Shown: in pieces, positions 1-40,000 of the stretch
Numbering within the stretch: position 1 is the stretch's first letter
How the letters are laid out: each line of letters opens with the position of its first letter
NCBI RefSeq assembly: GCF_026001925.1
Contig: NZ_AP021871.1
Coordinates: forward strand, 6,137 to 46,136
Reading direction: 5' to 3'
DNA length: 40,000 bases
DNA from: Vibrio gangliei
GTDB taxonomy: Bacteria > Pseudomonadota > Gammaproteobacteria > Enterobacterales > Vibrionaceae
The notes under the pieces: model-generated
What the model was told of the DNA's origin: nothing
The model's input: the letters and a program-made list of their open reading frames with translations, nothing else
Database searches by the model: none
Program-made: the position numbers and the translations under genes

Positions 1-1
1 G

Positions 2-241
2 TTGAGAGATTTGAATCTTGCTGCCGGTGTAGAAAGTTTTGAGGTTTCCACAATAAAGCAAAACAAAAATTATCGTTCTGCATTGATTACGTTCAGCGGC
101 CAATCAATGACTTTAAAAAAATTGAATGAGTTATATGAGGCATATAAACGAATCCCACTCATGTCTGTAAAGCTAGATATTACAGACAACAACGATGGAT
201 CTTTTAATGTGACTCAAACAATGGAACTTGTAGGTATTTAA
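2..241 (+). CDS. 3' end of a gene starting upstream of the window; by position possibly a PilO-like type IVb pilus biogenesis protein
   Basis: Frame open from the window edge, with its stop 1 nt before the next start. No diagnostic motif; assignment rests on synteny only. Confidence 0.3.
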   Translation: MRDLNLAAGVESFEVSTIKQNKNYRSALITFSGQSMTLKKLNELYEAYKRIPLMSVKLDITDNNDGSFNVTQTMELVGI

Positions 242-242
242 G

Positions 243-968
243 ATGACTAGACGAAACAAAAACAACAAACAAAAAGCGGCTAAGCGTGAGATCCCAAATT
301 CTCTTGCGTATTCCGTTGTAGCTGTAGCAGCGTGTGCCATTGTGTATTTTACTTTCTTTAATGACACAAGCATTTCAAACCCTTTCGCAAAGTCAGCGCC
401 AAGATCAACACAAACCGCTCAAGCTGGTGGTTCTGGTCAAACGGTAATAAAGAAAGTTGAAGCTCCTGATGCTGCGAATGCACCACAACTGATGTTACCA
501 AGTATCGATAGTCTAGGTATTTATCGCTCTGAGCAAATACACAGAAATTTGCTAATTGCCAACGAAAATCAAAAGGCTCAGCTTGAAGAAGCAAGACTCA
601 AAACTGATACAGCATCATTCAAACGCCAGACTATTGCATCATCTTCAAACGATTCTGATTACGGGGTATCCAGTAGTACACCAGTACGTGTTGCCACTGA
701 GCCACCAGCGGTAATCGAACCTGCTCAGCCAAGTAGCTACGAAAGTGGTGTAAGTCAAGATGGGCAAATTTCATTAATCTCAATCAGCAAAATTAACAAT
801 GAACTTGAGGCCATGATCACCTACAACGGTGAGGTTGTATCGCTAAATCTTCAGGGGATTGTGTATAGCTCATCAAAAGACATTCCAAGGATTGCAGTTA
901 CGCAGTTAGATGACCAATCACTATGCGTTAAGCAGAACTCAAAGAATCAATGCTTTAAGGTGTACTAA
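243..968 (+). CDS. Membrane-anchored pilus biogenesis protein (PilP-position), function uncertain
   Basis: Basic N-terminus followed by one TM segment (AYSVVAVAACAIVYFTFF). Its stop overlaps the PilQ-like start (TAATG). Sits directly upstream of the assembly ATPase. Confidence 0.4.
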   Translation: MTRRNKNNKQKAAKREIPNSLAYSVVAVAACAIVYFTFFNDTSISNPFAKSAPRSTQTAQAGGSGQTVIKKVEAPDAANAPQLMLPSIDSLGIYRSEQIHRNLLIANENQKAQLEEARLKTDTASFKRQTIASSSNDSDYGVSSSTPVRVATEPPAVIEPAQPSSYESGVSQDGQISLISISKINNELEAMITYNGEVVSLNLQGIVYSSSKDIPRIAVTQLDDQSLCVKQNSKNQCFKVY

Positions 969-2728
969 TGACAACTGATTCAGAAACAAACCAAGTCAAT
1001 GACAGGGCTGCAAGCAATATGGTTGATTCTGCAGACCATGAATTAGCTATCATTCAAGACTTACTCGATGGTAACTACGATGTACTCAAAGATGAGTCCA
1101 TTTTAAACCTATGCAAGAAAGATGGTTCTTGCATATTGACCGAAAAGTTTGTGGTTTGTTGTACGGATATTACAAACCCATTTATTAATGATCTGATTCA
1201 AGCAGCGAATGAATACCAAAACAATTTAGACGCACCGAAGCAGGATGTAGTGGTCAGAATTGCTTCTCGCCAAGCAATAAAAGAGGTTCTATCAAAGTCT
1301 AATAATGATTTATTGAAAGACATATCCAATTCCGCAATCGACCTAAGTGACGAAGCAAATAAACAGGCTATCGGTGAGTTAGAGCAACTTTTATATGAAG
1401 TGCGCGAGAAGAAGGTGGCTGACGTTCACATCAAGGCCACAAGTGAATCTACGATTGTTTACGTTCGCACATCTGGTGGTGTCACTCGACATTATGACTC
1501 AGCGCGTGAGGCCGAATACGGTTTACGCTTGGGCGGGTTGATTTTTGGTACATACGCTTCTGAGGGCTCGAATGGTTCATTCTTGCCAACAGAGGCGAAT
1601 GACACAACGTTCAGTTGGCTTATAGAAGGTAAAAGCTGCCGGTTCCGTGCGTCAACGGTTCCAATTAGAAATGGATGTAAGATCGTCATTCGTTCACTTG
1701 AACCGTTTTCGAATGAAGTACCAACACTTACTGATTTAGGTTTTTTGCCCGCTCAGATAAAAATGCTGATGCACACAATAAATCAGCCGTCTGGCTCTTT
1801 ATTAATTACTGGTCAAACCGGTTCGGGTAAGACAACCACCCTAGCCTCTTTGGTTGATGCGATACCAGAAAATAAGAGTGTCCATACACTTGAAGATCCA
1901 ATTGAGCTTATTTTGGAAAATGCTTCACAAACAGAAATCAACGTTTCTGGTGATGAAGATAACCTAGGTGTGAAGATTGGTTCGTTTGCTTATTTTGGTA
2001 GACGTTTACTTCGTCAAGATATTGATGTTGGTGTGTTTGGTGAGCTGCGTGATAAGCAGTCTGTCCAGGTCTTTTATCACCTAGCAACCACAGGTCACTT
2101 ACTGTTAGGAACAATGCACGTCTCCAGCGCTACTGGTGTGCCAAACATGCTAATGAATACCTATGGTTTAAATCCATTGCAGGCCGCTGATAAAGACGCT
2201 TTCACATGTTTTATGCACCAAAAACTGCCCGATAAAGTTTGTCAGGCTTGTTGTCATTCGCATGATGAGCATAAGTCCATACTCAAAACCGAGCTCAAGG
2301 ACGCTTTGGTGTCAGGGGTTGAAGCGAGAATATTCTCTGCTGAGACACGCTTAAATCGCTTGAACTACGCTGAAAGCATTTTCAAAGGTCAACTTGAAGG
2401 TTTGAGATATTCAAATGATAAAGGCTGTAATCAATGTGAGTTTACAGGCAAGTCAGGTAAAACCGTTTTAGCCGAAATACTGATGCTTGATGATAATGTT
2501 CGTCAGTTTATTGAAGATCAAAAGACAACTGAAATGGTTGCTTACCTAAAAAGCCAAGGCTTTCCTACTGTACGAGATCATGCTTTGCACTGTATCAAGC
2601 TTGGCATTATTGACATTCATGCTGCTGCAAGGGTTGTTGGTGAGCTCGATAACTCCAATGCCACATCATTCAACTACGGTGAACTAATCGATGAAATAAG
2701 CATTAACACTGCTGAGGTAGGTGCTTAA
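968..2728 (+). CDS. pilQ: Type IV pilus assembly ATPase, GspE/PilB superfamily (R64 PilQ-type)
   Basis: Walker A GQTGSGKTT, Asp box LEDPIE, Walker B-like VGVFGELRD and His box TGHLLLGTMH. Cys motifs CQACC and CNQC are typical of GspE-family ATPases. Confidence 0.85.
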   Translation: MTTDSETNQVNDRAASNMVDSADHELAIIQDLLDGNYDVLKDESILNLCKKDGSCILTEKFVVCCTDITNPFINDLIQAANEYQNNLDAPKQDVVVRIASRQAIKEVLSKSNNDLLKDISNSAIDLSDEANKQAIGELEQLLYEVREKKVADVHIKATSESTIVYVRTSGGVTRHYDSAREAEYGLRLGGLIFGTYASEGSNGSFLPTEANDTTFSWLIEGKSCRFRASTVPIRNGCKIVIRSLEPFSNEVPTLTDLGFLPAQIKMLMHTINQPSGSLLITGQTGSGKTTTLASLVDAIPENKSVHTLEDPIELILENASQTEINVSGDEDNLGVKIGSFAYFGRRLLRQDIDVGVFGELRDKQSVQVFYHLATTGHLLLGTMHVSSATGVPNMLMNTYGLNPLQAADKDAFTCFMHQKLPDKVCQACCHSHDEHKSILKTELKDALVSGVEARIFSAETRLNRLNYAESIFKGQLEGLRYSNDKGCNQCEFTGKSGKTVLAEILMLDDNVRQFIEDQKTTEMVAYLKSQGFPTVRDHALHCIKLGIIDIHAAARVVGELDNSNATSFNYGELIDEISINTAEVGA

Positions 2729-3801
2729 TGAATATTGGGATTATCAGAGAGCATATAAAAAAGAAACTGTCTGAAATTAAAAAAAATAGGGTATTTAACC
2801 GTGAACAGCAATTAGAGCTTTTAGAAGACTTGATACTTGCTTTAAATGCCAAGCAGTCGCCACTTGAAGCCATGCGAAACTCACTAGAGTTCTGTACACC
2901 TAAAAACCGCACAGCGTACAGCGAAATCTATTCCGTTTTAAATCGCGGGGCTTCGTTGTCACGAGCGCTTGATGGATGGTTTGATCCAATGATTGTTCTA
3001 TCCATTAAAGCTGGTGAAGGGAACAGAAGACAGATTCAAGCATTAGAAAACGCCAAAACAACACTGGAAAACCAATCTGGTGTGACTGGAAAAATTGTTA
3101 AAGCAAACGGGTATCCTTTGTTCCTTATCATTCTAGGAAATGTAATGAATGCCGTTGTGGCGCAACTTGTCATTGAACCAATGCTGGTGGACAAGCCAAT
3201 TTTGAGCTTCCCTGTAATAACTCAAATCTCTTACAGTTTTGGCAAGTTCTTTATGTACAACTGGTACTTTTTGGTACTGGCTGTATTCTCGTTGATTTTT
3301 GTCATTCAAATCATACTGGCTACTTGGACTGCTGATGTACGATTCTCAAGGTTTGATAATTTCATCATCTTTAAACAATACCGGATATTAACAGCTTCTT
3401 CTTTCTTGCGCTCAATGGCTGTAATGCTCAAGTCTAAGCAGATACTCAAAACGGCATTAGACGCAGTTAAAGAATCAAGCGACCCCTATCTGGCCAACCA
3501 TGCAAAAGAAATGCTTTATTCAATTTCAGATAAGACCGGTGTAGGTCAGGTTATGGATACAGGCTTGCTTTTGGATCAAGAAATCGCTCGTATTAAGTCA
3601 ATCACATCTAAATCAAATGATGGAATTGATGAGCTTTTAGTCATGGTGGCGGAGCGTCACGAAAAAGTTCTGAACAAATCTTTAGACCGAATCGGTAAAT
3701 ATAGTGGCTACTTTGGATTGCTGGTGGTGGGGCTTCTAATCGTGCTGGCCTTTGCTGGACAAATGGCCGCGCAACTTGCTAATGCTGGAATGACCTTTTA
3801 A
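2728..3801 (+). CDS. pilR: Type IV pilus inner-membrane platform protein, GspF/PilC family (R64 PilR-type)
   Basis: Polytopic membrane protein of about 357 aa. Translationally coupled to the ATPase (TAATG overlap). Size and position are typical of GspF-family platform proteins. Confidence 0.7.
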   Translation: MNIGIIREHIKKKLSEIKKNRVFNREQQLELLEDLILALNAKQSPLEAMRNSLEFCTPKNRTAYSEIYSVLNRGASLSRALDGWFDPMIVLSIKAGEGNRRQIQALENAKTTLENQSGVTGKIVKANGYPLFLIILGNVMNAVVAQLVIEPMLVDKPILSFPVITQISYSFGKFFMYNWYFLVLAVFSLIFVIQIILATWTADVRFSRFDNFIIFKQYRILTASSFLRSMAVMLKSKQILKTALDAVKESSDPYLANHAKEMLYSISDKTGVGQVMDTGLLLDQEIARIKSITSKSNDGIDELLVMVAERHEKVLNKSLDRIGKYSGYFGLLVVGLLIVLAFAGQMAAQLANAGMTF

Positions 3802-3811
3802 CCGTCTAAAT
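3800..3811 (+). promoter_or_regulatory. Shared upstream motif AACCGTCTAAAT
   Basis: Copy of the AACCRYCTAAWT motif overlapping the pilR stop, 76 nt (motif end to start codon) upstream of the prepilin start. Confidence 0.4.
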
Positions 3812-3886
3812 TATGAAAATTCATAGGTATAGATAGAATTTCCCTGTGCACATTTAATCACTTTTAATTTTATTAATGGAAATATT

Positions 3887-4399
3887 ATGAAGAAATTTAA
3901 AGCTAACAAACAAGCAGGTTTCACTTTAATTGAACTTGTCATTGTTCTTGTCATTATGGGGGTATTGGGGGCTGCTATCGCTGCATTCCGAGGTGGTGCA
4001 GATTTTCAATCTCTCAAGAAGCAAACCAGTGATGGTATTTCGTTAATCGCTAGTGATGCACGAGCGAAAAAAGGTGCAGGTAACTACAACGTAATTACAG
4101 ATATTAGCGTCCTATGTAACGATGGATATTTAACTGAAACTATGTGTGGTACTGGTAATGATGGTGTCGGCACAAACCCATTCGGTGGTGACTGGGTTGT
4201 TGCACCGTCTACAAACTTTGGGGCAGCTCACCTTAGCGTTGGTGTAACTGGTATTCCAGATGGCCGTTTTGCTGAGTTAGCTGACACTTTAGCTGGTCAA
4301 TCGTACAAAGCTTGTCAATCTTCTACTGACTGCGCATCTATCACAGTGACCGAGCCTCAAGAGAATGGTGCTGGTGGCGAAATCTATATTGATATTTAA
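3887..4399 (+). CDS. pilS: Type IV prepilin (candidate major pilin, PilS position)
   Basis: Class III signal peptide MKKFKANKQAG / FTLIELVIVLVIMGVLG with Gly-1 and Glu+5. Has its own upstream region and an RBS-like GGAAA. Confidence 0.8.
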   Translation: MKKFKANKQAGFTLIELVIVLVIMGVLGAAIAAFRGGADFQSLKKQTSDGISLIASDARAKKGAGNYNVITDISVLCNDGYLTETMCGTGNDGVGTNPFGGDWVVAPSTNFGAAHLSVGVTGIPDGRFAELADTLAGQSYKACQSSTDCASITVTEPQENGAGGEIYIDI

Positions 4400-4402
4400 C
4401 TT

Positions 4403-4966
4403 ATGAAAAGAAACTCGACAGGGATGGCATTAATTGAGCTAATTATCGTTGTCGTGATCTTATCGGTGGTAGGGCTTGTCTCTACCACTTATTTTAACAA
4501 GATCGCCAACCCAACAGAATCAGCGAGTATAGCCAAATCCTATGTAAAAGACCTAGAGCTTGCAATTAAAGCTAAGACTGCGCAGCAGTGGCAAGATTGC
4601 GTGGACTTTCAGGATTTTACGTTTGAGCAATTGGCAAGTGAGAACTGGCTCATCAATCCAGAACAAATCTTTCCCACCAGCTTTGTCTTTGATGTTGAAC
4701 GCGATAAGACCAACCGAAGAATCCCGAGAATGGTCACAATACAGTTAAGTTTTCAAGATAGAGCTGTAGCGAACACCGTTGCGCAATCAATTCCTCACTC
4801 TAAAGTTAGCACGAATGAATCTGACTCTATCGTTAGCATTGGAGTTCGCATTAGCCCATTTTCGCGGGGGATGCAGTACATGAATAATGAATACACACAA
4901 TTACAGCTACCACCGCGCGTAGGTGATAAGTATTGTTTTGACCGCACAGCTTTCGATGGAAGTTAA
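4403..4966 (+). CDS. Type IV pilin-like protein (minor pilin)
   Basis: N-terminus MKRNSTG / MALIELIIVVVILSVVG has the prepilin cleavage motif with Glu+5. Lies 3 nt after the major pilin stop. Confidence 0.65.
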   Translation: MKRNSTGMALIELIIVVVILSVVGLVSTTYFNKIANPTESASIAKSYVKDLELAIKAKTAQQWQDCVDFQDFTFEQLASENWLINPEQIFPTSFVFDVERDKTNRRIPRMVTIQLSFQDRAVANTVAQSIPHSKVSTNESDSIVSIGVRISPFSRGMQYMNNEYTQLQLPPRVGDKYCFDRTAFDGS

Positions 4967-4967
4967 T

Positions 4968-5894
4968 ATGAAAAAATCAAAAGGTTTTGCGCTATTAGAA
5001 TTAATGATTGCATTGGTTATATTTGGTGTAGTCATGCAAGGTGTCTTTGCGTTTGCCAATAAAAAGCATTTCGATAATGACGTTAACTCTGCAATAGATA
5101 AGCTAGTTATGGAATTAACCATGATTCAGCAATACGAAGCTGAATCTCCTGAACCTTATGCAAGTGTAACAAGGTTCCCTGAAACACCTGCAGATTTGGT
5201 TGATAAAGGTTACGCCAATGAGTGTACCGCTACTGAGGTATCTGCGGGAAAATGCCAGTCCGTAGAAAAAACTTACTGGGGTGACTCAATCTCTTATAAC
5301 CGAATAGATAAAGATGCAGCGAACGATATAGTAATGCACTTAACATTGTCATATCCATTAACAACGCTCCCAACAGAAGAAGCCAACAGGGTAGCCGGAA
5401 TGTTTATGGGGCGTGTTCCATTCCTTACTTACGATAAACCATCAAAAACAATGACCGTTCGCGTAAACCGTTCCAGTGCAAGTGCAGCATTAGAAGGCTT
5501 TATTGATGCTGAGGGTAATAGGAAATTAGAAGATGATTGGGATGTTGGTGGTAATTACTCGATTGCCAATGCAAAGAACGTCACTGTGAGAACGCAGGAC
5601 GGAAAGCAAATGAATTTGGCTGCAAGTGTGATTTCGAGTTTTCCTGTTGCCAATGGCACTAGCGTTCCAAAACCAAGTTGTCCAGCAGGTTTAAAGCCAG
5701 CAATTTCTACCAGTGTAAAATCTATTGCCGGTTACAATATGCGTGAATTAGGGGCAATAAATACCTATTACACAGAAACTTCGAGCGCATGGAAAGTGTA
5801 CTTGCGGTATTATGCGGTTCGCCAGTCTGATGACGCATGGGTGCAACTTTCAAATGGTGAGATTAATGTGAATGTGTCTTGCATCACAAATTAA
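4968..5894 (+). CDS. Large minor pilin (PilV / tip-adhesin position)
   Basis: The internal start at 4968 gives MKKSKG / FALLELMIALVIFGVV (prepilin motif). The track ORF start at 4923 overlaps the previous gene and is rejected. The roughly 280-aa C-terminal domain contains Cys pairs. Confidence 0.6.
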   Translation: MKKSKGFALLELMIALVIFGVVMQGVFAFANKKHFDNDVNSAIDKLVMELTMIQQYEAESPEPYASVTRFPETPADLVDKGYANECTATEVSAGKCQSVEKTYWGDSISYNRIDKDAANDIVMHLTLSYPLTTLPTEEANRVAGMFMGRVPFLTYDKPSKTMTVRVNRSSASAALEGFIDAEGNRKLEDDWDVGGNYSIANAKNVTVRTQDGKQMNLAASVISSFPVANGTSVPKPSCPAGLKPAISTSVKSIAGYNMRELGAINTYYTETSSAWKVYLRYYAVRQSDDAWVQLSNGEINVNVSCITN

Positions 5895-5930
5895 ATCAAT
5901 AAGAAAAACAAATGATTAAAAATCACAAAT

Positions 5931-5946
5931 ATAATACTTGTATTAT
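5931..5946. promoter_or_regulatory. Palindromic operator ATAATACTTGTATTAT (perfect 7-2-7 inverted repeat)
   Basis: Perfect inverted repeat ATAATAC-NN-GTATTAT. Overlaps a -35-like TTGTAT of the protease promoter. Confidence 0.6.
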
Positions 5947-5960
5947 TCCCTGTGTGAATT

Positions 5961-5976
5961 ATAATACTTGTATGTT
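5961..5976. promoter_or_regulatory. Second operator copy (14/16 match), ATAATACTTGTATGTT
   Basis: Lies 30 bp centre-to-centre from the first copy. Overlaps a TATAAT hexamer (5960-5965) 31 nt upstream of the protease ATG. Confidence 0.5.
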
Positions 5977-5995
5977 GTGAAAAAGGAATTAAATC

Positions 5996-7294
5996 ATGAA
6001 AAAACTTACAACCTCCGTTACTCTTTTATCTGCGTTAGTTTCTGCTAATGTTTTTGCAGTTGATACCAGTTTGGTTTATCACAACGTAGACCGTGTTGAT
6101 CAAGATAATATTGTTATTGCGAATAGTGATTCTTCTGCATACTGCACCGGTACGGTAATTGGCGGGAAGTGGGTTATCACTGCTGCTCACTGTAATCAAG
6201 GCTCGTCCGTTGATGGCGTGTATCAAACGTTGAGTGTAAAAAAATCTAATATTCCGACTGAATATACTGAGTACAAAGCTCAGACTGAAAACCCTGACTC
6301 AACCGGTTATAGCTCACCAATGCTTGATGTTGCCGTTTGGGAATTGGATGATGCACTAAAGCACTCTACATTCGCCCCAATTTCCAACGTTACATTGTCA
6401 GATAATGATTTACTTCGACTATATGGATTTGGTCAAACCAATCCAGAATTAAACTATATAGAACAACGTACATTGGCGAATTGGCACTACGGGAATTGGG
6501 ATTTAGCTAATACCCCAAATGTCGAGGCTTGCACTATTGACGGTGCAACTCATGATGATGGCTATTGTGAAACGTTAGATCCAAATATGATGGTGACGTA
6601 TGAAATAAATCAGGGGCGAATCATTGATGGGGACTCTGGCGCAGCATTATTTAAAGATGGCTACATGGTTGGCATCTTACACTCATTATCACCATACGGC
6701 TTACAAGATGCGGGGCACTCATATCACGCAGATAGCGGTACAACTGAGGGGGTCAATGTTAGTGACATTGTTAGCTCAGATGCTGACTTGGATTCAATGA
6801 ACGGTAGCTATGCGAATCGCATGGATTATGCAGCCACGCAAAACTTTTTATTAGATAATATTAACGCATGGAACTACGCATCTTGGGTAAAAGTAAATAG
6901 CTCAAATGCTGTGACTGTTAAGATTCAATCGCTTCATAACTCAACAGTAAATTTATTAAACACGATTACCACGACTGGTGATGCTGATGTAGATACCAGC
7001 ACTATTGCTTGTTTCTCTCCTGAACACGACAACAACACTGCCGAGCACCATAGTGCCGATAGTGTACAGCCCTTTGATGTGTGTTCGTTAAGTGTCACGA
7101 GTAATGGTGGTGAGGGTCAAATTCTATTAGGTGATAATCAAGTTATCCATGTGAATAAATGGGATGTAGATTCTGTTGATCCTGAAGAACCCGACAATGG
7201 CGGTGAAAGTTCAGGTGGCTCTAGCGGTGGTTCTCTTGGTGTGTTTGGTTTATTAGGCTTACTGGGATTAGGAATAGCTAGAAGAAGAAAATAA
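5996..7294 (+). CDS. Secreted trypsin-like (S1) serine protease with GlyGly-CTERM sorting signal (VesB-like)
   Basis: Sec signal peptide. Catalytic motifs are WVITAAHC (His), DVAVWEL (Asp) and GDSGAAL (Ser). The C-terminus GGSSGGSLGVFGLLGLLGLGIARRRK matches the GlyGly-CTERM / rhombosortase pattern. Confidence 0.8.
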   Translation: MKKLTTSVTLLSALVSANVFAVDTSLVYHNVDRVDQDNIVIANSDSSAYCTGTVIGGKWVITAAHCNQGSSVDGVYQTLSVKKSNIPTEYTEYKAQTENPDSTGYSSPMLDVAVWELDDALKHSTFAPISNVTLSDNDLLRLYGFGQTNPELNYIEQRTLANWHYGNWDLANTPNVEACTIDGATHDDGYCETLDPNMMVTYEINQGRIIDGDSGAALFKDGYMVGILHSLSPYGLQDAGHSYHADSGTTEGVNVSDIVSSDADLDSMNGSYANRMDYAATQNFLLDNINAWNYASWVKVNSSNAVTVKIQSLHNSTVNLLNTITTTGDADVDTSTIACFSPEHDNNTAEHHSADSVQPFDVCSLSVTSNGGEGQILLGDNQVIHVNKWDVDSVDPEEPDNGGESSGGSSGGSLGVFGLLGLLGLGIARRRK

Positions 7295-7308
7295 ATATTC
7301 CACGAAAA

Positions 7309-7336
7309 GGGCGTGATTTATTCACGCCCTTTTTTA
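7309..7336 (+). terminator. Rho-independent terminator after the protease gene
   Basis: GGGCGTGA / TCACGCCC stem followed by a TTTTTT run. Confidence 0.8.
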
Positions 7337-7355
7337 TTACAAAAAATTCAACTTT

Positions 7356-7367
7356 AACCGCCTAAAT
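7356..7367 (+). promoter_or_regulatory. Shared upstream motif AACCGCCTAAAT
   Basis: One of 6-7 copies of (T)TTAACCRYCTAAWT. Lies 64 nt (motif end to start codon) upstream of the 7431 start. Confidence 0.45.
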
Positions 7368-7430
7368 GTGATTCCAGTCTCGAACTGTGCAACTTTTAAT
7401 GTTCCATTTATAAAAACAGGAGAATGGAAC

Positions 7431-7943
7431 GTGAAAACAAATAAATATTTGCTTGCTGTACTGATAGCTCTTTCCTCTGTCGGGGTTGTTAATGCTGCCG
7501 ATGTAAGCACTATGCCTATCCAATCGAACAACCATACGAGCATTAGCGTTTCAAGTGATGCGAGTAATAGCAATTGGAGTAAATCACCCAAACCAACATC
7601 GACGGACACCTACCAGTGGAAATCGGTTTATTCAGGTTCGGCAAAAGATACAGTAGCTATAGGTAGCAATTCAAAATTTGTATCTGTCCAATTGGCTGGT
7701 AAGTCTGCAAAAACTTATGCGGTAGATCCAAGCTCAAGTAGCTATACGCTGGATACTTTTAGTTATAAGTCTTATACAAGCAATGGTAACATAGGAGGAT
7801 GTGCGCAAGGGAGCTGTGGAGGGCTAACAGAAACAACAACCACAGTGATATTAAAGAAAGAAGGTAATTCGGTTTCGTCTTACACCACATCTGGCTCATA
7901 CAGTTATAAATCACCAATGATTACAAAAGTTTTGGTGATGTAA
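7431..7943 (+). CDS. Secreted protein, paralogue A of the QSNNH family (unknown function)
   Basis: GTG start 7 nt after AGGAGAA. Signal peptide ends VNA. Mature N-terminus is ADVSTMPIQSNNHTSISVSSDASNSNWSKSPKPTS. The upstream part of the track ORF (7368) is rejected. Confidence 0.65.
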   Translation: MKTNKYLLAVLIALSSVGVVNAADVSTMPIQSNNHTSISVSSDASNSNWSKSPKPTSTDTYQWKSVYSGSAKDTVAIGSNSKFVSVQLAGKSAKTYAVDPSSSSYTLDTFSYKSYTSNGNIGGCAQGSCGGLTETTTTVILKKEGNSVSSYTTSGSYSYKSPMITKVLVM

Positions 7944-7947
7944 ATCA

Positions 7948-7973
7948 AATGAGGCGAGCTCAATCGCCTCATT
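7948..7973 (+). terminator. Hairpin after paralogue A (weak terminator, no T-run)
   Basis: AATGAGGCGA / TCGCCTCATT, a 10-bp stem with a 6-nt loop. Confidence 0.4.
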
Positions 7974-8012
7974 CAATTGTTCAATTTGTTGAGAAAAATT
8001 AATGCGGTTACA

Positions 8013-8300
8013 ATGAACAAATCTAAATTTACCTTCATGCCTCTTGCATTGTTTTTGGGGGCTGCAAATGCTGCTGACATAAGCAATATGACTGTTCAAT
8101 CGAATAATCATTCGAGCGATATGCCATCAGGCTCTAAATGCGGTGATTATGTAATGTCCGGCAACAAAACAAGAGTTAATGTTTATTGTATGGGACAAAG
8201 CGTTCGAAATGGCTGCCCAAAGGGGTTCACTCATCGAAACTTCGGATATTTTGAAGCCGGTGGAGGCGAACGGAAATATGTTTGGTGTACGAAAAACTGA
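8013..8300 (+). CDS. Small Cys-rich secreted protein, paralogue B of the QSNNH family
   Basis: Signal peptide ends ANA. Mature N-terminus ADISNMTVQSNNHSS, followed by an unrelated Cys-rich C-terminal part of about 60 aa. Confidence 0.55.
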   Translation: MNKSKFTFMPLALFLGAANAADISNMTVQSNNHSSDMPSGSKCGDYVMSGNKTRVNVYCMGQSVRNGCPKGFTHRNFGYFEAGGGERKYVWCTKN

Positions 8301-8341
8301 GATAACTTCTAATTGATTAATATCGACAGACATGTTCAGCG

Positions 8342-8359
8342 TTATTACCACGGTAATAA
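8342..8359. promoter_or_regulatory. 18-bp perfect palindrome TTATTACCACGGTAATAA (copy 1), core of a 28-bp hairpin
   Basis: An identical 18-mer recurs at 34053-34070. Here it also forms the stem CAGCGTTATTACC / GGTAATAACGCTG downstream of paralogue B, and ends 9 nt before the GACCACCTAAAA motif. Confidence 0.5.
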
Positions 8360-8368
8360 CGCTGATTT

Positions 8369-8380
8369 GACCACCTAAAA
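8369..8380 (+). promoter_or_regulatory. Shared upstream motif GACCACCTAAAA
   Basis: Variant copy of the AACCRYCTAAWT motif, 60 nt (motif end to start codon) upstream of the 8440 start. Confidence 0.4.
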
Positions 8381-8439
8381 ATGATCATATTTTCACAGTG
8401 AATACAATGTAACCTCTCATAATAAATAGGGGCTACATA

Positions 8440-8988
8440 ATGAAAAAATTCCTCTCTGTAATCATCGCAATTTGCGTTGGAAGTTCGGCCTATGCTGCCG
8501 ATATTGAATCAATGCCAACACAAAGCAATAATCATACAAATATTAGTGTTTCTGCGAATACAAGCGAAAGCAACTGGAAGAAGTCACCAAAACCCACCAG
8601 TAAAAATAATGGCGGTGTATGGGGCACTAGCACTGCAAACAGTCAATCCGCTTCATTTCCATCAGGGGCAAAAGCCGTTTCAATTATCACGGCTTACTCT
8701 AAAAATGCAGATAATAGTTATGCTTCAAATTTGCAACCATACTCCCAAGCCTTTTCTGGCACCTTCGCAGTACCAACATCAGGAACAAAAACCTACACAG
8801 TAGGCACTATGAGATATGCGGTTTGCTCAGGTGGTGCTCATGGTGGTGCATCATGCACTCAAAAAAGTATCGATTGTAAGGTTTCCGTATCTTCAACACG
8901 AATAAATCTGATTGGTAATGCGAATACAGGTTTGAGCGGAACCAAGTATTGCTTCCCAAATATCAGGGTTGTGACTTATTACCGATAA
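8440..8988 (+). CDS. Secreted protein, paralogue C of the QSNNH family (unknown function)
   Basis: Signal peptide ends AYA. Mature N-terminus is ADIESMPTQSNNHTNISVSANTSESNWKKSPKPTS. The C-terminal region is unrelated to paralogues A and B. Confidence 0.65.
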   Translation: MKKFLSVIIAICVGSSAYAADIESMPTQSNNHTNISVSANTSESNWKKSPKPTSKNNGGVWGTSTANSQSASFPSGAKAVSIITAYSKNADNSYASNLQPYSQAFSGTFAVPTSGTKTYTVGTMRYAVCSGGAHGGASCTQKSIDCKVSVSSTRINLIGNANTGLSGTKYCFPNIRVVTYYR

Positions 8989-9013
8989 GTTCCACTTCGG
9001 GTTAAACGTGGAT

Positions 9014-9025
9014 AACCACCTAATT
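9014..9025 (+). promoter_or_regulatory. Shared upstream motif AACCACCTAATT
   Basis: Copy of the AACCRYCTAAWT motif, 63 nt (motif end to start codon) upstream of the first gene of the mating-pair-formation operon. Confidence 0.45.
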
Positions 9026-9053
9026 TTGCCCCGAATTCAATCTACAAATAACC

Positions 9054-9087
9054 TATCGCCATGTTTTATCACATGGCGATTTTTTTT
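9054..9087 (+). terminator. Strong intrinsic terminator-like hairpin plus T8 run abutting the 9088 start codon
   Basis: ATCGCCATG / CATGGCGAT 9-bp stem with an 8-nt loop, then TTTTTTTT, then ATG. Confidence 0.7.
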
Positions 9088-9399
9088 ATGAAAAGAACAG
9101 CAATATCGAGTGGTTTGCTTTTTCTTTTGCTATCGGCACCGGCATTAGCAATGAGCAGCAATAACTCAAAAGAACCTGACATTATCCGCGAGCGGATGGG
9201 GTTAGAAGTGATTGAGTCACAACTTGGCAAAATCATTGAGCACAGTGAAAGTTTAAAAACATACTCCGATCAGTCAGCTAACCGAAAATTTAATTACCAA
9301 GCCTTTGAGATTCAAATCAAGAATCTTCAAGACCAAATAACCGAGTACCTTGAGCACCCTCCATTGCCGCGAGGCGTTGATGCGCTTCAGGAGAAATAA
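9088..9399 (+). CDS. Secreted small protein at the RAQPRD-family position of MPF-G transfer modules
   Basis: Signal peptide MKRTAISSGLLFLLLSAPALA. The C-terminal PPLPRGVD sits where family members carry RAQPRD. The track start at 9061 lies inside the terminator hairpin and is rejected. Confidence 0.45.
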   Translation: MKRTAISSGLLFLLLSAPALAMSSNNSKEPDIIRERMGLEVIESQLGKIIEHSESLKTYSDQSANRKFNYQAFEIQIKNLQDQITEYLEHPPLPRGVDALQEK

Positions 9400-9401
9400 C
9401 T

Positions 9402-9635
9402 ATGTCAAAGACTGTTGATGCTTGGAATGAAACTGTAGTTGGCCTTGCTAGCTCAGACACTATCGCAACAATCATCGGGCTTACATACTTTGGAGGAATG
9501 CTTTTGTTAGGAGCGTACTTATTTAGTGGCATGTTTGATTCATACAAGAAGAAAACTCTGACACAAAATGAGGCCATGTGGTACTTGATTCGCTACTTCA
9601 CTTTATTGATTTTCACTACATATTATTTTTTATAA
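9402..9635 (+). CDS. Small two-TM membrane protein (TIGR03758 / DUF3262 position)
   Basis: 77 aa with two hydrophobic helices and a good AGGAG RBS. Assignment is from synteny only. Confidence 0.45.
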   Translation: MSKTVDAWNETVVGLASSDTIATIIGLTYFGGMLLLGAYLFSGMFDSYKKKTLTQNEAMWYLIRYFTLLIFTTYYFL

Positions 9636-9645
9636 GGCATTAATA

Positions 9646-10020
9646 ATGAAAGCAATTATTAACAAATCTCAATCAATCCTAAGAGGTGTCTGTATTGGAC
9701 TTTATGCCTCTATATCAACAAGCTCGTTTGCTGCTGATTTGCCAACTATTGATATTCAAGGTGGTGGTTCAACTGACTACGTTGCAACTACAAAAAACAT
9801 CATTTGGAGCCTATTAGCTTTGGGCGCAATGATTGTCGTTGCAAAACTATTCTTTTCTGCGGTCGATGGCGTATTAACAAAATTCAACGAATGGAAGCAA
9901 AAGCAAGCCACTATTGCTGAGCTTATTGGGATGGTGCTGTTAGCGGTTGGCCTATTAATGGGCGGTGTATTCTTACTAACGCAGCTAAGTGACTCACTAG
10001 GTTTAGATTTCTCATTCTAA
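9646..10020 (+). CDS. Membrane protein, candidate conjugative pilin-like subunit (TIGR03745 / PFL_4702 position)
   Basis: Signal peptide ending SFA, followed by two TM helices. The VirB2/TraA-like architecture and the synteny both fit. Confidence 0.5.
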   Translation: MKAIINKSQSILRGVCIGLYASISTSSFAADLPTIDIQGGGSTDYVATTKNIIWSLLALGAMIVVAKLFFSAVDGVLTKFNEWKQKQATIAELIGMVLLAVGLLMGGVFLLTQLSDSLGLDFSF

Positions 10021-10034
10021 GGGAAAGTTAAAGC

Positions 10035-10436
10035 ATGGCAGATGAAGAACAAACCATTCAAGTGATTTTAGACAACCTAGATGAAGCGCCACCAATCTTA
10101 AAGGGATTAAGTGGTACGGAGTTTGGGTTGCTATGCGCATCAAGTGTAGGGGTATCGGCAATTATAGGGGCGTTAATCTTATTTTTTGTTAACCCAACCT
10201 ACTCAATACTTGGGCTTGTTATTGGTAGTGGGGCGGGCTTCATCATTGCATGGAAATTAGCTGGCTATATCGGTGTAAAGAAGCAAGGAACTCCAAGCTA
10301 TCTTTTTTGGGGGTTAATTATGAGGCACGTACAGACAAAAGGGATAAACCTTTTATTCACTCGCCTAAAAGTGAATTTCGGATTTATACCAACTCAAATC
10401 TGGGACAATTGCTCACATAAAGATGGTGAAAAATAA
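10035..10436 (+). CDS. Membrane protein (TIGR03750 position)
   Basis: 133 aa with two adjacent TM helices. Assignment is from synteny only. Confidence 0.45.
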   Translation: MADEEQTIQVILDNLDEAPPILKGLSGTEFGLLCASSVGVSAIIGALILFFVNPTYSILGLVIGSGAGFIIAWKLAGYIGVKKQGTPSYLFWGLIMRHVQTKGINLLFTRLKVNFGFIPTQIWDNCSHKDGEK

Positions 10437-10438
10437 CA

Positions 10439-11119
10439 ATGACAAATTCAAACTCAAATAAAAAAGAGAAGTTCAATTTAAAGGATGTGTTTTCGTTTAG
10501 GTTTCGTTCGTTACCGAAGCGCTATTACAAAGCAGAAAAGGAAACAGAGGCACATATCTGGACTCTTAGAGGCGTGGGTTTAGGTTTATTTGTGATCATA
10601 ATGGGCTGCCTATATGCGATAGGCCAAATGCCATCGCAAATCCCTTTGTACCAAACCCCAAACCTAGAAACCGGTTCAACGCGAAAAATTCAAGACGTAC
10701 CGCCTTATGCCGTTTACAGCACGGCTTTGTATTTATGGCAGACGATAAATAAAGCAGACAACTTGGCTGTTGATTACCCGAAAAATATTACCCGCTACGG
10801 GAATTATATTGCACCTGAGTTCCAGAAGGTTTTATTGAAAAACTTCAATGCAGAGCGCGGGGAAAAAACCAACGTTGAACGCAGAGTTAATGAAAAAACA
10901 GGCACCACATGGACTGAAGATAACCGAATCATAAACCTAGGTAATAAAAAATGGGTTGTGTATTTGGATATAACCATCACGGAGCGATTGAATAGCCAAG
11001 TGATTAGAAACTCAAGTTTTCGCTACCCGATATTAGTTCAGCAAGTTGATTTCGATCCTGCAACTAACCCAACAGGTATGCAGTTAATTGGTTACTACGG
11101 CAATGTTGAGCGTCTATAA
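10439..11119 (+). CDS. Single-TM transfer protein (TIGR03746 position)
   Basis: 226 aa, with N-terminal TM GVGLGLFVIIMGCLYAIG and a periplasmic domain. Assignment is from synteny. Confidence 0.45.
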   Translation: MTNSNSNKKEKFNLKDVFSFRFRSLPKRYYKAEKETEAHIWTLRGVGLGLFVIIMGCLYAIGQMPSQIPLYQTPNLETGSTRKIQDVPPYAVYSTALYLWQTINKADNLAVDYPKNITRYGNYIAPEFQKVLLKNFNAERGEKTNVERRVNEKTGTTWTEDNRIINLGNKKWVVYLDITITERLNSQVIRNSSFRYPILVQQVDFDPATNPTGMQLIGYYGNVERL

Positions 11120-11129
11120 GGAAGAACAA

Positions 11130-11993
11130 ATGAAACGATTGATTACCTTTCTCCTTATCGCATTGATGCCTTTTGTTGCCAATGCTACCACTGCCTATGA
11201 GTGGGATGGAAAGCCGATAAAAGTAATGCTCGAAGTCGGTAAAGAGCGCGTTATTCGCTTTACTGACAATATTCAATACCGGTTCCCTAAAGAGGCTGTA
11301 AATAGTGTCGAAATGTCCACTAGCGCAGGGATACTCTATATAACACCGAAAGCCGTTCTTGAAGATTTACCATTGGACGTCAAGTTGAACGAATCAGGTG
11401 AGATTATTCGAATTAGGCTCACAGCCGTGGCAGAGCCACAGGATTTGGATGAAGTTCGAATAACGCCTCCTATTGAAAAACAGAAAAAAACTGAATTTGC
11501 TCAAAGCGAATCGGTCATGGCACCAAATGGTGACTTTTCAAATCACAACGAAGGCGATCCGGTTGCATTGGTACGTTATGCGGCTATGCGTGATCTAATG
11601 CCTAAGCGACTTTGGAAAACCGTTCCGTCTATTGCGTCAGTACCGTACCCAAAAAACCTAAATATCGATCAATTGTTTTCAGGTCGAATGGCGGAGGTAC
11701 TTAAATCCAAAATTACGGCTAGCTACAGAAGTGGAAATTTGGTTCTAACGTCAATTGTCGTTAAGAACGTGACGCCATATCCGGTAGCGATTGATTTCCG
11801 AGATATAACAATTGATACCGAATTTGTCTCAGTGCCAAAACCATACTACACGTTAGCAGCGAAAGACGATGTTGATCAGGGTGACTATGGCGTAATTTAC
11901 ATTATCACCAGAGGGGCATTCCTTCCTCACATGTTGAAAGTAGATCCGAACGCTTTACCTAAACCAAAAGACAATGAGAAAGGAGAAGCGTAA
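11130..11993 (+). CDS. Periplasmic transfer protein (TIGR03749 position)
   Basis: The internal ATG at 11130 gives signal peptide MKRLITFLLIALMPFVANA. The track start at 11088 overlaps the previous gene. Confidence 0.45.
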   Translation: MKRLITFLLIALMPFVANATTAYEWDGKPIKVMLEVGKERVIRFTDNIQYRFPKEAVNSVEMSTSAGILYITPKAVLEDLPLDVKLNESGEIIRIRLTAVAEPQDLDEVRITPPIEKQKKTEFAQSESVMAPNGDFSNHNEGDPVALVRYAAMRDLMPKRLWKTVPSIASVPYPKNLNIDQLFSGRMAEVLKSKITASYRSGNLVLTSIVVKNVTPYPVAIDFRDITIDTEFVSVPKPYYTLAAKDDVDQGDYGVIYIITRGAFLPHMLKVDPNALPKPKDNEKGEA

Positions 11994-13466
11994 ATGAATA
12001 GCACTCTTAAAATCGTCATTTTTGTCTTAGTTGTTGTGTTGGGTTTCATTTTATTTTCTTCTTCCGATGAACCTAAGCCAGTAAAGGTATCTATTGGGGC
12101 ACCGGAAAGCACTACATCAACGAACGATACTCGCACAGACAACGAGCAACTAAACACCCTTGTTGCACTAATGGACGGCCAGAAAAACGAGATGAAATCG
12201 ATGCAAAATGAGCTGGCCAAATTAAAGCAAGAAAAAAGCTCAAAGGCTCAGAAAGTCGATGATGAAGCCGTTGCAGATAAAGTGATCAGTAAATTAAAAG
12301 AAAGTGGCGAACTAAACATTGCAGGGAAAGTAGAAAAAGAGCTTTTAACCGTCAAAAACCAAATGAAAAATTTGATGGGTAAAGAACTCGATGACGATGG
12401 CTTAGATAGAAATGACTTTGGCATTAGCAATTCGAAACCAATTAGCTTAGGTGGTGGATCTCTGAGTGATGAACCTCAACTTGATAAGCCTATTAGTTCA
12501 AACAAACCTGTTAAAACCAGCTCATACCAACCACAAAAAGACTTCAATGGTTGGTACGTTGGTGATGACGTGTCGGTTAACACCAAAAGTGGAGAAGTGT
12601 CGATTGCACTAACCAAAGATGAAGTAATGAAACGAAACTTTGGTATCCATACACCGGCTAAAAAAGCCGAACAATTAGATGAAAACGGGCAGCCTGAAAA
12701 AGATCCCGTAATCCCATTTGCCACTATTCCGCAAGAGGCCACATTAACGGATGCCGTTACTATGTCAGCACTGTTAGGGCGCATACCAGTAGGCGGAAAG
12801 CTCGTTGACCCCTATGAATTTAAAGTATTAGTTGGCTCTGAAAACCTAGCGGCTAATGGCTTATATATTCCAAACATAGATCGAATTGTTATGCGCGGTG
12901 TAGCAAAAGGGGATTACACCGGTCAATGTGCCTCGGGTGATATTGTTGCCGCTACGTTCGTCTTTAAAGATGGTCGAATTAAGACAATCAATGCCGGAGA
13001 TATGGGCGATGATAATAATGACTATGAATCTTCAGGTACGGTAACTAAAACTCGCCTAGGCTGGATTTCAACAAGAGGCGGTGTTCCTTGCCTTAGTGGT
13101 GAATATATCAGTGACGCACCCAAATTTATCGCTCTACAAGGTGGTTTAAGTGCGCTTGGTGCTGTTGCTGAGGGTTACGCAACGGCAGCTACATCTAACA
13201 CAGGGACAGGAGAGGATCGCGAGTCTTATGTTAATGATGCGGGGCAATATGCAGCAGGCAAAGGCTTTTCTGAAATGACCTCAACTACAACCGATTGGAT
13301 TAATGACATTAAAGAATCGGCATTTGGACTCGTATATTTGCCAACAAATCAGAATGTAGATATTCATATCACTAAAGAGTTGCGCATCGATTATCACGAG
13401 AAAGGGCGCAAGATTTCGTACTCATTCAATAATGGAAATGGTTATGTCAAAAGCAGTATTGATTAG
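11994..13466 (+). CDS. Bitopic coiled-coil transfer protein (TIGR03752 / PFL_4705 position)
   Basis: N-terminal TM, a charged coiled-coil region and a conserved-looking C-terminal domain. RBS is AGGAGAAG. Assignment is from synteny. Confidence 0.5.
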   Translation: MNSTLKIVIFVLVVVLGFILFSSSDEPKPVKVSIGAPESTTSTNDTRTDNEQLNTLVALMDGQKNEMKSMQNELAKLKQEKSSKAQKVDDEAVADKVISKLKESGELNIAGKVEKELLTVKNQMKNLMGKELDDDGLDRNDFGISNSKPISLGGGSLSDEPQLDKPISSNKPVKTSSYQPQKDFNGWYVGDDVSVNTKSGEVSIALTKDEVMKRNFGIHTPAKKAEQLDENGQPEKDPVIPFATIPQEATLTDAVTMSALLGRIPVGGKLVDPYEFKVLVGSENLAANGLYIPNIDRIVMRGVAKGDYTGQCASGDIVAATFVFKDGRIKTINAGDMGDDNNDYESSGTVTKTRLGWISTRGGVPCLSGEYISDAPKFIALQGGLSALGAVAEGYATAATSNTGTGEDRESYVNDAGQYAAGKGFSEMTSTTTDWINDIKESAFGLVYLPTNQNVDIHITKELRIDYHEKGRKISYSFNNGNGYVKSSID

Positions 13467-13839
13467 TTTGCTAACTTTGGTTTTAGCAGCCTGTAGCGCC
13501 CCAAAAAGAGAGGAACCTGTATTTCCCGAGCCAGAAATGACCACTAAAGAGGTTTATGACGGCCAAGGGAAAAGTGATGCAGATTTTGCTCGCAGTGTGT
13601 TGCGCAGACCGACTACCGAAACCGAAAACAGCATAGATCCATACATGCTGCATAACACACCAAGAACGCATTATCTGATGCTAGACAATCCGACAATGTA
13701 TTTGTTTGTAAATACACATATTTCGACCGAGTACCGGATTCCAATTCCAGCATACATAACCGAGTTTAAATTACTTGAGCGTGACGAATACGCCCTGCCA
13801 AGTGAAAGCAATTTAACAAACTGGGAAGCTAACAAATGA
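13444..13839 (+). CDS. Transfer-region lipoprotein (TIGR03751 position)
   Basis: Lipobox LVLAAC in MSKAVLISLLTLVLAAC. Its stop overlaps the ATPase start (ATGA). Confidence 0.55.
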   Translation: MSKAVLISLLTLVLAACSAPKREEPVFPEPEMTTKEVYDGQGKSDADFARSVLRRPTTETENSIDPYMLHNTPRTHYLMLDNPTMYLFVNTHISTEYRIPIPAYITEFKLLERDEYALPSESNLTNWEANK

Positions 13840-16658
13840 TTGCATCAATAGCTGAAGCATTAGGCATAAAGAAACGAGAAGTCACTCAAAGTGATGTAGA
13901 AAAACTCTATGAACGCAGCCTACCAAGTTTTGTTGATTTACTGCCTTACTCTGGTTATGACGAAGACAGTGGTACTTTTATCCTAGAAGACGGCTTTAGT
14001 CGCGCTAAAGTGTTTACTGTTGAGCCACTACCGACTGAGGGGCGCAGCATTGCGACTCTTGTTAAATACCGTGAAAAAATGAAAGAGTTCATCGAAACCT
14101 TTGAAGAACAGTTCATTGATAATGGTCAGTGGGTAATTCAGCAATTTAGCTATGACGATCCTCGAATTGACAAATTAGCCGACCAAATTGCTGATTATTG
14201 TAAGCCTCATGCTGCTGGAACTGAGTTTACGAATCAATACATTGCGGAGATGCGTAGACACCTGAAAGGTATTAGCTCTAATACCGATGGTATTTTCTTT
14301 GATGATGAAGTAACGAACGCCCCTTGGGTTGGACGTTACCGAAGAATGAAGCTGGTGGTTTACAGACGTTGTAGTAATGGTGATCTGCGAAACAAACGAT
14401 TCTGTCCTGCTCAAGAAATTAATCAGCTAGTAGACCGAGCCAAAAAGATTCTGGAGAACGGTGGTTACAAGCTCAAAGAAGATGACTCAAAAGAGTTCTT
14501 TTCATGGCTAGTGCGAATCTTTAATCCGAATCCAGACATGCAAGACAAAGAGGGCTTTTACCGCTTATATGAAAATATCATAGAGCGTGAAGCTTCAGGG
14601 GAGCTTCCGATTAAAGGAGCTCTTTGTGAAGCTTTAGTCGCTAATCCACCGCGTTCTGACGTAGAAGAAAATTGTTGGTATTTTGACGGTGTGCCAAGTC
14701 GTTTTATTCGGATAGCAGGAAGTCGCAGACCGCCTCGCATTGGCCAGCTAACCGGTGAGGTGAGTGAGGGAGAGGGTGAAAACCTAAAGTCTGAGTGTTC
14801 ACTTGATAAATTACCGCCAAATTCCATATTGGCCTCAACAACGGTGATCTGCCCTCAGACCGAGTTTGAAGCGTTATTACAAAAGCAATCTAGTAAAGCT
14901 TATGGTGACGGCATGGCCGCAGATAGGAAACTAGAAGACTTAGAAAATGCTTCTAATGCTATGGGGCGTAATGACAAAATTGTTCGTAATTTTACCGGTG
15001 TTTATGTACGCGGGAAAAATGAAGATGACTTGCGTGTGGCGACAAACCAAGCGATAACGATTCTTCATAGTTGTGGCTTAAAACCACTACTTGAGCGAGA
15101 AGATGCCTATGGACTCAGAGCATACTTGCTTGCGCTACCAATGTTTTTTAATCCCAAGCATGACAAAAAATTCACCTATCACAAACCAACATGGGCACAG
15201 CATGTAGCGAACTTGAGTTACGCCTATGGACGCGATGAAGGAACTGGAAACCCAAACTTTGCTTGGTTTAATCGTGGTGGCTCACCCTTAACCGTAGATC
15301 CGTTAAATAAGAAAGATAGAGCATCAAATAGCTTTGGAGTTGTCTTAGGAGCCCCTGGCTCTGGTAAGTCAGCAACCTCTTGTGCGCTTGCTTCACAAAT
15401 TATGGCTGTGCATAGACCAAAGATGTTTATTGTAGAAAAAGGTAACTCATTCGGGCTTACCGGTGATTACATGAAGCGTCATGGCCTAAACGTGAAGCGT
15501 TTGGTATTCACACCTAAGTCAGATACTACGCTGTCATTGTTTGCTGAAGCATCAAGCCTATTATCCAATGAAGATAATGACATTATCGATATGGTTAATA
15601 ATGTGGGCGGCATGGAAACGATTTTCGACTCCAAGAAAGATTTAGAGGAGTTTGAAAGCGCACCTGATGAGGAGATTGAGCGTGACATAATTGGCGAGCT
15701 AGAAATGATTGCCTTACTTATGATCACCGGTGGCGAAAAAATTGAATACGAAATGTATAGACGTGCCGATCGTCAAATGCTGCGAAAAGCTATTATTTTG
15801 GCGGCTAAGATTGCTCATGAAGAAAAGTGTCCATGTTTACCTAGACACATCTTAGCAGCGCTTGAGCGAGTCGCTAGAGGCGAAGACTTTGGAGCTGATA
15901 TAGATGAGGAAAAGCGCAAGAAAGCTCGTGAAATGGCTGGCGCACTGGGTCTATGGTGTGAAGAAGGTAGCTTTGCCAGTCGTGTTTTTAACAATGATGA
16001 GGGTAAACCGCTACCTGATGCCGATGTGGTCATAATTGATGTTGGAGCTTTTGCCGATGAAGGTAAAGAGGCAGAGCTTGCCGTTTTAATGACGGGTATT
16101 TTTCAATACGTAACTATGATTGCTGAACGCGATCAATATACGGGCAATGGAATTTCACTATTTATAGATGAGGCTCACTTACTGACCGTAAACCCATTGT
16201 TAGCGCCATACATTATTAAAATGGTGAAGATGTACCGTAAGTTAGGTGTTAGCCCTTGGTTTATTACACAGAACATTACCGATTTTCCTGATGAGTCTGA
16301 AAAGCTACTCACAATGATCGAATGGTATATCGTCATGCTTGCTTCACCTGATGAGGTGGAAAAAATATCGAAGTACAAATCCTTAACTGAAGATCAGAAA
16401 AGCATGATCGCCTCAAGCAAAAAAGGGGACAACAAGTTCACTGAGGGTGTTGTGCTAAGCAAAAAGGTTCAATCATTATTTCGGGCGGTTCCGCCATCAA
16501 TATTCCTCACACTCAGTATGACTGAAAAAGAAGAAAAGGAGCAGCGATACAAGGTCATGTCCGAACTGAAATCCGAAGGTAAACCTTACACCGAATTAGA
16601 TGCTGCAATAGAAATGGCAAGACGTTTGGATAAATTACGGAATATTGGCAATGCTTAA
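13836..16658 (+). CDS. Conjugative transfer ATPase, VirB4/TraC type (PFL_4706 / TIGR03744-like)
   Basis: 940 aa. Walker A GAPGSGKS and Walker B LFIDEAH. The N-terminal LPSFVDLLPY..DEDSGTFILEDG..EPLPTEGRS resembles the MPF-G TraC N-terminus as I recall it. Confidence 0.85.
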   Translation: MIASIAEALGIKKREVTQSDVEKLYERSLPSFVDLLPYSGYDEDSGTFILEDGFSRAKVFTVEPLPTEGRSIATLVKYREKMKEFIETFEEQFIDNGQWVIQQFSYDDPRIDKLADQIADYCKPHAAGTEFTNQYIAEMRRHLKGISSNTDGIFFDDEVTNAPWVGRYRRMKLVVYRRCSNGDLRNKRFCPAQEINQLVDRAKKILENGGYKLKEDDSKEFFSWLVRIFNPNPDMQDKEGFYRLYENIIEREASGELPIKGALCEALVANPPRSDVEENCWYFDGVPSRFIRIAGSRRPPRIGQLTGEVSEGEGENLKSECSLDKLPPNSILASTTVICPQTEFEALLQKQSSKAYGDGMAADRKLEDLENASNAMGRNDKIVRNFTGVYVRGKNEDDLRVATNQAITILHSCGLKPLLEREDAYGLRAYLLALPMFFNPKHDKKFTYHKPTWAQHVANLSYAYGRDEGTGNPNFAWFNRGGSPLTVDPLNKKDRASNSFGVVLGAPGSGKSATSCALASQIMAVHRPKMFIVEKGNSFGLTGDYMKRHGLNVKRLVFTPKSDTTLSLFAEASSLLSNEDNDIIDMVNNVGGMETIFDSKKDLEEFESAPDEEIERDIIGELEMIALLMITGGEKIEYEMYRRADRQMLRKAIILAAKIAHEEKCPCLPRHILAALERVARGEDFGADIDEEKRKKAREMAGALGLWCEEGSFASRVFNNDEGKPLPDADVVIIDVGAFADEGKEAELAVLMTGIFQYVTMIAERDQYTGNGISLFIDEAHLLTVNPLLAPYIIKMVKMYRKLGVSPWFITQNITDFPDESEKLLTMIEWYIVMLASPDEVEKISKYKSLTEDQKSMIASSKKGDNKFTEGVVLSKKVQSLFRAVPPSIFLTLSMTEKEEKEQRYKVMSELKSEGKPYTELDAAIEMARRLDKLRNIGNA

Positions 16659-16923
16659 TACAAAGCTAAATGAATTTAAAAATGCCATTAAAGCCGAATT
16701 AACAACCAATCGCCCTACAAGTGAAATTGTTTTGTTATTGGCTAAAGCATTAATAAAAAATTACAGCGGAAAGTCATTTGATGTTTCAACCGGTGTGTTG
16801 CACAAAATGAGCCGAGAAGAAATTGAATTACTGACGGATTTGGTTCAACTGAATCAGGATGAGATTAGTAATCACAAACAATTATATGATGACTGCGTGA
16901 AATTGGTGTTCTTGAAATCATAA
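16651..16923 (+). CDS. Hypothetical protein
   Basis: ATG overlaps the ATPase 3' end. About 90 aa, helical and charged, with no motif recognised. Confidence 0.45.
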   Translation: MLNTKLNEFKNAIKAELTTNRPTSEIVLLLAKALIKNYSGKSFDVSTGVLHKMSREEIELLTDLVQLNQDEISNHKQLYDDCVKLVFLKS

Positions 16924-16989
16924 GGCACCACCAAATTGGTTTGCGAGCGATGTCGCAAACCATGCGGTAAACTTGTTGGTAAAAGTAGT

Positions 16990-17214
16990 ATGCCGAAGAA
17001 AAAATACACTAAATACGATAAAGAAACACTACAGGCAATATATGACACTCACGGCAGTATAGCCAATGTGTCTAGGGCTCTTGGTGTGACTTATCCAACC
17101 GCACATGCGTGGATGAGAAAGTTTGGCGTAAAGACTAAAAAGCTGGTTATAGGAAACCGCGTTTACCTATTACTGGATTGCAGTGTCGTCATGCACGCGA
17201 GTACATCCAATTAA
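16990..17214 (+). CDS. Small HTH DNA-binding protein
   Basis: MPKKKYTKYDKETLQAIYDTHGSIANVSRALGVTYPTAHAWMRKFGV is a resolvase/terminase-type HTH. The TTG start at 16936 in the track is less likely. Confidence 0.5.
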   Translation: MPKKKYTKYDKETLQAIYDTHGSIANVSRALGVTYPTAHAWMRKFGVKTKKLVIGNRVYLLLDCSVVMHASTSN

Positions 17215-17378
17215 CACGTATCGAATTTTGCAAAACCGCAGGATTAAGCATTCCACCGGTACTTGAGTTTGAGTTGGGTAAATCGACCCCTCGAAAGAAC
17301 ACGGTTGAGAAAATAATGTCGGTGTTTTTGCGATATGGAATCGTTTTTTCTGAAGATGGAAGCTTTAAAAAGCTTTGA
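17178..17378 (+). CDS. XRE-family HTH protein (start uncertain, no ATG)
   Basis: LQCRHAREYIQLTRIEFCKTAGLSIPPVLEFELGKSTPRKNTVEKIMSVF is a typical XRE/Cro fold signature. The frame is open from 17139 and overlaps the previous gene by 37 nt. Confidence 0.5.
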   Translation: MQCRHAREYIQLTRIEFCKTAGLSIPPVLEFELGKSTPRKNTVEKIMSVFLRYGIVFSEDGSFKKL

Positions 17379-17439
17379 TCTTAGGGGCGGGAACCTGTGT
17401 GAGTAGATTCATACTAAGTATTAAAGTGTCATACTATAA

Positions 17440-18734
17440 GAGGGCGTTCAGAATTCTGTGTCAGTTAATTTTGACTAAATATCTAAGACGTCATCCAAAC
17501 GACCTTCAAAATGAATCGCCAGTTGAGACAATGTCATATTCCAGTTCTGGATTGGCATTGTCCATTTCTTAGATGCATTCAATATCCCAGCATACAACAG
17601 CTTAAGCAAGCTGTTTTCATTTGGAAAACCACCTTTAGTTTTGGTCAGCTTTCGAAACTGACGATGTACCGCCTCAATAGCATTGGTGGTATATATAGCT
17701 TTCCGAACATACTCTGGATATTTAAAGTAAACCGACAGGTTTACCCATTTATTACGCCATGAGCGTAATACTATTGGATATTGTTGGCCCCACTTAGCTT
17801 CTAATCGGTCTAACTCTATTTCAGCTGCTTCCTTAGTTACCGCTCGATAAACTGGTTTCAGATCTGCCATAAACTCTTTTTGGTGCTTAGATGCGACATA
17901 TTTTATTGAGTTACGAATTTGATGGACGATGCACAACTGAACTTCAGTGTTTGGATAAATAGTGGCAATGGCTTCAGGGAAACCAACCAAGCCATCTACG
18001 CAACTGATTAAGATATCCTCAACCCCTCGATTATGTAAATCAGTTAAAACTGATAGCCAATAATTTGCGCCTTCAGACTCTGATAAGTATAGCCCGAGCA
18101 GTTCTTTTTTACCGTCGATATTCAAGCCTAAAATTGTGTATATCGCTTTACTGACATAGCGACCATCCTCTCTAATTTTATAGTGGATGGCATCAAGCCA
18201 AATGAACGGGTATATAGCGTCTAAAGGACGCTGTTGCCATTCTTTAAGCTCTGGTATTAAGCGGTCTGTGACAGCAGTAATTGTGGCCTCAGAGACGTCG
18301 ATACCATACATATCTTCAACATGTCCTCGAATATCACGATAGCTCATTCCTAACGAGAACATAGAAAGGATTTTACGATCAATTTCATCAGTCAGCTTGG
18401 TTTGATTTTTCTTGATAAGTTGAGGTTCAAAAGAGCCTGAACGGTCGCGAGGAGTATCAAGTTCAAATGCTCCGACAGAAGACTTAACAGTCTTCTTAGA
18501 GGTTCCATTTTTACGATTTGGCTGGTCATCATTATCGATGTGTTGTGCAAGCTCAGCTTTTAAAGCAGCTTCCGTAATTTGCTTGATAAGAGGAGTTAAA
18601 AAGCCATCTTTGCCTGTTAAATCTTGTCCAGATTGAAGAGCTTTAATGGCTTGCTCTAGATCGAAATCATTATTCATGTGTCATTCCTTTTTTATCTATT
18701 TTAGGAGAAATGACACAGATTTCTAAACACTACC
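17440..18734 (-). mobile_element. IS256-family insertion sequence (about 1.3 kb)
   Basis: Imperfect terminal inverted repeats G.GTT.AGAA.TCTGTGTCA lie at both ends. It carries a single mutator-type transposase. TACTAT is present on both flanks. Boundaries are good to within a few nt. Confidence 0.8.
17475..18677 (-). CDS. IS256-family (mutator-type) transposase
   Basis: 400 aa. The N-terminal DLEQAIKALQSGQDLTGKDGFLTPLIKQITEAALKAELAQHI and the overall pattern are typical of IS256 transposases. Confidence 0.9.
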   Translation of the reverse strand: MNNDFDLEQAIKALQSGQDLTGKDGFLTPLIKQITEAALKAELAQHIDNDDQPNRKNGTSKKTVKSSVGAFELDTPRDRSGSFEPQLIKKNQTKLTDEIDRKILSMFSLGMSYRDIRGHVEDMYGIDVSEATITAVTDRLIPELKEWQQRPLDAIYPFIWLDAIHYKIREDGRYVSKAIYTILGLNIDGKKELLGLYLSESEGANYWLSVLTDLHNRGVEDILISCVDGLVGFPEAIATIYPNTEVQLCIVHQIRNSIKYVASKHQKEFMADLKPVYRAVTKEAAEIELDRLEAKWGQQYPIVLRSWRNKWVNLSVYFKYPEYVRKAIYTTNAIEAVHRQFRKLTKTKGGFPNENSLLKLLYAGILNASKKWTMPIQNWNMTLSQLAIHFEGRLDDVLDI

Positions 18735-18895
18735 TACTATGGCGGCGTTCTCCAATCGGTACGCTGCCTTTTTTTGATTACGAATGTTATGGCTCTAAGA
18801 AAGTTCTGCCCCAAAGCAATTTAGATTGTTTACTCCACTCAAGTATCTGTTCCAAATAAGCCCTAATTTTTGTTATGTTTGGTTCATGGCAAGGA

Positions 18896-19879
18896 TCATT
18901 GATTTTCCTTATTGTTTTCAATAAAGATTTTATTTAGTGGGCTTACAGTACCCGCAAAATGTTCGCCAATAACATGGGTATAGATTTGTGTCGTCGCTAC
19001 ATCTGAATGTCCTAATAGCTCTTGGACTGTACGAATATCTTGCCCCGAGCGCAGCAGTTCGGTAGCGAAGCTATGACGGAAGGTATGGCATGTTATTCGT
19101 TTATTAAAGATTTTAGCCTGTTGCACCGCTCGTTTGAGAGCCTTTCTTGGTGCAGAATCGTGTAAATGATGCCGACAAAGCTGATTAGTCAGTGGGTGCC
19201 GACAGATGCTTAAAGAAGGAAAGATAAACATCCAAGCAATTTGTTTAAAAGCGTTCGGGTACTTTTTACCAAGGGCGTGTGGAAGCGAGGGACCGATGCC
19301 TTGTTTGATATCTTCTTCTTGTATTTTTGACGCTTTCTGAATTTGCAATTGAAGAGAACCAATTAACGTTGGGCTAAGTAAAGTTACGCGATCTTTTTTC
19401 CCTTTCCCATCTCGCACGGTTAAAGATAGGTTTTGTAAATCAAGATCTTGAACTCTAATTCTCAAACACTCATTAACTCTAAGTCCAGAACCATACAACA
19501 GAGAAAAAATGATGTGATTAACACCAGAAAGGTGTGACAGTATCAGTTGGACTTCATTTGGCGTAAGTACGCTCGGAACCTTGCGCTGCTTTTTAGCATA
19601 AGTAAAACCTAGATCACCAAGCGGTCTTTGTAAAAACTGGTTGTAAAGGAACGCAATCGCATTAAGCGCGACTTTTTGAGTGTTGATAGCGACGTGTTGT
19701 TCATTAGCAAGATAAGACAGATAGGCTGTTACCTCAGTCGTTCCCATATCTTGAGGATGCTTTAGCTTATTAAAGCGAATGAAGTATTTTATCCAGTATA
19801 TATAGGCCTTTTCTGTTTTGAGGCTATAGCCTCGCATTCGCATGTGTCTACGGATTTCTTCAATGAATTTGCTTGCCAT
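18896..19879 (-). CDS. intI: Integron integrase, IntI2-like, apparently intact
   Basis: Tyrosine recombinase motifs HTFRHSFAT and [16 protein letters not shown]. Carries the IntI-specific insertion [21 protein letters not shown]. By eye it is much closer to IntI2 / Shewanella-type than to IntI1, with no internal stop. Confidence 0.9.
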
Positions 19880-20060
19880 TCCCCACCTCCCAAAACTGTT
19901 TTTTTATACAGTTTATTGGTGTTAGAAGGAGTTTGAGTATGAAAAATGGCTTGTTTTATCAGGAGTAGTGGCTCATTTTGTCGGTAGAGCAATTAGTAAG
20001 TCGTTGTTAATAGGTAAGTTGAAGCAAGAACTCCCCAAGATAACATGCCACGTAAAAAGT

Positions 20061-20187
20061 GATAACAGGCCGGCTCGTTTTTATGTGAAGGTAAAATAAT
20101 AAAATTTATGTATATTCTTTATTTTTTAATGGTTTATGTTAGATTGATTGTAAGTTAGGTTGGAGGGAAAACGAGCCGGTCTGTTAT
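20061..20187 (+). repeat. Inverted repeat of about 127 bp (21-bp arms GATAACAGGCCGGCTCGTTTT / AAAACGAGCCGGTCTGTTATT) around an AT-rich core; attC-like or attI-associated
   Basis: The arms match at 19/21 positions. The outer ATAAC ... GTTAT resembles R''/R' cores but deviates from GTTRRRY. Confidence 0.4.
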
Positions 20188-20503
20188 TAAGAATGTTAAA
20201 TTGCATTTTAGAACCTTATTCTTAAGGCTGGGAGTTACTTTGAGTTTATCCATCGTATTGAGAAGTAACTTCTTAACCTTAATTTGAGGTTGAACGTCTT
20301 TCGTGCGTAAAAGTCGTGGGAAGTTTTGTTGGTTTTCGTGAGTTCAACATCAATCAAACCTAATTATTTTTAGTTTTATCAGCAATGGTAACTTTCGGTT
20401 TGTTTTGGGTTATGTGGAGCAGCTGCATTAGGTTAAATAAAATTGTGTGGTAAAAAGCATGCAGTTACAATGTCGTAGGCTCCTTAAGTGTATTTATCTG
20501 GCA

Positions 20504-20631
20504 ATTTAACAAGTCGCTTAAGGCGGACTTCACAACGCTCGGCATTTTTGGTTCAAATTTGAGTTTTGTGATTACGGCGGTATTTTTGAGTGAAGTGGGG
20601 GCGTTGTTCGCCACTTAGCTCAGCGTTAGAT
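20504..20631 (+). other. attC site closing an ORF-less cassette
   Basis: ATTTAAC ... GTTAGAT with internal imperfect complementarity. No credible ORF lies between about 20188 and 20504. Confidence 0.6.
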
Positions 20632-20690
20632 TTCATGTTAGCTATAATTTCGCAATATTTAGTATAAAAACCATAACTAGGAAAAAAGAT

Positions 20691-21122
20691 ATGACTGAGA
20701 ATGCCCAAAAAAATGCAAAACCTTTTTCTCAAACGTTTTTTCATGGAACCAAAGCAGATCTTAAATTGGGAGATCTTATAGAAACAGGGTTTAATTCAAA
20801 TTTTGGACAAAATAATAAGGCTAAGTATATATTCTTGACAGCTACACTAGATGCTGCCATTTGGGGAGCAGAGCTTGCCCTAGGTAATGGTCGCGAAAGA
20901 ATTTATTTGGTTGAGCCAACAGGTCCAATTGAAAATGATCCTGACCTAACGGATAGAAAGTTCCCAGGGAATCCAACCATGTCATATCGTTCAACCCATT
21001 CATTTAAAGTTGTAGGTGAAGTATCAAGCTGGCAGGGTCATTCATTAGAGCAAGTTAAAGCAATGAAAGATGGTTTAAATAAACTACATGAACAGGGCAT
21101 TAACTCTTTAAATGAAATCTAA
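20691..21122 (+). CDS. arr: Rifampin ADP-ribosyltransferase (Arr family)
   Basis: FFHGTKADLKLGDLI ... AAIWGAELA ... IYLVEPTGPIENDPDLTDRKFPGNPTMSYRS closely parallels Arr-2 as I recall it. About 143 aa, with RBS AGGAAAA. Confidence 0.85.
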   Translation: MTENAQKNAKPFSQTFFHGTKADLKLGDLIETGFNSNFGQNNKAKYIFLTATLDAAIWGAELALGNGRERIYLVEPTGPIENDPDLTDRKFPGNPTMSYRSTHSFKVVGEVSSWQGHSLEQVKAMKDGLNKLHEQGINSLNEI

Positions 21123-21230
21123 CAAGTCGGTGCACATGACTGCTAACACGTCACTCGGTTTGCTCTGCCTTCGGCAGTTTAGCAAACCATCGTGCCTTAG
21201 TTTGCGCAGCATGTGACCTAGGCGTTAACC
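21117..21230 (+). other. attC of the arr cassette
   Basis: ATCTAAC overlaps the stop codon; the site runs to GTTAACC. Confidence 0.65.
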
Positions 21231-21244
21231 CCTAAGGAAGTATC

Positions 21245-21718
21245 GTGAAACTATCACTAATGGCAGCAATTTCGAAGAATGGAGTTATCGGAAATGGCCC
21301 AGATATTCCATGGAGTGCCAAAGGGGAACAATTACTCTTCAAAGCGATTACCTATAATCAGTGGCTTTTGGTAGGCCGAAAGACTTTCGAGTCAATGGGG
21401 GCTTTACCCAACCGAAAATATGCCGTTGTAACTCGTTCAAGCTTCACTTCCAGTGATGAGAATGTATTGGTATTTCCATCTATCGATGAAGCGCTAAATC
21501 ATCTGAAGACGATAACGGATCATGTGATTGTGTCTGGTGGTGGTGAAATATACAAAAGCCTGATCGATAAAGCTGATACTTTACATATTTCAACAATCGA
21601 CATTGAGCCAGAAGGTGATGTCTATTTTCCAGAAATCCCCGGTAGTTTTAGGCCAGTTTTTAGCCAAGACTTCGTGTCTAACATAAATTATAGTTACCAA
21701 ATCTGGCAAAAGGGTTAA
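21245..21718 (+). CDS. dfrA: Trimethoprim-resistant dihydrofolate reductase, DfrA1 family (dfrA1/dfrA15-like)
   Basis: GTG start. [67 protein letters not shown]... is near-identical to DfrA1-group sequences from memory. Confidence 0.92.
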
Positions 21719-21816
21719 CAAGTGGCAGCAACTGACCGCCAAAAGTGTCACTTGTTTTGCCAAAAAGCCGGCAAAACAAGCGCCAATTTTGTCGGCAGCT
21801 GTGCCAGGCGTTAGAC
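21713..21816 (+). other. attC of the dfrA cassette
   Basis: GGTTAAC overlaps the stop codon; the site runs to GTTAGAC, immediately before the aadA start context GTTAGACATCATGAGGGA. Confidence 0.7.
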
Positions 21817-21819
21817 ATC

Positions 21820-22617
21820 ATGAGGGACTCAGTGACCGCCGAAATTTCGACGCAACTATCCAAGGTGCTTAGTGTTATCGAGCACCATCTGGAACCGACG
21901 TTGCTTGCCGTACATTTGTACGGCTCCGCAGTGGATGGCGGCCTGAAGCCATACAGTGATATTGATTTGCTGGTTACTGTGACCGCAAGGCTTGATGACA
22001 CAACGCGGCGAGCTTTGTTCAACGATCTTTTGGAGGTTTCGGCTTTCCCAGGCGAGAGTGAGATTCTCCGCGCTATAGAAGTCACCATTGTCGTGCACGA
22101 AGACATTATGCCGTGGCGTTATCCAGCCAAGCGCGAACTGCAATTTGGAGAATGGCAGCGCAATGACATTCTTGCGGGTATCTTCGAGCCAGCCACGATC
22201 GACATCGATCTGGCTATCTTGCTAACGAAAGCGAGAGAACATAGCGTGGCTTTGGTAGGTCCGGCGGCGGAGGAACTCTTTGATCCAGTTCCTGAACAAG
22301 ATCTAATCAAGGCGCTGAATGAAACCTTGAAGCTATGGAACTCGCAGCCCGACTGGGCCGGCGATGAGCGAAATGTAGTGCTTACGTTGTCCCGCATTTG
22401 GTACAGCGCAGCAACTGGTAAAATCGCGCCGAAGGATGTCGCTGCCAACTGGGCAATGGAACATCTACCTGCCCAGCATCAGTCTGTCTTGCTTGAAGCT
22501 AGACAGGCTTATCTTGGGCAAGAGGAAGATCGCTCGGTCTTGCGCGCAGATAAGTTGGAAGAATTTATTCACTTCATGAAAAGCGAGATCACCAAGGTGC
22601 TCGGCAATGATGTCTAA
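21820..22617 (+). CDS. aadA: Aminoglycoside (3'')(9) adenylyltransferase, AadA family (streptomycin/spectinomycin)
   Basis: MRDSVTAEISTQLSKVLSVIEHHLEPTLLAVHLYGSAVDGGLKPYSDIDLLVTV... is colinear with AadA1. The track start at 21745 reads through the attC and is rejected. Confidence 0.92.
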   Translation: MRDSVTAEISTQLSKVLSVIEHHLEPTLLAVHLYGSAVDGGLKPYSDIDLLVTVTARLDDTTRRALFNDLLEVSAFPGESEILRAIEVTIVVHEDIMPWRYPAKRELQFGEWQRNDILAGIFEPATIDIDLAILLTKAREHSVALVGPAAEELFDPVPEQDLIKALNETLKLWNSQPDWAGDERNVVLTLSRIWYSAATGKIAPKDVAANWAMEHLPAQHQSVLLEARQAYLGQEEDRSVLRADKLEEFIHFMKSEITKVLGNDV

Positions 22618-22671
22618 CAATGCGTTCAAGCCGATGCCGCTTCGCGGCACGACTTAACTTCGGCGTTATAC
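22612..22671 (+). other. attC of the aadA cassette (60 bp, aadA1-type)
   Basis: GTCTAACAATGCGTTCAAGCCGATGCCGCTTCGCGGCACGACTTAACTTCGGCGTTATAC resembles the classical aadA1 59-base element. Confidence 0.8.
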
Positions 22672-22689
22672 CCCTACGAGGAGGTTTTC

Positions 22690-23058
22690 ATGAAACGTAC
22701 TTTTTCTGAGCGAGTAGCCCCTTACGTTGAGACCGAGCTAGCGAGAGCGAGACGGGCAAGGTCAGCCGGTGATACTCAGCAAGAATTCGCCCATCTGGAA
22801 CGGGCGCATGTGCTTGGGCAGGAATCAACGTATTGGCATGTCAAGGTCCACGCTCTGATGTTGGTGTGGGCTACTCGCAACCATTCAATCCGAGAAACGC
22901 TGGGGCAGGTTTTCCGAATTGTTGGTGCTGCGACTAAGACCGCATTCGGTTTGGTCCCGCAAGGCAATACCGGTGGTGCAAATGTCAGTCCGTTCAAGAA
23001 AATGCCAATAGCGCCGGAGTTGGCCACTTTGATTCATAAGGCAAAGTCCGGTGTATAA
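22690..23058 (+). CDS. DUF3703-family protein (gene cassette, unknown function)
   Basis: FAHLERAHVLGQ and GQVFRIVGAATKTAFGLVPQGNTGGANVSPF match the DUF3703 pattern as I recall it. Confidence 0.65.
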   Translation: MKRTFSERVAPYVETELARARRARSAGDTQQEFAHLERAHVLGQESTYWHVKVHALMLVWATRNHSIRETLGQVFRIVGAATKTAFGLVPQGNTGGANVSPFKKMPIAPELATLIHKAKSGV

Positions 23059-23130
23059 CCATACGCGTCACTCGGACGGCCTTTTCTCCGCTACGCTCCG
23101 TAAAGTCCGCCGGTGCGCTCTGCGTTAGCT
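23053..23130 (+). other. attC of the DUF3703 cassette
   Basis: GTATAAC overlaps the stop codon; the site runs to GTTAGCT. Confidence 0.6.
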
Positions 23131-23182
23131 GTACGAAACCTCAGCCTCGGAAAGTGCGGAAAATCCAATCAAGGAGAAAATT

Positions 23183-23542
23183 ATGCAAGAAATAATCAAA
23201 AAAACCTTTGGCGGCCTTTCCGCTCAATACTATATCCGCCAATTATTCTTTGGATCCCTATTTGCAGCCCTGATAATTTATGTAGTAATCAACGGTGGAA
23301 AGCCTATTCAATTCAGCATGATTGCGCTGCTTGCAATCAACACACTTCTTTATCCTTACTCGCGTTTTGTCTATGAGAGCGTTGTCGGCTTTATCATGGG
23401 AAATAACGTGTTCTTTGTAAATGCCATACTCATGATCATCGTGAAAATATTTACAATGCTGCTTTGCTGGAGCTTTGCAATATTTATTGCCCCTATTGGG
23501 CTAGCCTACCTTTACTACCACCACAGCAAAACCGCCAGCTAA
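23183..23542 (+). CDS. Small polytopic membrane protein resembling pore-forming-colicin (E1-type) immunity proteins
   Basis: 119 aa with three TM helices. YYIRQLFFG ... LLYPYSRFVYESVVGFIMG parallels YYIKNILFG ... ILCPYSKYAIEYIAFNFI of colicin E1 immunity protein (from memory). RBS is AAGGAGAA. Confidence 0.5.
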   Translation: MQEIIKKTFGGLSAQYYIRQLFFGSLFAALIIYVVINGGKPIQFSMIALLAINTLLYPYSRFVYESVVGFIMGNNVFFVNAILMIIVKIFTMLLCWSFAIFIAPIGLAYLYYHHSKTAS

Positions 23543-23612
23543 CAACTGGCTCAAATCGTTCGCTTCGCTCACTGGGACGGGCTAAACCCCGCCCCTTAGC
23601 CAAACGTTACTT
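23537..23612 (+). other. attC of the immunity-like cassette (last recognisable attC)
   Basis: AGCTAAC overlaps the stop codon; the site runs to GTTACTT. Confidence 0.55.
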
Positions 23613-23674
23613 TCCCATACTTCAGTTAATCCGTTACCTCCTAATTTACTAAAATATATAACTCGTTTTTGTCC

Positions 23675-25842
23675 GTGCGACCTGAAGTCGTATGAAGCGT
23701 TGTTCACCACGATAAGAGTGGACCATCTGTATCACCAGATGACCCTAGGATTCTGAATAAAGCAGCGAATCCGACAATGTAACGAAACTCGGTTGTTAGA
23801 CTGAGTGGGAACTGAATCGTGAGAGAACGTTCCTCCTGATAACCACAAATCGGGTAAGTGCTAGGGTGTCAGTATGATGAACGTAAGTGAATCCATGTAA
23901 GGCGCGTTATACGATGAAGCAGCGGAAGTGGTTTGTACGCTGTGGCCAAAAAGGCAATGAGAGCCGGAAAGAAGTTGGACAGTACTCTTTCGTGATCGAT
24001 GTGCTCTCCGCACTATAGTGGGCATCTAACCTGATATTTTGCGCGACATACGGAACAGGGTAAGCCTGTATATCTCCCTTCGGGAAAGCAGTCTGCGAAG
24101 ACTGCCGATAGGTATGCAGGTAAAGGAGGTTAGAAAAAGCAAATGCCACTTTGTAATGAAGTGGATACAGGTTTATATCTGGCGCGAAAGCGAGCTGACT
24201 TCTAACTGGTCTCCCGTTGCAAGATGATTTGAAGAACTTTATTTAAGGAGAAACGCAAATGGTGGCTTTATTAGAAGTTAGTGCCTCTCCTAACAGTATT
24301 CAATGGCAATCCATCGATTGGAAGGCTGTCGAGTTGCACGTATTAAAGCTTCAAATGCGCATTGCAAAAGCAACCCGAGAGGGAAAACACAGTAAAGCGA
24401 GAGCTTTGCAGTGGATCTTAACACACTCAAGATCAGCTAAATTACTGGCTGTGAAGCGAGTGTCTCAAAACAAAGGCAGTAAGACACCCGGAATAGATGG
24501 AGTCATCTGGAATACAGATGCTCGTCGAATGACCGCAGTAGATCAATTGAATCGTAAAGGTTATCGAGCCAAACCACTCAGACGCATCTACATCCCGAAA
24601 AAGAACGGCAAACTTAGACCTCTAGGCATTCCATGCATGATAGATAGAGCGCAACAGGCGCTGTATTTACTTGCTTTGGAGCCGATATCGGAAACGATAG
24701 CTGATCCTAACAGCTACGGTTTTCGTCCGAATCGCAGTACTGCTGACGCTATAGCACAATGCTTTAAATGTTTGTGTCTTAAGCGCTCAGGTAAATGGGT
24801 TTTGGAGGGGGATATTAAAGCTTGCTTCGACAAAATCGGGCATGAATGGCTAATTGAAAATGTTCAAATAGACAAACGAATGCTAAAGCAGTGGCTAGGC
24901 TCAGGCTATATTGATAAAGGTTTGTTTTACCGAACATCGGAGGGAACTCCGCAAGGCGGAATTATCTCACCAACACTTATGTTACTGACACTTGCGGGCT
25001 TAGAAAAGCTTGTAAAGGAAGTAGACAAGAGCTCGGGAGAACGAGTTAACTTCATCGGTTATGCGGATGATTTTATAATAACCGGATCATCAAAAGATGT
25101 TCTTATCAATGAAATCAAACCTCGGTTAATTGGTTTTCTAAAAGAAAGAGGGTTGGCACTCTCTGAAGAGAAAACACACCTTACTCATATAGATGATGGC
25201 TTTGACTTTTTAGGTTTTAACCTCAGGAAGTACAAAGGTAAATTGCTCATCAAACCGAGTAAAACTAACGTTCTCTCTTTCTTGGGAAACTTGCGTGAAC
25301 TCATCAAGAAGCACGCAACAATGCCAGTCAATGATCTTATCAGACTATTGAATCCTAAATTGAAAGGTTGGGCGAATTATTATCGTCACTGCGTTGCAAA
25401 ACGAACTTTCGGCTATCTCGGTCATCAAATCTTCTGGCTTCTGTGGCGATGGGCGGTTAGACGCCATCCTACTAAGCCAAAAGACTGGGTCAGGCGCAAA
25501 TACTACATGAATAGAAGTGGTGGTTGGCAATTTCACGGTTGGCAGAAAATCGCGAACATGGACTGTCATTACAACTTAGTTCAAATAGCGAAAACGCCGA
25601 TTAAAAGACATGTGAAGATCCGAAGTGCGGCTACACCGTTCGACCCCCAATACCAAGATTACTTGGCAAAGAGGAAATCGAAAAAGGAAAGTCGTCACTC
25701 ATGGTTGGAGCCTGCTTTAACTGCTATCTAGGTTGCTGGGTAACGTAATACGCCTTAGTGGAGGCTTGAGCCGTATGCAGTGAAAGTTGCACGTACGGTT
25801 CTTAGGAGGGCGGCACTTGGTAACAGGTGTCGCCTATCCGAC
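23675..25842 (+). mobile_element. Bacterial group II intron (about 2.17 kb) with intron-encoded RT/maturase
   Basis: 5' GTGCG at 23675. Domain V GAGCCGTATGCAGTGAAAGTTGCACGTACGGTTC lies at about 25767-25800. The domain VI stem GGCGGCAC / GTGTCGCC has a bulged A 7 nt from a 3' end ...TCCGAC. Confidence 0.85.
24259..25731 (+). CDS. Group II intron reverse transcriptase/maturase (no endonuclease domain evident)
   Basis: RT motifs include RRIYIPKKNGKLRPLGIP and YADDFII. A maturase (X) domain follows. The protein ends without an HNH/En region. Confidence 0.9.
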   Translation: MVALLEVSASPNSIQWQSIDWKAVELHVLKLQMRIAKATREGKHSKARALQWILTHSRSAKLLAVKRVSQNKGSKTPGIDGVIWNTDARRMTAVDQLNRKGYRAKPLRRIYIPKKNGKLRPLGIPCMIDRAQQALYLLALEPISETIADPNSYGFRPNRSTADAIAQCFKCLCLKRSGKWVLEGDIKACFDKIGHEWLIENVQIDKRMLKQWLGSGYIDKGLFYRTSEGTPQGGIISPTLMLLTLAGLEKLVKEVDKSSGERVNFIGYADDFIITGSSKDVLINEIKPRLIGFLKERGLALSEEKTHLTHIDDGFDFLGFNLRKYKGKLLIKPSKTNVLSFLGNLRELIKKHATMPVNDLIRLLNPKLKGWANYYRHCVAKRTFGYLGHQIFWLLWRWAVRRHPTKPKDWVRRKYYMNRSGGWQFHGWQKIANMDCHYNLVQIAKTPIKRHVKIRSAATPFDPQYQDYLAKRKSKKESRHSWLEPALTAI

Positions 25843-26057
25843 AGAAACGTGTTTGAATGGGACCGCTCAATCTGTGGATGCCCAAGACAACCAGTATGAT
25901 ACTTTATTACTCAGTTGTAGCATGACTCAGACTTTGTAGTAGGAATTAGTATGAATCTTTATTTCTGGGTGAGTATCATTTAAAACGGTACAAACAGGGT
26001 TACTTGACTGCTTAGTACAAACTTTATTCCTCTCCTACAGAACCACAAAAACAAAAC

Positions 26058-26086
26058 CCACAAATGAATTTTTTGTGGGCTATATA
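26058..26086 (-). terminator. Terminator for the minus-strand small gene
   Basis: CCCACAAA / TTTGTGGG hairpin. On the minus strand it is followed by a TTTTGTTTTTG run. Confidence 0.6.
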
Positions 26087-26112
26087 GTTAAGGTTGCAGG
26101 TAAGAAATTTTC

Positions 26113-26325
26113 TTAAATAGATGTATTCATAAACAAATCACTTACACTTGAACGTGCAAGTTCTTCTTTTTGTGCGGCTATCTTCAATTGTTTTACTTTG
26201 GGAGTTAGCCATCCAGCATTGCCACACCATTCACAGCTACGAGGGGTATTACACTGACAAGGCTCAGTAAGCCCAAGGCAATTACCCAACACTGAATTAA
26301 GATCTTCTTCTAATGTATTTTGCAT
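26113..26325 (-). CDS. Small Cys-rich protein (putative zinc-binding), unknown function
   Basis: A start at 26325 has GAGG 6 nt upstream. The Cys pattern is C-x7-C-x-C-x6-C-x2-C. Confidence 0.5.
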   Translation of the reverse strand: MQNTLEEDLNSVLGNCLGLTEPCQCNTPRSCEWCGNAGWLTPKVKQLKIAAQKEELARSSVSDLFMNTSI

Positions 26326-26440
26326 GGTTAACCTCATTGGCATTGCCAGTGAATCATTGAGTTCTTTTGTTTATAACATAGGAATTAAACTCCAACAATG
26401 TTATAAATCCATCCCAAATAAAGGTGAATTATTATTAGCG

Positions 26441-26878
26441 ATGACCAAATTATACAGTCTTACTGCAGACTCTAACTGGAAGAAATATCAAAGCAAACGT
26501 GCCCAAACCGTTCGCCTGTACAATGAGAGCTGTAGCTCCCACAGTGAGGAACCTGAAATAGATTTTTCTGAAATAAAAAAGCCAAGTTTGCTGCATTACT
26601 TTGGGATCAAAGGTGAACAGGGTGGGATTTTAGTTGAACAGCTTATGAACAACGAAAGCTACGCATTAATCACCTTCGCTGCATTACCAAAAGCAATGCA
26701 GGGCATTGGGCTGGGTACAAAGTTAGTAGAATTTGCAACACAGCAGCTAAAGTTAAAGTCAGTCAGACTAGTTGGGGCTCAACTTAATCATCAAGATTCT
26801 CATGCTTTCTGGTTAAAACAAGGGTTCACAGAAGTCGCACCGCTTGAGAATGGTATAGCTCTTATAATTCCAGAGTAA
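26441..26878 (+). CDS. GNAT-family N-acetyltransferase
   Basis: Acetyl-CoA motif A-like MQGIGLGTKLVEFA and C-terminal FWLKQGF. The internal ATG at 26441 is preferred over the track start, which overlaps the divergent gene. Confidence 0.6.
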   Translation: MTKLYSLTADSNWKKYQSKRAQTVRLYNESCSSHSEEPEIDFSEIKKPSLLHYFGIKGEQGGILVEQLMNNESYALITFAALPKAMQGIGLGTKLVEFATQQLKLKSVRLVGAQLNHQDSHAFWLKQGFTEVAPLENGIALIIPE

Positions 26879-26886
26879 CCGAAACA

Positions 26887-26898
26887 AACCGCCTAATT
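26887..26898 (+). promoter_or_regulatory. Shared upstream motif AACCGCCTAATT
   Basis: Copy of the AACCRYCTAAWT motif, 53 nt (motif end to start codon) upstream of the 26951 start, where the transfer backbone resumes. Confidence 0.45.
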
Positions 26899-26950
26899 TT
26901 TCCCTTAGATACTATCGCATTTATCCTTGATTCATCTTGGAGGACTCCTT

Positions 26951-27427
26951 ATGAATCATTTAGTGCGATTGGTACTTACCGTCTATATTCTCGCCTTTAC
27001 TAGTTTCAGCTTGGCTGCAGATGTTGCACCCAACACAGTAGAACTATTTGTTACCCATGACCAACTTGATAGCGCTTTAGATGTAAAGAAATCCGCTAAA
27101 GGTTTAAGCATCTACGTCATTGATGAGGCAAAGAGACTGGAAATGGTCGCTAGTGAATCAATACCAAAGCCAACAAAACAGGAACGCGCATCACAAGCTG
27201 GGCTAGATGAGTACAAAAAGCGTGTAACACCATACATTGTTGAGCAAGCTAAAAAGCAAAAAAATGACCTAATTAACGCATGGCAAGGTATTGAAAAAGC
27301 GATGCGCTACCAAATTCAAAAAACACCTGCCGTTGTAATTAATGGGAATTATGTGGTTTATGGTTCTCCGGTGTCATTATCCGTCTACCGCTGGAAAGAA
27401 CTAACTAAGCGGGGGGCAATAGAATGA
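26951..27427 (+). CDS. Periplasmic transfer protein (TIGR03757 / PFL_4709 position)
   Basis: GGAGG RBS and signal peptide ending SLA. The C-terminal KTPAVVINGNYVVYGSPVSLSVYRW is typical of this family as I recall it. Confidence 0.55.
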   Translation: MNHLVRLVLTVYILAFTSFSLAADVAPNTVELFVTHDQLDSALDVKKSAKGLSIYVIDEAKRLEMVASESIPKPTKQERASQAGLDEYKKRVTPYIVEQAKKQKNDLINAWQGIEKAMRYQIQKTPAVVINGNYVVYGSPVSLSVYRWKELTKRGAIE

Positions 27428-28512
27428 AGCTGACGAAATTGCTTTTCATAATGGCAATTGCAATTTGTGGCCCACACTATGCAAACGCAAATGAAAACCC
27501 AACAATAAACACATCCGATTATTTTGATTCTGAGAATAATGACGACTTTGTTTTCGACAAAGACAACGTTTTTTCTGAAGATGAAGAAGACTCGCTGACA
27601 AAGCAGCTTGCAACCGATTATAGCTCAAGCATTAACATGGAGTGCGTGGACGTTAAAGTTCTTGGTGTTTGCGTTTGGATTACAGTTACCCCGTTTAGCG
27701 TTGATATTGACTACTCACCAGTGGTAAGCATGTATTCACCTGACGCCAAAGTTGAAGTCTTCCACACCAAAGATAACACGCCATACGTACCGGCTAAGTT
27801 GAACAACAAGCTTGCTAGTGCAATAGGTGGTGGAATAGGGAGCTCGTTGACCGGATTTTCTATGGATAACCTATCAAGCAGCACCGAGGGATACCGTAGT
27901 GTTCATATTATGGGCAATCCCGTTCTTAGTGCCCACCAGCAGACAATTGGAACCCTATTAGATGCAATGGAGTTGGGCTATTGCAGCTCTACTGTGCAGC
28001 CTTTTATGACGTATTTTCATAGCGACATAGACTTTTACGAGTGGCGCAGCGGGATGATGGAACAAATTTTCTACCCAATGAACATTTTAAGGCGGATCAC
28101 AAACAGCTCTACAGGGAGCCTGTGGGGGACGCTTTATCCTAGAACCGGTTGGACTATGAATAGCTCGCCATATATCGGTGCCTCTGTAGCAGCAGTTAGA
28201 GCAGCATCGATAGTTAACGAAAATCAGGGGGATTCAAGGGGACTACATATCTATACAGCAATGCCCAAAAACATCAATGGAGCTAGAAAGCTGGAAGATC
28301 CCAAAGTAGACCAAGCTAATGGTAAATGGCAGCCGATGAATATTGGTGCCAGCTATATGCAAAAATGCTCAACATTCCCAACACCTAACATCAATATTGG
28401 GATTGGTACAAATGAGCCTATTAAGGTTGGCCGAGCGTACTATTACACACTTTGGCGAAATTACATTTGTTGCACAAGAGAAGGCAACTCTTTGGTTTCT
28501 GCCGTGTATTAA
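27424..28512 (+). CDS. TraU-like transfer protein (TIGR03756 / PFL_4710 position)
   Basis: Signal peptide, then CVDVKVLGVCVWIT, which resembles the TraU-family N-terminal Cys motif. Overlaps the previous gene's stop (ATGA). Confidence 0.6.
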   Translation: MKLTKLLFIMAIAICGPHYANANENPTINTSDYFDSENNDDFVFDKDNVFSEDEEDSLTKQLATDYSSSINMECVDVKVLGVCVWITVTPFSVDIDYSPVVSMYSPDAKVEVFHTKDNTPYVPAKLNNKLASAIGGGIGSSLTGFSMDNLSSSTEGYRSVHIMGNPVLSAHQQTIGTLLDAMELGYCSSTVQPFMTYFHSDIDFYEWRSGMMEQIFYPMNILRRITNSSTGSLWGTLYPRTGWTMNSSPYIGASVAAVRAASIVNENQGDSRGLHIYTAMPKNINGARKLEDPKVDQANGKWQPMNIGASYMQKCSTFPTPNINIGIGTNEPIKVGRAYYYTLWRNYICCTREGNSLVSAVY

Positions 28513-28527
28513 TTTTAGGAGTTGGAC

Positions 28528-28695
28528 ATGAAAATAGTAACTGAACTCTACGCACGTAATGTTTTGTTATATTGCCCTCACTGTGGAAATGAAGAAGATG
28601 GATTTGTAGTGAATCCAGCAGGCTTGGAGTTTACTTGTGATCACTGCAATAAGCCTTACAAAGTACATTCAGAAGCAGATATAGAGCATAAATAA
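28528..28695 (+). CDS. 55-aa zinc-ribbon protein (not in the ORF track)
   Basis: AGGAG RBS 7 nt upstream. Translation is MKIVTELYARNVLLYCPHCGNEEDGFVVNPAGLEFTCDHCNKPYKVHSEADIEHK, with CPHC ... CDHC. Confidence 0.6.
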   Translation: MKIVTELYARNVLLYCPHCGNEEDGFVVNPAGLEFTCDHCNKPYKVHSEADIEHK

Positions 28696-28816
28696 AAAAC
28701 TAGACCTATATGGAATTACTTTAAAGACTGAGGCAGCTACAAAACCATAACCCAAAGATAAGCAATGACAATTGATTTACTTTAAATGAAACATTAACTC
28801 TAAAGAGAGGAAAAGT

Positions 28817-29137
28817 ATGGATTTATATCAACTAGCAAAAATGAGTGATGCAGACATAGCGACATGGGTTCGCTCGAATGTAGATAATTTTTCGCTTATC
28901 GCTGATAGCGAATTAGAAAGCACTGTTTCAACACGTGACCATTGGGAGCAACGAGCAACCGAGTTGGCAAATGATGTTGGCGCACTATTAAATATCAATC
29001 TAGGGGAACACAGCAGCACAAACTGCCCTGTACAGAATGCCATTAACGCTGCTCGCAATGCCGCTCAAAAGAAAGCAAGAATCGAATCAATAAAAGCACG
29101 AATAGGCGGTGTATTGGACGGGGAAAGCCTTACTTAG
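28817..29137 (+). CDS. Hypothetical protein
   Basis: RBS GAGAGGAAAA. 106 aa, helical and acidic, with no motif recognised. Confidence 0.5.
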   Translation: MDLYQLAKMSDADIATWVRSNVDNFSLIADSELESTVSTRDHWEQRATELANDVGALLNINLGEHSSTNCPVQNAINAARNAAQKKARIESIKARIGGVLDGESLT

Positions 29138-29156
29138 TGTTGTTTTTAAAGAAGTT

Positions 29157-29185
29157 GCTATGGATACACCCCTGTAATCCATAGC
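29157..29185. terminator. Hairpin between convergent genes
   Basis: GCTATGGAT / ATCCATAGC 9-bp stem with an 11-nt loop. T-runs are weak. Confidence 0.45.
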
Positions 29186-29198
29186 ACAATCGGCCTCA

Positions 29199-29672
29199 TT
29201 ATTTATGAGAGATAAGCTTTTGAATTGAAATGCCAGTATGCAGGTGGACATATATAACAAATCGAGCTGGAACGGATTCTAATTTTTCATACAACCCAAT
29301 CGCTACTTCATCAACGGCCAGCTTTTGTGCTAGCTCATTTAATGAATCTACCTTTAGCAAAGTCATTAAGTTTTCAACAAATTTACCACCGCTAGGAAAC
29401 TCCAAACCTAATGCGTTTAACCCTGTGGCAATATTTGATTTGCTTCCTTTAAACACCTTTTGCTTACCGGTTATGGCAGCAAAATTACCATTATCCATCA
29501 GCGCAACTTTGTAATCATAAGCAACCATATTATTGATTTGCGCGGCTGTTGGGACGTTTGATGAGGCAAGAAGTGTCTTTCTATCACCACCGAAAGCATG
29601 AAGAAGAACATCCTCAAGTGGAAGCGTTTCAGCACCATCTATAACCACATCTTTCTGAGATTGTAATGCCAT
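29199..29672 (-). CDS. Candidate transcriptional regulator: unknown N-terminal domain plus C-terminal HTH-like segment
   Basis: SLNELAQKLAVDEVAIGLYEKLESVPARFVIYVHLHTGISIQKLI looks like an XRE-type HTH. The gene is divergent from the transfer operon, with tandem operator copies in its upstream region. Confidence 0.45.
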   Translation of the reverse strand: MALQSQKDVVIDGAETLPLEDVLLHAFGGDRKTLLASSNVPTAAQINNMVAYDYKVALMDNGNFAAITGKQKVFKGSKSNIATGLNALGLEFPSGGKFVENLMTLLKVDSLNELAQKLAVDEVAIGLYEKLESVPARFVIYVHLHTGISIQKLISHK

Positions 29673-29711
29673 AAAGCTTCAAATCCTCCAAGTACAAGAC
29701 ATTGAATAAGA

Positions 29712-29727
29712 ATAACACAAGTATTAT
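29712..29727. promoter_or_regulatory. Operator copy ATAACACAAGTATTAT (15/16)
   Basis: Matches ATAATACAAGTATTAT with one mismatch. Lies in a divergent intergenic region. Confidence 0.5.
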
Positions 29728-29743
29728 ACAATACAAGTTTGAT
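29728..29743. promoter_or_regulatory. Degenerate operator copy ACAATACAAGTTTGAT (13/16), directly abutting the previous one
   Basis: Arranged in tandem with 29712-29727. Confidence 0.35.
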
Positions 29744-29767
29744 AATTGTGTGCCATGTATGTCATTT

Positions 29768-29779
29768 AACCATCTAAAT
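29768..29779 (+). promoter_or_regulatory. Shared upstream motif AACCATCTAAAT
   Basis: Copy of the AACCRYCTAAWT motif, 71 nt (motif end to start codon) upstream of the 29850 start. Confidence 0.4.
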
Positions 29780-29849
29780 TCGGTGATACACATAATGAAT
29801 ATTAATTTAGTCCGAACGACCGAACATTTTGAATCATTACGGATTGACT

Positions 29850-31217
29850 ATGGCTAAATATCACCGACTCACCTTAATTAGCTTATTGCTCTTTAACTCA
29901 AGCGCATTTGCCGCAAACTCAACCGATCTTGGCTATATGATGTCAAGGTCAACCTCATCTTCTGCAGCCGAACGAGAAGCCTTGGAAATGCTAATTGTTA
30001 ATCCAAGAGAAAACCCAACGCCAATACTTGAAGTGGACGGGTATAAACCCCGCTCTCGATGGGATGAACTGGCTAAAGCTAAAGTTGACACGTTTGGACA
30101 GTGTGGAAAGTTCGACCCCAATCTATCGGTACTGAACTCATTCAACGATGGCAACTTAAATGTCCTTTTTAATAACGTAATTACTTCCGCTGTAACCTCT
30201 GTTCAGGGCTTTGCTGGCCAGCTAATGAAGGAAATGAACCCAGGATTCTATGAATTTTTAGAAAATGGAATCGATCTGGGTTATAACGACTACCTTAGTT
30301 CCTTACAGTCCTGTGAGGAGATGCAAAAGTTCATTAAGAATGCACCAGAGAACATCATGAAGTTCACTAGCCAGCAAGAGGAAATGGCGAAATATAGTGA
30401 GCAAGGAAACGTTGATATTATTGATCTAACCAGAAGTGGCTCAAGACTTAATGGTGACGCAGGTGTTACCGGTGTGACTGGTAATAAATTCGGTGGTGCC
30501 GGTCAGAGACCACTAAAGGTCGTTGCGCAGACTTCATTGGCTGGCTACTGCGGATTAACCGAAACAACATCAGGTGATTGCTCCGATGTGGTCGGTACCA
30601 ACGTGACTGGTTCTGGTGGTACATCATCTACAGCTATCAAAAAAATATTTGCAACAAATCAAGAGGCAGAAGATTTTGCAGTGGAACTGTTAGGTGAGAC
30701 AAATTATCGCACCTGTTCTGGCTGCGAAACCATTCGCACAACTCCACCTCAGTCAATCGCTCAACTTGTCGAAAAGGAATCTACCGAGCTAGTTCAAAAG
30801 CTTACAGAGTTAACGCAGGACAGAAATATCACACAAGAAAAACTTGATGATGTTAGCGCCCCAAATTATCAAATTACAGAAGCGACAATCACAGCTTTAA
30901 GGGCAGAGCAAACAGACTCAAGACAGGTGTTTATTGAACGTTTGGCGTTTGATGTGGCCAGTTCAAAAACTATCGACAAGATAATCGCTACTCGCCAAAT
31001 TCTGTTAACTGGTCGCTCTAATGCAAATATCACCGGCAATGAAGCCATGATGATGGAGGTGAATAGCAAGTTAAATGCCCTTACTGAGCAAATCAATAAC
31101 TTCCAGCAAGAAATTGCATTGCGTGACTCCATCAATAGCAATACGCGCATTATCTTGAATGAAAGAAGATTCCATTCAAGAGGCACCAAAAATGAAAACG
31201 CATTATCCATCAAGTAA
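29850..31217 (+). CDS. Periplasmic transfer protein (TIGR03755 / PFL_4711 position)
   Basis: The ATG at 29850 gives signal peptide MAKYHRLTLISLLLFNSSAFA. About 455 aa. Synteny between the TraU-like and TraG_N-like genes supports the call. Confidence 0.55.
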   Translation: MAKYHRLTLISLLLFNSSAFAANSTDLGYMMSRSTSSSAAEREALEMLIVNPRENPTPILEVDGYKPRSRWDELAKAKVDTFGQCGKFDPNLSVLNSFNDGNLNVLFNNVITSAVTSVQGFAGQLMKEMNPGFYEFLENGIDLGYNDYLSSLQSCEEMQKFIKNAPENIMKFTSQQEEMAKYSEQGNVDIIDLTRSGSRLNGDAGVTGVTGNKFGGAGQRPLKVVAQTSLAGYCGLTETTSGDCSDVVGTNVTGSGGTSSTAIKKIFATNQEAEDFAVELLGETNYRTCSGCETIRTTPPQSIAQLVEKESTELVQKLTELTQDRNITQEKLDDVSAPNYQITEATITALRAEQTDSRQVFIERLAFDVASSKTIDKIIATRQILLTGRSNANITGNEAMMMEVNSKLNALTEQINNFQQEIALRDSINSNTRIILNERRFHSRGTKNENALSIK

Positions 31218-31229
31218 GAGATAAAGATC

Positions 31230-32867
31230 ATGTTAACCAATGAAGCAACAGACCTGTTTTTTATCCCGTTGGGTAACTACATGTCATCACAGATATGGGA
31301 TTTATTGCTGCAGACTAAGCTCTATATAATTCCATTCATTATCGTGCTAATCGTTTGTTTTAACGAGGCCAGAGCCGCAGGCGCGGATGAAGGGACGCCC
31401 GCAATACAAACCTTTAGAAAGTTTGAAGCAAAAGCATGGGGTATGTTTGTAATAATTCTATTTGCTGTACAGCCATTCTCCTTTTCATCGAAAGAAACAT
31501 TTAGAGATATAACCTACAAAAGTTATTCATGCTTAGCTGGTGGATTAGGTACGTACTTAACGGTCGATCAGCTATCAATAAACCCAACAATTCAATCTAT
31601 TGAGGGGGCGAATCCATCACTATGGAATGCGCTCATGAATATGTTTTCAACAGGGGTAACAAACGCCGCAATCCATGCTATTCCTTGCGATGTTCAAGAG
31701 GGTGAAAATAGCTTACGTGTAGCTTTAACCAATGCACAAAGCGCGGTGCCTGAAGGCGACCTTTATCAAACTGCACTTGAATATAATAAGCAATGTTACG
31801 CACCGGCTATTAAACGTTTGGGTGATTTATCACAAATGCAAAATCAGCAATCTGAAATAGATATGTCAGACCTGTCTTTCAATAGTCAAGCAATTAGAAC
31901 CGCGTTATCAGGAATGAATATTGACGGATATGAAGAAAAGCTTACCGCTACCGTTCAATTGCCCGAATATTCACAAGAGGGCTTCCTATGGGGCTATAAG
32001 CCAGCTACCGTTGATTGCAGCGTTTTAGGAAGCAATTTACACTCCGATTTGGTTGAATACACAAAAACAGGAAATTACGCAAAAGACTTTGCCGCTATTA
32101 ACCGCAGATCAACATCAAGTGATACTGAAAATGACAATAGCAATGCAAATGTTTTGTTTAATAACGCCATTCATAAAGATGGCAGAACATTGACTGATGC
32201 AGCCCTGAGTAGCCTAGATTCTACTGTGAACGGTAATGCTGCAGGTTGGCTTTTAACAACCTTTAATCCTTCTGGGTTGGTATTAGAAGGAACATCTGGT
32301 AGTGGCAGTATATTAGAACGCTCAGCGAATGCTATACGAAATAGTGTAACAACAGCATCTAACTTGTTAGGTGTGGCAATAGACTCAACAAAGGTTCTTC
32401 AGTACCAAATTACCGCTCCCCTTGTTATTTCAATAGCCAAAATGCTTTTGATTATTGCATTCCCATTAATGATGTTGATGACAGGATTTAATCGGAACCT
32501 ATTACTAGCTTCCACAATAGGATATGTGGCGATAGAGTTTTCTAAATTTACATTTGAACTTGGGGCGTATTTAGATGAATCACTCACATCATTCTTATTC
32601 AATGTAACGTACCTTAAATTACCAGAAGGCATGTCCGTTTCAATGATGCAAACAATTTCAACATCCATAAATTTAATAGGTCAAATGGCTAATTATAGCC
32701 TTGTTCTTATATGGTTTGTCTTTGTGGGCTGGATGGGTGTAAAACTATTTGGAAGCTTATCTATGAGTGATAGCGCGGGACAACAAGCAGCATCAACCGC
32801 TGGGTCATTCGCATCATCAGTTATATCTTCAGGCGTTAGCGTAGCTAAAAAAGCAGCAGGTCGTTAG
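31230..32867 (+). CDS. TraG_N-type polytopic membrane protein (mating-pair stabilisation family)
   Basis: 545 aa with multiple TM helices at both ends and a large central periplasmic region. This is the usual last gene of the MPF-G block. Confidence 0.55.
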   Translation: MLTNEATDLFFIPLGNYMSSQIWDLLLQTKLYIIPFIIVLIVCFNEARAAGADEGTPAIQTFRKFEAKAWGMFVIILFAVQPFSFSSKETFRDITYKSYSCLAGGLGTYLTVDQLSINPTIQSIEGANPSLWNALMNMFSTGVTNAAIHAIPCDVQEGENSLRVALTNAQSAVPEGDLYQTALEYNKQCYAPAIKRLGDLSQMQNQQSEIDMSDLSFNSQAIRTALSGMNIDGYEEKLTATVQLPEYSQEGFLWGYKPATVDCSVLGSNLHSDLVEYTKTGNYAKDFAAINRRSTSSDTENDNSNANVLFNNAIHKDGRTLTDAALSSLDSTVNGNAAGWLLTTFNPSGLVLEGTSGSGSILERSANAIRNSVTTASNLLGVAIDSTKVLQYQITAPLVISIAKMLLIIAFPLMMLMTGFNRNLLLASTIGYVAIEFSKFTFELGAYLDESLTSFLFNVTYLKLPEGMSVSMMQTISTSINLIGQMANYSLVLIWFVFVGWMGVKLFGSLSMSDSAGQQAASTAGSFASSVISSGVSVAKKAAGR

Positions 32868-32883
32868 ACTAGAGATAAATAAA

Positions 32884-32915
32884 AAGGGACGCAGATTTTC
32901 TGTGTCCCTTTATTT
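32884..32915. terminator. Bidirectional terminator
   Basis: AAGGGACGCA / TGTGTCCCTT stem flanked by an A-run and a T-run. Lies between convergent transcription units. Confidence 0.7.
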
Positions 32916-32943
32916 ACTAAAGCTAGATGTACAACCCAAAATG

Positions 32944-33108
32944 CTAATCCTCGTCAAATATATTAATAACATGGGATCGCCCATAGATTTTTTTGTTACG
33001 CTTTTTCTTGTAATAGTCTTTCGCTCCAATTGCATGGATTAGAACCAAAAGAGACAGCGGGAAAAACAGCACAAAAAGCAATAAGTTTAAATACTTTTTC
33101 TTTTTCAT
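32944..33108 (-). CDS. 54-aa single-TM protein (not in the ORF track)
   Basis: MKKKKYLNLLLFVLFFPLSLLVLIHAIGAKDYYKKKRNKKIYGRSHVINIFDED. Starts 8 nt after the stop of the upstream minus-strand gene. Confidence 0.45.
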   Translation of the reverse strand: MKKKKYLNLLLFVLFFPLSLLVLIHAIGAKDYYKKKRNKKIYGRSHVINIFDED

Positions 33109-33115
33109 ATCTTTC

Positions 33116-33337
33116 TCATTTCTTGTTTTTCATTACACGAAGTAGTTTTGCAACCTCTGCTTGCTTATACTTTGGGGGTAAAGATTCAACCCAGTTCAAA
33201 TGCGCTTCTTCACGGCTAACACCGGCTGGTAATTTGAAAGGATAACTATCGGTATAGTGCTTACCTTTCAACGCCTTTGCAAAGTAAAACGCAACATACA
33301 CACCACAAAGAAGACCAACTAACAAAAACTCATTCAT
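33116..33337 (-). CDS. Small N-terminally anchored membrane protein
   Basis: 73 aa with TM FLLVGLLCGVYVAFYFA. An operator copy lies 44 nt upstream. Confidence 0.5.
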   Translation of the reverse strand: MNEFLLVGLLCGVYVAFYFAKALKGKHYTDSYPFKLPAGVSREEAHLNWVESLPPKYKQAEVAKLLRVMKNKK

Positions 33338-33380
33338 AATACACCTTTAATAATTTAAGTCATTCATCAATACGCCAATT

Positions 33381-33396
33381 ATAATACAAGTATTAT
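33381..33396. promoter_or_regulatory. Palindromic operator ATAATACAAGTATTAT (perfect)
   Basis: Perfect 7-2-7 inverted repeat embedded in TATAAT-like hexamers on both strands. Confidence 0.6.
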
Positions 33397-33409
33397 AATT
33401 GCGCAATGG

Positions 33410-33943
33410 TTAACCTTGATTGATCTCACAATTTTCACGCCTGAAGCACACTAAACATTTGGCTGATTTTCTACATTTAGGCTTTTTTCCCTGTCTAATC
33501 ATATTGATATACGCAACCTCATTTTTGATTTTTCTATAAAGTGTAGCTGATGAATACGATAATTTAACGGGATATAACTCAGATTTTGTCACTAAATACC
33601 CACTGCTTACAGGGTAGCCTTGCTCCCTTGCTGTAATTGCGCTGGCATACATTTGCTTATCATCGGATGGATAGTGACCTTTATATCGAGACTTGTGCTC
33701 AACAAGAGTGTGCCGAAATAAAGAAGTCTTGAATATGAAATCCGGTTTAGAGCTGAGTTTATATTTGTGACTCAACAGAACGGGATGTTTATTGTCATCA
33801 ATATAGACAAGCTTCCCTCGGAATCCGAATTGTGTCATCGGGAGCGTTAATTTATAGATTTTGTTGAGCGCCCACCAACAAGCGGTTAATGCAGTCAACA
33901 GCAGAGAAGAAACCAACACTAAGTAAGAGATCTGATATTCCAT
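33410..33943 (-). CDS. Membrane-anchored PD-(D/E)xK nuclease, Cas4-like
   Basis: N-terminal TM YLVLVSSLLLTALTACWWAL. Nuclease motifs are KPDFIF (D), VEHKSR (ExK) and QMYASAI (QxxxY). The C-terminal CLVCFRRENC is a Cx2Cx5C Fe-S-type motif. The ATG at 33943 is preferred to the GTG at 33955. Confidence 0.7.
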   Translation of the reverse strand: MEYQISYLVLVSSLLLTALTACWWALNKIYKLTLPMTQFGFRGKLVYIDDNKHPVLLSHKYKLSSKPDFIFKTSLFRHTLVEHKSRYKGHYPSDDKQMYASAITAREQGYPVSSGYLVTKSELYPVKLSYSSATLYRKIKNEVAYINMIRQGKKPKCRKSAKCLVCFRRENCEINQG

Positions 33944-33955
33944 AAAAGTTCCCAC

Positions 33956-33971
33956 ATAATACTTGTATTAT
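33956..33971. promoter_or_regulatory. Palindromic operator ATAATACTTGTATTAT (perfect)
   Basis: On the minus strand it lies immediately downstream of TTGCAA-N17-TAAAAT and 13 nt upstream of the nuclease ATG. Confidence 0.6.
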
Positions 33972-34052
33972 ATTTTTACTATGTAAATCTCTTGATTGCA
34001 ACAATCAGGGGGATAAATATTTGGATAGTACAAGAAGTAATCATAGTTGCAC

Positions 34053-34070
34053 TTATTACCACGGTAATAA
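34053..34070. promoter_or_regulatory. 18-bp perfect palindrome TTATTACCACGGTAATAA (copy 2)
   Basis: Identical to 8342-8359. Ends 9 nt before a TTGACA hexamer. Confidence 0.5.
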
Positions 34071-34079
34071 TGAGATTGG

Positions 34080-34108
34080 TTGACAATTATTCACCCCTGT
34101 GCAAAATT
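34080..34108 (+). promoter_or_regulatory. Sigma70-like promoter TTGACA-N17-AAAATT
   Basis: Consensus -35 at 17-nt spacing. The predicted transcription start lies just before leader element copy 1. Confidence 0.5.
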
Positions 34109-34117
34109 AAAGACTCA

Positions 34118-34206
34118 AACACTCACTTCTCTCTCGGGCAATTTAGAGAAGCGTTTTAGCCCATACCACCAGCCATCCTCGGCTAATCCTTCCCTACGGG
34201 AACTCC
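34118..34206 (+). promoter_or_regulatory. Structured leader element, copy 1 (three hairpins)
   Basis: HP1 is CACTTCTCT[CTCGGGCAATTT]AGAGAAGCG followed by TTTTAGCCCATACCACC. HP2 is AGCC[ATCCTC]GGCT. HP3 is TTCCC[TAC]GGGAA. Confidence 0.6.
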
Positions 34207-34384
34207 AATCTAAATAGCAAATTACTAATAGTCTTATGATTATTGTACTGCTACACCTACTGATTTTACTCAGATCTTACTATCAATCCCTGCTTGGGAT
34301 TACTTAATTGCATCTAGCAATAACTAACCGTCCATTTATGGACACAACCAACGTGCTTTGCACAAAACTATTAAGGTAATAACT

Positions 34385-34822
34385 ATGGATTATTTCACTA
34401 TGTCACCAGCTACTTTCTTGATTTGGAATAGCATTAAAAACTTTGCATTTCTATGTTCAGGTTTTGCTTTTCCTATAATTGCTTTGCTTTCATTTTGGCG
34501 TATCTGCCGATTTGTGAAGCAAGTGAAAATTGGCTACTACTCAAACAAGACCGCTAATAAGCTTGTTAGACGCAGAGAAGCCAAATTGAAAGTAAGCAAC
34601 ACAAATGATTCAGAGCTTGAAAATGCTAATGGCACTTTTAATTTCTTTGAATCGGTAAACTACGATGCTCATGCTGAGTTAGTTGACGATGCAGAAATGG
34701 CAATTCCAACCTATATCCGTTTAGGTGTGGAATTAGCAGGCTTCATTGATGAGCAATGCGAAGAACTTGAAGAAGCTTTAGATGTACCTTGCGGTGCTTT
34801 CATGAATGCAGCACAGGGGTAA
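34385..34822 (+). CDS. Membrane protein with acidic C-terminal tail, unknown function
   Basis: Start context AAGGTAATAACTATG is shared with neighbouring genes. One or two TM helices are followed by an acidic region. Confidence 0.5.
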   Translation: MDYFTMSPATFLIWNSIKNFAFLCSGFAFPIIALLSFWRICRFVKQVKIGYYSNKTANKLVRRREAKLKVSNTNDSELENANGTFNFFESVNYDAHAELVDDAEMAIPTYIRLGVELAGFIDEQCEELEEALDVPCGAFMNAAQG

Positions 34823-34826
34823 TATC

Positions 34827-34964
34827 ATGTGGGCTGAACAAGTATTAGTTAATGCAGCAGTGTTACTAACTTCACTGTGGACTGTATGGGAGTGTGTAGG
34901 CGTGTTTTATCGTAAGGTTGTTAAAAAGACTTACAACAAAAAGCTCGCTAAGCTACCTATTTAA
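34827..34964 (+). CDS. 45-aa single-TM protein (not in the ORF track)
   Basis: MWAEQVLVNAAVLLTSLWTVWECVGVFYRKVVKKTYNKKLAKLPI. Starts 4 nt after the previous stop and is followed by a terminator. Confidence 0.4.
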   Translation: MWAEQVLVNAAVLLTSLWTVWECVGVFYRKVVKKTYNKKLAKLPI

Positions 34965-34975
34965 ACCGTATCAAA

Positions 34976-35004
34976 ACAGAGCCCCAGTAGGGGCTTTGTT
35001 TTAT
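34976..35004 (+). terminator. Rho-independent terminator
   Basis: AGCCCC / GGGGCT stem followed by TTTGTTTT. Confidence 0.7.
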
Positions 35005-35030
35005 TCGGTAGGTCTACTACCCAAAATCCA

Positions 35031-35120
35031 AACTCACTTACTGCTCGGGCAATTTCGGTAAGTGTTTTAGCCCAAACCATCCGTCACATAGCTGACAAAT
35101 CAATGTCCGATTCGGACAAG
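35031..35120 (+). promoter_or_regulatory. Structured leader element, copy 2 (diverged, compensatory changes)
   Basis: HP1 is CACTTACTG[CTCGGGCAATTT]CGGTAAGTG followed by TTTTAGCCCAAACCA. HP2 is GTCA[CATAGC]TGAC. HP3 is GTCCG[ATT]CGGAC. Confidence 0.6.
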
Positions 35121-35224
35121 CAAACTTAAACTCAATTCTTCATTCAAGATCTTGGCGTAAGCCGAGTATTTGATTGATGGAATTTTCCAATCGTACTTAT
35201 GTACAAAACTTAAAGGTAATGACT

Positions 35225-36589
35225 ATGACAACTACAACTGACAAAACAATATCAAACGAACTTCGCGCGTTTATTGCACCAATGGCAAAAAAAGCCGGAT
35301 TCAATGACGAGTATAAATACTATGAATTAGTGTTTAATAAGATTTTCGTTCCACTCTTAACAAGAGAAAGAGATCCATTGTCGTTTATTCCTGAATCAAG
35401 CATTTGGGAATTATTTGTTCTCGCACGTAGAACCGCGTTAAACCCGTTGTTCGGGCAAATATACGCTGGTGTGTACGGTGGGCAAATCACGGTGGATTTA
35501 ACTGCTAAAGGTTACTTATCTGCATTGATAAATAATCCAGACTACAAAACTCACAAAATGGTGTTTTCGAGTGAAAAAGTAACCTGCCCATACTCACAGC
35601 ATTCAGTTAATGAATGGTGCTCTTTAATTATAGAGTTTAAGGATGGGCGAGTTATCGAGGGAATTCCTGAATTCTTTTTAGAGAACGTTCGAAATACTAT
35701 CGTGTGGACAAAATATCCATCCCGTTTAAATGCAATGAAGGCGTTAACTCGTGGCGTTGCTTTCGCTCTATCACTTGATTGTGGTGATAGTGTGGAGTTA
35801 ATGGAGATGGAGTTAGATGAAACAAAGTCTGGCCAAGAGCATGATGGTGGAATTGTCATGGATGAATCCGAAACCCCTAAAAAGGTCGAGGTAGATCCAT
35901 CAATTGAGCTAAATGCTGAATGGAAAGGTTTTGTTCACAAGCTAGGACTCGATACTGACGTAAATTTAGTAAATAAAATCGTTAGCAACATTGAGTCGAA
36001 GCTTTCTGAGCAGGGTAAGACTATTCATTTCACAAATGCTGAGCAATTAGTGAATATGAAGAAGTACCTTAGTGATTCTGTGACAATCAACTTGGAAAAG
36101 CTAAATAAAGCGAAACAAGAAGCAGAAGCGAAGAAAGCGGCTGAACATGAGCATACAACTGAAGAAAAATCAGGTGTAAACAACTCTCATGATCAGGAAA
36201 TTGAAGCTGTAAATACCGTTCAATCGGACGAAGAAGTTGTGGTAATTGAAGCAGAGGAAGTTGTTGAAACTTCAGAGGTTACAGTTATCGATTCGGAGTA
36301 TGATGAGCTGGTAGATGAAGATGAAGAAGTGGCTATCGAAGCAACAGAAGTTGAATCAGAGGAACCGGTTGAAAATGATTTTTCTGAAAGCATTGATACG
36401 GAAAACTTTGAAAATTTCGATGATTATGACTTCACTGCAATCAGCCCTGCAACAAGACACACCATCGACCAGTTAGCCTCAATTTCAGAGGGTAAAGGCG
36501 GTGCTGAGTTTTTAATAAAGGCTGCTGAATCGTTCACAACTAAGCTTGAAAAGGCTTACGTTCGAATGATTGCTGCGCGTATCAAATAA
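35225..36589 (+). CDS. Red-beta/Bet-type single-strand annealing protein with long acidic C-terminal extension
   Basis: ALNPLFGQIYAG, TAKGYLSALINNPDY and VWTKYPSRLNAMKALTRGVAFA parallel lambda Bet GLNPWTKEIYAF, GVDGWSRIINENQQF and PWQSHPKRMLRHKAMIQCARLAF (from memory). The start at 35225 has the shared AAGGTAATGACTATG context. Confidence 0.55.
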   Translation: MTTTTDKTISNELRAFIAPMAKKAGFNDEYKYYELVFNKIFVPLLTRERDPLSFIPESSIWELFVLARRTALNPLFGQIYAGVYGGQITVDLTAKGYLSALINNPDYKTHKMVFSSEKVTCPYSQHSVNEWCSLIIEFKDGRVIEGIPEFFLENVRNTIVWTKYPSRLNAMKALTRGVAFALSLDCGDSVELMEMELDETKSGQEHDGGIVMDESETPKKVEVDPSIELNAEWKGFVHKLGLDTDVNLVNKIVSNIESKLSEQGKTIHFTNAEQLVNMKKYLSDSVTINLEKLNKAKQEAEAKKAAEHEHTTEEKSGVNNSHDQEIEAVNTVQSDEEVVVIEAEEVVETSEVTVIDSEYDELVDEDEEVAIEATEVESEEPVENDFSESIDTENFENFDDYDFTAISPATRHTIDQLASISEGKGGAEFLIKAAESFTTKLEKAYVRMIAARIK

Positions 36590-36663
36590 AACCATTCATT
36601 ATGGTAAAGTGCTTGTGCGTACCCAAAAGGGTATGCACAACTCTTTTAATCATTGGTGGTTAT

Positions 36664-36951
36664 ATGAAATTCATCTTTATTGGAAAGTATTTTCGTGACT
36701 TGTTACGTGATGCTATTAAATTCAATGACAACGCTTTCTTATCGTTTAACGGTAAGGACTTGGTATTGGAGACAGAAAACGGTTTCTCAGTTCGTTCAGA
36801 GCTGGTGGAATCGGTTGATGGTGATGCGGTTAAAACAACATTCAAGAAAGAACTTAATAAAGCTGAACTTTTAACTGAATTAAAGGAAGCTAAATCAGTT
36901 CTAATTGAGTTAACCAACCAAAGTATAGCCATCAAATCTCTTACCTACTAA
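36664..36951 (+). CDS. Hypothetical protein
   Basis: The internal ATG at 36664 follows GGTGG. 95 aa with no motif recognised. Confidence 0.45.
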   Translation: MKFIFIGKYFRDLLRDAIKFNDNAFLSFNGKDLVLETENGFSVRSELVESVDGDAVKTTFKKELNKAELLTELKEAKSVLIELTNQSIAIKSLTY

Positions 36952-36974
36952 GCCACACTCAAGCCATCTTTTAG

Positions 36975-37010
36975 GCTTTCCATTCGTCTTATTAGACAAG
37001 CTAACTAATA
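36975..37010 (+). promoter_or_regulatory. Partial leader element (HP3 module only)
   Basis: TTCGTCTTATTAGACAAGCTAACTAATACCA aligns with TTCGTCCACCTTGGACAAACCAATACCA of copy 3. The hairpin GTCT[TATT]AGAC is preserved by compensatory change. Confidence 0.45.
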
Positions 37011-37106
37011 CCAACTTGCAATCGACAGCAGAACCATTTTTTAAATGGTTTTGTTCTTGTCGTGCGCATAAACCCGCGTTTTACGCAATTCAAAAAGGAA
37101 ATAACT

Positions 37107-37775
37107 ATGAAAACACTATTCGAACAAATGGTTGAAGCATCCGTTCAGTACCCGTTAATGACTCGCTTTACAGAAGATCTGTTTGAGATTGATAGAGATA
37201 TTATCGAAAACGATTCGGTAGTAGGCGATAAATATATTTGGATACTGAAAGGAAATGGAGCTGGTACATGGCTCTATCGCTTAAACAGTAAAATTGGAAT
37301 AGAAATGCTTGAGTACACGATAAAGAATGAACCTGAGTCATCAGAGTTCTTTTGGCTGCATAATAATGGAGATCAAAAATCCATTTTGCAGCACATATCG
37401 AGAAGCCACGCATTAAGCTTGGCCAAAGCACAGGTATTAACTAACCGAGAACCTAGAAGAAGAAATTTGGGCTCTCAAATCACTCATTGTTTAAACATTT
37501 CAGATCCAAAATGTTCGTTAATTGCGAATCCAAAGGTCTTAATGTTAGCAAGCCAAAAGGGGAAGGTAACAATAACACTAAATAAGCTTGTTCGAGATGT
37601 CGCAATTATTACGGTATCAGGGCAGTTTGGGAATAAGTTTGAGATCAGACACATCCTTGATTTAGTGGACTTTGTTGACTCAGACAGATACGAATCTATC
37701 AGAGGTATGCTGAACAAGCCGCAGCATTTTGTGTGTGACGGTCGTTCTTATGCCTATCCCTGCACAGTACAGTAA
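37107..37775 (+). CDS. Hypothetical protein
   Basis: Start context AAAAGGAAATAACTATG. 222 aa with no motif recognised. Confidence 0.55.
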   Translation: MKTLFEQMVEASVQYPLMTRFTEDLFEIDRDIIENDSVVGDKYIWILKGNGAGTWLYRLNSKIGIEMLEYTIKNEPESSEFFWLHNNGDQKSILQHISRSHALSLAKAQVLTNREPRRRNLGSQITHCLNISDPKCSLIANPKVLMLASQKGKVTITLNKLVRDVAIITVSGQFGNKFEIRHILDLVDFVDSDRYESIRGMLNKPQHFVCDGRSYAYPCTVQ

Positions 37776-37791
37776 GTAATTTAATAACAAA

Positions 37792-37813
37792 CCTACGGGG
37801 CAATTCCCGTAGG
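37792..37813 (+). terminator. Hairpin CCTACGGG / CCCGTAGG after the 37107 gene
   Basis: 8-bp GC-rich stem with a 6-nt loop. A T-run follows after a short second stem. Confidence 0.5.
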
Positions 37814-37845
37814 GGAGTTGCCTCTTTTTAATTAAAGAGGAACAA

Positions 37846-38109
37846 ATGAAAGCAAAATTCAACGCTTTGAAAAAGGCAATTTCAATACGAATTGCCGCTT
37901 TTGTTCATTTTATTCGAAAAATTGCTGGCGCATTGAAAAATGCAAAAGCAGCTATCGGTGTCCACTTGGGGAACTTGGGAGTAGCTGGATATACCGGTGC
38001 TTATACATCGGCTATATCATCAGATTTTGATTTTAACCAACAGTTTTATTTGTTGCTGGGATCAGGTGTGATATTTACGCTACTTGCCATCATTTCTTCA
38101 AAAGACTAA
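37846..38109 (+). CDS. Small membrane protein
   Basis: RBS AAGAGGAA. 87 aa, amphipathic N-terminus plus a C-terminal TM. Confidence 0.5.
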   Translation: MKAKFNALKKAISIRIAAFVHFIRKIAGALKNAKAAIGVHLGNLGVAGYTGAYTSAISSDFDFNQQFYLLLGSGVIFTLLAIISSKD

Positions 38110-38146
38110 AATGTGAACAATGGCTCATTGAAGCTAAGGACAGAAT

Positions 38147-38275
38147 ATGACAGCTTTATATGTTGTAATGGGTGTTGCGTTAACAATTGGCTTACTTGCC
38201 ATTGCATCACCTTACATAGAAAAAAAGTTGATAATAGTTGAGAAAAAACTTCTCGATTACGCTAACGAAAAGTAA
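38147..38275 (+). CDS. 42-aa single-TM protein (not in the ORF track)
   Basis: MTALYVVMGVALTIGLLAIASPYIEKKLIIVEKKLLDYANEK. AAGGA lies 7 nt upstream, and a strong terminator follows. Confidence 0.4.
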   Translation: MTALYVVMGVALTIGLLAIASPYIEKKLIIVEKKLLDYANEK

Positions 38276-38280
38276 TACTG

Positions 38281-38311
38281 AAAAAGCCCGCATTCGTGCG
38301 GGCTTTTTTTG
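38281..38311 (+). terminator. Rho-independent terminator
   Basis: AGCCCGCA / TGCGGGCT stem followed by T7. Confidence 0.85.
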
Positions 38312-38353
38312 TTTAATTGAAATCATTTAAACCTTATGAGATATTAACGACTC

Positions 38354-38446
38354 AACACTCACTTCTCTCTCGGGCACTCTTAGAGAAGCGTTTTAGCCCA
38401 TACCACCAGCCATTCTCGGCAACTCTTTTCGTCCACCTTGGACAAA
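38354..38446 (+). promoter_or_regulatory. Structured leader element, copy 3
   Basis: Near-identical to copy 1 over about 65 nt. HP3 is replaced by GTCCA[CCT]TGGAC. Preceded by TTGAAA-N17-GATATT. Confidence 0.6.
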
Positions 38447-38509
38447 CCAATACCAGACTATTCAACCATTAAACCAATCAGCTTTTTGCTGTGGCTTATT
38501 GCGTCTTGA

Positions 38510-38520
38510 AACCACCTATT
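38510..38520 (+). promoter_or_regulatory. Weak copy of the shared upstream motif (AACCACCTATT)
   Basis: One deviation from AACCRYCTAAWT. Lies only 39 nt (motif end to start codon) from the 38559 start, so its significance is uncertain. Confidence 0.25.
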
Positions 38521-38558
38521 GAGCATTTATTGCTCAACTTAGTTAAAAGGAAATAACC

Positions 38559-38885
38559 ATGTTTAACAAACACTATCTAGTGAATGTACGGATTCAAATC
38601 TCTGATATTGAGTTCGATACAGACGTTATCATTAAAGCCCCGTCTTCTGATGAGGCTCGTGAATATGCTATCTATTTAGAATCAAAATCACCTCGTAGAC
38701 TCAAATGGGTCGAGGATGGTGCAATTGATATGGATGGAAAAATCAAACTAAGCACAAGCTTTAAAACAATCGAGTCACATCATTTAACCGCACTGAGGAA
38801 GAATTTCATAACATGGAATTTCTGCCAAAGCGACTTAAATAACTGTGGTAACTACCTTGAATATAAAGCGCTAATTAAGAAATAA
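38559..38885 (+). CDS. Hypothetical protein
   Basis: Start context AAAAGGAAATAACCATG. 108 aa with no motif recognised. Confidence 0.55.
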   Translation: MFNKHYLVNVRIQISDIEFDTDVIIKAPSSDEAREYAIYLESKSPRRLKWVEDGAIDMDGKIKLSTSFKTIESHHLTALRKNFITWNFCQSDLNNCGNYLEYKALIKK

Positions 38886-38906
38886 CTTAATCAGCAAAGT
38901 ATTCAC

Positions 38907-38946
38907 AACCCTAAAGGGACATTTCCCTGCAGGGAAATTCCTTTTG
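38907..38946 (+). terminator. Terminator module AACCCTAAAGGGA...TTCCTTTT (copy 1)
   Basis: Inner perfect palindrome ATTTCCCTGCAGGGAAAT. Outer pairing is AAAGGGA / TTCCTTT, followed by a T-run. Confidence 0.65.
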
Positions 38947-38976
38947 ATAATAACAAACGCAAAAAAAGGAAACACT

Positions 38977-39234
38977 ATGGCAATTCTTACACCACGACTA
39001 AGAGAAGCAAAAATCGAAATAGATTTAGATGGCGAGCACGGCAATGTTTTTGTGCTGATCTCGGTAGCTAATAACCTCACAAAAAAGCTCGGCATAACTA
39101 CCAACGTAGGGGAGATTATGCGATGCGGTACTTATGAAGATGCTGTGAGAGTTTTCGATGTGTTCTTTGGTGAGTATGTAAATATTCGAACTAGGAACCC
39201 TGAGCGATTTACATTGAATCTAGGGGATAACTAA
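38977..39234 (+). CDS. Hypothetical protein
   Basis: Start context AAAAAGGAAACACTATG. 85 aa. The track start at 38944 lies in the terminator. Confidence 0.5.
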   Translation: MAILTPRLREAKIEIDLDGEHGNVFVLISVANNLTKKLGITTNVGEIMRCGTYEDAVRVFDVFFGEYVNIRTRNPERFTLNLGDN

Positions 39235-39289
39235 ACCCGCGCAGAGCGCAAATCTAACCGGTAATAACTAACCAAACTTTAACCACTAA

Positions 39290-39334
39290 AACCCTAAAGG
39301 GATCTCATTCTCATTAGGGTGAGATTCCTTTTCA
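39290..39334 (+). terminator. Terminator module AACCCTAAAGGGA...TTCCTTTT (copy 2)
   Basis: AAAGGGATCTCA / TGAGATTCCTTT stem with one G-T pair, followed by a T-run. Shares its outer sequence with 38907-38946. Confidence 0.6.
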
Positions 39335-39368
39335 AATGCGCTACGCGCCAAGCAAAAGGAAACTAACT

Positions 39369-40000
39369 ATGACAACTGCATTAGCAAACATAAAATTCAA
39401 TATTGATTTAGGTAATGAACAACTCAACAAAACTGCATTAGCAGTGAATGGTGGGATCATTGAACATCAATTCATCATGTACAAACAACGCTTAGAGCAA
39501 ATTGAATGGTTTTACCAAAATCAAAGTTGCTTTGAGAGTGTGTATAAATACATTTCTAGCCAAACCTACAGCTTTTTTGCAAACAAAATAGAAGTAGCGC
39601 TGGAACAATTAAAAGTGTCTTCTTGGAAGGAGTTACTTCACACAACCGGATTGTATGACGTTCTGCCAAATCAACGAAAAAAGGAATGGGAAAACCAAGA
39701 AGAATGGGTTGATTTTAATGAGGAAAACATTAAATCCACTTTGTTCGCCCTACTTAAAGAGCAAGGTAAATTCACCGCAGAAAAGATTGATGGATGCTTT
39801 AAAAGCCTTTCTAAAGAGCATATCACCAACCGACCAGAGGGATTCTATAAACGCTGCATCTTCGCGTTAGATAGAAATAACGGGGGGTGGCATGATTATC
39901 TCAGTGGGATGGTGGATTGCATTCATGATTTTAGAGCAGTGATTTTGCTTTTAACAAACCGAAACACCAAACTTTTTACCGTATATCATACTCGTCAGTT
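39369..40000 (+). CDS. Hypothetical protein, 3'-truncated by the window edge (possibly DUF4942-like; not in the ORF track)
   Basis: Start context AAAAGGAAACTAACTATG. The frame is open for 210 codons to the end of the window. The DUF4942 idea rests only on vague recollection. Confidence 0.55.
   Translation, partial: MTTALANIKFNIDLGNEQLNKTALAVNGGIIEHQFIMYKQRLEQIEWFYQNQSCFESVYKYISSQTYSFFANKIEVALEQLKVSSWKELLHTTGLYDVLPNQRKKEWENQEEWVDFNEENIKSTLFALLKEQGKFTAEKIDGCFKSLSKEHITNRPEGFYKRCIFALDRNNGGWHDYLSGMVDCIHDFRAVILLLTNRNTKLFTVYHTRQ

Follow-up and report, generated by a model that had tools for sequence, protein, structure and literature searches.

A palindrome at eight promoter regions of a Vibrio gangliei plasmid is probably the operator of a plasmid-encoded repressor

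Introduction

In IncP-1 plasmids (RK2/RP4), the operators of KorA and KorB are short palindromes that occur at many promoters, where they overlap core elements. The KorA and KorB regulons place accessory genes under joint control with those for transfer and maintenance. KorB, which is homologous to ParB, also has some sites that work from a distance.

A comparable network is described for the IncW plasmid R388, in which the repressors ArdK, KorA, and StbA are autoregulated and each silences several dispersed promoters (Fernandez-Lopez et al. 2014, PMC3937220). From its own promoter, ArdK controls genes for maintenance and establishment, ssb and ardC among them, and the architecture predicts a transcription burst on entering a new cell (PMC3937220).

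In a 40,000-nucleotide stretch of Vibrio gangliei DNA (the window), an earlier note had proposed that a 16-bp palindrome, ATAATAC-NN-GTATTAT, links four distant promoters into one repressor-controlled regulon. The window belongs to a plasmid-like contig of 118,436 bp (C3); the genome also has two chromosomes (3.55 Mb). The plasmid backbone comprises a MobH relaxase and ICE-type TIGR03755/TraU/DUF2859 transfer genes, and the resistance cargo consists of arr, dfr, and aadA cassettes and a class A beta-lactamase.

Like the ArdK network, the C3 sites cover psiA-ssb-radC, other accessory units, and the promoter of the candidate regulator, a 157-aa protein. The operator and the backbone differ from those of R388, the helix-turn-helix (HTH) of the candidate is C-terminal, behind an unrecognised domain, and the C3 circuit is a prediction from sequence. 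Pfam and NCBIfam scans of the candidate gave Phage_CI_repr only and no KorA or ArdK family. In contrast to KorB, no ParB-like domain was found in the protein at the ParB position, the par locus has no site, and all sites are promoter-proximal.

The predicted five-helix HTH and the Phage_CI_repr match are shared with Cro/CI repressors (434, P22 c2, 186 CI) and restriction-modification C-proteins, and the C3 sites also resemble the operators of such systems: they are dyads of 16-18 bp whose half-sites are separated by roughly one helical turn. As in Cro/CI systems, the tandem arrangement of sites implies cooperativity and self-regulation. However, the HTH of the candidate is C-terminal, whereas that of 186 CI and lambda CI is N-terminal and precedes an oligomerisation or cleavage domain; the candidate has neither an S24 peptidase nor a known oligomerisation domain. 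Its gene lies within a conjugative transfer module, not a prophage, and its family has three members among 1.8 billion representative proteins (the candidate and only two homologs).

The gene content also recalls IncC/SXT elements: an AcaB homolog comes after the MobH relaxase, and H-NS-like and Xre-type genes, which adjoin traI, resemble Acr2 and Acr1. Unlike in IncC/SXT, the C3 palindrome overlaps the predicted -10, which is a repressor geometry, and the candidate is not an Acr1 homolog. The palindrome also differs from AcaCD boxes, and the proteins scanned included no FlhDC-like activator.

Results

Copies of the palindrome in the window

The three perfect and three near-perfect copies reported earlier were all recovered at their positions. 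Perfect copies lie at 5931-5946, 33381-33396, and 33956-33971 (n = 3, against 0.00 expected from 100 shuffles), and near-perfect ones start at 5961 (2 mismatches), 29712 (1), and 29728 (3). The four remaining 3-mismatch matches in the window (8531, 25075, 31138, 33336) are at chance level (3.1 expected) and each scores below 10 bits on the position weight matrix (PWM). The central dinucleotide is AA or TT in every copy, which makes (T)ATAAYAC-WW-GTATTAT(A) the true motif. Its invariant core, ACWWGT, is the best-conserved portion and belongs to no -10 hexamer.

Two copies form a pair with 30-bp spacing in the promoter of a trypsin-like serine protease gene (5996..7294, plus strand; Trypsin 1.3e-10) whose product has a GlyGly-CTERM-like tail (weak match). 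The distal member, O1 (5931..5946), is perfect and scores 26.6 bits; the proximal one, O2 (5961..5976; 14/16, 20.7 bits), ends 19 nt from the protease ATG. Two more copies abut each other, with their centres 16 bp apart, in the intergenic region from which the candidate regulator gene (29199..29672, minus strand) and a TIGR03755-like transfer gene diverge. One (29712..29727; 15/16, 23.9 bits) is 40 nt from the regulator ATG and the other (29728..29743; 13/16, 19.0 bits) adjoins it. The fifth copy (33381..33396), perfect and in the 18-bp form TATAATACAAGTATTATA (27.6 bits), is found 44 nt upstream of a gene for a small membrane protein of 73 aa (33116..33337, minus strand), after which comes a 54-aa ORF (32944-33108). 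The sixth (33956..33971; perfect, 28.8 bits) is 12 nt upstream of the ATG (33943) of a Cas4-like PD-(D/E)xK nuclease gene (33410..33943, minus strand). This nuclease has an N-terminal hydrophobic segment, and its Cas_Cas4 (0.0047) and cas4_PREFRAN (3.5e-05) matches are both below cutoff.

The TIGR03755-like gene (29829..31217, plus strand; TIGR03755 5.8e-65, below the curated cutoff) is the first in a divergent operon. It has its own upstream box, TTTAACCATCTAAA at 29765. Membership of this operon is uncertain because a separate TTTAACCRYCTAAAT box adjoins the sites and more probably drives it.

Promoter geometry

The promoter hexamers named in the earlier note were found in the sequence as predicted hexamers. 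Every site contains or abuts a predicted TATAAT-like hexamer, placed either at the 5' edge (tATAAT) or at the 3' edge (TATaat), and in the 30-bp pairs the distal copy also contributes a predicted -35 (TTGTAT). At the protease gene the predicted -35 (TTGTAT, 5938-5943) is inside O1 and the predicted -10 (tATAAT, 5960-5965) is at O2. A minus-strand TATAAT straddles the junction of the 29712 and 29728 copies, and the minus-strand end of the 33381 copy gives TATaat, a predicted -10. The 33956 copy is just downstream of a minus-strand TTGCAA-N18-AAAAAT and also contains tATAAT itself. These promoters were missed by a generic promoter scan, as their -35 (TTGTAT) agrees with TTGACA at 3/6 positions only.

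Spacing is also regular. The C3 pairs at the protease gene and at an 84-aa gene are spaced 30 bp, the orthologous or equivalent pairs in two relatives (see below) 30-33 bp, and in four pairs on three elements the distance from the end of the proximal site to the ATG is 16-21 nt. Since the copies overlap the predicted -10, and in pairs the -35 as well, a bound repressor would exclude RNA polymerase. The palindrome likely serves as a repressor site.

Distribution in the genome

A whole-genome PWM scan detected 12 sites in 8 clusters on C3, and no site of at least 19 bits on the 3.55 Mb of chromosomes. In a held-out test, for which the PWM was trained on the six window sites only, the six C3 sites outside the window scored 16.9-26.9 bits, with a chromosomal maximum of 18.2 bits. 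The same palindrome is thus present at many plasmid promoters without comparable chromosomal sites. In a search of 400 other family genomes, exact sites numbered at most one per genome, while the present genome has 9.

All eight C3 clusters are intergenic, at 12-118 nt from start codons. With 13% of C3 intergenic by the ORF calls of this analysis, such a result would arise by chance with a probability of about 1e-7, which bears out the earlier claim of intergenic placement. The four promoters originally linked remain in the set; its extent is larger, at eight promoter regions across the whole plasmid. The putative targets are mostly accessory or belong to the leading region: psiA-ssb-radC, a unit with umuD, and small membrane proteins. 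The unit adjacent to rep ends in umuD and a truncated umuC.

Conservation in relatives

The window-trained PWM also finds sites at orthologous promoters in two diverged relatives, whose proteins are only 38-85% identical to those of C3. In the more distant one (JBEVUE011946463.1; 30-76%) all four clusters are at orthologous promoters, namely those of the regulator, the protease, the 73/82-aa gene, and a divergent pair encoding 74-aa and 276-aa proteins, and the flanking DNA is not alignable. The palindrome was kept while the intergenic DNA around it diverged. The protease ortholog (48% identity) is again behind an operator pair, the tandem arrangement at the regulator gene is conserved, and the 82-aa ortholog of the 73-aa protein (38% identity) has a 30-bp-spaced pair at the equivalent place. 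The Cas4-like ortholog (52% identity) has a different upstream palindrome instead, AGTAATAATTACT, in two copies.

In the closer relative (ENA contig_1342), sites are found before a traI-adjacent small membrane gene, before psiA, and in the 74/276-aa pair. The latter has a site in all three elements.

The candidate regulator

The 157-aa protein matches Phage_CI_repr (PF07022) marginally (22.8 bits against a cutoff of 22.0, E = 1.2e-4, residues 98-154). PHROGs and PDB sequence searches with it gave no match. AlphaFold2 predicts five C-terminal helices (95-105, 111-118, 122-130, 136-146, 150-154; pLDDT 64-87), and the modelled domain (residues ~95-157) resembles a Cro/CI-type HTH. Its top Foldseek matches are NHTF, SinR, C.AhdI, 434, and 186 CI, with probabilities of 0.94-0.99 and target TM-scores of 0.5-0.65 but weak E-values (0.06-0.5). 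Residues 1-94 make up an unrecognised domain, and the N-terminal 90 residues were modelled with low confidence; the family conserves the stretch NMVxYDYKVAxLDNGNF... in this part.

In all three lineages which have the 157-aa gene it is located between traU and the TIGR03755-like gene. Two lineages carry two tandem sites in the promoter of the gene itself, 40-56 nt upstream, through which the protein would repress its own gene. Upstream of the third homolog (L183) no full operator was found. On this evidence the 157-aa protein is, on balance, the favoured binder of the operator.

Other readings of the palindrome

It is also conceivable, if rather unlikely, that the operator is real but bound by another plasmid-encoded protein: Xre-121, a 347-aa protein in the ParB position, the 74-aa or 276-aa product, AcaB, or the H-NS-like protein. 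A different binder is favoured by the low conservation of the predicted recognition helix in the 157-aa protein (DEVAIGLYEK vs DEKILSFMSL in the two homologs with a shared operator) and by the presence of a site at the 74/276-aa pair in 3/3 elements. The helix also starts with two acidic residues. Xre-121 is an Xre-type protein of 121 aa with clear HTH_3/HTH_19 matches, and its gene (C3:63550-63915) adjoins the site pair C3:64171/64201. However, the distant relative retains the operator while the 86 kb of it that were searched contain no homolog of Xre-121, and this gene instead co-occurs with a second palindrome family (TTATTACC-NN-GGTAATAA). The 347-aa protein, encoded after ParA, could have a KorB-like dual role in partition and regulation; in IncP plasmids, KorB already provides an example of a partition protein whose palindromic operators are dispersed. 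Against this, the protein has neither a ParB nor an HTH domain and the par locus lacks a nearby site. The 276-aa protein has a 59%-identical homolog in a Vibrio MAG contig without a site, and the 74-aa protein is modelled, with low confidence, as long helices and no DNA-binding fold. AcaB is a known activator type, and recognition of a 16-bp palindrome would not be expected from an H-NS-like protein.

A chromosomal host factor (Fur-, LexA- or GntR-like), whose regulon the plasmid would tap, is very improbable. The outer arms ATAAT...ATTAT recall the Fur box, and umuD and psiA are SOS-related, but a host regulator should have chromosomal targets and neither chromosome carries a comparable site. 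The same motif also recurs in relatives from other samples. Compared with the Fur box of chromosomal iron genes (GATAAT-GAT-W-ATC-ATTATC, 19 bp) the arm spacing differs (6 bp vs 7), as do the central bases, and chromosomal sites are absent; the LexA SOS box (CTGT-N8-ACAG), which chromosomal SOS genes carry as well, is absent from the motif, whose core is ATAC-WW-GTAT, with no chromosomal copies.

That the palindrome is no protein operator at all, and is instead a symmetric bidirectional promoter element, an RNA hairpin or terminator, or a recombination site, is hardly credible: the 18-bp form does have TATAAT on both strands and the C3:108422 copy centres a 30-bp GC-clamped hairpin with U-runs (-23.9 kcal/mol, z = -7), but the best-conserved core ACWWGT is outside any -10 hexamer, the GC clamp is found in 1/12 copies, the bare 7-bp A/U-rich stem is too weak for a terminator, the copies are upstream of genes and not behind them, and the fixed 16- and 30-bp tandem spacings fit cooperative protein binding.

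Discussion

The recurrence of the palindrome on about eight plasmid promoters and at the same gene positions in two relatives makes it very probable that a repressor encoded on the plasmid binds there. That it functions as a protein-binding operator of some kind is very likely. The more specific reading, in which (T)ATAAYAC-WW-GTATTAT(A) is the operator of a dimeric repressor, most likely the 157-aa protein, is probable. The original proposal of a repressor regulon which joins the protease, the Cas4-like unit, and the HTH gene gains support from the confinement of the motif to the plasmid, the intergenic position of all sites on promoters, the retention of the palindrome at orthologous promoters, and the two sites at the promoter of the candidate regulator in two lineages.

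In an established host, the repressor would hold down about eight units: the protease, the Cas4-like nuclease, three small membrane-protein genes, psiA-ssb-radC, the 74/276-aa pair, the rep-adjacent unit, and the regulator itself. Upon entry of the plasmid into a repressor-free cell, a burst of target expression would be expected.

A bolder version is speculative and doubtful as a whole. The 157-aa protein would found a new repressor family that senses the mating or DNA-entry state, a role suggested for its N-terminal domain because the gene sits in the transfer operon (traU/TIGR03755-like), and the regulon would act as an establishment switch coupled to conjugation. Genes of the leading region and with anti-SOS functions, a rhombosortase-type secreted protease, and a membrane-tethered Cas4-like nuclease would then fire together in recipients. 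Some single sites would silence two back-to-back promoters at once, and another function of one site would be to terminate rep transcription.

The type of circuit is familiar, an ArdK/KorA-like plasmid repressor network; the operator is new and the candidate regulator is a near-orphan. A conjugative plasmid can be expected to use such regulatory logic, so the finding is of value for annotation and testability rather than as a conceptual surprise. The plasmid is a multidrug-resistance conjugative plasmid in a marine bacterium, and its backbone (MobH and ICE-type transfer genes) has almost no characterised relatives. In metagenomes, the conserved operator is an inexpensive sequence marker by which further plasmids of this lineage can be found. 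Together with its approximately eight promoters and the candidate repressor, it gives a handle on how costly accessory and establishment genes are silenced, and the circuit may show how such a plasmid boots up after transfer.

Distribution of the palindrome

Three positions in the window (5931, 33381 and 33956) carry a perfect copy of the palindrome ATAATACNNGTATTAT, and 100 dinucleotide-preserving shuffles of the window give an expectation of 0. With up to 3 mismatches, 10 matches are found against 3.1 expected. Six of these are the three perfect and three near-perfect copies reported in the earlier note (5931, 5961, 29712, 29728, 33381 and 33956), each of which the pattern scan recovered at its reported position; the other four, all with 3 mismatches, are at chance level. 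The central dinucleotide is AA or TT without exception and flanking bases extend the dyad, which gives the motif (T)ATAAYAC-WW-GTATTAT(A).

The window covers bases 6137-46136 of C3, a plasmid-like contig of 118,436 bp; the other contigs of the genome are 2.60 Mb and 0.95 Mb long. C3 contains a Rep3-type initiator, a ParA-like gene (62% identical to a relative's Pfam-annotated ParA-family gene), a MobH/TraI_2 relaxase followed by an AcaB homolog, ICE-type transfer genes (TIGR03755-like, TraU, DUF1525, DUF2859), a type IV pilus block and resistance genes (arr, dfr and aadA cassettes plus a class A beta-lactamase). The cassettes, encoding an Arr rifampin ADP-ribosyltransferase, DHFR and an AadA-type nucleotidyltransferase, lie within the transfer region at window 20691-22617, adjoining integrase-like genes, and the beta-lactamase gene is found elsewhere on the plasmid (C3:82549-83397). 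Downstream of the cassettes is a group II intron (window 23723-25842; Rfam matches RF02012, 76 bits, and RF00029, 65 bits), which contains a 490-aa ORF (24259-25731).

A genome-wide scan detected 12 sites on C3 in eight clusters (C3:12067/12097, 35848/35864, 39517, 40092, 64171/64201, 73945/73961, 81056 and 108422). In the matrix scan no position on C3 scored between 10 and 19 bits, and no site of at least 19 bits was found on the two chromosomes. To avoid circularity, the matrix was retrained on nothing but the six window sites; with it the other six C3 sites, all outside the window, scored 16.9-26.9 bits and the best chromosomal match 18.2 bits (3.55 Mb). All eight clusters are intergenic, and since only ~13% of C3 is intergenic by crude ORF calls, the probability of this happening by chance is about 1e-7. 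The scan of element and genome proposed in the earlier note thus bears out the intergenic location of the sites, but the four promoters it had linked are too few. Nine exact copies are present in this genome and at most one in each of 400 other genomes of the same family. In one sister genus, a single chromosomal ATAACACAAGTATTAT is shared by six of the eight genomes. The palindrome itself is a solid observation, and its interpretation as the operator of a regulon is supported.

Predicted promoter architecture at the sites

Two recurrent types of module can be read from the sequence at the operator sites, and the promoter assignments in both are predictions. In the first, paired sites lie 30 bp apart, centre to centre; the predicted -35 (TTGTAT) comes from the distal copy and the predicted -10 ((t/c)ATAAT) from the proximal one, with a 16-bp spacer. 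The ATG follows 16-21 nt after the end of the proximal copy, with a Shine-Dalgarno sequence in between. This module precedes the protease gene (5996-7294, plus strand; sites at window 5931/5961) and, on the minus strand, an 84-aa membrane-protein gene (C3:63899-64153; ribosome-binding site GGAGG). The C3:64171/64201 pair therefore most likely serves this leftward gene and not traI. In the second module, upstream of the 73-aa gene (33116-33337, minus strand), the psiA-like 203-aa gene and the 276-aa gene, sites are single or in tandem spaced 16 bp, and the 3' end GTATTAT followed by aat makes TATAAT. In the TATTATAAT versions perfect -10 hexamers overlap on both strands, so the divergent 74-aa and 276-aa genes could both be shut from the one site that lies between them. 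At the Cas4-like gene (33410-33943, minus strand) the site lies directly downstream of TTGCAA-N18-AAAAAT, 12 nt from the ATG. A generic sigma-70 promoter scan did not call the operator-site promoters because TTGTAT shares only 3 of 6 positions with TTGACA.

A different box, TTTA(A)CCRYCTAAAT, which is directional, lies ahead of transfer and pilus operons on the plus strand (window 3797, 7353 and 29765; C3 2217 and ~64222). At the TIGR03755-like (29829-31217, plus strand) and traI operons it is found 6-22 nt downstream of palindrome pairs. A promoter element that depends on an activator is one possible reading of this box; the plasmid has an AcaB homolog.

Two further clusters, both outside the window, lie ahead of multi-gene units. 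The C3:108422 copy is embedded centrally in a perfect palindrome of 30 bp (C3:108416-108445, which would be 102280-102309 in window coordinates) that has a GC clamp and T-runs on both sides, which directly follows the Rep3 initiator gene and has a predicted fold of -23.9 kcal/mol (z = -7). This copy thus also looks like a rep terminator, bidirectional and doubling as an operator; Rfam contains no RNA family matching at the operator sites. Located 85 nt downstream of this copy is a 91-aa gene, the first of a unit that ends with umuD and a truncated umuC. Behind the C3:73945/73961 pair is a leading-region-like array (C3:74011-80587). It encodes a PsiA homolog (75% identity to a PF06952-matching protein) and includes an SSB-like gene and three RadC-like JAB genes, besides numerous small ORFs.

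Conservation of the sites in relatives

The searches found few relatives of C3. An 18-mer scan of genome contigs gave single chance matches only, in unrelated phyla, and the double-site pattern in genome and metagenome contigs gave only unrelated matches, with no protein common to C3; these were tandem-repeat DNA without ORFs or chance look-alike dyads beside PadR-like and TetR-like genes. On two unrelated metagenome contigs, near-identical AT-rich dyads TTATAATACWWGTATTATAA stand in tandem immediately 5' of such genes (L154:1549-1582 and L140:1250-1297), and operators of this sort seem to have evolved for other families of regulators too. A megablast search of PLSDB with the 29-34.5 kb stretch found no match. 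The closest plasmid by relaxase, Shewanella xiamenensis pXY8M38-1 (PLSDB; 44% identity over the N-terminal half), contains no copy of the palindrome. Word-based homolog searches and pattern-based locus searches for the TIGR03755-like protein and the 157-aa protein (29199-29672, minus strand) found no relative. Only an exhaustive HMMER search did, yielding two homologs of the 157-aa protein (45% and 42% identity), so that the family has three members among 1.8 billion representative proteins.

The more distant relative, JBEVUE011946463.1, was covered over 86 kb of its 93-kb contig by walking outward from the 157-aa homologs. It shares the gene order of C3, with backbone-protein identities of 30-76%. 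All four of its palindrome clusters are at orthologous promoters: the regulator homolog is preceded by a tandem pair and the protease ortholog by a pair, the Cas4-like and 73-aa orthologs have a 30-bp pair between them, and the fourth cluster lies between the 74-aa and 276-aa orthologs. The chromosomal background of sites of at least 17 bits (~2 per 3.55 Mb) predicts ~0.05 chance sites in 86 kb. In alignments of the regulator and protease intergenic regions the dyads are islands of identity amid diverged DNA; in the 74/276-aa region MAFFT left the distant relative's dyad out of register. Upstream of the Cas4-like ortholog, two copies of a different palindrome, AGTAATAATTACT, replace the studied operator (L181:5680-5730), and this promoter seems to have switched from one operator family to another.

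In the closer relative, ENA ERZ15271652 contig_1342, proteins are 39-85% identical over the ~30 kb examined. A pair of sites lies before the small membrane-protein gene beside traI, as on C3, and further sites are found in the 74/276-aa region, between DUF2859 and psiA, and ahead of one more small gene.

Candidate regulators

Among the first genes of the regulated units, only the 157-aa product bears a DNA-binding signature; PHROGs, PDB-sequence and Pfam scans detected no DNA-binding domain in the 73-, 74-, 84-, 91-, 203- and 276-aa proteins. Its residues 98-154 match Phage_CI_repr (22.8 bits, cutoff 22) and AlphaFold2 predicts five C-terminal helices (pLDDT 64-87), its model of the N-terminal half being of low confidence. 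By Foldseek these helices resemble SinR, 434 repressor and Cro, C.AhdI and 186 CI (probabilities 0.94-0.99, weak E-values). In each of the three lineages the gene is flanked by traU and the TIGR03755-like gene, and its promoter has tandem sites in two of them; the third homolog has no dyad upstream. The predicted recognition helix is poorly conserved between homologs.

The alternative, an Xre-type 121-aa HTH protein (Xre-121, C3:63550-63915), is encoded by C3 and the ENA relative, and no homolog of it was found in the 86 kb covered of the distant relative. Its distribution is that of a second palindrome family, TTATTACC-NN-GGTAATAA, which has seven perfect copies on C3 (window 8342-8359 and 34053-34070; C3 1531, 1568, 1605, 51771 and 75583) and one copy in the ENA relative, but is absent from the chromosomes and the distant relative. 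Judging from these three elements only, Xre-121 is a candidate reader of this second operator, and a weaker candidate for the studied one. Other proposed binders look weak: a contig that lacks the operator encodes a 59%-identical homolog of the 276-aa protein, the 74-aa protein is modelled as extended helices, and the ParB-position protein has no recognisable domain, its par locus lacking a site. LexA-box, Fur-box and centromere readings were rejected because of spacing, sequence and the lack of chromosomal or par-locus sites.

A possible mode of action

The proposed C3 regulon is functionally of the same kind as the ArdK/KorA/KorB plasmid networks; no homology to those regulators was detected here. 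A search for the operator sequence found no paper in the library covered. Each dyad would be bound by a dimeric repressor, for which the 157-aa protein is the candidate, with cooperative binding at the 16- and 30-bp-spaced pairs occluding the -10 and -35 hexamers. The repressor would keep its own gene, as well as the accessory and leading-region units, at a low set point in an established host. In a repressor-free recipient, the strong -10 promoters would fire until the repressor builds up, an overshoot behaviour of the kind shown experimentally for R388 (PMC3937220).

Follow-up and report, generated by a model that had tools for sequence, protein, structure and literature searches.

Three secreted proteins sharing an N-terminal tag beside the pilus block of a conjugative element in Vibrio gangliei: candidate interchangeable heads of a mating pilus

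Introduction

Why should three neighbouring genes of a conjugative element encode secreted proteins that begin alike after the signal peptide and then have nothing in common? Three such genes, here called A, B and C, were noticed directly behind a pilin block in a 40,000-nucleotide stretch of Vibrio gangliei DNA (the window), and a first-pass annotation of the letters proposed that they encode cargo of the pilus. To our knowledge, protein export by pili is known from a few virulence pili only, and two of them, TCP and CFA/III, carry one cargo each. TcpF of Vibrio cholerae TCP and CofJ of ETEC CFA/III are both exported by a type IVb pilus, and their N-terminal export signal binds the trimeric minor pilin, TcpB or CofB, at the pilus tip (PMC9565799, PMC10120004, PMC6048534). 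Both consist of a signal peptide, a flexible N-terminal segment and a folded body (PMC10120004, PMC9565799), and an aromatic residue in the first ~10 mature residues is decisive (Tyr5 of TcpF, Phe10 of CofJ, the YGF motif/clade; PMC9565799). In conjugation, the PilV tip adhesins of the IncI1/IncI2 thin pili (R64, TP114) set recipient specificity by shufflon-switched C-termini (PMC9045228, PMC10654706), and the PAPI-1 conjugative pilus is a related system for comparison (PMC5297154).

Results

Genes A, B and C encode unrelated bodies behind one N-terminus

Gene A (7431..7943, + strand, 170 aa, WP_105903617.1 of V. gangliei) starts with a GTG codon at 7431, preceded by AGGAG 8 nt before it, and encodes a signal peptide (residues 1-22), an N-module (ADVSTMPIQSNNHTSISVSSDASNSNWSKSPKPTS) and a Ser/Thr/Gly-rich C-domain of 113 aa with 2 Cys. 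Gene B (8013..8300, + strand, 95 aa) encodes a signal peptide, a truncated N-module (ADISNMTVQSNNHSS) and a four-Cys domain of 58 aa, and gene C (8440..8988, + strand, 182 aa) a signal peptide (residues 1-19), an N-module (ADIESMPTQSNNHTNISVSANTSESNWKKSPKPTS) and a C-domain of 128 aa with 4 Cys. In each signal peptide a positively charged n-region is followed by a hydrophobic core and an A-x-A-type site, with cleavage predicted after VNA, ANA and AYA, respectively, and before AD, giving mature proteins of 148, 75 and 163 residues. These signals are of the Sec type and prepilin-type signals are absent from all three. In all three, the signal peptide is followed by the conserved tag, by a low-complexity linker of Ser/Asn/Thr that ends in W..KPT and by a C-terminal domain unrelated to the other two. 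By BLASTP, the similarity between A and C was confined to the N-terminus (residues 1-59, 56% identity, E 3e-18) and that of B to either of them to residues 1-35, while the C-terminal domains were no closer to each other than shuffled sequences (z of 1.2 for A-C, 0.4 for A-B and 1.1 for B-C). The proteins end in VLVM, CTKN and TYYR. The secreted reading frames, the mature sizes, the Cys-rich middle protein (4 Cys in 58 residues) and the unrelated bodies of the first-pass annotation were all recovered; its statement that the three proteins have the same mature start holds for the shared N-terminus, but the module of B is truncated. Since the orthologue of B, P0003/L001s (123 aa), has the full module together with the same Cys-rich domain (C-domain z of 42-44), the short module of B is explained by 28 residues having been lost in frame, which took away the second half of the module.

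Searches of Pfam, NCBIfam, PHROGs and PDB sequences gave no match to A, B or C, and P0003 had none among PDB sequences either. A and C are orphans, with self matches only in a word-indexed search of 5.8e9 proteins, and A had no tblastn match in plasmids. A single-sequence AF2 model of C, with a mean pLDDT of just 49, left residues 25-72 unstructured and the rest all-beta, and Foldseek found no match to this low-confidence model; homology to TcpF or CofJ was accordingly not detected in sequence (A, C and P0003 against PDB sequences) or in fold (the C model). As those two proteins are unrelated themselves, such homology is no strict hallmark of their class. None of the three proteins has a protease domain or a GlyGly-CTERM tail, and no immunity-like partner genes were found beside them. 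The C-domain of A weakly but significantly resembles the 'mid' protein of V. scophthalmi pVS127 (z 7.1). A kinship between the Cys-rich domain of B and that of the pES100 type, considered for their similar Cys spacing, was discarded when hhalign found nothing.

The tag is conserved under purifying selection and is very rare

The mature N-terminal core common to A, B and C is AD[IV]-x-x-[ML]-x-[IVT]-QSNNH; the tag peptide is ADVSTMPIQSNNHTS and the full module a 35-mer. Hydrophobic and polar side chains alternate over the first ~13 mature residues (D-h-S-x-h-x-h-Q-S-N), as in an edge beta-strand. The invariant core contains neither Lys nor Arg, and the tag has no aromatic residue at mature positions 4-10, with His or Tyr at position 13 only. 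Over the 35 module codons, the Nei-Gojobori method gave a pS of 0.91, which is saturated, against a pN of 0.24 for A and C, and dN/dS values of 0.16 (A-L001s) and 0.20 (C-L001s). Because synonymous sites are saturated between the copies, the tag peptide is, on this codon comparison, under purifying selection and not the product of a recent duplication, as had been proposed at first sight. An N-glycosylation sequon in the core (N-H-T/S) was also considered and dropped, as relatives with QSNTY or QSNSY do not keep it.

Module-bearing genes were found in four locus types among ~15 billion proteins. When 1.84 billion cluster representatives were searched exhaustively with an HMM, only A, B, C, the B orthologue P0003 and a divergent relative, P0005, were recovered; one further borderline match, P0006 (a 721-aa repeat protein, E 9.7e-4), has no signal-peptide context and was treated as probably spurious. 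A degenerate DNA pattern of the tag core located one true extra locus in JGI metagenomes (L010, of the L006 type), besides a chance match (L009), and had no match in viral contigs. Alignment searches of metagenomes with the module gave no related loci, and the six-frame translation of the 40 kb window contained no further copy. No lipobox was present in six of the seven module proteins of this lineage, and a membrane anchor in none. In the remaining one, L006s, the tag comes after LAGC-GGVTA, which is lipobox-like; judged by this motif, L006s could be a lipoprotein whose tag is not at a free N-terminus, so that a free N-terminus may not be needed for the tag.

The genes occupy a fixed slot between a pilus block and transfer genes

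Upstream of the three genes, all on the + strand, lie a GspE/PilB-type pilus assembly ATPase (968-2728) and a platform protein (2728-3801), for whose L001 orthologues the Pfam families T2SSE and T2SSF were matched, the major pilin (3887-4399), a second small pilin of the same block (4403-4966) and a PilV-like minor pilin (4968..5894, 308 aa, with FALLE after the leader MKKSKG), which is the candidate docking partner. They are followed by a trypsin-like serine protease (5996..7294, + strand) with conserved His65, Asp111 and Ser214 and a GlyGly-CTERM tail (NCBIfam TIGR03501), the only TIGR03501 match found. Gene A begins after the protease, and A, B and C are on the same strand as the PilV-like gene, 1.5 kb downstream of it. 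The pilin leaders are short (6-11 residues, F or M at +1); the earlier description as a type IVb pilin block therefore fits the compact operon but not the pilin class. Beyond the genes, at 9.0-16.7 kb, matches to TIGR03758, 03745, 03750, 03746, 03749, 03752, 03751, traC_PFL_4706 and RAQPRD were obtained; all stay below the curated NCBIfam cut-offs except TIGR03752 and traC_PFL_4706. By this TIGR03744-TIGR03752/TIGR03758 plus RAQPRD gene content, the genomic context is an MPF-G integrative conjugative element of the ICEHin1056/ICEclc/PAPI-1 type. Neither megablast of the first 12 kb of the window against plasmids nor a search of GTDB genomes with protease and TIGR03752 alignments revealed related loci, and this type of element appears to be absent from, or undetected in, species-representative genomes.

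The slot of the module genes, after three pilin genes and the GlyGly-CTERM protease and before the transfer operon of a conjugative element, was the same in a syntenic pilus/MPF-G element at every locus with enough flanking DNA (L001-L003, L006-L008, L010 and L011, the latter being Shewanella xiamenensis pXY8M38-1). The module thus co-occurred with the pilus loci of such elements wherever the context could be read, which was in three of the four locus types. The exception, L004, is a 2 kb contig with tandem module genes; the gene upstream of them is not the protease, and the upstream fragment had no tblastn match in plasmids. The content of the slot is variable, with one gene in L001, a different one in L006 and three in the window. 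The orthologue of B is the only slot gene common to the window and L001, A and C being absent from the latter. The module is conserved across elements whose PilV proteins share just 42% identity.

A motif, ACC[AG]CCTAA (extended form TTTAACCRYCTAA), lies ~70 nt upstream of A (7357) and C (8370). Other copies precede the gene for the major pilin (3801), the RAQPRD transfer operon (9015) and genes located at 26.9 and 29.8 kb. With at most one mismatch it occurred 34 times, versus 12.1 +/- 3.4 in shuffled sequences. The copies before A (TTTAACCGCCTAA, 7353..7365, + strand) and C (TTTGACCACCTAA, 8366..8378, + strand) bear out the report that two of the three genes carry the upstream motif of the transfer regulon; A and B probably form one transcript. 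No sigma-70-like promoter was found on the + strand at the motif upstream of A. A further copy (GATAACCACCTAA, 9011..9023, + strand) precedes the RAQPRD/transfer operon and marks the downstream edge of the slot, so that C sits between the copies at 8370 and 9015. In L001 the motif before the RAQPRD/transfer operon is kept (at 10507), and a degenerate copy of the gene C motif (CCATCTAA) stands at the same place without a gene.

No shufflon-like multi-copy inverted repeats were found in 3800-9200 and no Rci-type recombinase in or near the slot, the sole tyrosine recombinase among the window ORFs scanned being an integron integrase (18896-19879). Other insertions in the window are an IS256 element, the integron and a group II intron.

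A sister lineage on plasmids carries another tag and exchanges bodies

More than 100 plasmids of Vibrio, Shewanella and Aeromonas form a sister lineage in which a secreted protein lies beside the same PilV-like pilin. The sister pilus block was found on pVA1-type plasmids of the shrimp pathogen (AHPND), on the squid-symbiont plasmid pES100 and on further plasmids of Vibrio, Shewanella and Aeromonas; a review of pVA1 gene functions lists the pilin and the protease by annotation only. The secreted proteins of this lineage have a different conserved mature N-terminus, (E)KVTYE(K/D)A.., in which Tyr or Leu occupies mature position 4-6, and this tag occurs on at least seven unrelated bodies. PilV-like homologues were present in related elements and 141 plasmids, and protease homologues in 123 plasmids. 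Of the 13 plasmid loci inspected, 10 have the protease next to the PilV-like gene; in the remaining three it did not appear in the stretch read, the Aeromonas hydrophila plasmid locus being one without a protease in the stretch read. A secreted protein stood between PilV and protease in 7 of the 12 plasmid loci read downstream of PilV; the loci of V. cholerae, V. scophthalmi and S. baltica OS117 have one or two additional genes ahead of the protease.

Similar bodies were found on both types of tag, in L006s and the S. baltica mid protein (55% identity, E 1.6e-39, z 52), in L004d and the P. damselae mid protein (z 12.8) and in A and the V. scophthalmi mid protein (z 7.1). In a Mantel test of 14 loci, divergence of PilV was correlated with that of the tag (r 0.59, p 0.0003) and not with that of the body (r -0.02, p 0.54). 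This co-divergence of tag and PilV may only mirror the joint inheritance of adjacent DNA, and it applies to the protease just as well. Taken over more than a dozen related elements, the comparison suggests that the tag belongs to the pilus system and that the bodies are exchangeable.

The PilV-like pilin resembles TcpB/CofB in a low-confidence model, and one body is fused to a PilV-like protein

The AF2 model of the PilV-like pilin is poor (pLDDT 49.6), and all seven Foldseek matches that it gave at E <= 1e-3 among 350,542 PDB chains were TcpB or CofB, including their peptide complexes; the next match had an E of 0.21. The TM score of this poor model was 0.25 to full-length TcpB and 0.47 with normalisation to the C-terminal half of that protein. 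From PDB sequences, a profile built on 13 PilV relatives retrieved the generic pilin helix only, with no match to TcpB/CofB at the sequence level.

The L006s-type body also forms the extreme C-terminus of proteins of 667 aa and 1363 aa on Salinimonas and Alteromonas plasmids, whose genes come after two pilin genes in type IV pilus blocks, the Alteromonas record being typed MPF_I. By hhalign, the N-terminal part of these fusion proteins matched the PilV family (75.6%, E 2.4e-5, 143 columns), and tail-fibre repeats are present in the C-terminal part of the Alteromonas protein. Both giant proteins begin with an apparent Sec signal instead of a prepilin leader, and no trypsin-like gene is annotated next to their genes.

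Discussion

The reading that we prefer, with a probability of about one half, is that A, B and C are exchangeable adhesin heads which the mating pilus exports and displays by means of an N-terminal docking tag, by analogy with TcpF and CofJ. The proteins would first be exported by Sec and freed of their signal peptides; the first ~13 mature residues would then dock on the TcpB/CofB-like PilV minor pilin capping the pilus, and the growing pilus would carry the docked protein through the secretin and show it at its tip. The variable C-terminal domain, predicted to be mostly beta and to contain disulfides, would do the work, most likely as a head that binds a receptor or acts as an adhesin, and we consider the 'effectors' of the first-pass annotation less likely. 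The head would decide which recipient cells the mating pilus seizes, and three heads under the transfer-regulon motif would give the V. gangliei element three specificities. As PilV is short (308 aa) and shufflon-like inverted repeats were not found, a specificity domain supplied in trans is plausible. Recombination within or next to the shared tag could add, remove or exchange separate head genes. That the surface-anchored trypsin-like protease may trim or release tethered heads is pure speculation.

We counted in favour of pilus-displayed heads the tag layout, the linkage to the pilus block, the purifying selection, the swapping of bodies, the Mantel result, the fusion to PilV and the TcpB/CofB match, and against them the missing aromatic residue at positions 4-10, the LAGC of L006s, the half module of B, the poor PilV model, the Sec signals of the fusions and the context of L004. 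The wider extension is put forward more tentatively, and we give it less credence than the reading of the locus itself: conjugative type IV pili of Vibrionaceae, Shewanella and Aeromonas, those of pVA1-type AHPND plasmids and pES100 among them, might form a widespread and so far undescribed class that exports and displays interchangeable adhesin heads through lineage-specific N-terminal docking tags and a TcpB/CofB-like tip pilin. Mating-partner specificity would then come from plug-in cassettes and not from a shufflon, and the three heads of V. gangliei would be the most expanded example known. If true, pilus-mediated protein export would extend to conjugation, one docking tag could serve many cargoes, and the choice of recipients by mating pili lacking a shufflon would be explained, giving conjugative elements a new route to choosing partners; short lineage-specific peptide tags might be used as handles for export and display, or as targets against plasmid spread.

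With TcpF and CofJ, A, B and C share a Sec signal peptide, a conserved N-terminal segment that is predicted to be flexible (for C in a low-confidence model) and a body that is predicted to be folded and partly disulfide-bonded. Their genes are in or directly beside the pilus operon, with a motif in common with the pilin gene. In both cases each pilus lineage has a signal of its own (here a putative one), whereas the bodies bear no relation to one another, just as TcpF is unrelated to CofJ. The tag of the plasmid lineage has Tyr at mature position 4-6, comparable with Tyr5 of TcpF, whereas that of the present lineage lacks an aromatic residue in the first ten positions, and A, B and C have no sequence similarity to either protein. 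Further differences are the conjugative-element pilus, the short pilin leaders, the shuffling of bodies between lineages, the GlyGly-CTERM protease as part of the block and the size of PilV (308 aa versus ~420-520 aa for TcpB/CofB). Several cargo genes per locus stand against one in TCP and in CFA/III, and three cargoes would be unusual in that comparison.

The neighbouring protease is the main rival partner and as close a candidate as PilV. The shared N-terminus could have been made for it, serving as a segment for recognition or cleavage, as a pro-peptide or as a tether resembling an inhibitor, in which case the proteins would leave by the host T2SS, like VesB-type proteases, and mature at the cell surface; we regard this as unlikely, though ahead of the other alternatives. 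VesB-type GlyGly-CTERM serine proteases of Vibrio are substrates of rhombosortase and the T2SS, and the product of 5996-7294 has the same trypsin fold signature and GlyGly-CTERM tail, unlike A, B and C, which have neither such a tail nor a protease domain. Its catalytic triad is intact, its gene adjoins the genes for secreted proteins in the integrative-element lineage and adjoins them or lies close by in the plasmid lineage. Rhombosortase and GlyGly-CTERM sorting are features of the host taxa (Vibrio, Shewanella, Aeromonas, Aliivibrio, Photobacterium). The linker is often supplied with Lys (KSPKPTS), as is position 2 of the tag in the plasmid lineage (EK before VTYE), but the invariant core of the present tag has no Lys or Arg, and the conserved Lys precedes Pro, a bond that trypsin-type enzymes cut poorly. 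Moreover, in the Alteromonas and Salinimonas blocks the L006s-type body is carried by a PilV-like head and no trypsin-like neighbour is annotated, and a role for the protease leaves both the TcpB/CofB-like PilV and the fusion unexplained. Processing by the protease is compatible with pilus-displayed heads as an added step, not as a replacement.

It is somewhat less probable still that A, B and C are periplasmic or outer-membrane-associated mating accessories acting without a pilus, in surface or entry exclusion, recognition of the recipient at the T4SS junction or envelope remodelling, with the N-terminus as a sorting or anchoring segment. Co-regulation with the transfer genes through the shared motif and the lipobox-like signal of one relative are in keeping with such a role, and so are the variable domains, which are typical of exclusion and specificity determinants, as in the F and SXT exclusion systems. 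However, the genes travel with the pilus block over MPF_G, MPF_T and mobilizable-only (MOBC/MOBP) records instead of following one type of T4SS, six of the seven proteins lack a lipobox and none has a membrane anchor, and fusion with a protein resembling PilV and tail fibres suggests a place at the distal end of a fibre. The least probable alternative, that unrelated accessory cargo (small toxins, bacteriocin-like proteins or niche factors) was captured in a hot spot behind an existing promoter, signal peptide and leader cassette, to which alone the likeness of the 5' ends would be due, would suit the variable slot, the other insertions in the window and the lack of homologues of A and C in 5.8 billion proteins, but capture alone does not hold 13-35 mature residues under purifying selection past synonymous saturation, the tag is kept across elements with PilV proteins just 42% identical, the sister lineage follows an identical principle with a tag of its own, and immunity-like partner genes are missing.

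If A, B and C are indeed heads of the mating pilus, the system would resemble the shufflon PilV of R64 and TP114 in combining, on a conjugative type IV pilus, a constant part with alternative C-terminal recognition parts, and in its proposed role, the choice of recipients during mating in liquid. It would differ in that the variable parts are separate Sec-secreted proteins and not pilin segments, that neither an Rci-type recombinase nor sfx-like inverted repeats lie in or near the slot, and that all variants can be expressed together instead of in alternation.

Phage tail fibres and polymorphic receptor-binding proteins combine a conserved N-terminal attachment region with exchangeable C-terminal tips. 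The genes described here are not phage genes, their products are small (95-182 aa) and the bodies have no PHROG match; what they have in common with tail fibres is the conserved N-terminal adaptor followed by horizontally swapped distal domains, and one of the bodies tips a protein with tail-fibre repeats.

Gene Order and the Shared N-Terminus of A, B and C

The window is from Vibrio gangliei, and its first 17 kb carry, all on the + strand, a compact type IV pilus block that encodes the pilus assembly ATPase at 968-2728, the platform protein at 2728-3801 and three pilins at 3887-4399, 4403-4966 and 4968-5894 (the last a 308-aa PilV-like minor pilin, hereafter PilV). A trypsin-like serine protease (5996-7294) whose tail is of the GlyGly-CTERM (rhombosortase) type follows, then genes A (7431-7943, GTG start; WP_105903617.1), B (8013-8300; WP_157946055.1) and C (8440-8988; WP_157946054.1), and then the transfer gene set of an integrative conjugative element of MPF-G type (RAQPRD, TIGR03758, 03745, 03750, 03746, 03749, 03752, 03751 and a TraC-like ATPase), among whose matches only TIGR03752 and the TraC model exceeded the curated NCBIfam cut-offs. 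The part examined yielded no recognisable homologue of PilMNOP or of a retraction ATPase, and none of the window ORFs examined was identified as a prepilin peptidase gene. The three pilins have short leaders of 11, 7 and 6 residues; position +1 is occupied by Phe or Met and position +5 by Glu. These traits are type IVa-like; the operon is nonetheless compact.

The first-pass annotation had described A, B and C as Sec-exported proteins with A-x-A cleavage sites, one common mature start and unrelated remainders, and this architecture was borne out. All three continue after the signal peptide as AD[IV]..[ML]..QSNNH (the tag). In BLASTP, the similarity between A and C was confined to residues 1-59 (56% identity, E 3e-18) and that of B to residues 1-35, while the C-terminal domains (bodies) resembled each other only at the level of shuffled sequences. 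No further copy of the module was found in the window. Within the 35 codons of the module, the share of sites that differ between A and C is 91% for synonymous and only 24% for non-synonymous sites; between backbone orthologues of this element and its nearest relative, pS is about 0.7 and pN 0.06-0.13. The A-C values indicate an old duplication in which the peptide has been maintained by selection, in agreement with the earlier preference for purifying selection over recent duplication.

The three genes are linked to the pilus block and to its regulon motif. The upstream motif previously noticed on two of them, TTTAACCRYCTAA, was found about 70 nt upstream of A and C, and again ahead of the gene for the major pilin, of the RAQPRD operon and of two operons further on. 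As TTTAACC[AG][CT]CTAA, it lies on the + strand at 3801, 7357, 8370, 9015, 26888 and 29769, and at 6369, 10507 and 20177 of the metagenomic relative L001, 40-90 nt upstream of the element's operon starts, with positions kept in the relative. No sigma-70-like promoter was found at these places, and the motif is probably an operator or promoter element of the regulon. Hairpins lie 3' of A (weak), B (perfect, 14 bp) and C (with a T-run), and A and B are probably transcribed together, C separately. The first ATG (9061) of the RAQPRD ORF as listed falls within a terminator-like hairpin that has a T-run (9055-9080), and the true start is more likely the ATG at 9090 (MKRTAISSGLLFLLLSAPALA...).

Distribution of the Module

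The module profile was run exhaustively against the 1.84 billion representatives of clusters that cover about 15 billion proteins, and it matched only A, C, B, two further proteins (P0003 and P0005) and one borderline repeat protein. P0003 is a B orthologue with a full-length module, so that 28 residues must have been lost from B. It is encoded on metagenomic contigs L001-L003, whose sequence runs collinear with that of the window (74-77% nucleotide identity), with genes for the secretin, the ATPase, the three pilins, the protease, P0003, RAQPRD and TraC in that order. Compared with L001, the window has two extra segments, 7337-8047 (gene A) and 8383-9010 (gene C), and degenerate motif copies flank the single gene of L001 on both sides; the slot between protease and RAQPRD operon therefore gains and loses genes.

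A third syntenic element was reached through its PilV homologue (42% identity) at five loci (L006-L008, L010 and L011, the last being Shewanella xiamenensis plasmid pXY8M38-1). Its slot gene carries the core AADISSLAVQSNSYSS on yet another body, and in the L006-type protein the tag comes after LAGCGGVTA, so that cleavage is possible by signal peptidase I (between VTA and AD) or signal peptidase II (between LAG and C). P0005 is encoded on L004, a contig of 2 kb, and adjoins a second, more divergent module gene (QDTSGLIIEDNTY..QSNSQWANTTKPT). The seven module proteins have six unrelated bodies and the consensus D-[IVT]-S-x-[LM]-x-[IVT]-[QE]-[SD]-N-x-[HY], followed by a low-complexity linker, W..(K/L)PT and an aromatic residue at the body start. 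Downstream of the tandem genes, L004 has two direct repeats of about 170 bp (1500-1900), and a 64-bp stretch there (1990-2053) matches, at 77% identity, non-coding DNA of the window (38337-38399) just upstream of the gene at 38559; the match may represent a common small element or an attachment sequence.

A Sister System on Plasmids

Relatives of the PilV-like pilin were detected by tblastn in 141 plasmids and those of the protease in 123, including pES100 and pVA1-type AHPND plasmids, in Vibrio, Shewanella, Aeromonas, Aliivibrio, Photobacterium and Dongshaea. The backbones were typed MPF_T, MPF_G or only mobilizable (MOBC or MOBP), which indicates that the pilus block moves between conjugation systems. 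A review of pVA1 gene functions gives the pilin and the protease by annotation only (PMC7409025). The protease homologue lies inside the conjugative pilus block at most loci inspected (L012-L017, L020-L023).

Downstream of the PilV-like gene, these plasmids encode a Sec-signal protein of 135-242 aa (mid), directly before the protease in 7 of the 12 loci read that far. Tags are lineage-specific: the mature N-termini of mid form families of their own (EKVTYDKAVADA, EKVTYEKALADA, KVSYEDAIES, EEKMTYEKAMAS, EKVTYEDALASS, KVTYDDAIKS, EERWSYDKAMES, GEKITLDMAIEQ, QMTLDDVNRN and an Aeromonadaceae type, QSIDEAW/GVDEVW), and the bodies fall into at least seven unrelated classes. Plasmid pES100, a V. vulnificus plasmid and a V. 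cholerae plasmid have a close PilV and the same tag with three unrelated bodies. In S. baltica OS117 pSBAL11702, a ChpB/MazE-type toxin-antitoxin pair lies between mid and protease genes (L021 4228-4823), so the block tolerates insertions at this junction.

Exchange of Bodies and the Fusion of One to a PilV-Like Head

Bodies are exchanged between the two lineages. That of the L006 slot protein is 55% identical to the body of the mid of S. baltica pS19503, which has a KMTYE tag (E 1.6e-39, z 52). The P0005 body is homologous to that of the Photobacterium damselae mid (z 12.8) and more weakly similar to that of V. cholerae (z 4.5), a likeness that extends to the CW motif at the C-terminus and to both Cys residues; the A body matched the V. 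scophthalmi mid body with z 7.1 (about E 0.01 corrected for 153 pairs). In Mantel tests on 14 loci, PilV distances correlated with those of the tag (r 0.59, p 0.0003) and not with those of the body (r -0.02, p 0.54), and the tag-body correlation was r -0.13; the body is thus exchanged and the tag remains linked to the pilus block. Co-divergence of tag and PilV is also expected from simple co-inheritance and does not single out PilV over the protease, and a tag directed at the protease, with export by a T2SS, is an unlikely though serious alternative.

A PilV-directed tag is favoured by two giant proteins. The L006-type body forms the last ~100 residues of a 1363-aa Alteromonas macleodii pTE101a protein annotated 'phage tail protein' (L018 2236-6327) and of a 667-aa Salinimonas iocasae protein (L019 4336-6339), both encoded directly behind two pilin genes in a plasmid type IV pilus block; the Alteromonas record was typed MPF_I. 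Their N-terminal residues 45-192 aligned with a PilV profile built from 13 members (hhalign probability 75.6%, E 2.4e-5, 143 columns), including the hallmark motifs (W/F)P..(T)DL...G(F/Y) and GD.D.GGN, and just upstream of the body the Alteromonas protein matched PHROG tail-fibre families. A third kind of conjugative pilus thus has this body at the distal tip of a fibre derived from PilV. On the standard reasoning for gene fusions, free-standing versions should act at the distal end of PilV, with the caveat that the giant proteins start with what looks like a Sec signal and no prepilin leader.

Proposed Docking on the Mating Pilus

We consider it about an even chance (probability roughly 0.5) that A, B and C are docked by their tag on PilV, exported and displayed by the mating pilus, and bind recipients. 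After Sec export, the tag would bind to the PilV cap and may do so by adding a beta-strand, as its alternating pattern suggests; the pilus would then take the protein through the secretin and display it. Were the bodies to bind recipient surfaces, A, B and C would represent three specificities, and the surface-anchored protease might, more speculatively, trim or release these heads.

Binding of an N-terminal export signal, that of TcpF or CofJ, is known for two minor pilins, TcpB and CofB (PMC9565799, PMC10120004, PMC6048534). The V. gangliei system, which is not a shufflon system, is like TcpF/CofJ export in layout and logic, a likeness short of established class membership, and A, B and C have no homology to either protein. 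Sequence profiles of PilV gave nothing beyond the generic pilin helix. Among 350,542 PDB chains, the only Foldseek matches of its AF2 model with E <= 1e-3 were TcpB (7w63, 7w64, 6mic) and CofB (5ypz, 5ax6, 4qs4), the next being at E 0.21; the model, from three sequences, is poor (pLDDT 49.6), with low TM-scores of 0.25 overall and 0.47 when normalised to the C-terminal half of TcpB. The model is suggestive of a TcpB/CofB-like partner. Against docking, the structural evidence is weak, the lineage-1 (AD[IV]..) tag has no aromatic residue at position 4-10 and so differs from TcpF and CofJ in their aromatic determinant, the L006 protein has a possible lipobox, and the B module is shortened. Mating accessories that act independently of the pilus are somewhat less probable than a protease-directed tag, and the bodies being unrelated cargo behind a captured leader is the least probable reading, the tag being under selection.

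In full-text literature searches, no account was found of conjugative type IV pili that export or display exoproteins. If docking on PilV is correct, it would be a multi-cargo, cassette-like form of pilus-tip docking, on mating pili, set in a large, unstudied family of marine plasmids and ICEs.

An Apparent Insertion within the Transfer Region

About 9.3 kb of the window (16924-26182) are missing from the syntenic relative L001. This stretch contains an IS256-family transposase (17475-18677, - strand), an integron integrase (18896-19879, - strand; TIGR02249, E 1e-119), several small + strand ORFs that could be cassettes (20.7-23.5 kb) and a group II intron reverse transcriptase (24259-25731), and gives the impression of an ICE transfer region into which an integron, an IS and an intron have inserted.

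Follow-up and report, generated by a model that had tools for sequence, protein, structure and literature searches.

Three operons of a Vibrio conjugative element are headed by a common structured, untranslated leader of about 60-100 nucleotides. Full copies lie on the + strand at positions 34116-34206 (c1), 35027-35120 (c2) and 38352-38446 (c3) of the window, which is the entire 40,000-nucleotide stretch of Vibrio gangliei DNA that was analysed. All three copies proposed in the earlier note were recovered with nhmmer (E values of 7e-28, 3e-27 and 2e-26) and with a covariance model at 74-84 bits (c1, with its conserved core at 34116-34172, 84.2 bits and E 1.6e-20; c2, 74.2 bits; c3, 79.7 bits). 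The sequence GTTTTAGCCCAWACCA occurs exactly three times, whereas 0.84 matches are expected even when three mismatches are allowed. L002, a related element, contains two clear homologues (L2_a and L2_b), and a single diverged copy on a Shewanella plasmid is scored by the covariance model at only E=1.6. Searches of plasmid, phage, genome and metagenome collections yielded no homologue outside these three elements. No Rfam family was matched, either at gathering thresholds or with the limit relaxed to E<=10, consistent with the earlier view that the RNA belongs to no known family. The motif is new, yet rare. All six copies are co-oriented with the downstream gene. The c1 and L2_a copies occupy orthologous positions, and the RecT-like proteins of the two elements are only 44% identical.

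The conserved core of about 57 nucleotides begins with a single-stranded AACACUC segment, followed by a hairpin (HP1) and a fixed 3' flank, GYGUUUNAGCCCNNACYACC. HP1 carries a stem of 7-9 base pairs, formed in every copy, and a near-invariant 12-nucleotide loop, CUYGGGCAWUYY. In c1, the single-stranded segment is CAAACACTC, the HP1 arms (34126-34132 and 34145-34151) enclose the loop CTCGGGCAATTT (34133-34144, with GGGC at 34136-34139), and the flank is GCGTTTTAGCCCATACCACC, with GCCC at 34159-34162. The corresponding c2 arms are CTTACTG and CGGTAAG (35037-35043 and 35056-35062, with one U-G pair), with GGGC at 35047-35050 and GCCC at 35070-35073. In c3, the arms are located at 38362-38368 and 38382-38388, GGGC at 38372-38375 and GCCC at 38396-38399.

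Evidence for covariation in HP1, with its loop retained as originally described, is solid. All eight pairs are maintained in the five clear copies; at least four are changed on both sides and one is G-U. The covariation score of 0.367 compares with values of at most 0.08 for slid controls and was reached by none of 500 shuffles, and it rests on only about four to five independent sequences because the c1 and c3 cores are nearly identical (92%). The same stem was recovered independently by RNAalifold, and in an alignment of six sequences pairing is kept in 42 of 42 core-stem cells. At two HP1 positions three different Watson-Crick pairs occur, and at one the + strand has U-G. A variable stem that presents an invariant loop is what marks a folded nucleic acid that a partner recognises, and this alignment supports the conclusion that the HP1 stem is under selection for structure.

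The core is followed by two short GC hairpins, which were initially taken for two further covarying stems. Predicted hairpins are AGCC/GGCT (34171-34184) and TTCCC/GGGAA (34190-34202) in c1, GTCA/TGAC (35083-35096) and GTCCG/CGGAC (35105-35117) in c2, and a 3-bp hairpin (38409-38420) and GTCCA/TGGAC (38431-38443) in c3. The change from AGCC/GGCT to GTCA/TGAC does not represent a conserved stem, since neither L002 copy has this hairpin (HP2) and c3 retains just three base pairs of it. Likewise, the variants grouped as HP3 are not a single covarying stem: GTCC/GGAC and TCCC/GGGA hairpins stand in tandem in L002, so the c1 TTCCC/GGGAA hairpin is a different module from the GTCC type. The GTCC/GGAC hairpin has one compensatory position, and of the three stems said to covary HP1 alone is firmly established. 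HP2 and HP3 are small hairpin modules that can stand in for each other and do not hold homologous positions in every copy. A supposed partial copy on the + strand at 36975-37010 consists of AGCC/GGCT and GTCT/AGAC small hairpins without a core. It has no nhmmer or covariance model match at E<10 and is not kept in L003, a relative with 65% identity, and it is best treated as generic intergenic hairpins.

The loop GGGC and the downstream GCCC, both invariant in the five clear copies and replaced by GGCC and GGCC in the Shewanella copy, may pair to form a small H-type pseudoknot; this is one compensatory swap, in the copy detected at E=1.6. The pseudoknot is sterically feasible (S1 of 7 bp, L1 of 3 nt, S2 of 4 bp, L3 of 7 nt). 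Taken alone, the element folds with modest z-scores of -1.0 to -2.3.

The sigma70-like promoters previously noticed before two of the copies hold up, and their position is kept in the L002 homologues. The c1 promoter (+ strand, 34080-34108) has TTGACA, a spacer of 16-17 nucleotides and CAAAAT or AAAATT preceded by TGTG (confirmed as TTGACA-16-CAAAAT), and the c3, L2_a and L2_b promoters can be aligned with it. The c3 promoter (+ strand, 38317-38345) has TTGAAA, a 17-nucleotide spacer and an extended -10 element, TG-n-GATATT; TRTGnGATATT is also found in L2_a and L2_b. The arrangement of a -35 element, TRTGnGATATT, 11-13 nucleotides and then AACACTC is thus shared by c1, c3, L2_a and L2_b, and the Shewanella copy has the same promoter-to-core spacing. 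This conserved promoter in four of the five clear copies suggests that the element forms the 5' end of the transcript, as had been proposed, and transcription from these promoters, including the start site, is a prediction. The palindrome TTACCACGGTAA, a candidate operator at 34056-34067, lies 12 nucleotides upstream of the c1 promoter -35 element. It occurs twice in the window and three times in L002 (expected 0.15-0.32), where it precedes both leader promoters.

The c2 copy departs from this arrangement. It directly follows an intrinsic terminator (GCCCC/GGGGC and a T-run, 34980-35004, dG -12.8) with no good promoter between, and it has a complete core with its own compensatory changes. Because c2 keeps the core without a good promoter and behind a terminator, function does not appear to require that the element be at the 5' terminus. 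Of the three copies said to follow a terminator, c2 and c3 do, but c1 lies behind a divergent gene.

The terminator directly before recT is kept in three elements (L002 9894-9912; Shewanella 8094-8115). Further intrinsic terminators on the + strand follow the recT-like gene (36613-36640, 12-bp stem, dG -19.1) and the gene for a 222-aa protein (37797-37824, dG -21.1), and a strong terminator (38280-38309, dG -18.9) closes the c1 unit and is immediately followed by the c3 promoter. One promoter is followed by four strong intrinsic terminators over 4.2 kb, set among co-oriented promoterless genes. Seventeen terminator-like sites were found, against an expectation of 4.7 +/- 2.2. As a counterpoint to antitermination, internal terminators can simply set expression ratios. 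The genes downstream of the leaders are a recT-like gene and small orphan genes in the window, a cobS/VWA-like operon in L002, and an operon with lambda-exo and AAA-ATPase genes on the Shewanella plasmid.

Beyond the core and small hairpins, the leaders continue for 100-180 nucleotides of C-rich, G-poor sequence and close with a small hairpin immediately 5' of the ribosome-binding site. The remainder of the c1 leader (+ strand, 34203-34384) is a chain of short hairpins with a C/G ratio of 2.06 and a fold z-score of -4.8, closed by a GTGC/GCAC hairpin (34353-34363) 21 nucleotides before the ATG at 34385. That of c3 (+ strand, 38447-38558) ends in the hairpin TTGAGCA/TGCTCAA, 21 nucleotides before the ATG at 38559, and overlaps the most C-rich, G-poor 80-nucleotide stretch in the whole window (38397-38476). 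Leader C/G ratios are about 2 in all three elements, versus 0.8-0.9 in coding sequence, and by C minus G the leaders rank near the top of all windows in the 40 kb. Such leaders resemble Rho-loading (rut) sites. On the Shewanella plasmid, however, C-rich composition is also seen in intergenic spacers too short for Rho to load, and so C-richness may instead reflect selection for unstructured ribosome-binding regions.

Our tentative preference is for a recognition module in the leader RNA that acts in cis and governs elongation or antitermination, like nut, put and canT. The combination of an invariant loop with a variable stem, the fixed promoter spacing, the intact c2 core, the terminator-rich layout, a C/G ratio near 2 and the GGGC/GCCC complementarity all speak for this possibility. 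The element would be the promoter-proximal part of an untranslated mRNA leader, active in cis as RNA, and its folded core would be the recognition site for RNA polymerase itself or for a factor encoded by the element or the host. Binding at the core would make the elongation complex resistant to termination, so that transcription begun at the one or two strong promoters could pass both the Rho-prone leader and the strong intrinsic terminators that separate the promoterless genes. Both the binding partner and the antitermination outcome are putative, and comparison of the proteins of the region with Pfam, NCBIfam and PHROG gave no matches and no candidate antiterminator protein. The tra operon, preceded by the second copy of the palindrome in the window (at 8345), has no leader of the core type, which is a counterpoint to this interpretation.

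A somewhat unlikely alternative is that the leader determines mRNA fate, wherein the core and the small hairpins serve to stabilise or insulate the transcript or to guide its processing, and the C/A-rich linkers and the hairpin before the Shine-Dalgarno sequence keep the ribosome-binding site open, as in a shared 5' UTR 'expression cassette'. The full leaders are indeed short local hairpins joined by C/A-rich linkers, a hairpin of 4-7 bp ends 19-23 nucleotides before the start codon of at least nine genes in three elements, and C-rich spacers lie directly 5' of Shine-Dalgarno sequences even in 40-nucleotide gaps of the Shewanella plasmid. However, a generic stabiliser would need neither an invariant 12-nucleotide loop nor an invariant 20-nucleotide flank, and c2 appears to be transcript-internal. 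Stabilisers of the ompA type protect against RNase E by means of a 5'-terminal hairpin. HP1, by comparison, is about 12 nucleotides from the predicted 5' end behind a conserved single-stranded lead-in.

It is unlikely that the leader is a pseudoknot aptamer resembling a riboswitch, or a protein-responsive switch, in which a signal opens or closes Rho access to the C-rich tract that begins at GCCC. The conserved loops and junctions, the covarying stem and the feasible pseudoknot are as expected for such a device, and the pseudoknot 3' strand coincides with the start of the most C-rich tract. Nonetheless, there is no match to an Rfam riboswitch family, no alternative mutually exclusive structure is evident, the pseudoknot is backed by one swap only, and DNA-recombination and orphan genes downstream offer no metabolic logic.

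We consider it quite unlikely that the element acts as single-stranded DNA upon entry into a recipient, as a priming site, an ssDNA promoter or an HUH-type nicking site, an alternative raised in the earlier note. Both oriT/nic and ssi sites are likewise built from hairpins flanked on the 3' side by a conserved single strand, the neighbours include DNA-handling genes (recT, exonuclease, topoisomerase, and ssb in relatives), wobble-pair counts do not decide the strand, and the same ambiguity between RNA and ssDNA has been raised for the STAXI motif (PMC2864571). The ssDNA-promoter proposal is nevertheless weakened by the lack of a long Frpo-like inverted repeat able to rebuild a promoter, and by the ordinary duplex promoter conserved at fixed spacing and orientation before co-oriented copies. 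Inspection of the sequence revealed no conserved CTG beside the hairpin, unlike G4-type priming sites. In addition, a sequence-reading relaxase would not tolerate stems that differ among copies in one element, and on the Shewanella plasmid a distance of more than 90 kb separates the copies from the mobH relaxase gene.

Release of the first 95-110 nucleotides as a 5' UTR-derived small RNA, in two or three paralogous copies per element and with the loop as an mRNA-pairing seed, is improbable. The multi-copy, roughly 100-nucleotide, three-hairpin form with an exposed invariant loop would suit such an RNA, and a processing boundary could lie at the hairpin that precedes the ribosome-binding site. 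Yet the third hairpin is not followed by a terminator or U-tail, no loop-complementary target lies near any ribosome-binding site in the window, and there is no antisense promoter. Equally improbable is the main idea of the earlier note, that HP1 and its U-run are a promoter-proximal intrinsic terminator and the element a conditional attenuator. UUUU does follow HP1 in the three Vibrio copies just behind the promoter, but HP1 has a dG of only -5.8 to -8.1 kcal/mol, versus -13 to -21 for real terminators nearby. Furthermore, its loop is 12 nucleotides, the tail is not conserved (2-4 U; UUUA, UUUC or UUG in homologues), a terminator scan did not report it, and no conserved antiterminator pairing competes for its arms. 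An AcaCD/SetCD-like activator was considered because the Shewanella relative encodes AcaB and MobH, and GGGCAATTTAGAG is similar to the right-hand part of published AcaCD boxes, for example ...GGGCAATTACAGAT (PMC4207636, Table 1), but a double-stranded DNA operator for such an element-encoded regulator is highly improbable, given that duplex recognition leaves complementarity-preserving stem changes unexplained, the left half-box (TGCCC) is not there, the window as a whole shows no excess of GCCC-N5-GGGC boxes (6 versus 4.7 expected), and the site is downstream of the -10 element rather than over the -35 element as for class II activators.

Among known mobile-element structures, STAXI (RF01728) is a simple pseudoknot-forming hairpin unit, often in 5' UTRs, that adjoins ssb, topoisomerase, antirestriction and integrase genes of mobile elements (PMC2864571). 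It comprises two or three tandem pseudoknot units and is enterobacterial, whereas each leader described here has one unit and two plain hairpins, and cmscan gave no STAXI match even at E<=10. The Frpo/ssi elements in the leading regions of F-like and IncI plasmids are likewise repeated structured elements before early or establishment genes of conjugative plasmids. However, Frpo is an imperfect hairpin of about 300 nucleotides that rebuilds -35 and -10 elements in ssDNA, whereas a conserved duplex promoter is present here.

The closest parallels to the antitermination reading are lambda nut (boxA and boxB) and HK022 put. These are also promoter-proximal and cis-acting, occur at least twice per element at the start of operons that contain terminators, place a conserved-loop, variable-stem hairpin after a conserved single-stranded segment, and control recombination genes (exo and bet of lambda pL). 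In contrast, the leader has no sequence or Rfam similarity to them, its 12-nucleotide loop, perhaps engaged in a pseudoknot, is not a GNRA-like pentaloop, its resemblance to boxA (CACUCUCUAAC against CGCUCUUUAAC) is weak and partly inside the stem, no N-like protein was identified, and the host is a conjugative element rather than a phage. The conAn2 (pLS20) and canT (Tn916) RNAs are cis-acting antiterminators of Gram-positive conjugative elements (PMC8191782, PMC11658703), and as leaders of conjugative elements they let RNA polymerase read through several intrinsic terminators in cis and in an orientation-specific manner. They are single, larger elements that open a Firmicutes conjugation operon, whereas the leader is about 57-95 nucleotides long, multi-copy, located before accessory and recombination operons and absent from the tra operon, and it belongs to an MPF-G type element of Gammaproteobacteria for which antitermination is a proposal. 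By analogy, the leader would work like lambda nut, HK022 put, pLS20 conAn2 and Tn916 canT while being homologous to none of them, and it probably controls how far transcription proceeds.

The three full leader copies on the + strand of the window (c1, 34116-34206; c2, 35027-35120; c3, 38352-38446) share a conserved core of ~57 nt composed of a 5' single strand, a hairpin (HP1) with a 12-nt loop and a 3' flank. In these copies and in two more from a related element (L002, a contig of assembly GCA_040777765.1), all eight HP1 pairs are formed, four of the eight are changed on both sides and one is a U-G pair, although c1 and c3 are almost identical in their cores, so that only ~4-5 sequences are independent. 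None of 500 shuffles reaches the observed covariation, the signal is lost when the partner strand is slid by 1-3 columns, and RNAalifold by itself predicts the stem. When a sixth, diverged copy from a Shewanella plasmid (L004) is included, pairing holds in 42 of 42 core cells, and three Watson-Crick types occur at each of two pairs. Compensatory base-pair changes across homologues, beyond those expected from phylogeny, are the mark of a structured RNA under selection. HP1 carries them, and the proposal of the earlier note that this stem is selected for its structure is upheld.

The nucleotides surrounding the stem are near-invariant in the five clear copies, including the loop (CUYGGGCAWUYY), the 5' lead-in (AACACUC) and the 3' flank (GYGUUUNAGCCCNNACYACC). 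As judged from sequence, HP1, with its changeable stem and its fixed loop and flanks, is a recognition element. The GGGC of the loop is able to pair with the GCCC of the flank, and this helix probably forms an H-type pseudoknot, whose loops would be sterically reasonable. It varies only in the Shewanella copy, where GGCC/GGCC constitutes a compensatory swap. Compensatory support is weak both for this helix (one swap) and for a GTCC/GGAC hairpin of the leaders (one pair). Wobble pairs leave the strand ambiguous: the U-G pair, in c2, is on the + strand, and A/C positions of the L002 hairpins would be G-U on the other strand. The Shewanella plasmid also has a repeated leader hairpin of its own, GACGATGWAAGGYTTCGTC followed by ACTACC, at L004 7339-7381 and L009 20136-20178 (upstream of ssb), and its helix-then-CACUACC junction recurs after the GCCC/GGCC strand in the L002 cores and in the Shewanella core at 12618.

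Every clear copy carries two further short GC hairpins, which appear as interchangeable modules. The earlier note had described them as two additional covarying stems, HP2 and HP3, and comparison with the relatives weakens both descriptions. HP2 as originally drawn is absent from L002. GTCC/GGAC and TCCC/GGGA hairpins occur there in tandem, and therefore the 'HP3' of c1 is not a homologue of the 'HP3' of c2 and c3. A second structural module is found in the leaders just 5' of the Shine-Dalgarno sequence AAGGWAAT, where a hairpin of 3-7 bp ends 19-23 nt before the start codon. Its position is fixed and its sequence is variable, with stems of GTGC/GCAC, GTAC/GTAC, GCGC/GCGC, GCG/CGC and TTGAGCA/TGCTCAA. 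Such hairpins are located at 34353-34363, 35193-35204, 37078-37088, 38520-38538 and 39338-39348 in the window, at ~9408-9428, 9920-9931 and 18737-18750 in L002, and at 13-24 in L003, a 65%-identical relative. They may serve as ribosome-binding-site insulators or processing boundaries. A duplicate of the hairpin and Shine-Dalgarno sequence (GCGCAGAGCGC...GGTAATAACTAA) that has no start codon is present at 39232-39277, which is 99 nt before the functional copy fronting a DUF4942 gene at 39369.

An HMM built from the three full copies retrieves c1-c3 at E-values of 1e-26 to 1e-28 and the two L002 copies, at 8954-9009 and 18541-18597, at E ~1e-9. With a covariance model of the 57-nt core, the five clear copies reach 74-84 bits, and the next best match is below 12 bits. 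Neither model detects the 'partial copy' that had been proposed near 36975, nor is this region conserved in L003. Within the first 50 kb of L004, the best match (12618-12674) reaches an E-value of only 1.6, and it lies upstream of a lambda-exonuclease/AAA-ATPase operon with the promoter-to-core spacing and fold of the clear copies. Because c1 and the first L002 copy occupy orthologous positions, after a divergent Cas4-like gene, the leader element has been kept in place over a long divergence.

Broader searches added no copies. Exact degenerate patterns gave no matches in genome contigs, and the first of them gave none in metagenome or viral contigs. A looser second pattern gave none in viral contigs and five in metagenome contigs, all of which we regard as chance: four are identical high-GC contigs from soil, the fifth lies in apparently coding sequence, and the HP1 stem is missing from each. 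Comparison of the leaders with plasmids, phages and E. coli genomes by megablast and blastn returned no match, and a protein-anchored search of genome contigs with the RecT-like alignment yielded no confirmed locus. In the related element of Vibrio sp. S11_S32 (L007), the leader has been deleted beside an inserted restriction-modification and toxin-antitoxin module, and hence provides no extra copy. A c1-type promoter and first bases (AAAGACTCA) are retained there at 5690-5725, ~49 nt are gone from AACACTC through HP1 to GCCCATA, and a MazE/integrase/type I restriction-modification module stands downstream of the deletion in place of the operon. Only three elements across all searched collections have a leader copy. 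The motif is undescribed and is confined to very few elements, which come from marine gammaproteobacteria.

The window, from Vibrio gangliei, contains a PFL_4706/MPF-G-type conjugative element. Among its transfer genes are those for a type IV pilus, TraC (13836-16658), TraU and a TraG N-terminal-domain protein (31230-32867). An integron and a group II intron break up this element at ~18.9-26 kb. Besides the integron, an IS256-family transposase gene (17475-18677, minus strand) splits the tra region within 17475-26000. The integron contains an integrase-type tyrosine recombinase (18896-19879, minus strand), arr, dfrA and aadA cassettes, a DUF3703 gene and a group II intron with its RT/maturase (23723-25842). 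From 34 kb onward every gene is on the + strand, and this region holds small orphans and a recT-like gene (35225-36589). The RecT-like N-terminal ~185 amino acids of its product are seen solely by tblastn to a Shewanella gene annotated as RecT; the protein has a long acidic C-terminal extension and no match in Pfam, NCBIfam or PHROG. The nearest relatives found anywhere are L002 (RecT-like protein 44% identical), the 1.9-kb Logan contig L003 (65%), L007 (TraG 75%) and two Shewanella xiamenensis plasmids (TraC 60%); a MobH relaxase and a regulator of the AcaB family are encoded on these plasmids as well. Protein searches recovered related elements in four cases only, and a search with the CobS-like protein found near relatives only among the Shewanella plasmids.

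Copies c1, c3 and both from L002 are preceded by a -35 and an extended -10 element (TRTGnGATATT), with 11-13 nt between the end of the -10 and AACACTC. The Shewanella copy has TGATAATAT at the same promoter spacing. Given this conserved spacing, the core is predicted to begin a few nucleotides after the start site. The palindrome TTACCRYGGTAA is the only other conserved feature upstream of the leader promoters (34056-34067 in the window; 8865-8876, 8888-8899 and 18477-18488 in L002), and it is also found (8345-8356) upstream of the tra operon, which starts at 8440. It is likely the operator of an element-encoded regulator, for which a conserved CI-type HTH protein (29199-29672, minus strand) is a candidate. 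A different palindrome with 10-nt arms (GTTTAATTGA/TCATTTAAAC, 38311-38332) overlaps the -35 of the c3 promoter and may be a separate operator, since c3 lacks the TTACC..GGTAA palindrome.

Predicted start and start codon are 210-290 nt apart in the full leaders, which fold as chains of short local hairpins (z-scores of -1.9 to -4.8). On the sense strand they are C-rich and G-poor in all three elements, with a C/G ratio of ~2 versus 0.8-0.9 in adjacent genes and ~0.9 for the whole window. Such stretches lie at 34114-34384, 36910-36989, 38397-38558 and 39236-39368, and in the L002 and L004 leaders; no other 80 nt of the 40 kb are as extreme as 38397-38476. A rut site, as in Rho-dependent leader attenuators, is at least ~80 nt of untranslated, C-rich and G-poor RNA that has little structure, precedes a zone of pausing or termination and responds to Rho inhibition. 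In composition alone the leaders agree with this and rank among the top windows of the 40 kb, but many small hairpins are present too. CCAATC-type repeats directly precede many Shine-Dalgarno sequences of the Shewanella plasmid. Downstream of the c1 promoter and up to the terminator at 38280, four strong intrinsic terminators separate co-oriented genes, and no further good promoter is found there, with one weak match at 38084. A strong intrinsic terminator just before the recT-like gene (34980-35004; L002 9894-9912; L004 8094-8115) is kept across the three divergent elements, with no intervening promoter ahead of that gene.

This terminator-rich, promoter-poor layout, together with the Rho-prone leaders, suggests that elongation is the controlled step. 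The long hairpin-rich leaders might alternatively serve mRNA stability or translation. A pseudoknot switch that gates Rho, another rival, would draw on the predicted GGGC/GCCC helix, with its single swap, and on the C-rich composition.

For elongation control, one comparison is with put/conAn2/canT-type RNA antiterminators, which are defined by cis-acting, orientation-specific read-through of several heterologous terminators. The layout alone is compatible with this kind, in that a promoter-proximal element is followed by four strong, promoterless internal terminators. A lambda-type nut site has a single-stranded boxA (YGCUCUUUA) followed by a boxB hairpin whose pentaloop is GNRA-like, and is used by an N-type protein with an arginine-rich motif. 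The best boxA-like match of the core, 9/11 in one L002 copy, runs into the stem; the loop has 12 nt; and no N-like protein is found by Pfam, NCBIfam or PHROGs. Thus, the core departs from the formal definition of a nut site, although it may be a functional analogue. Of the readings considered here, a nut/put/canT-like cis-acting module is the one that we tentatively favor, at low confidence.

A single-strand DNA signal would fit the ambiguous wobble pairs, but the fixed place after a conserved promoter and the fixed orientation argue for RNA. Frpo-type ssDNA promoters have a long imperfect inverted repeat, and the duplex stem of the folded single strand holds the -35 and -10 hexamers; an inverted-repeat search at four promoter-leader regions gives short, weak pairs only. 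For attC or HUH-type sites, there is no R-box-like consensus and stems differ between copies within one element. A weak attenuator would need HP1 to terminate. Intrinsic terminators have a stable GC-rich stem, a loop of 3-8 nt and at least 5 U directly after, conserved among homologues, whereas HP1 (dG of -5.8 to -8.1 kcal/mol) has a 12-nt loop and an unconserved tail of 2-4 U, is not reported by the terminator scan and makes no convincing terminator. A small RNA derived from the 5' UTR is a further rival. Copy c2 directly follows a terminator and has a weak promoter at best, yet it keeps a complete core with its own compensatory changes, and this retention at an internal site argues against a role needing the 5' end. 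No minus-strand promoter for an antisense RNA is present in the leaders. The weakest proposal, a duplex operator, would leave the compensatory stem changes without an explanation. AcaCD/SetCD-type boxes are inverted repeats (TGCCC-N5-GGGCA) and overlap the -35 of the promoter that depends on them (PMC4207636); the core resembles only the right half (GGGCAATTTAGAG), lies downstream of the -10, and GCCC-N5-GGGC is not enriched.

Like the Frpo-type promoter, the attC or HUH-type site, the antisense RNA and the AcaCD-type box, coding sequence is rejected, as no start codon precedes the core in the predicted transcript and the reading frame of c2 is interrupted. Against Rfam 15 at gathering thresholds, the whole window matches group II introns only, and relaxed searches (E<=5 over 33900-39500; E<=10 over 34090-34400) give nothing overlapping the core. 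It is therefore not assignable to any family there, including STAXI (RF01728), riboswitches, small ribozymes and leaders, and known ribozymes and riboswitches are set aside.

On sequence grounds, the motif is a structured, cis-acting mobile-element leader with one well-supported stem and a putative function. A more far-reaching proposal, which we consider improbable, is that the core is a self-sufficient RNA device undescribed in Gram-negative conjugative elements. It would be either a put/canT-like RNA that makes RNA polymerase termination-resistant or a small pseudoknot aptamer that gates Rho access, and either would activate genes for recombination and establishment in an element of the MPF-G/MOB-H type. 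The rarity of the motif limits its reach. Even if it is no more than an ordinary leader, it defines how promoter, operator and leader are arranged in a little-known group of elements. If the leader controls elongation, the core would be a compact (~57 nt), mutationally tractable RNA module for study, and a Gram-negative family, whose members harbor integrons and resistance genes in Vibrio and Shewanella, would join phages and Gram-positive conjugative elements as users of RNA-based antitermination (or Rho gating).
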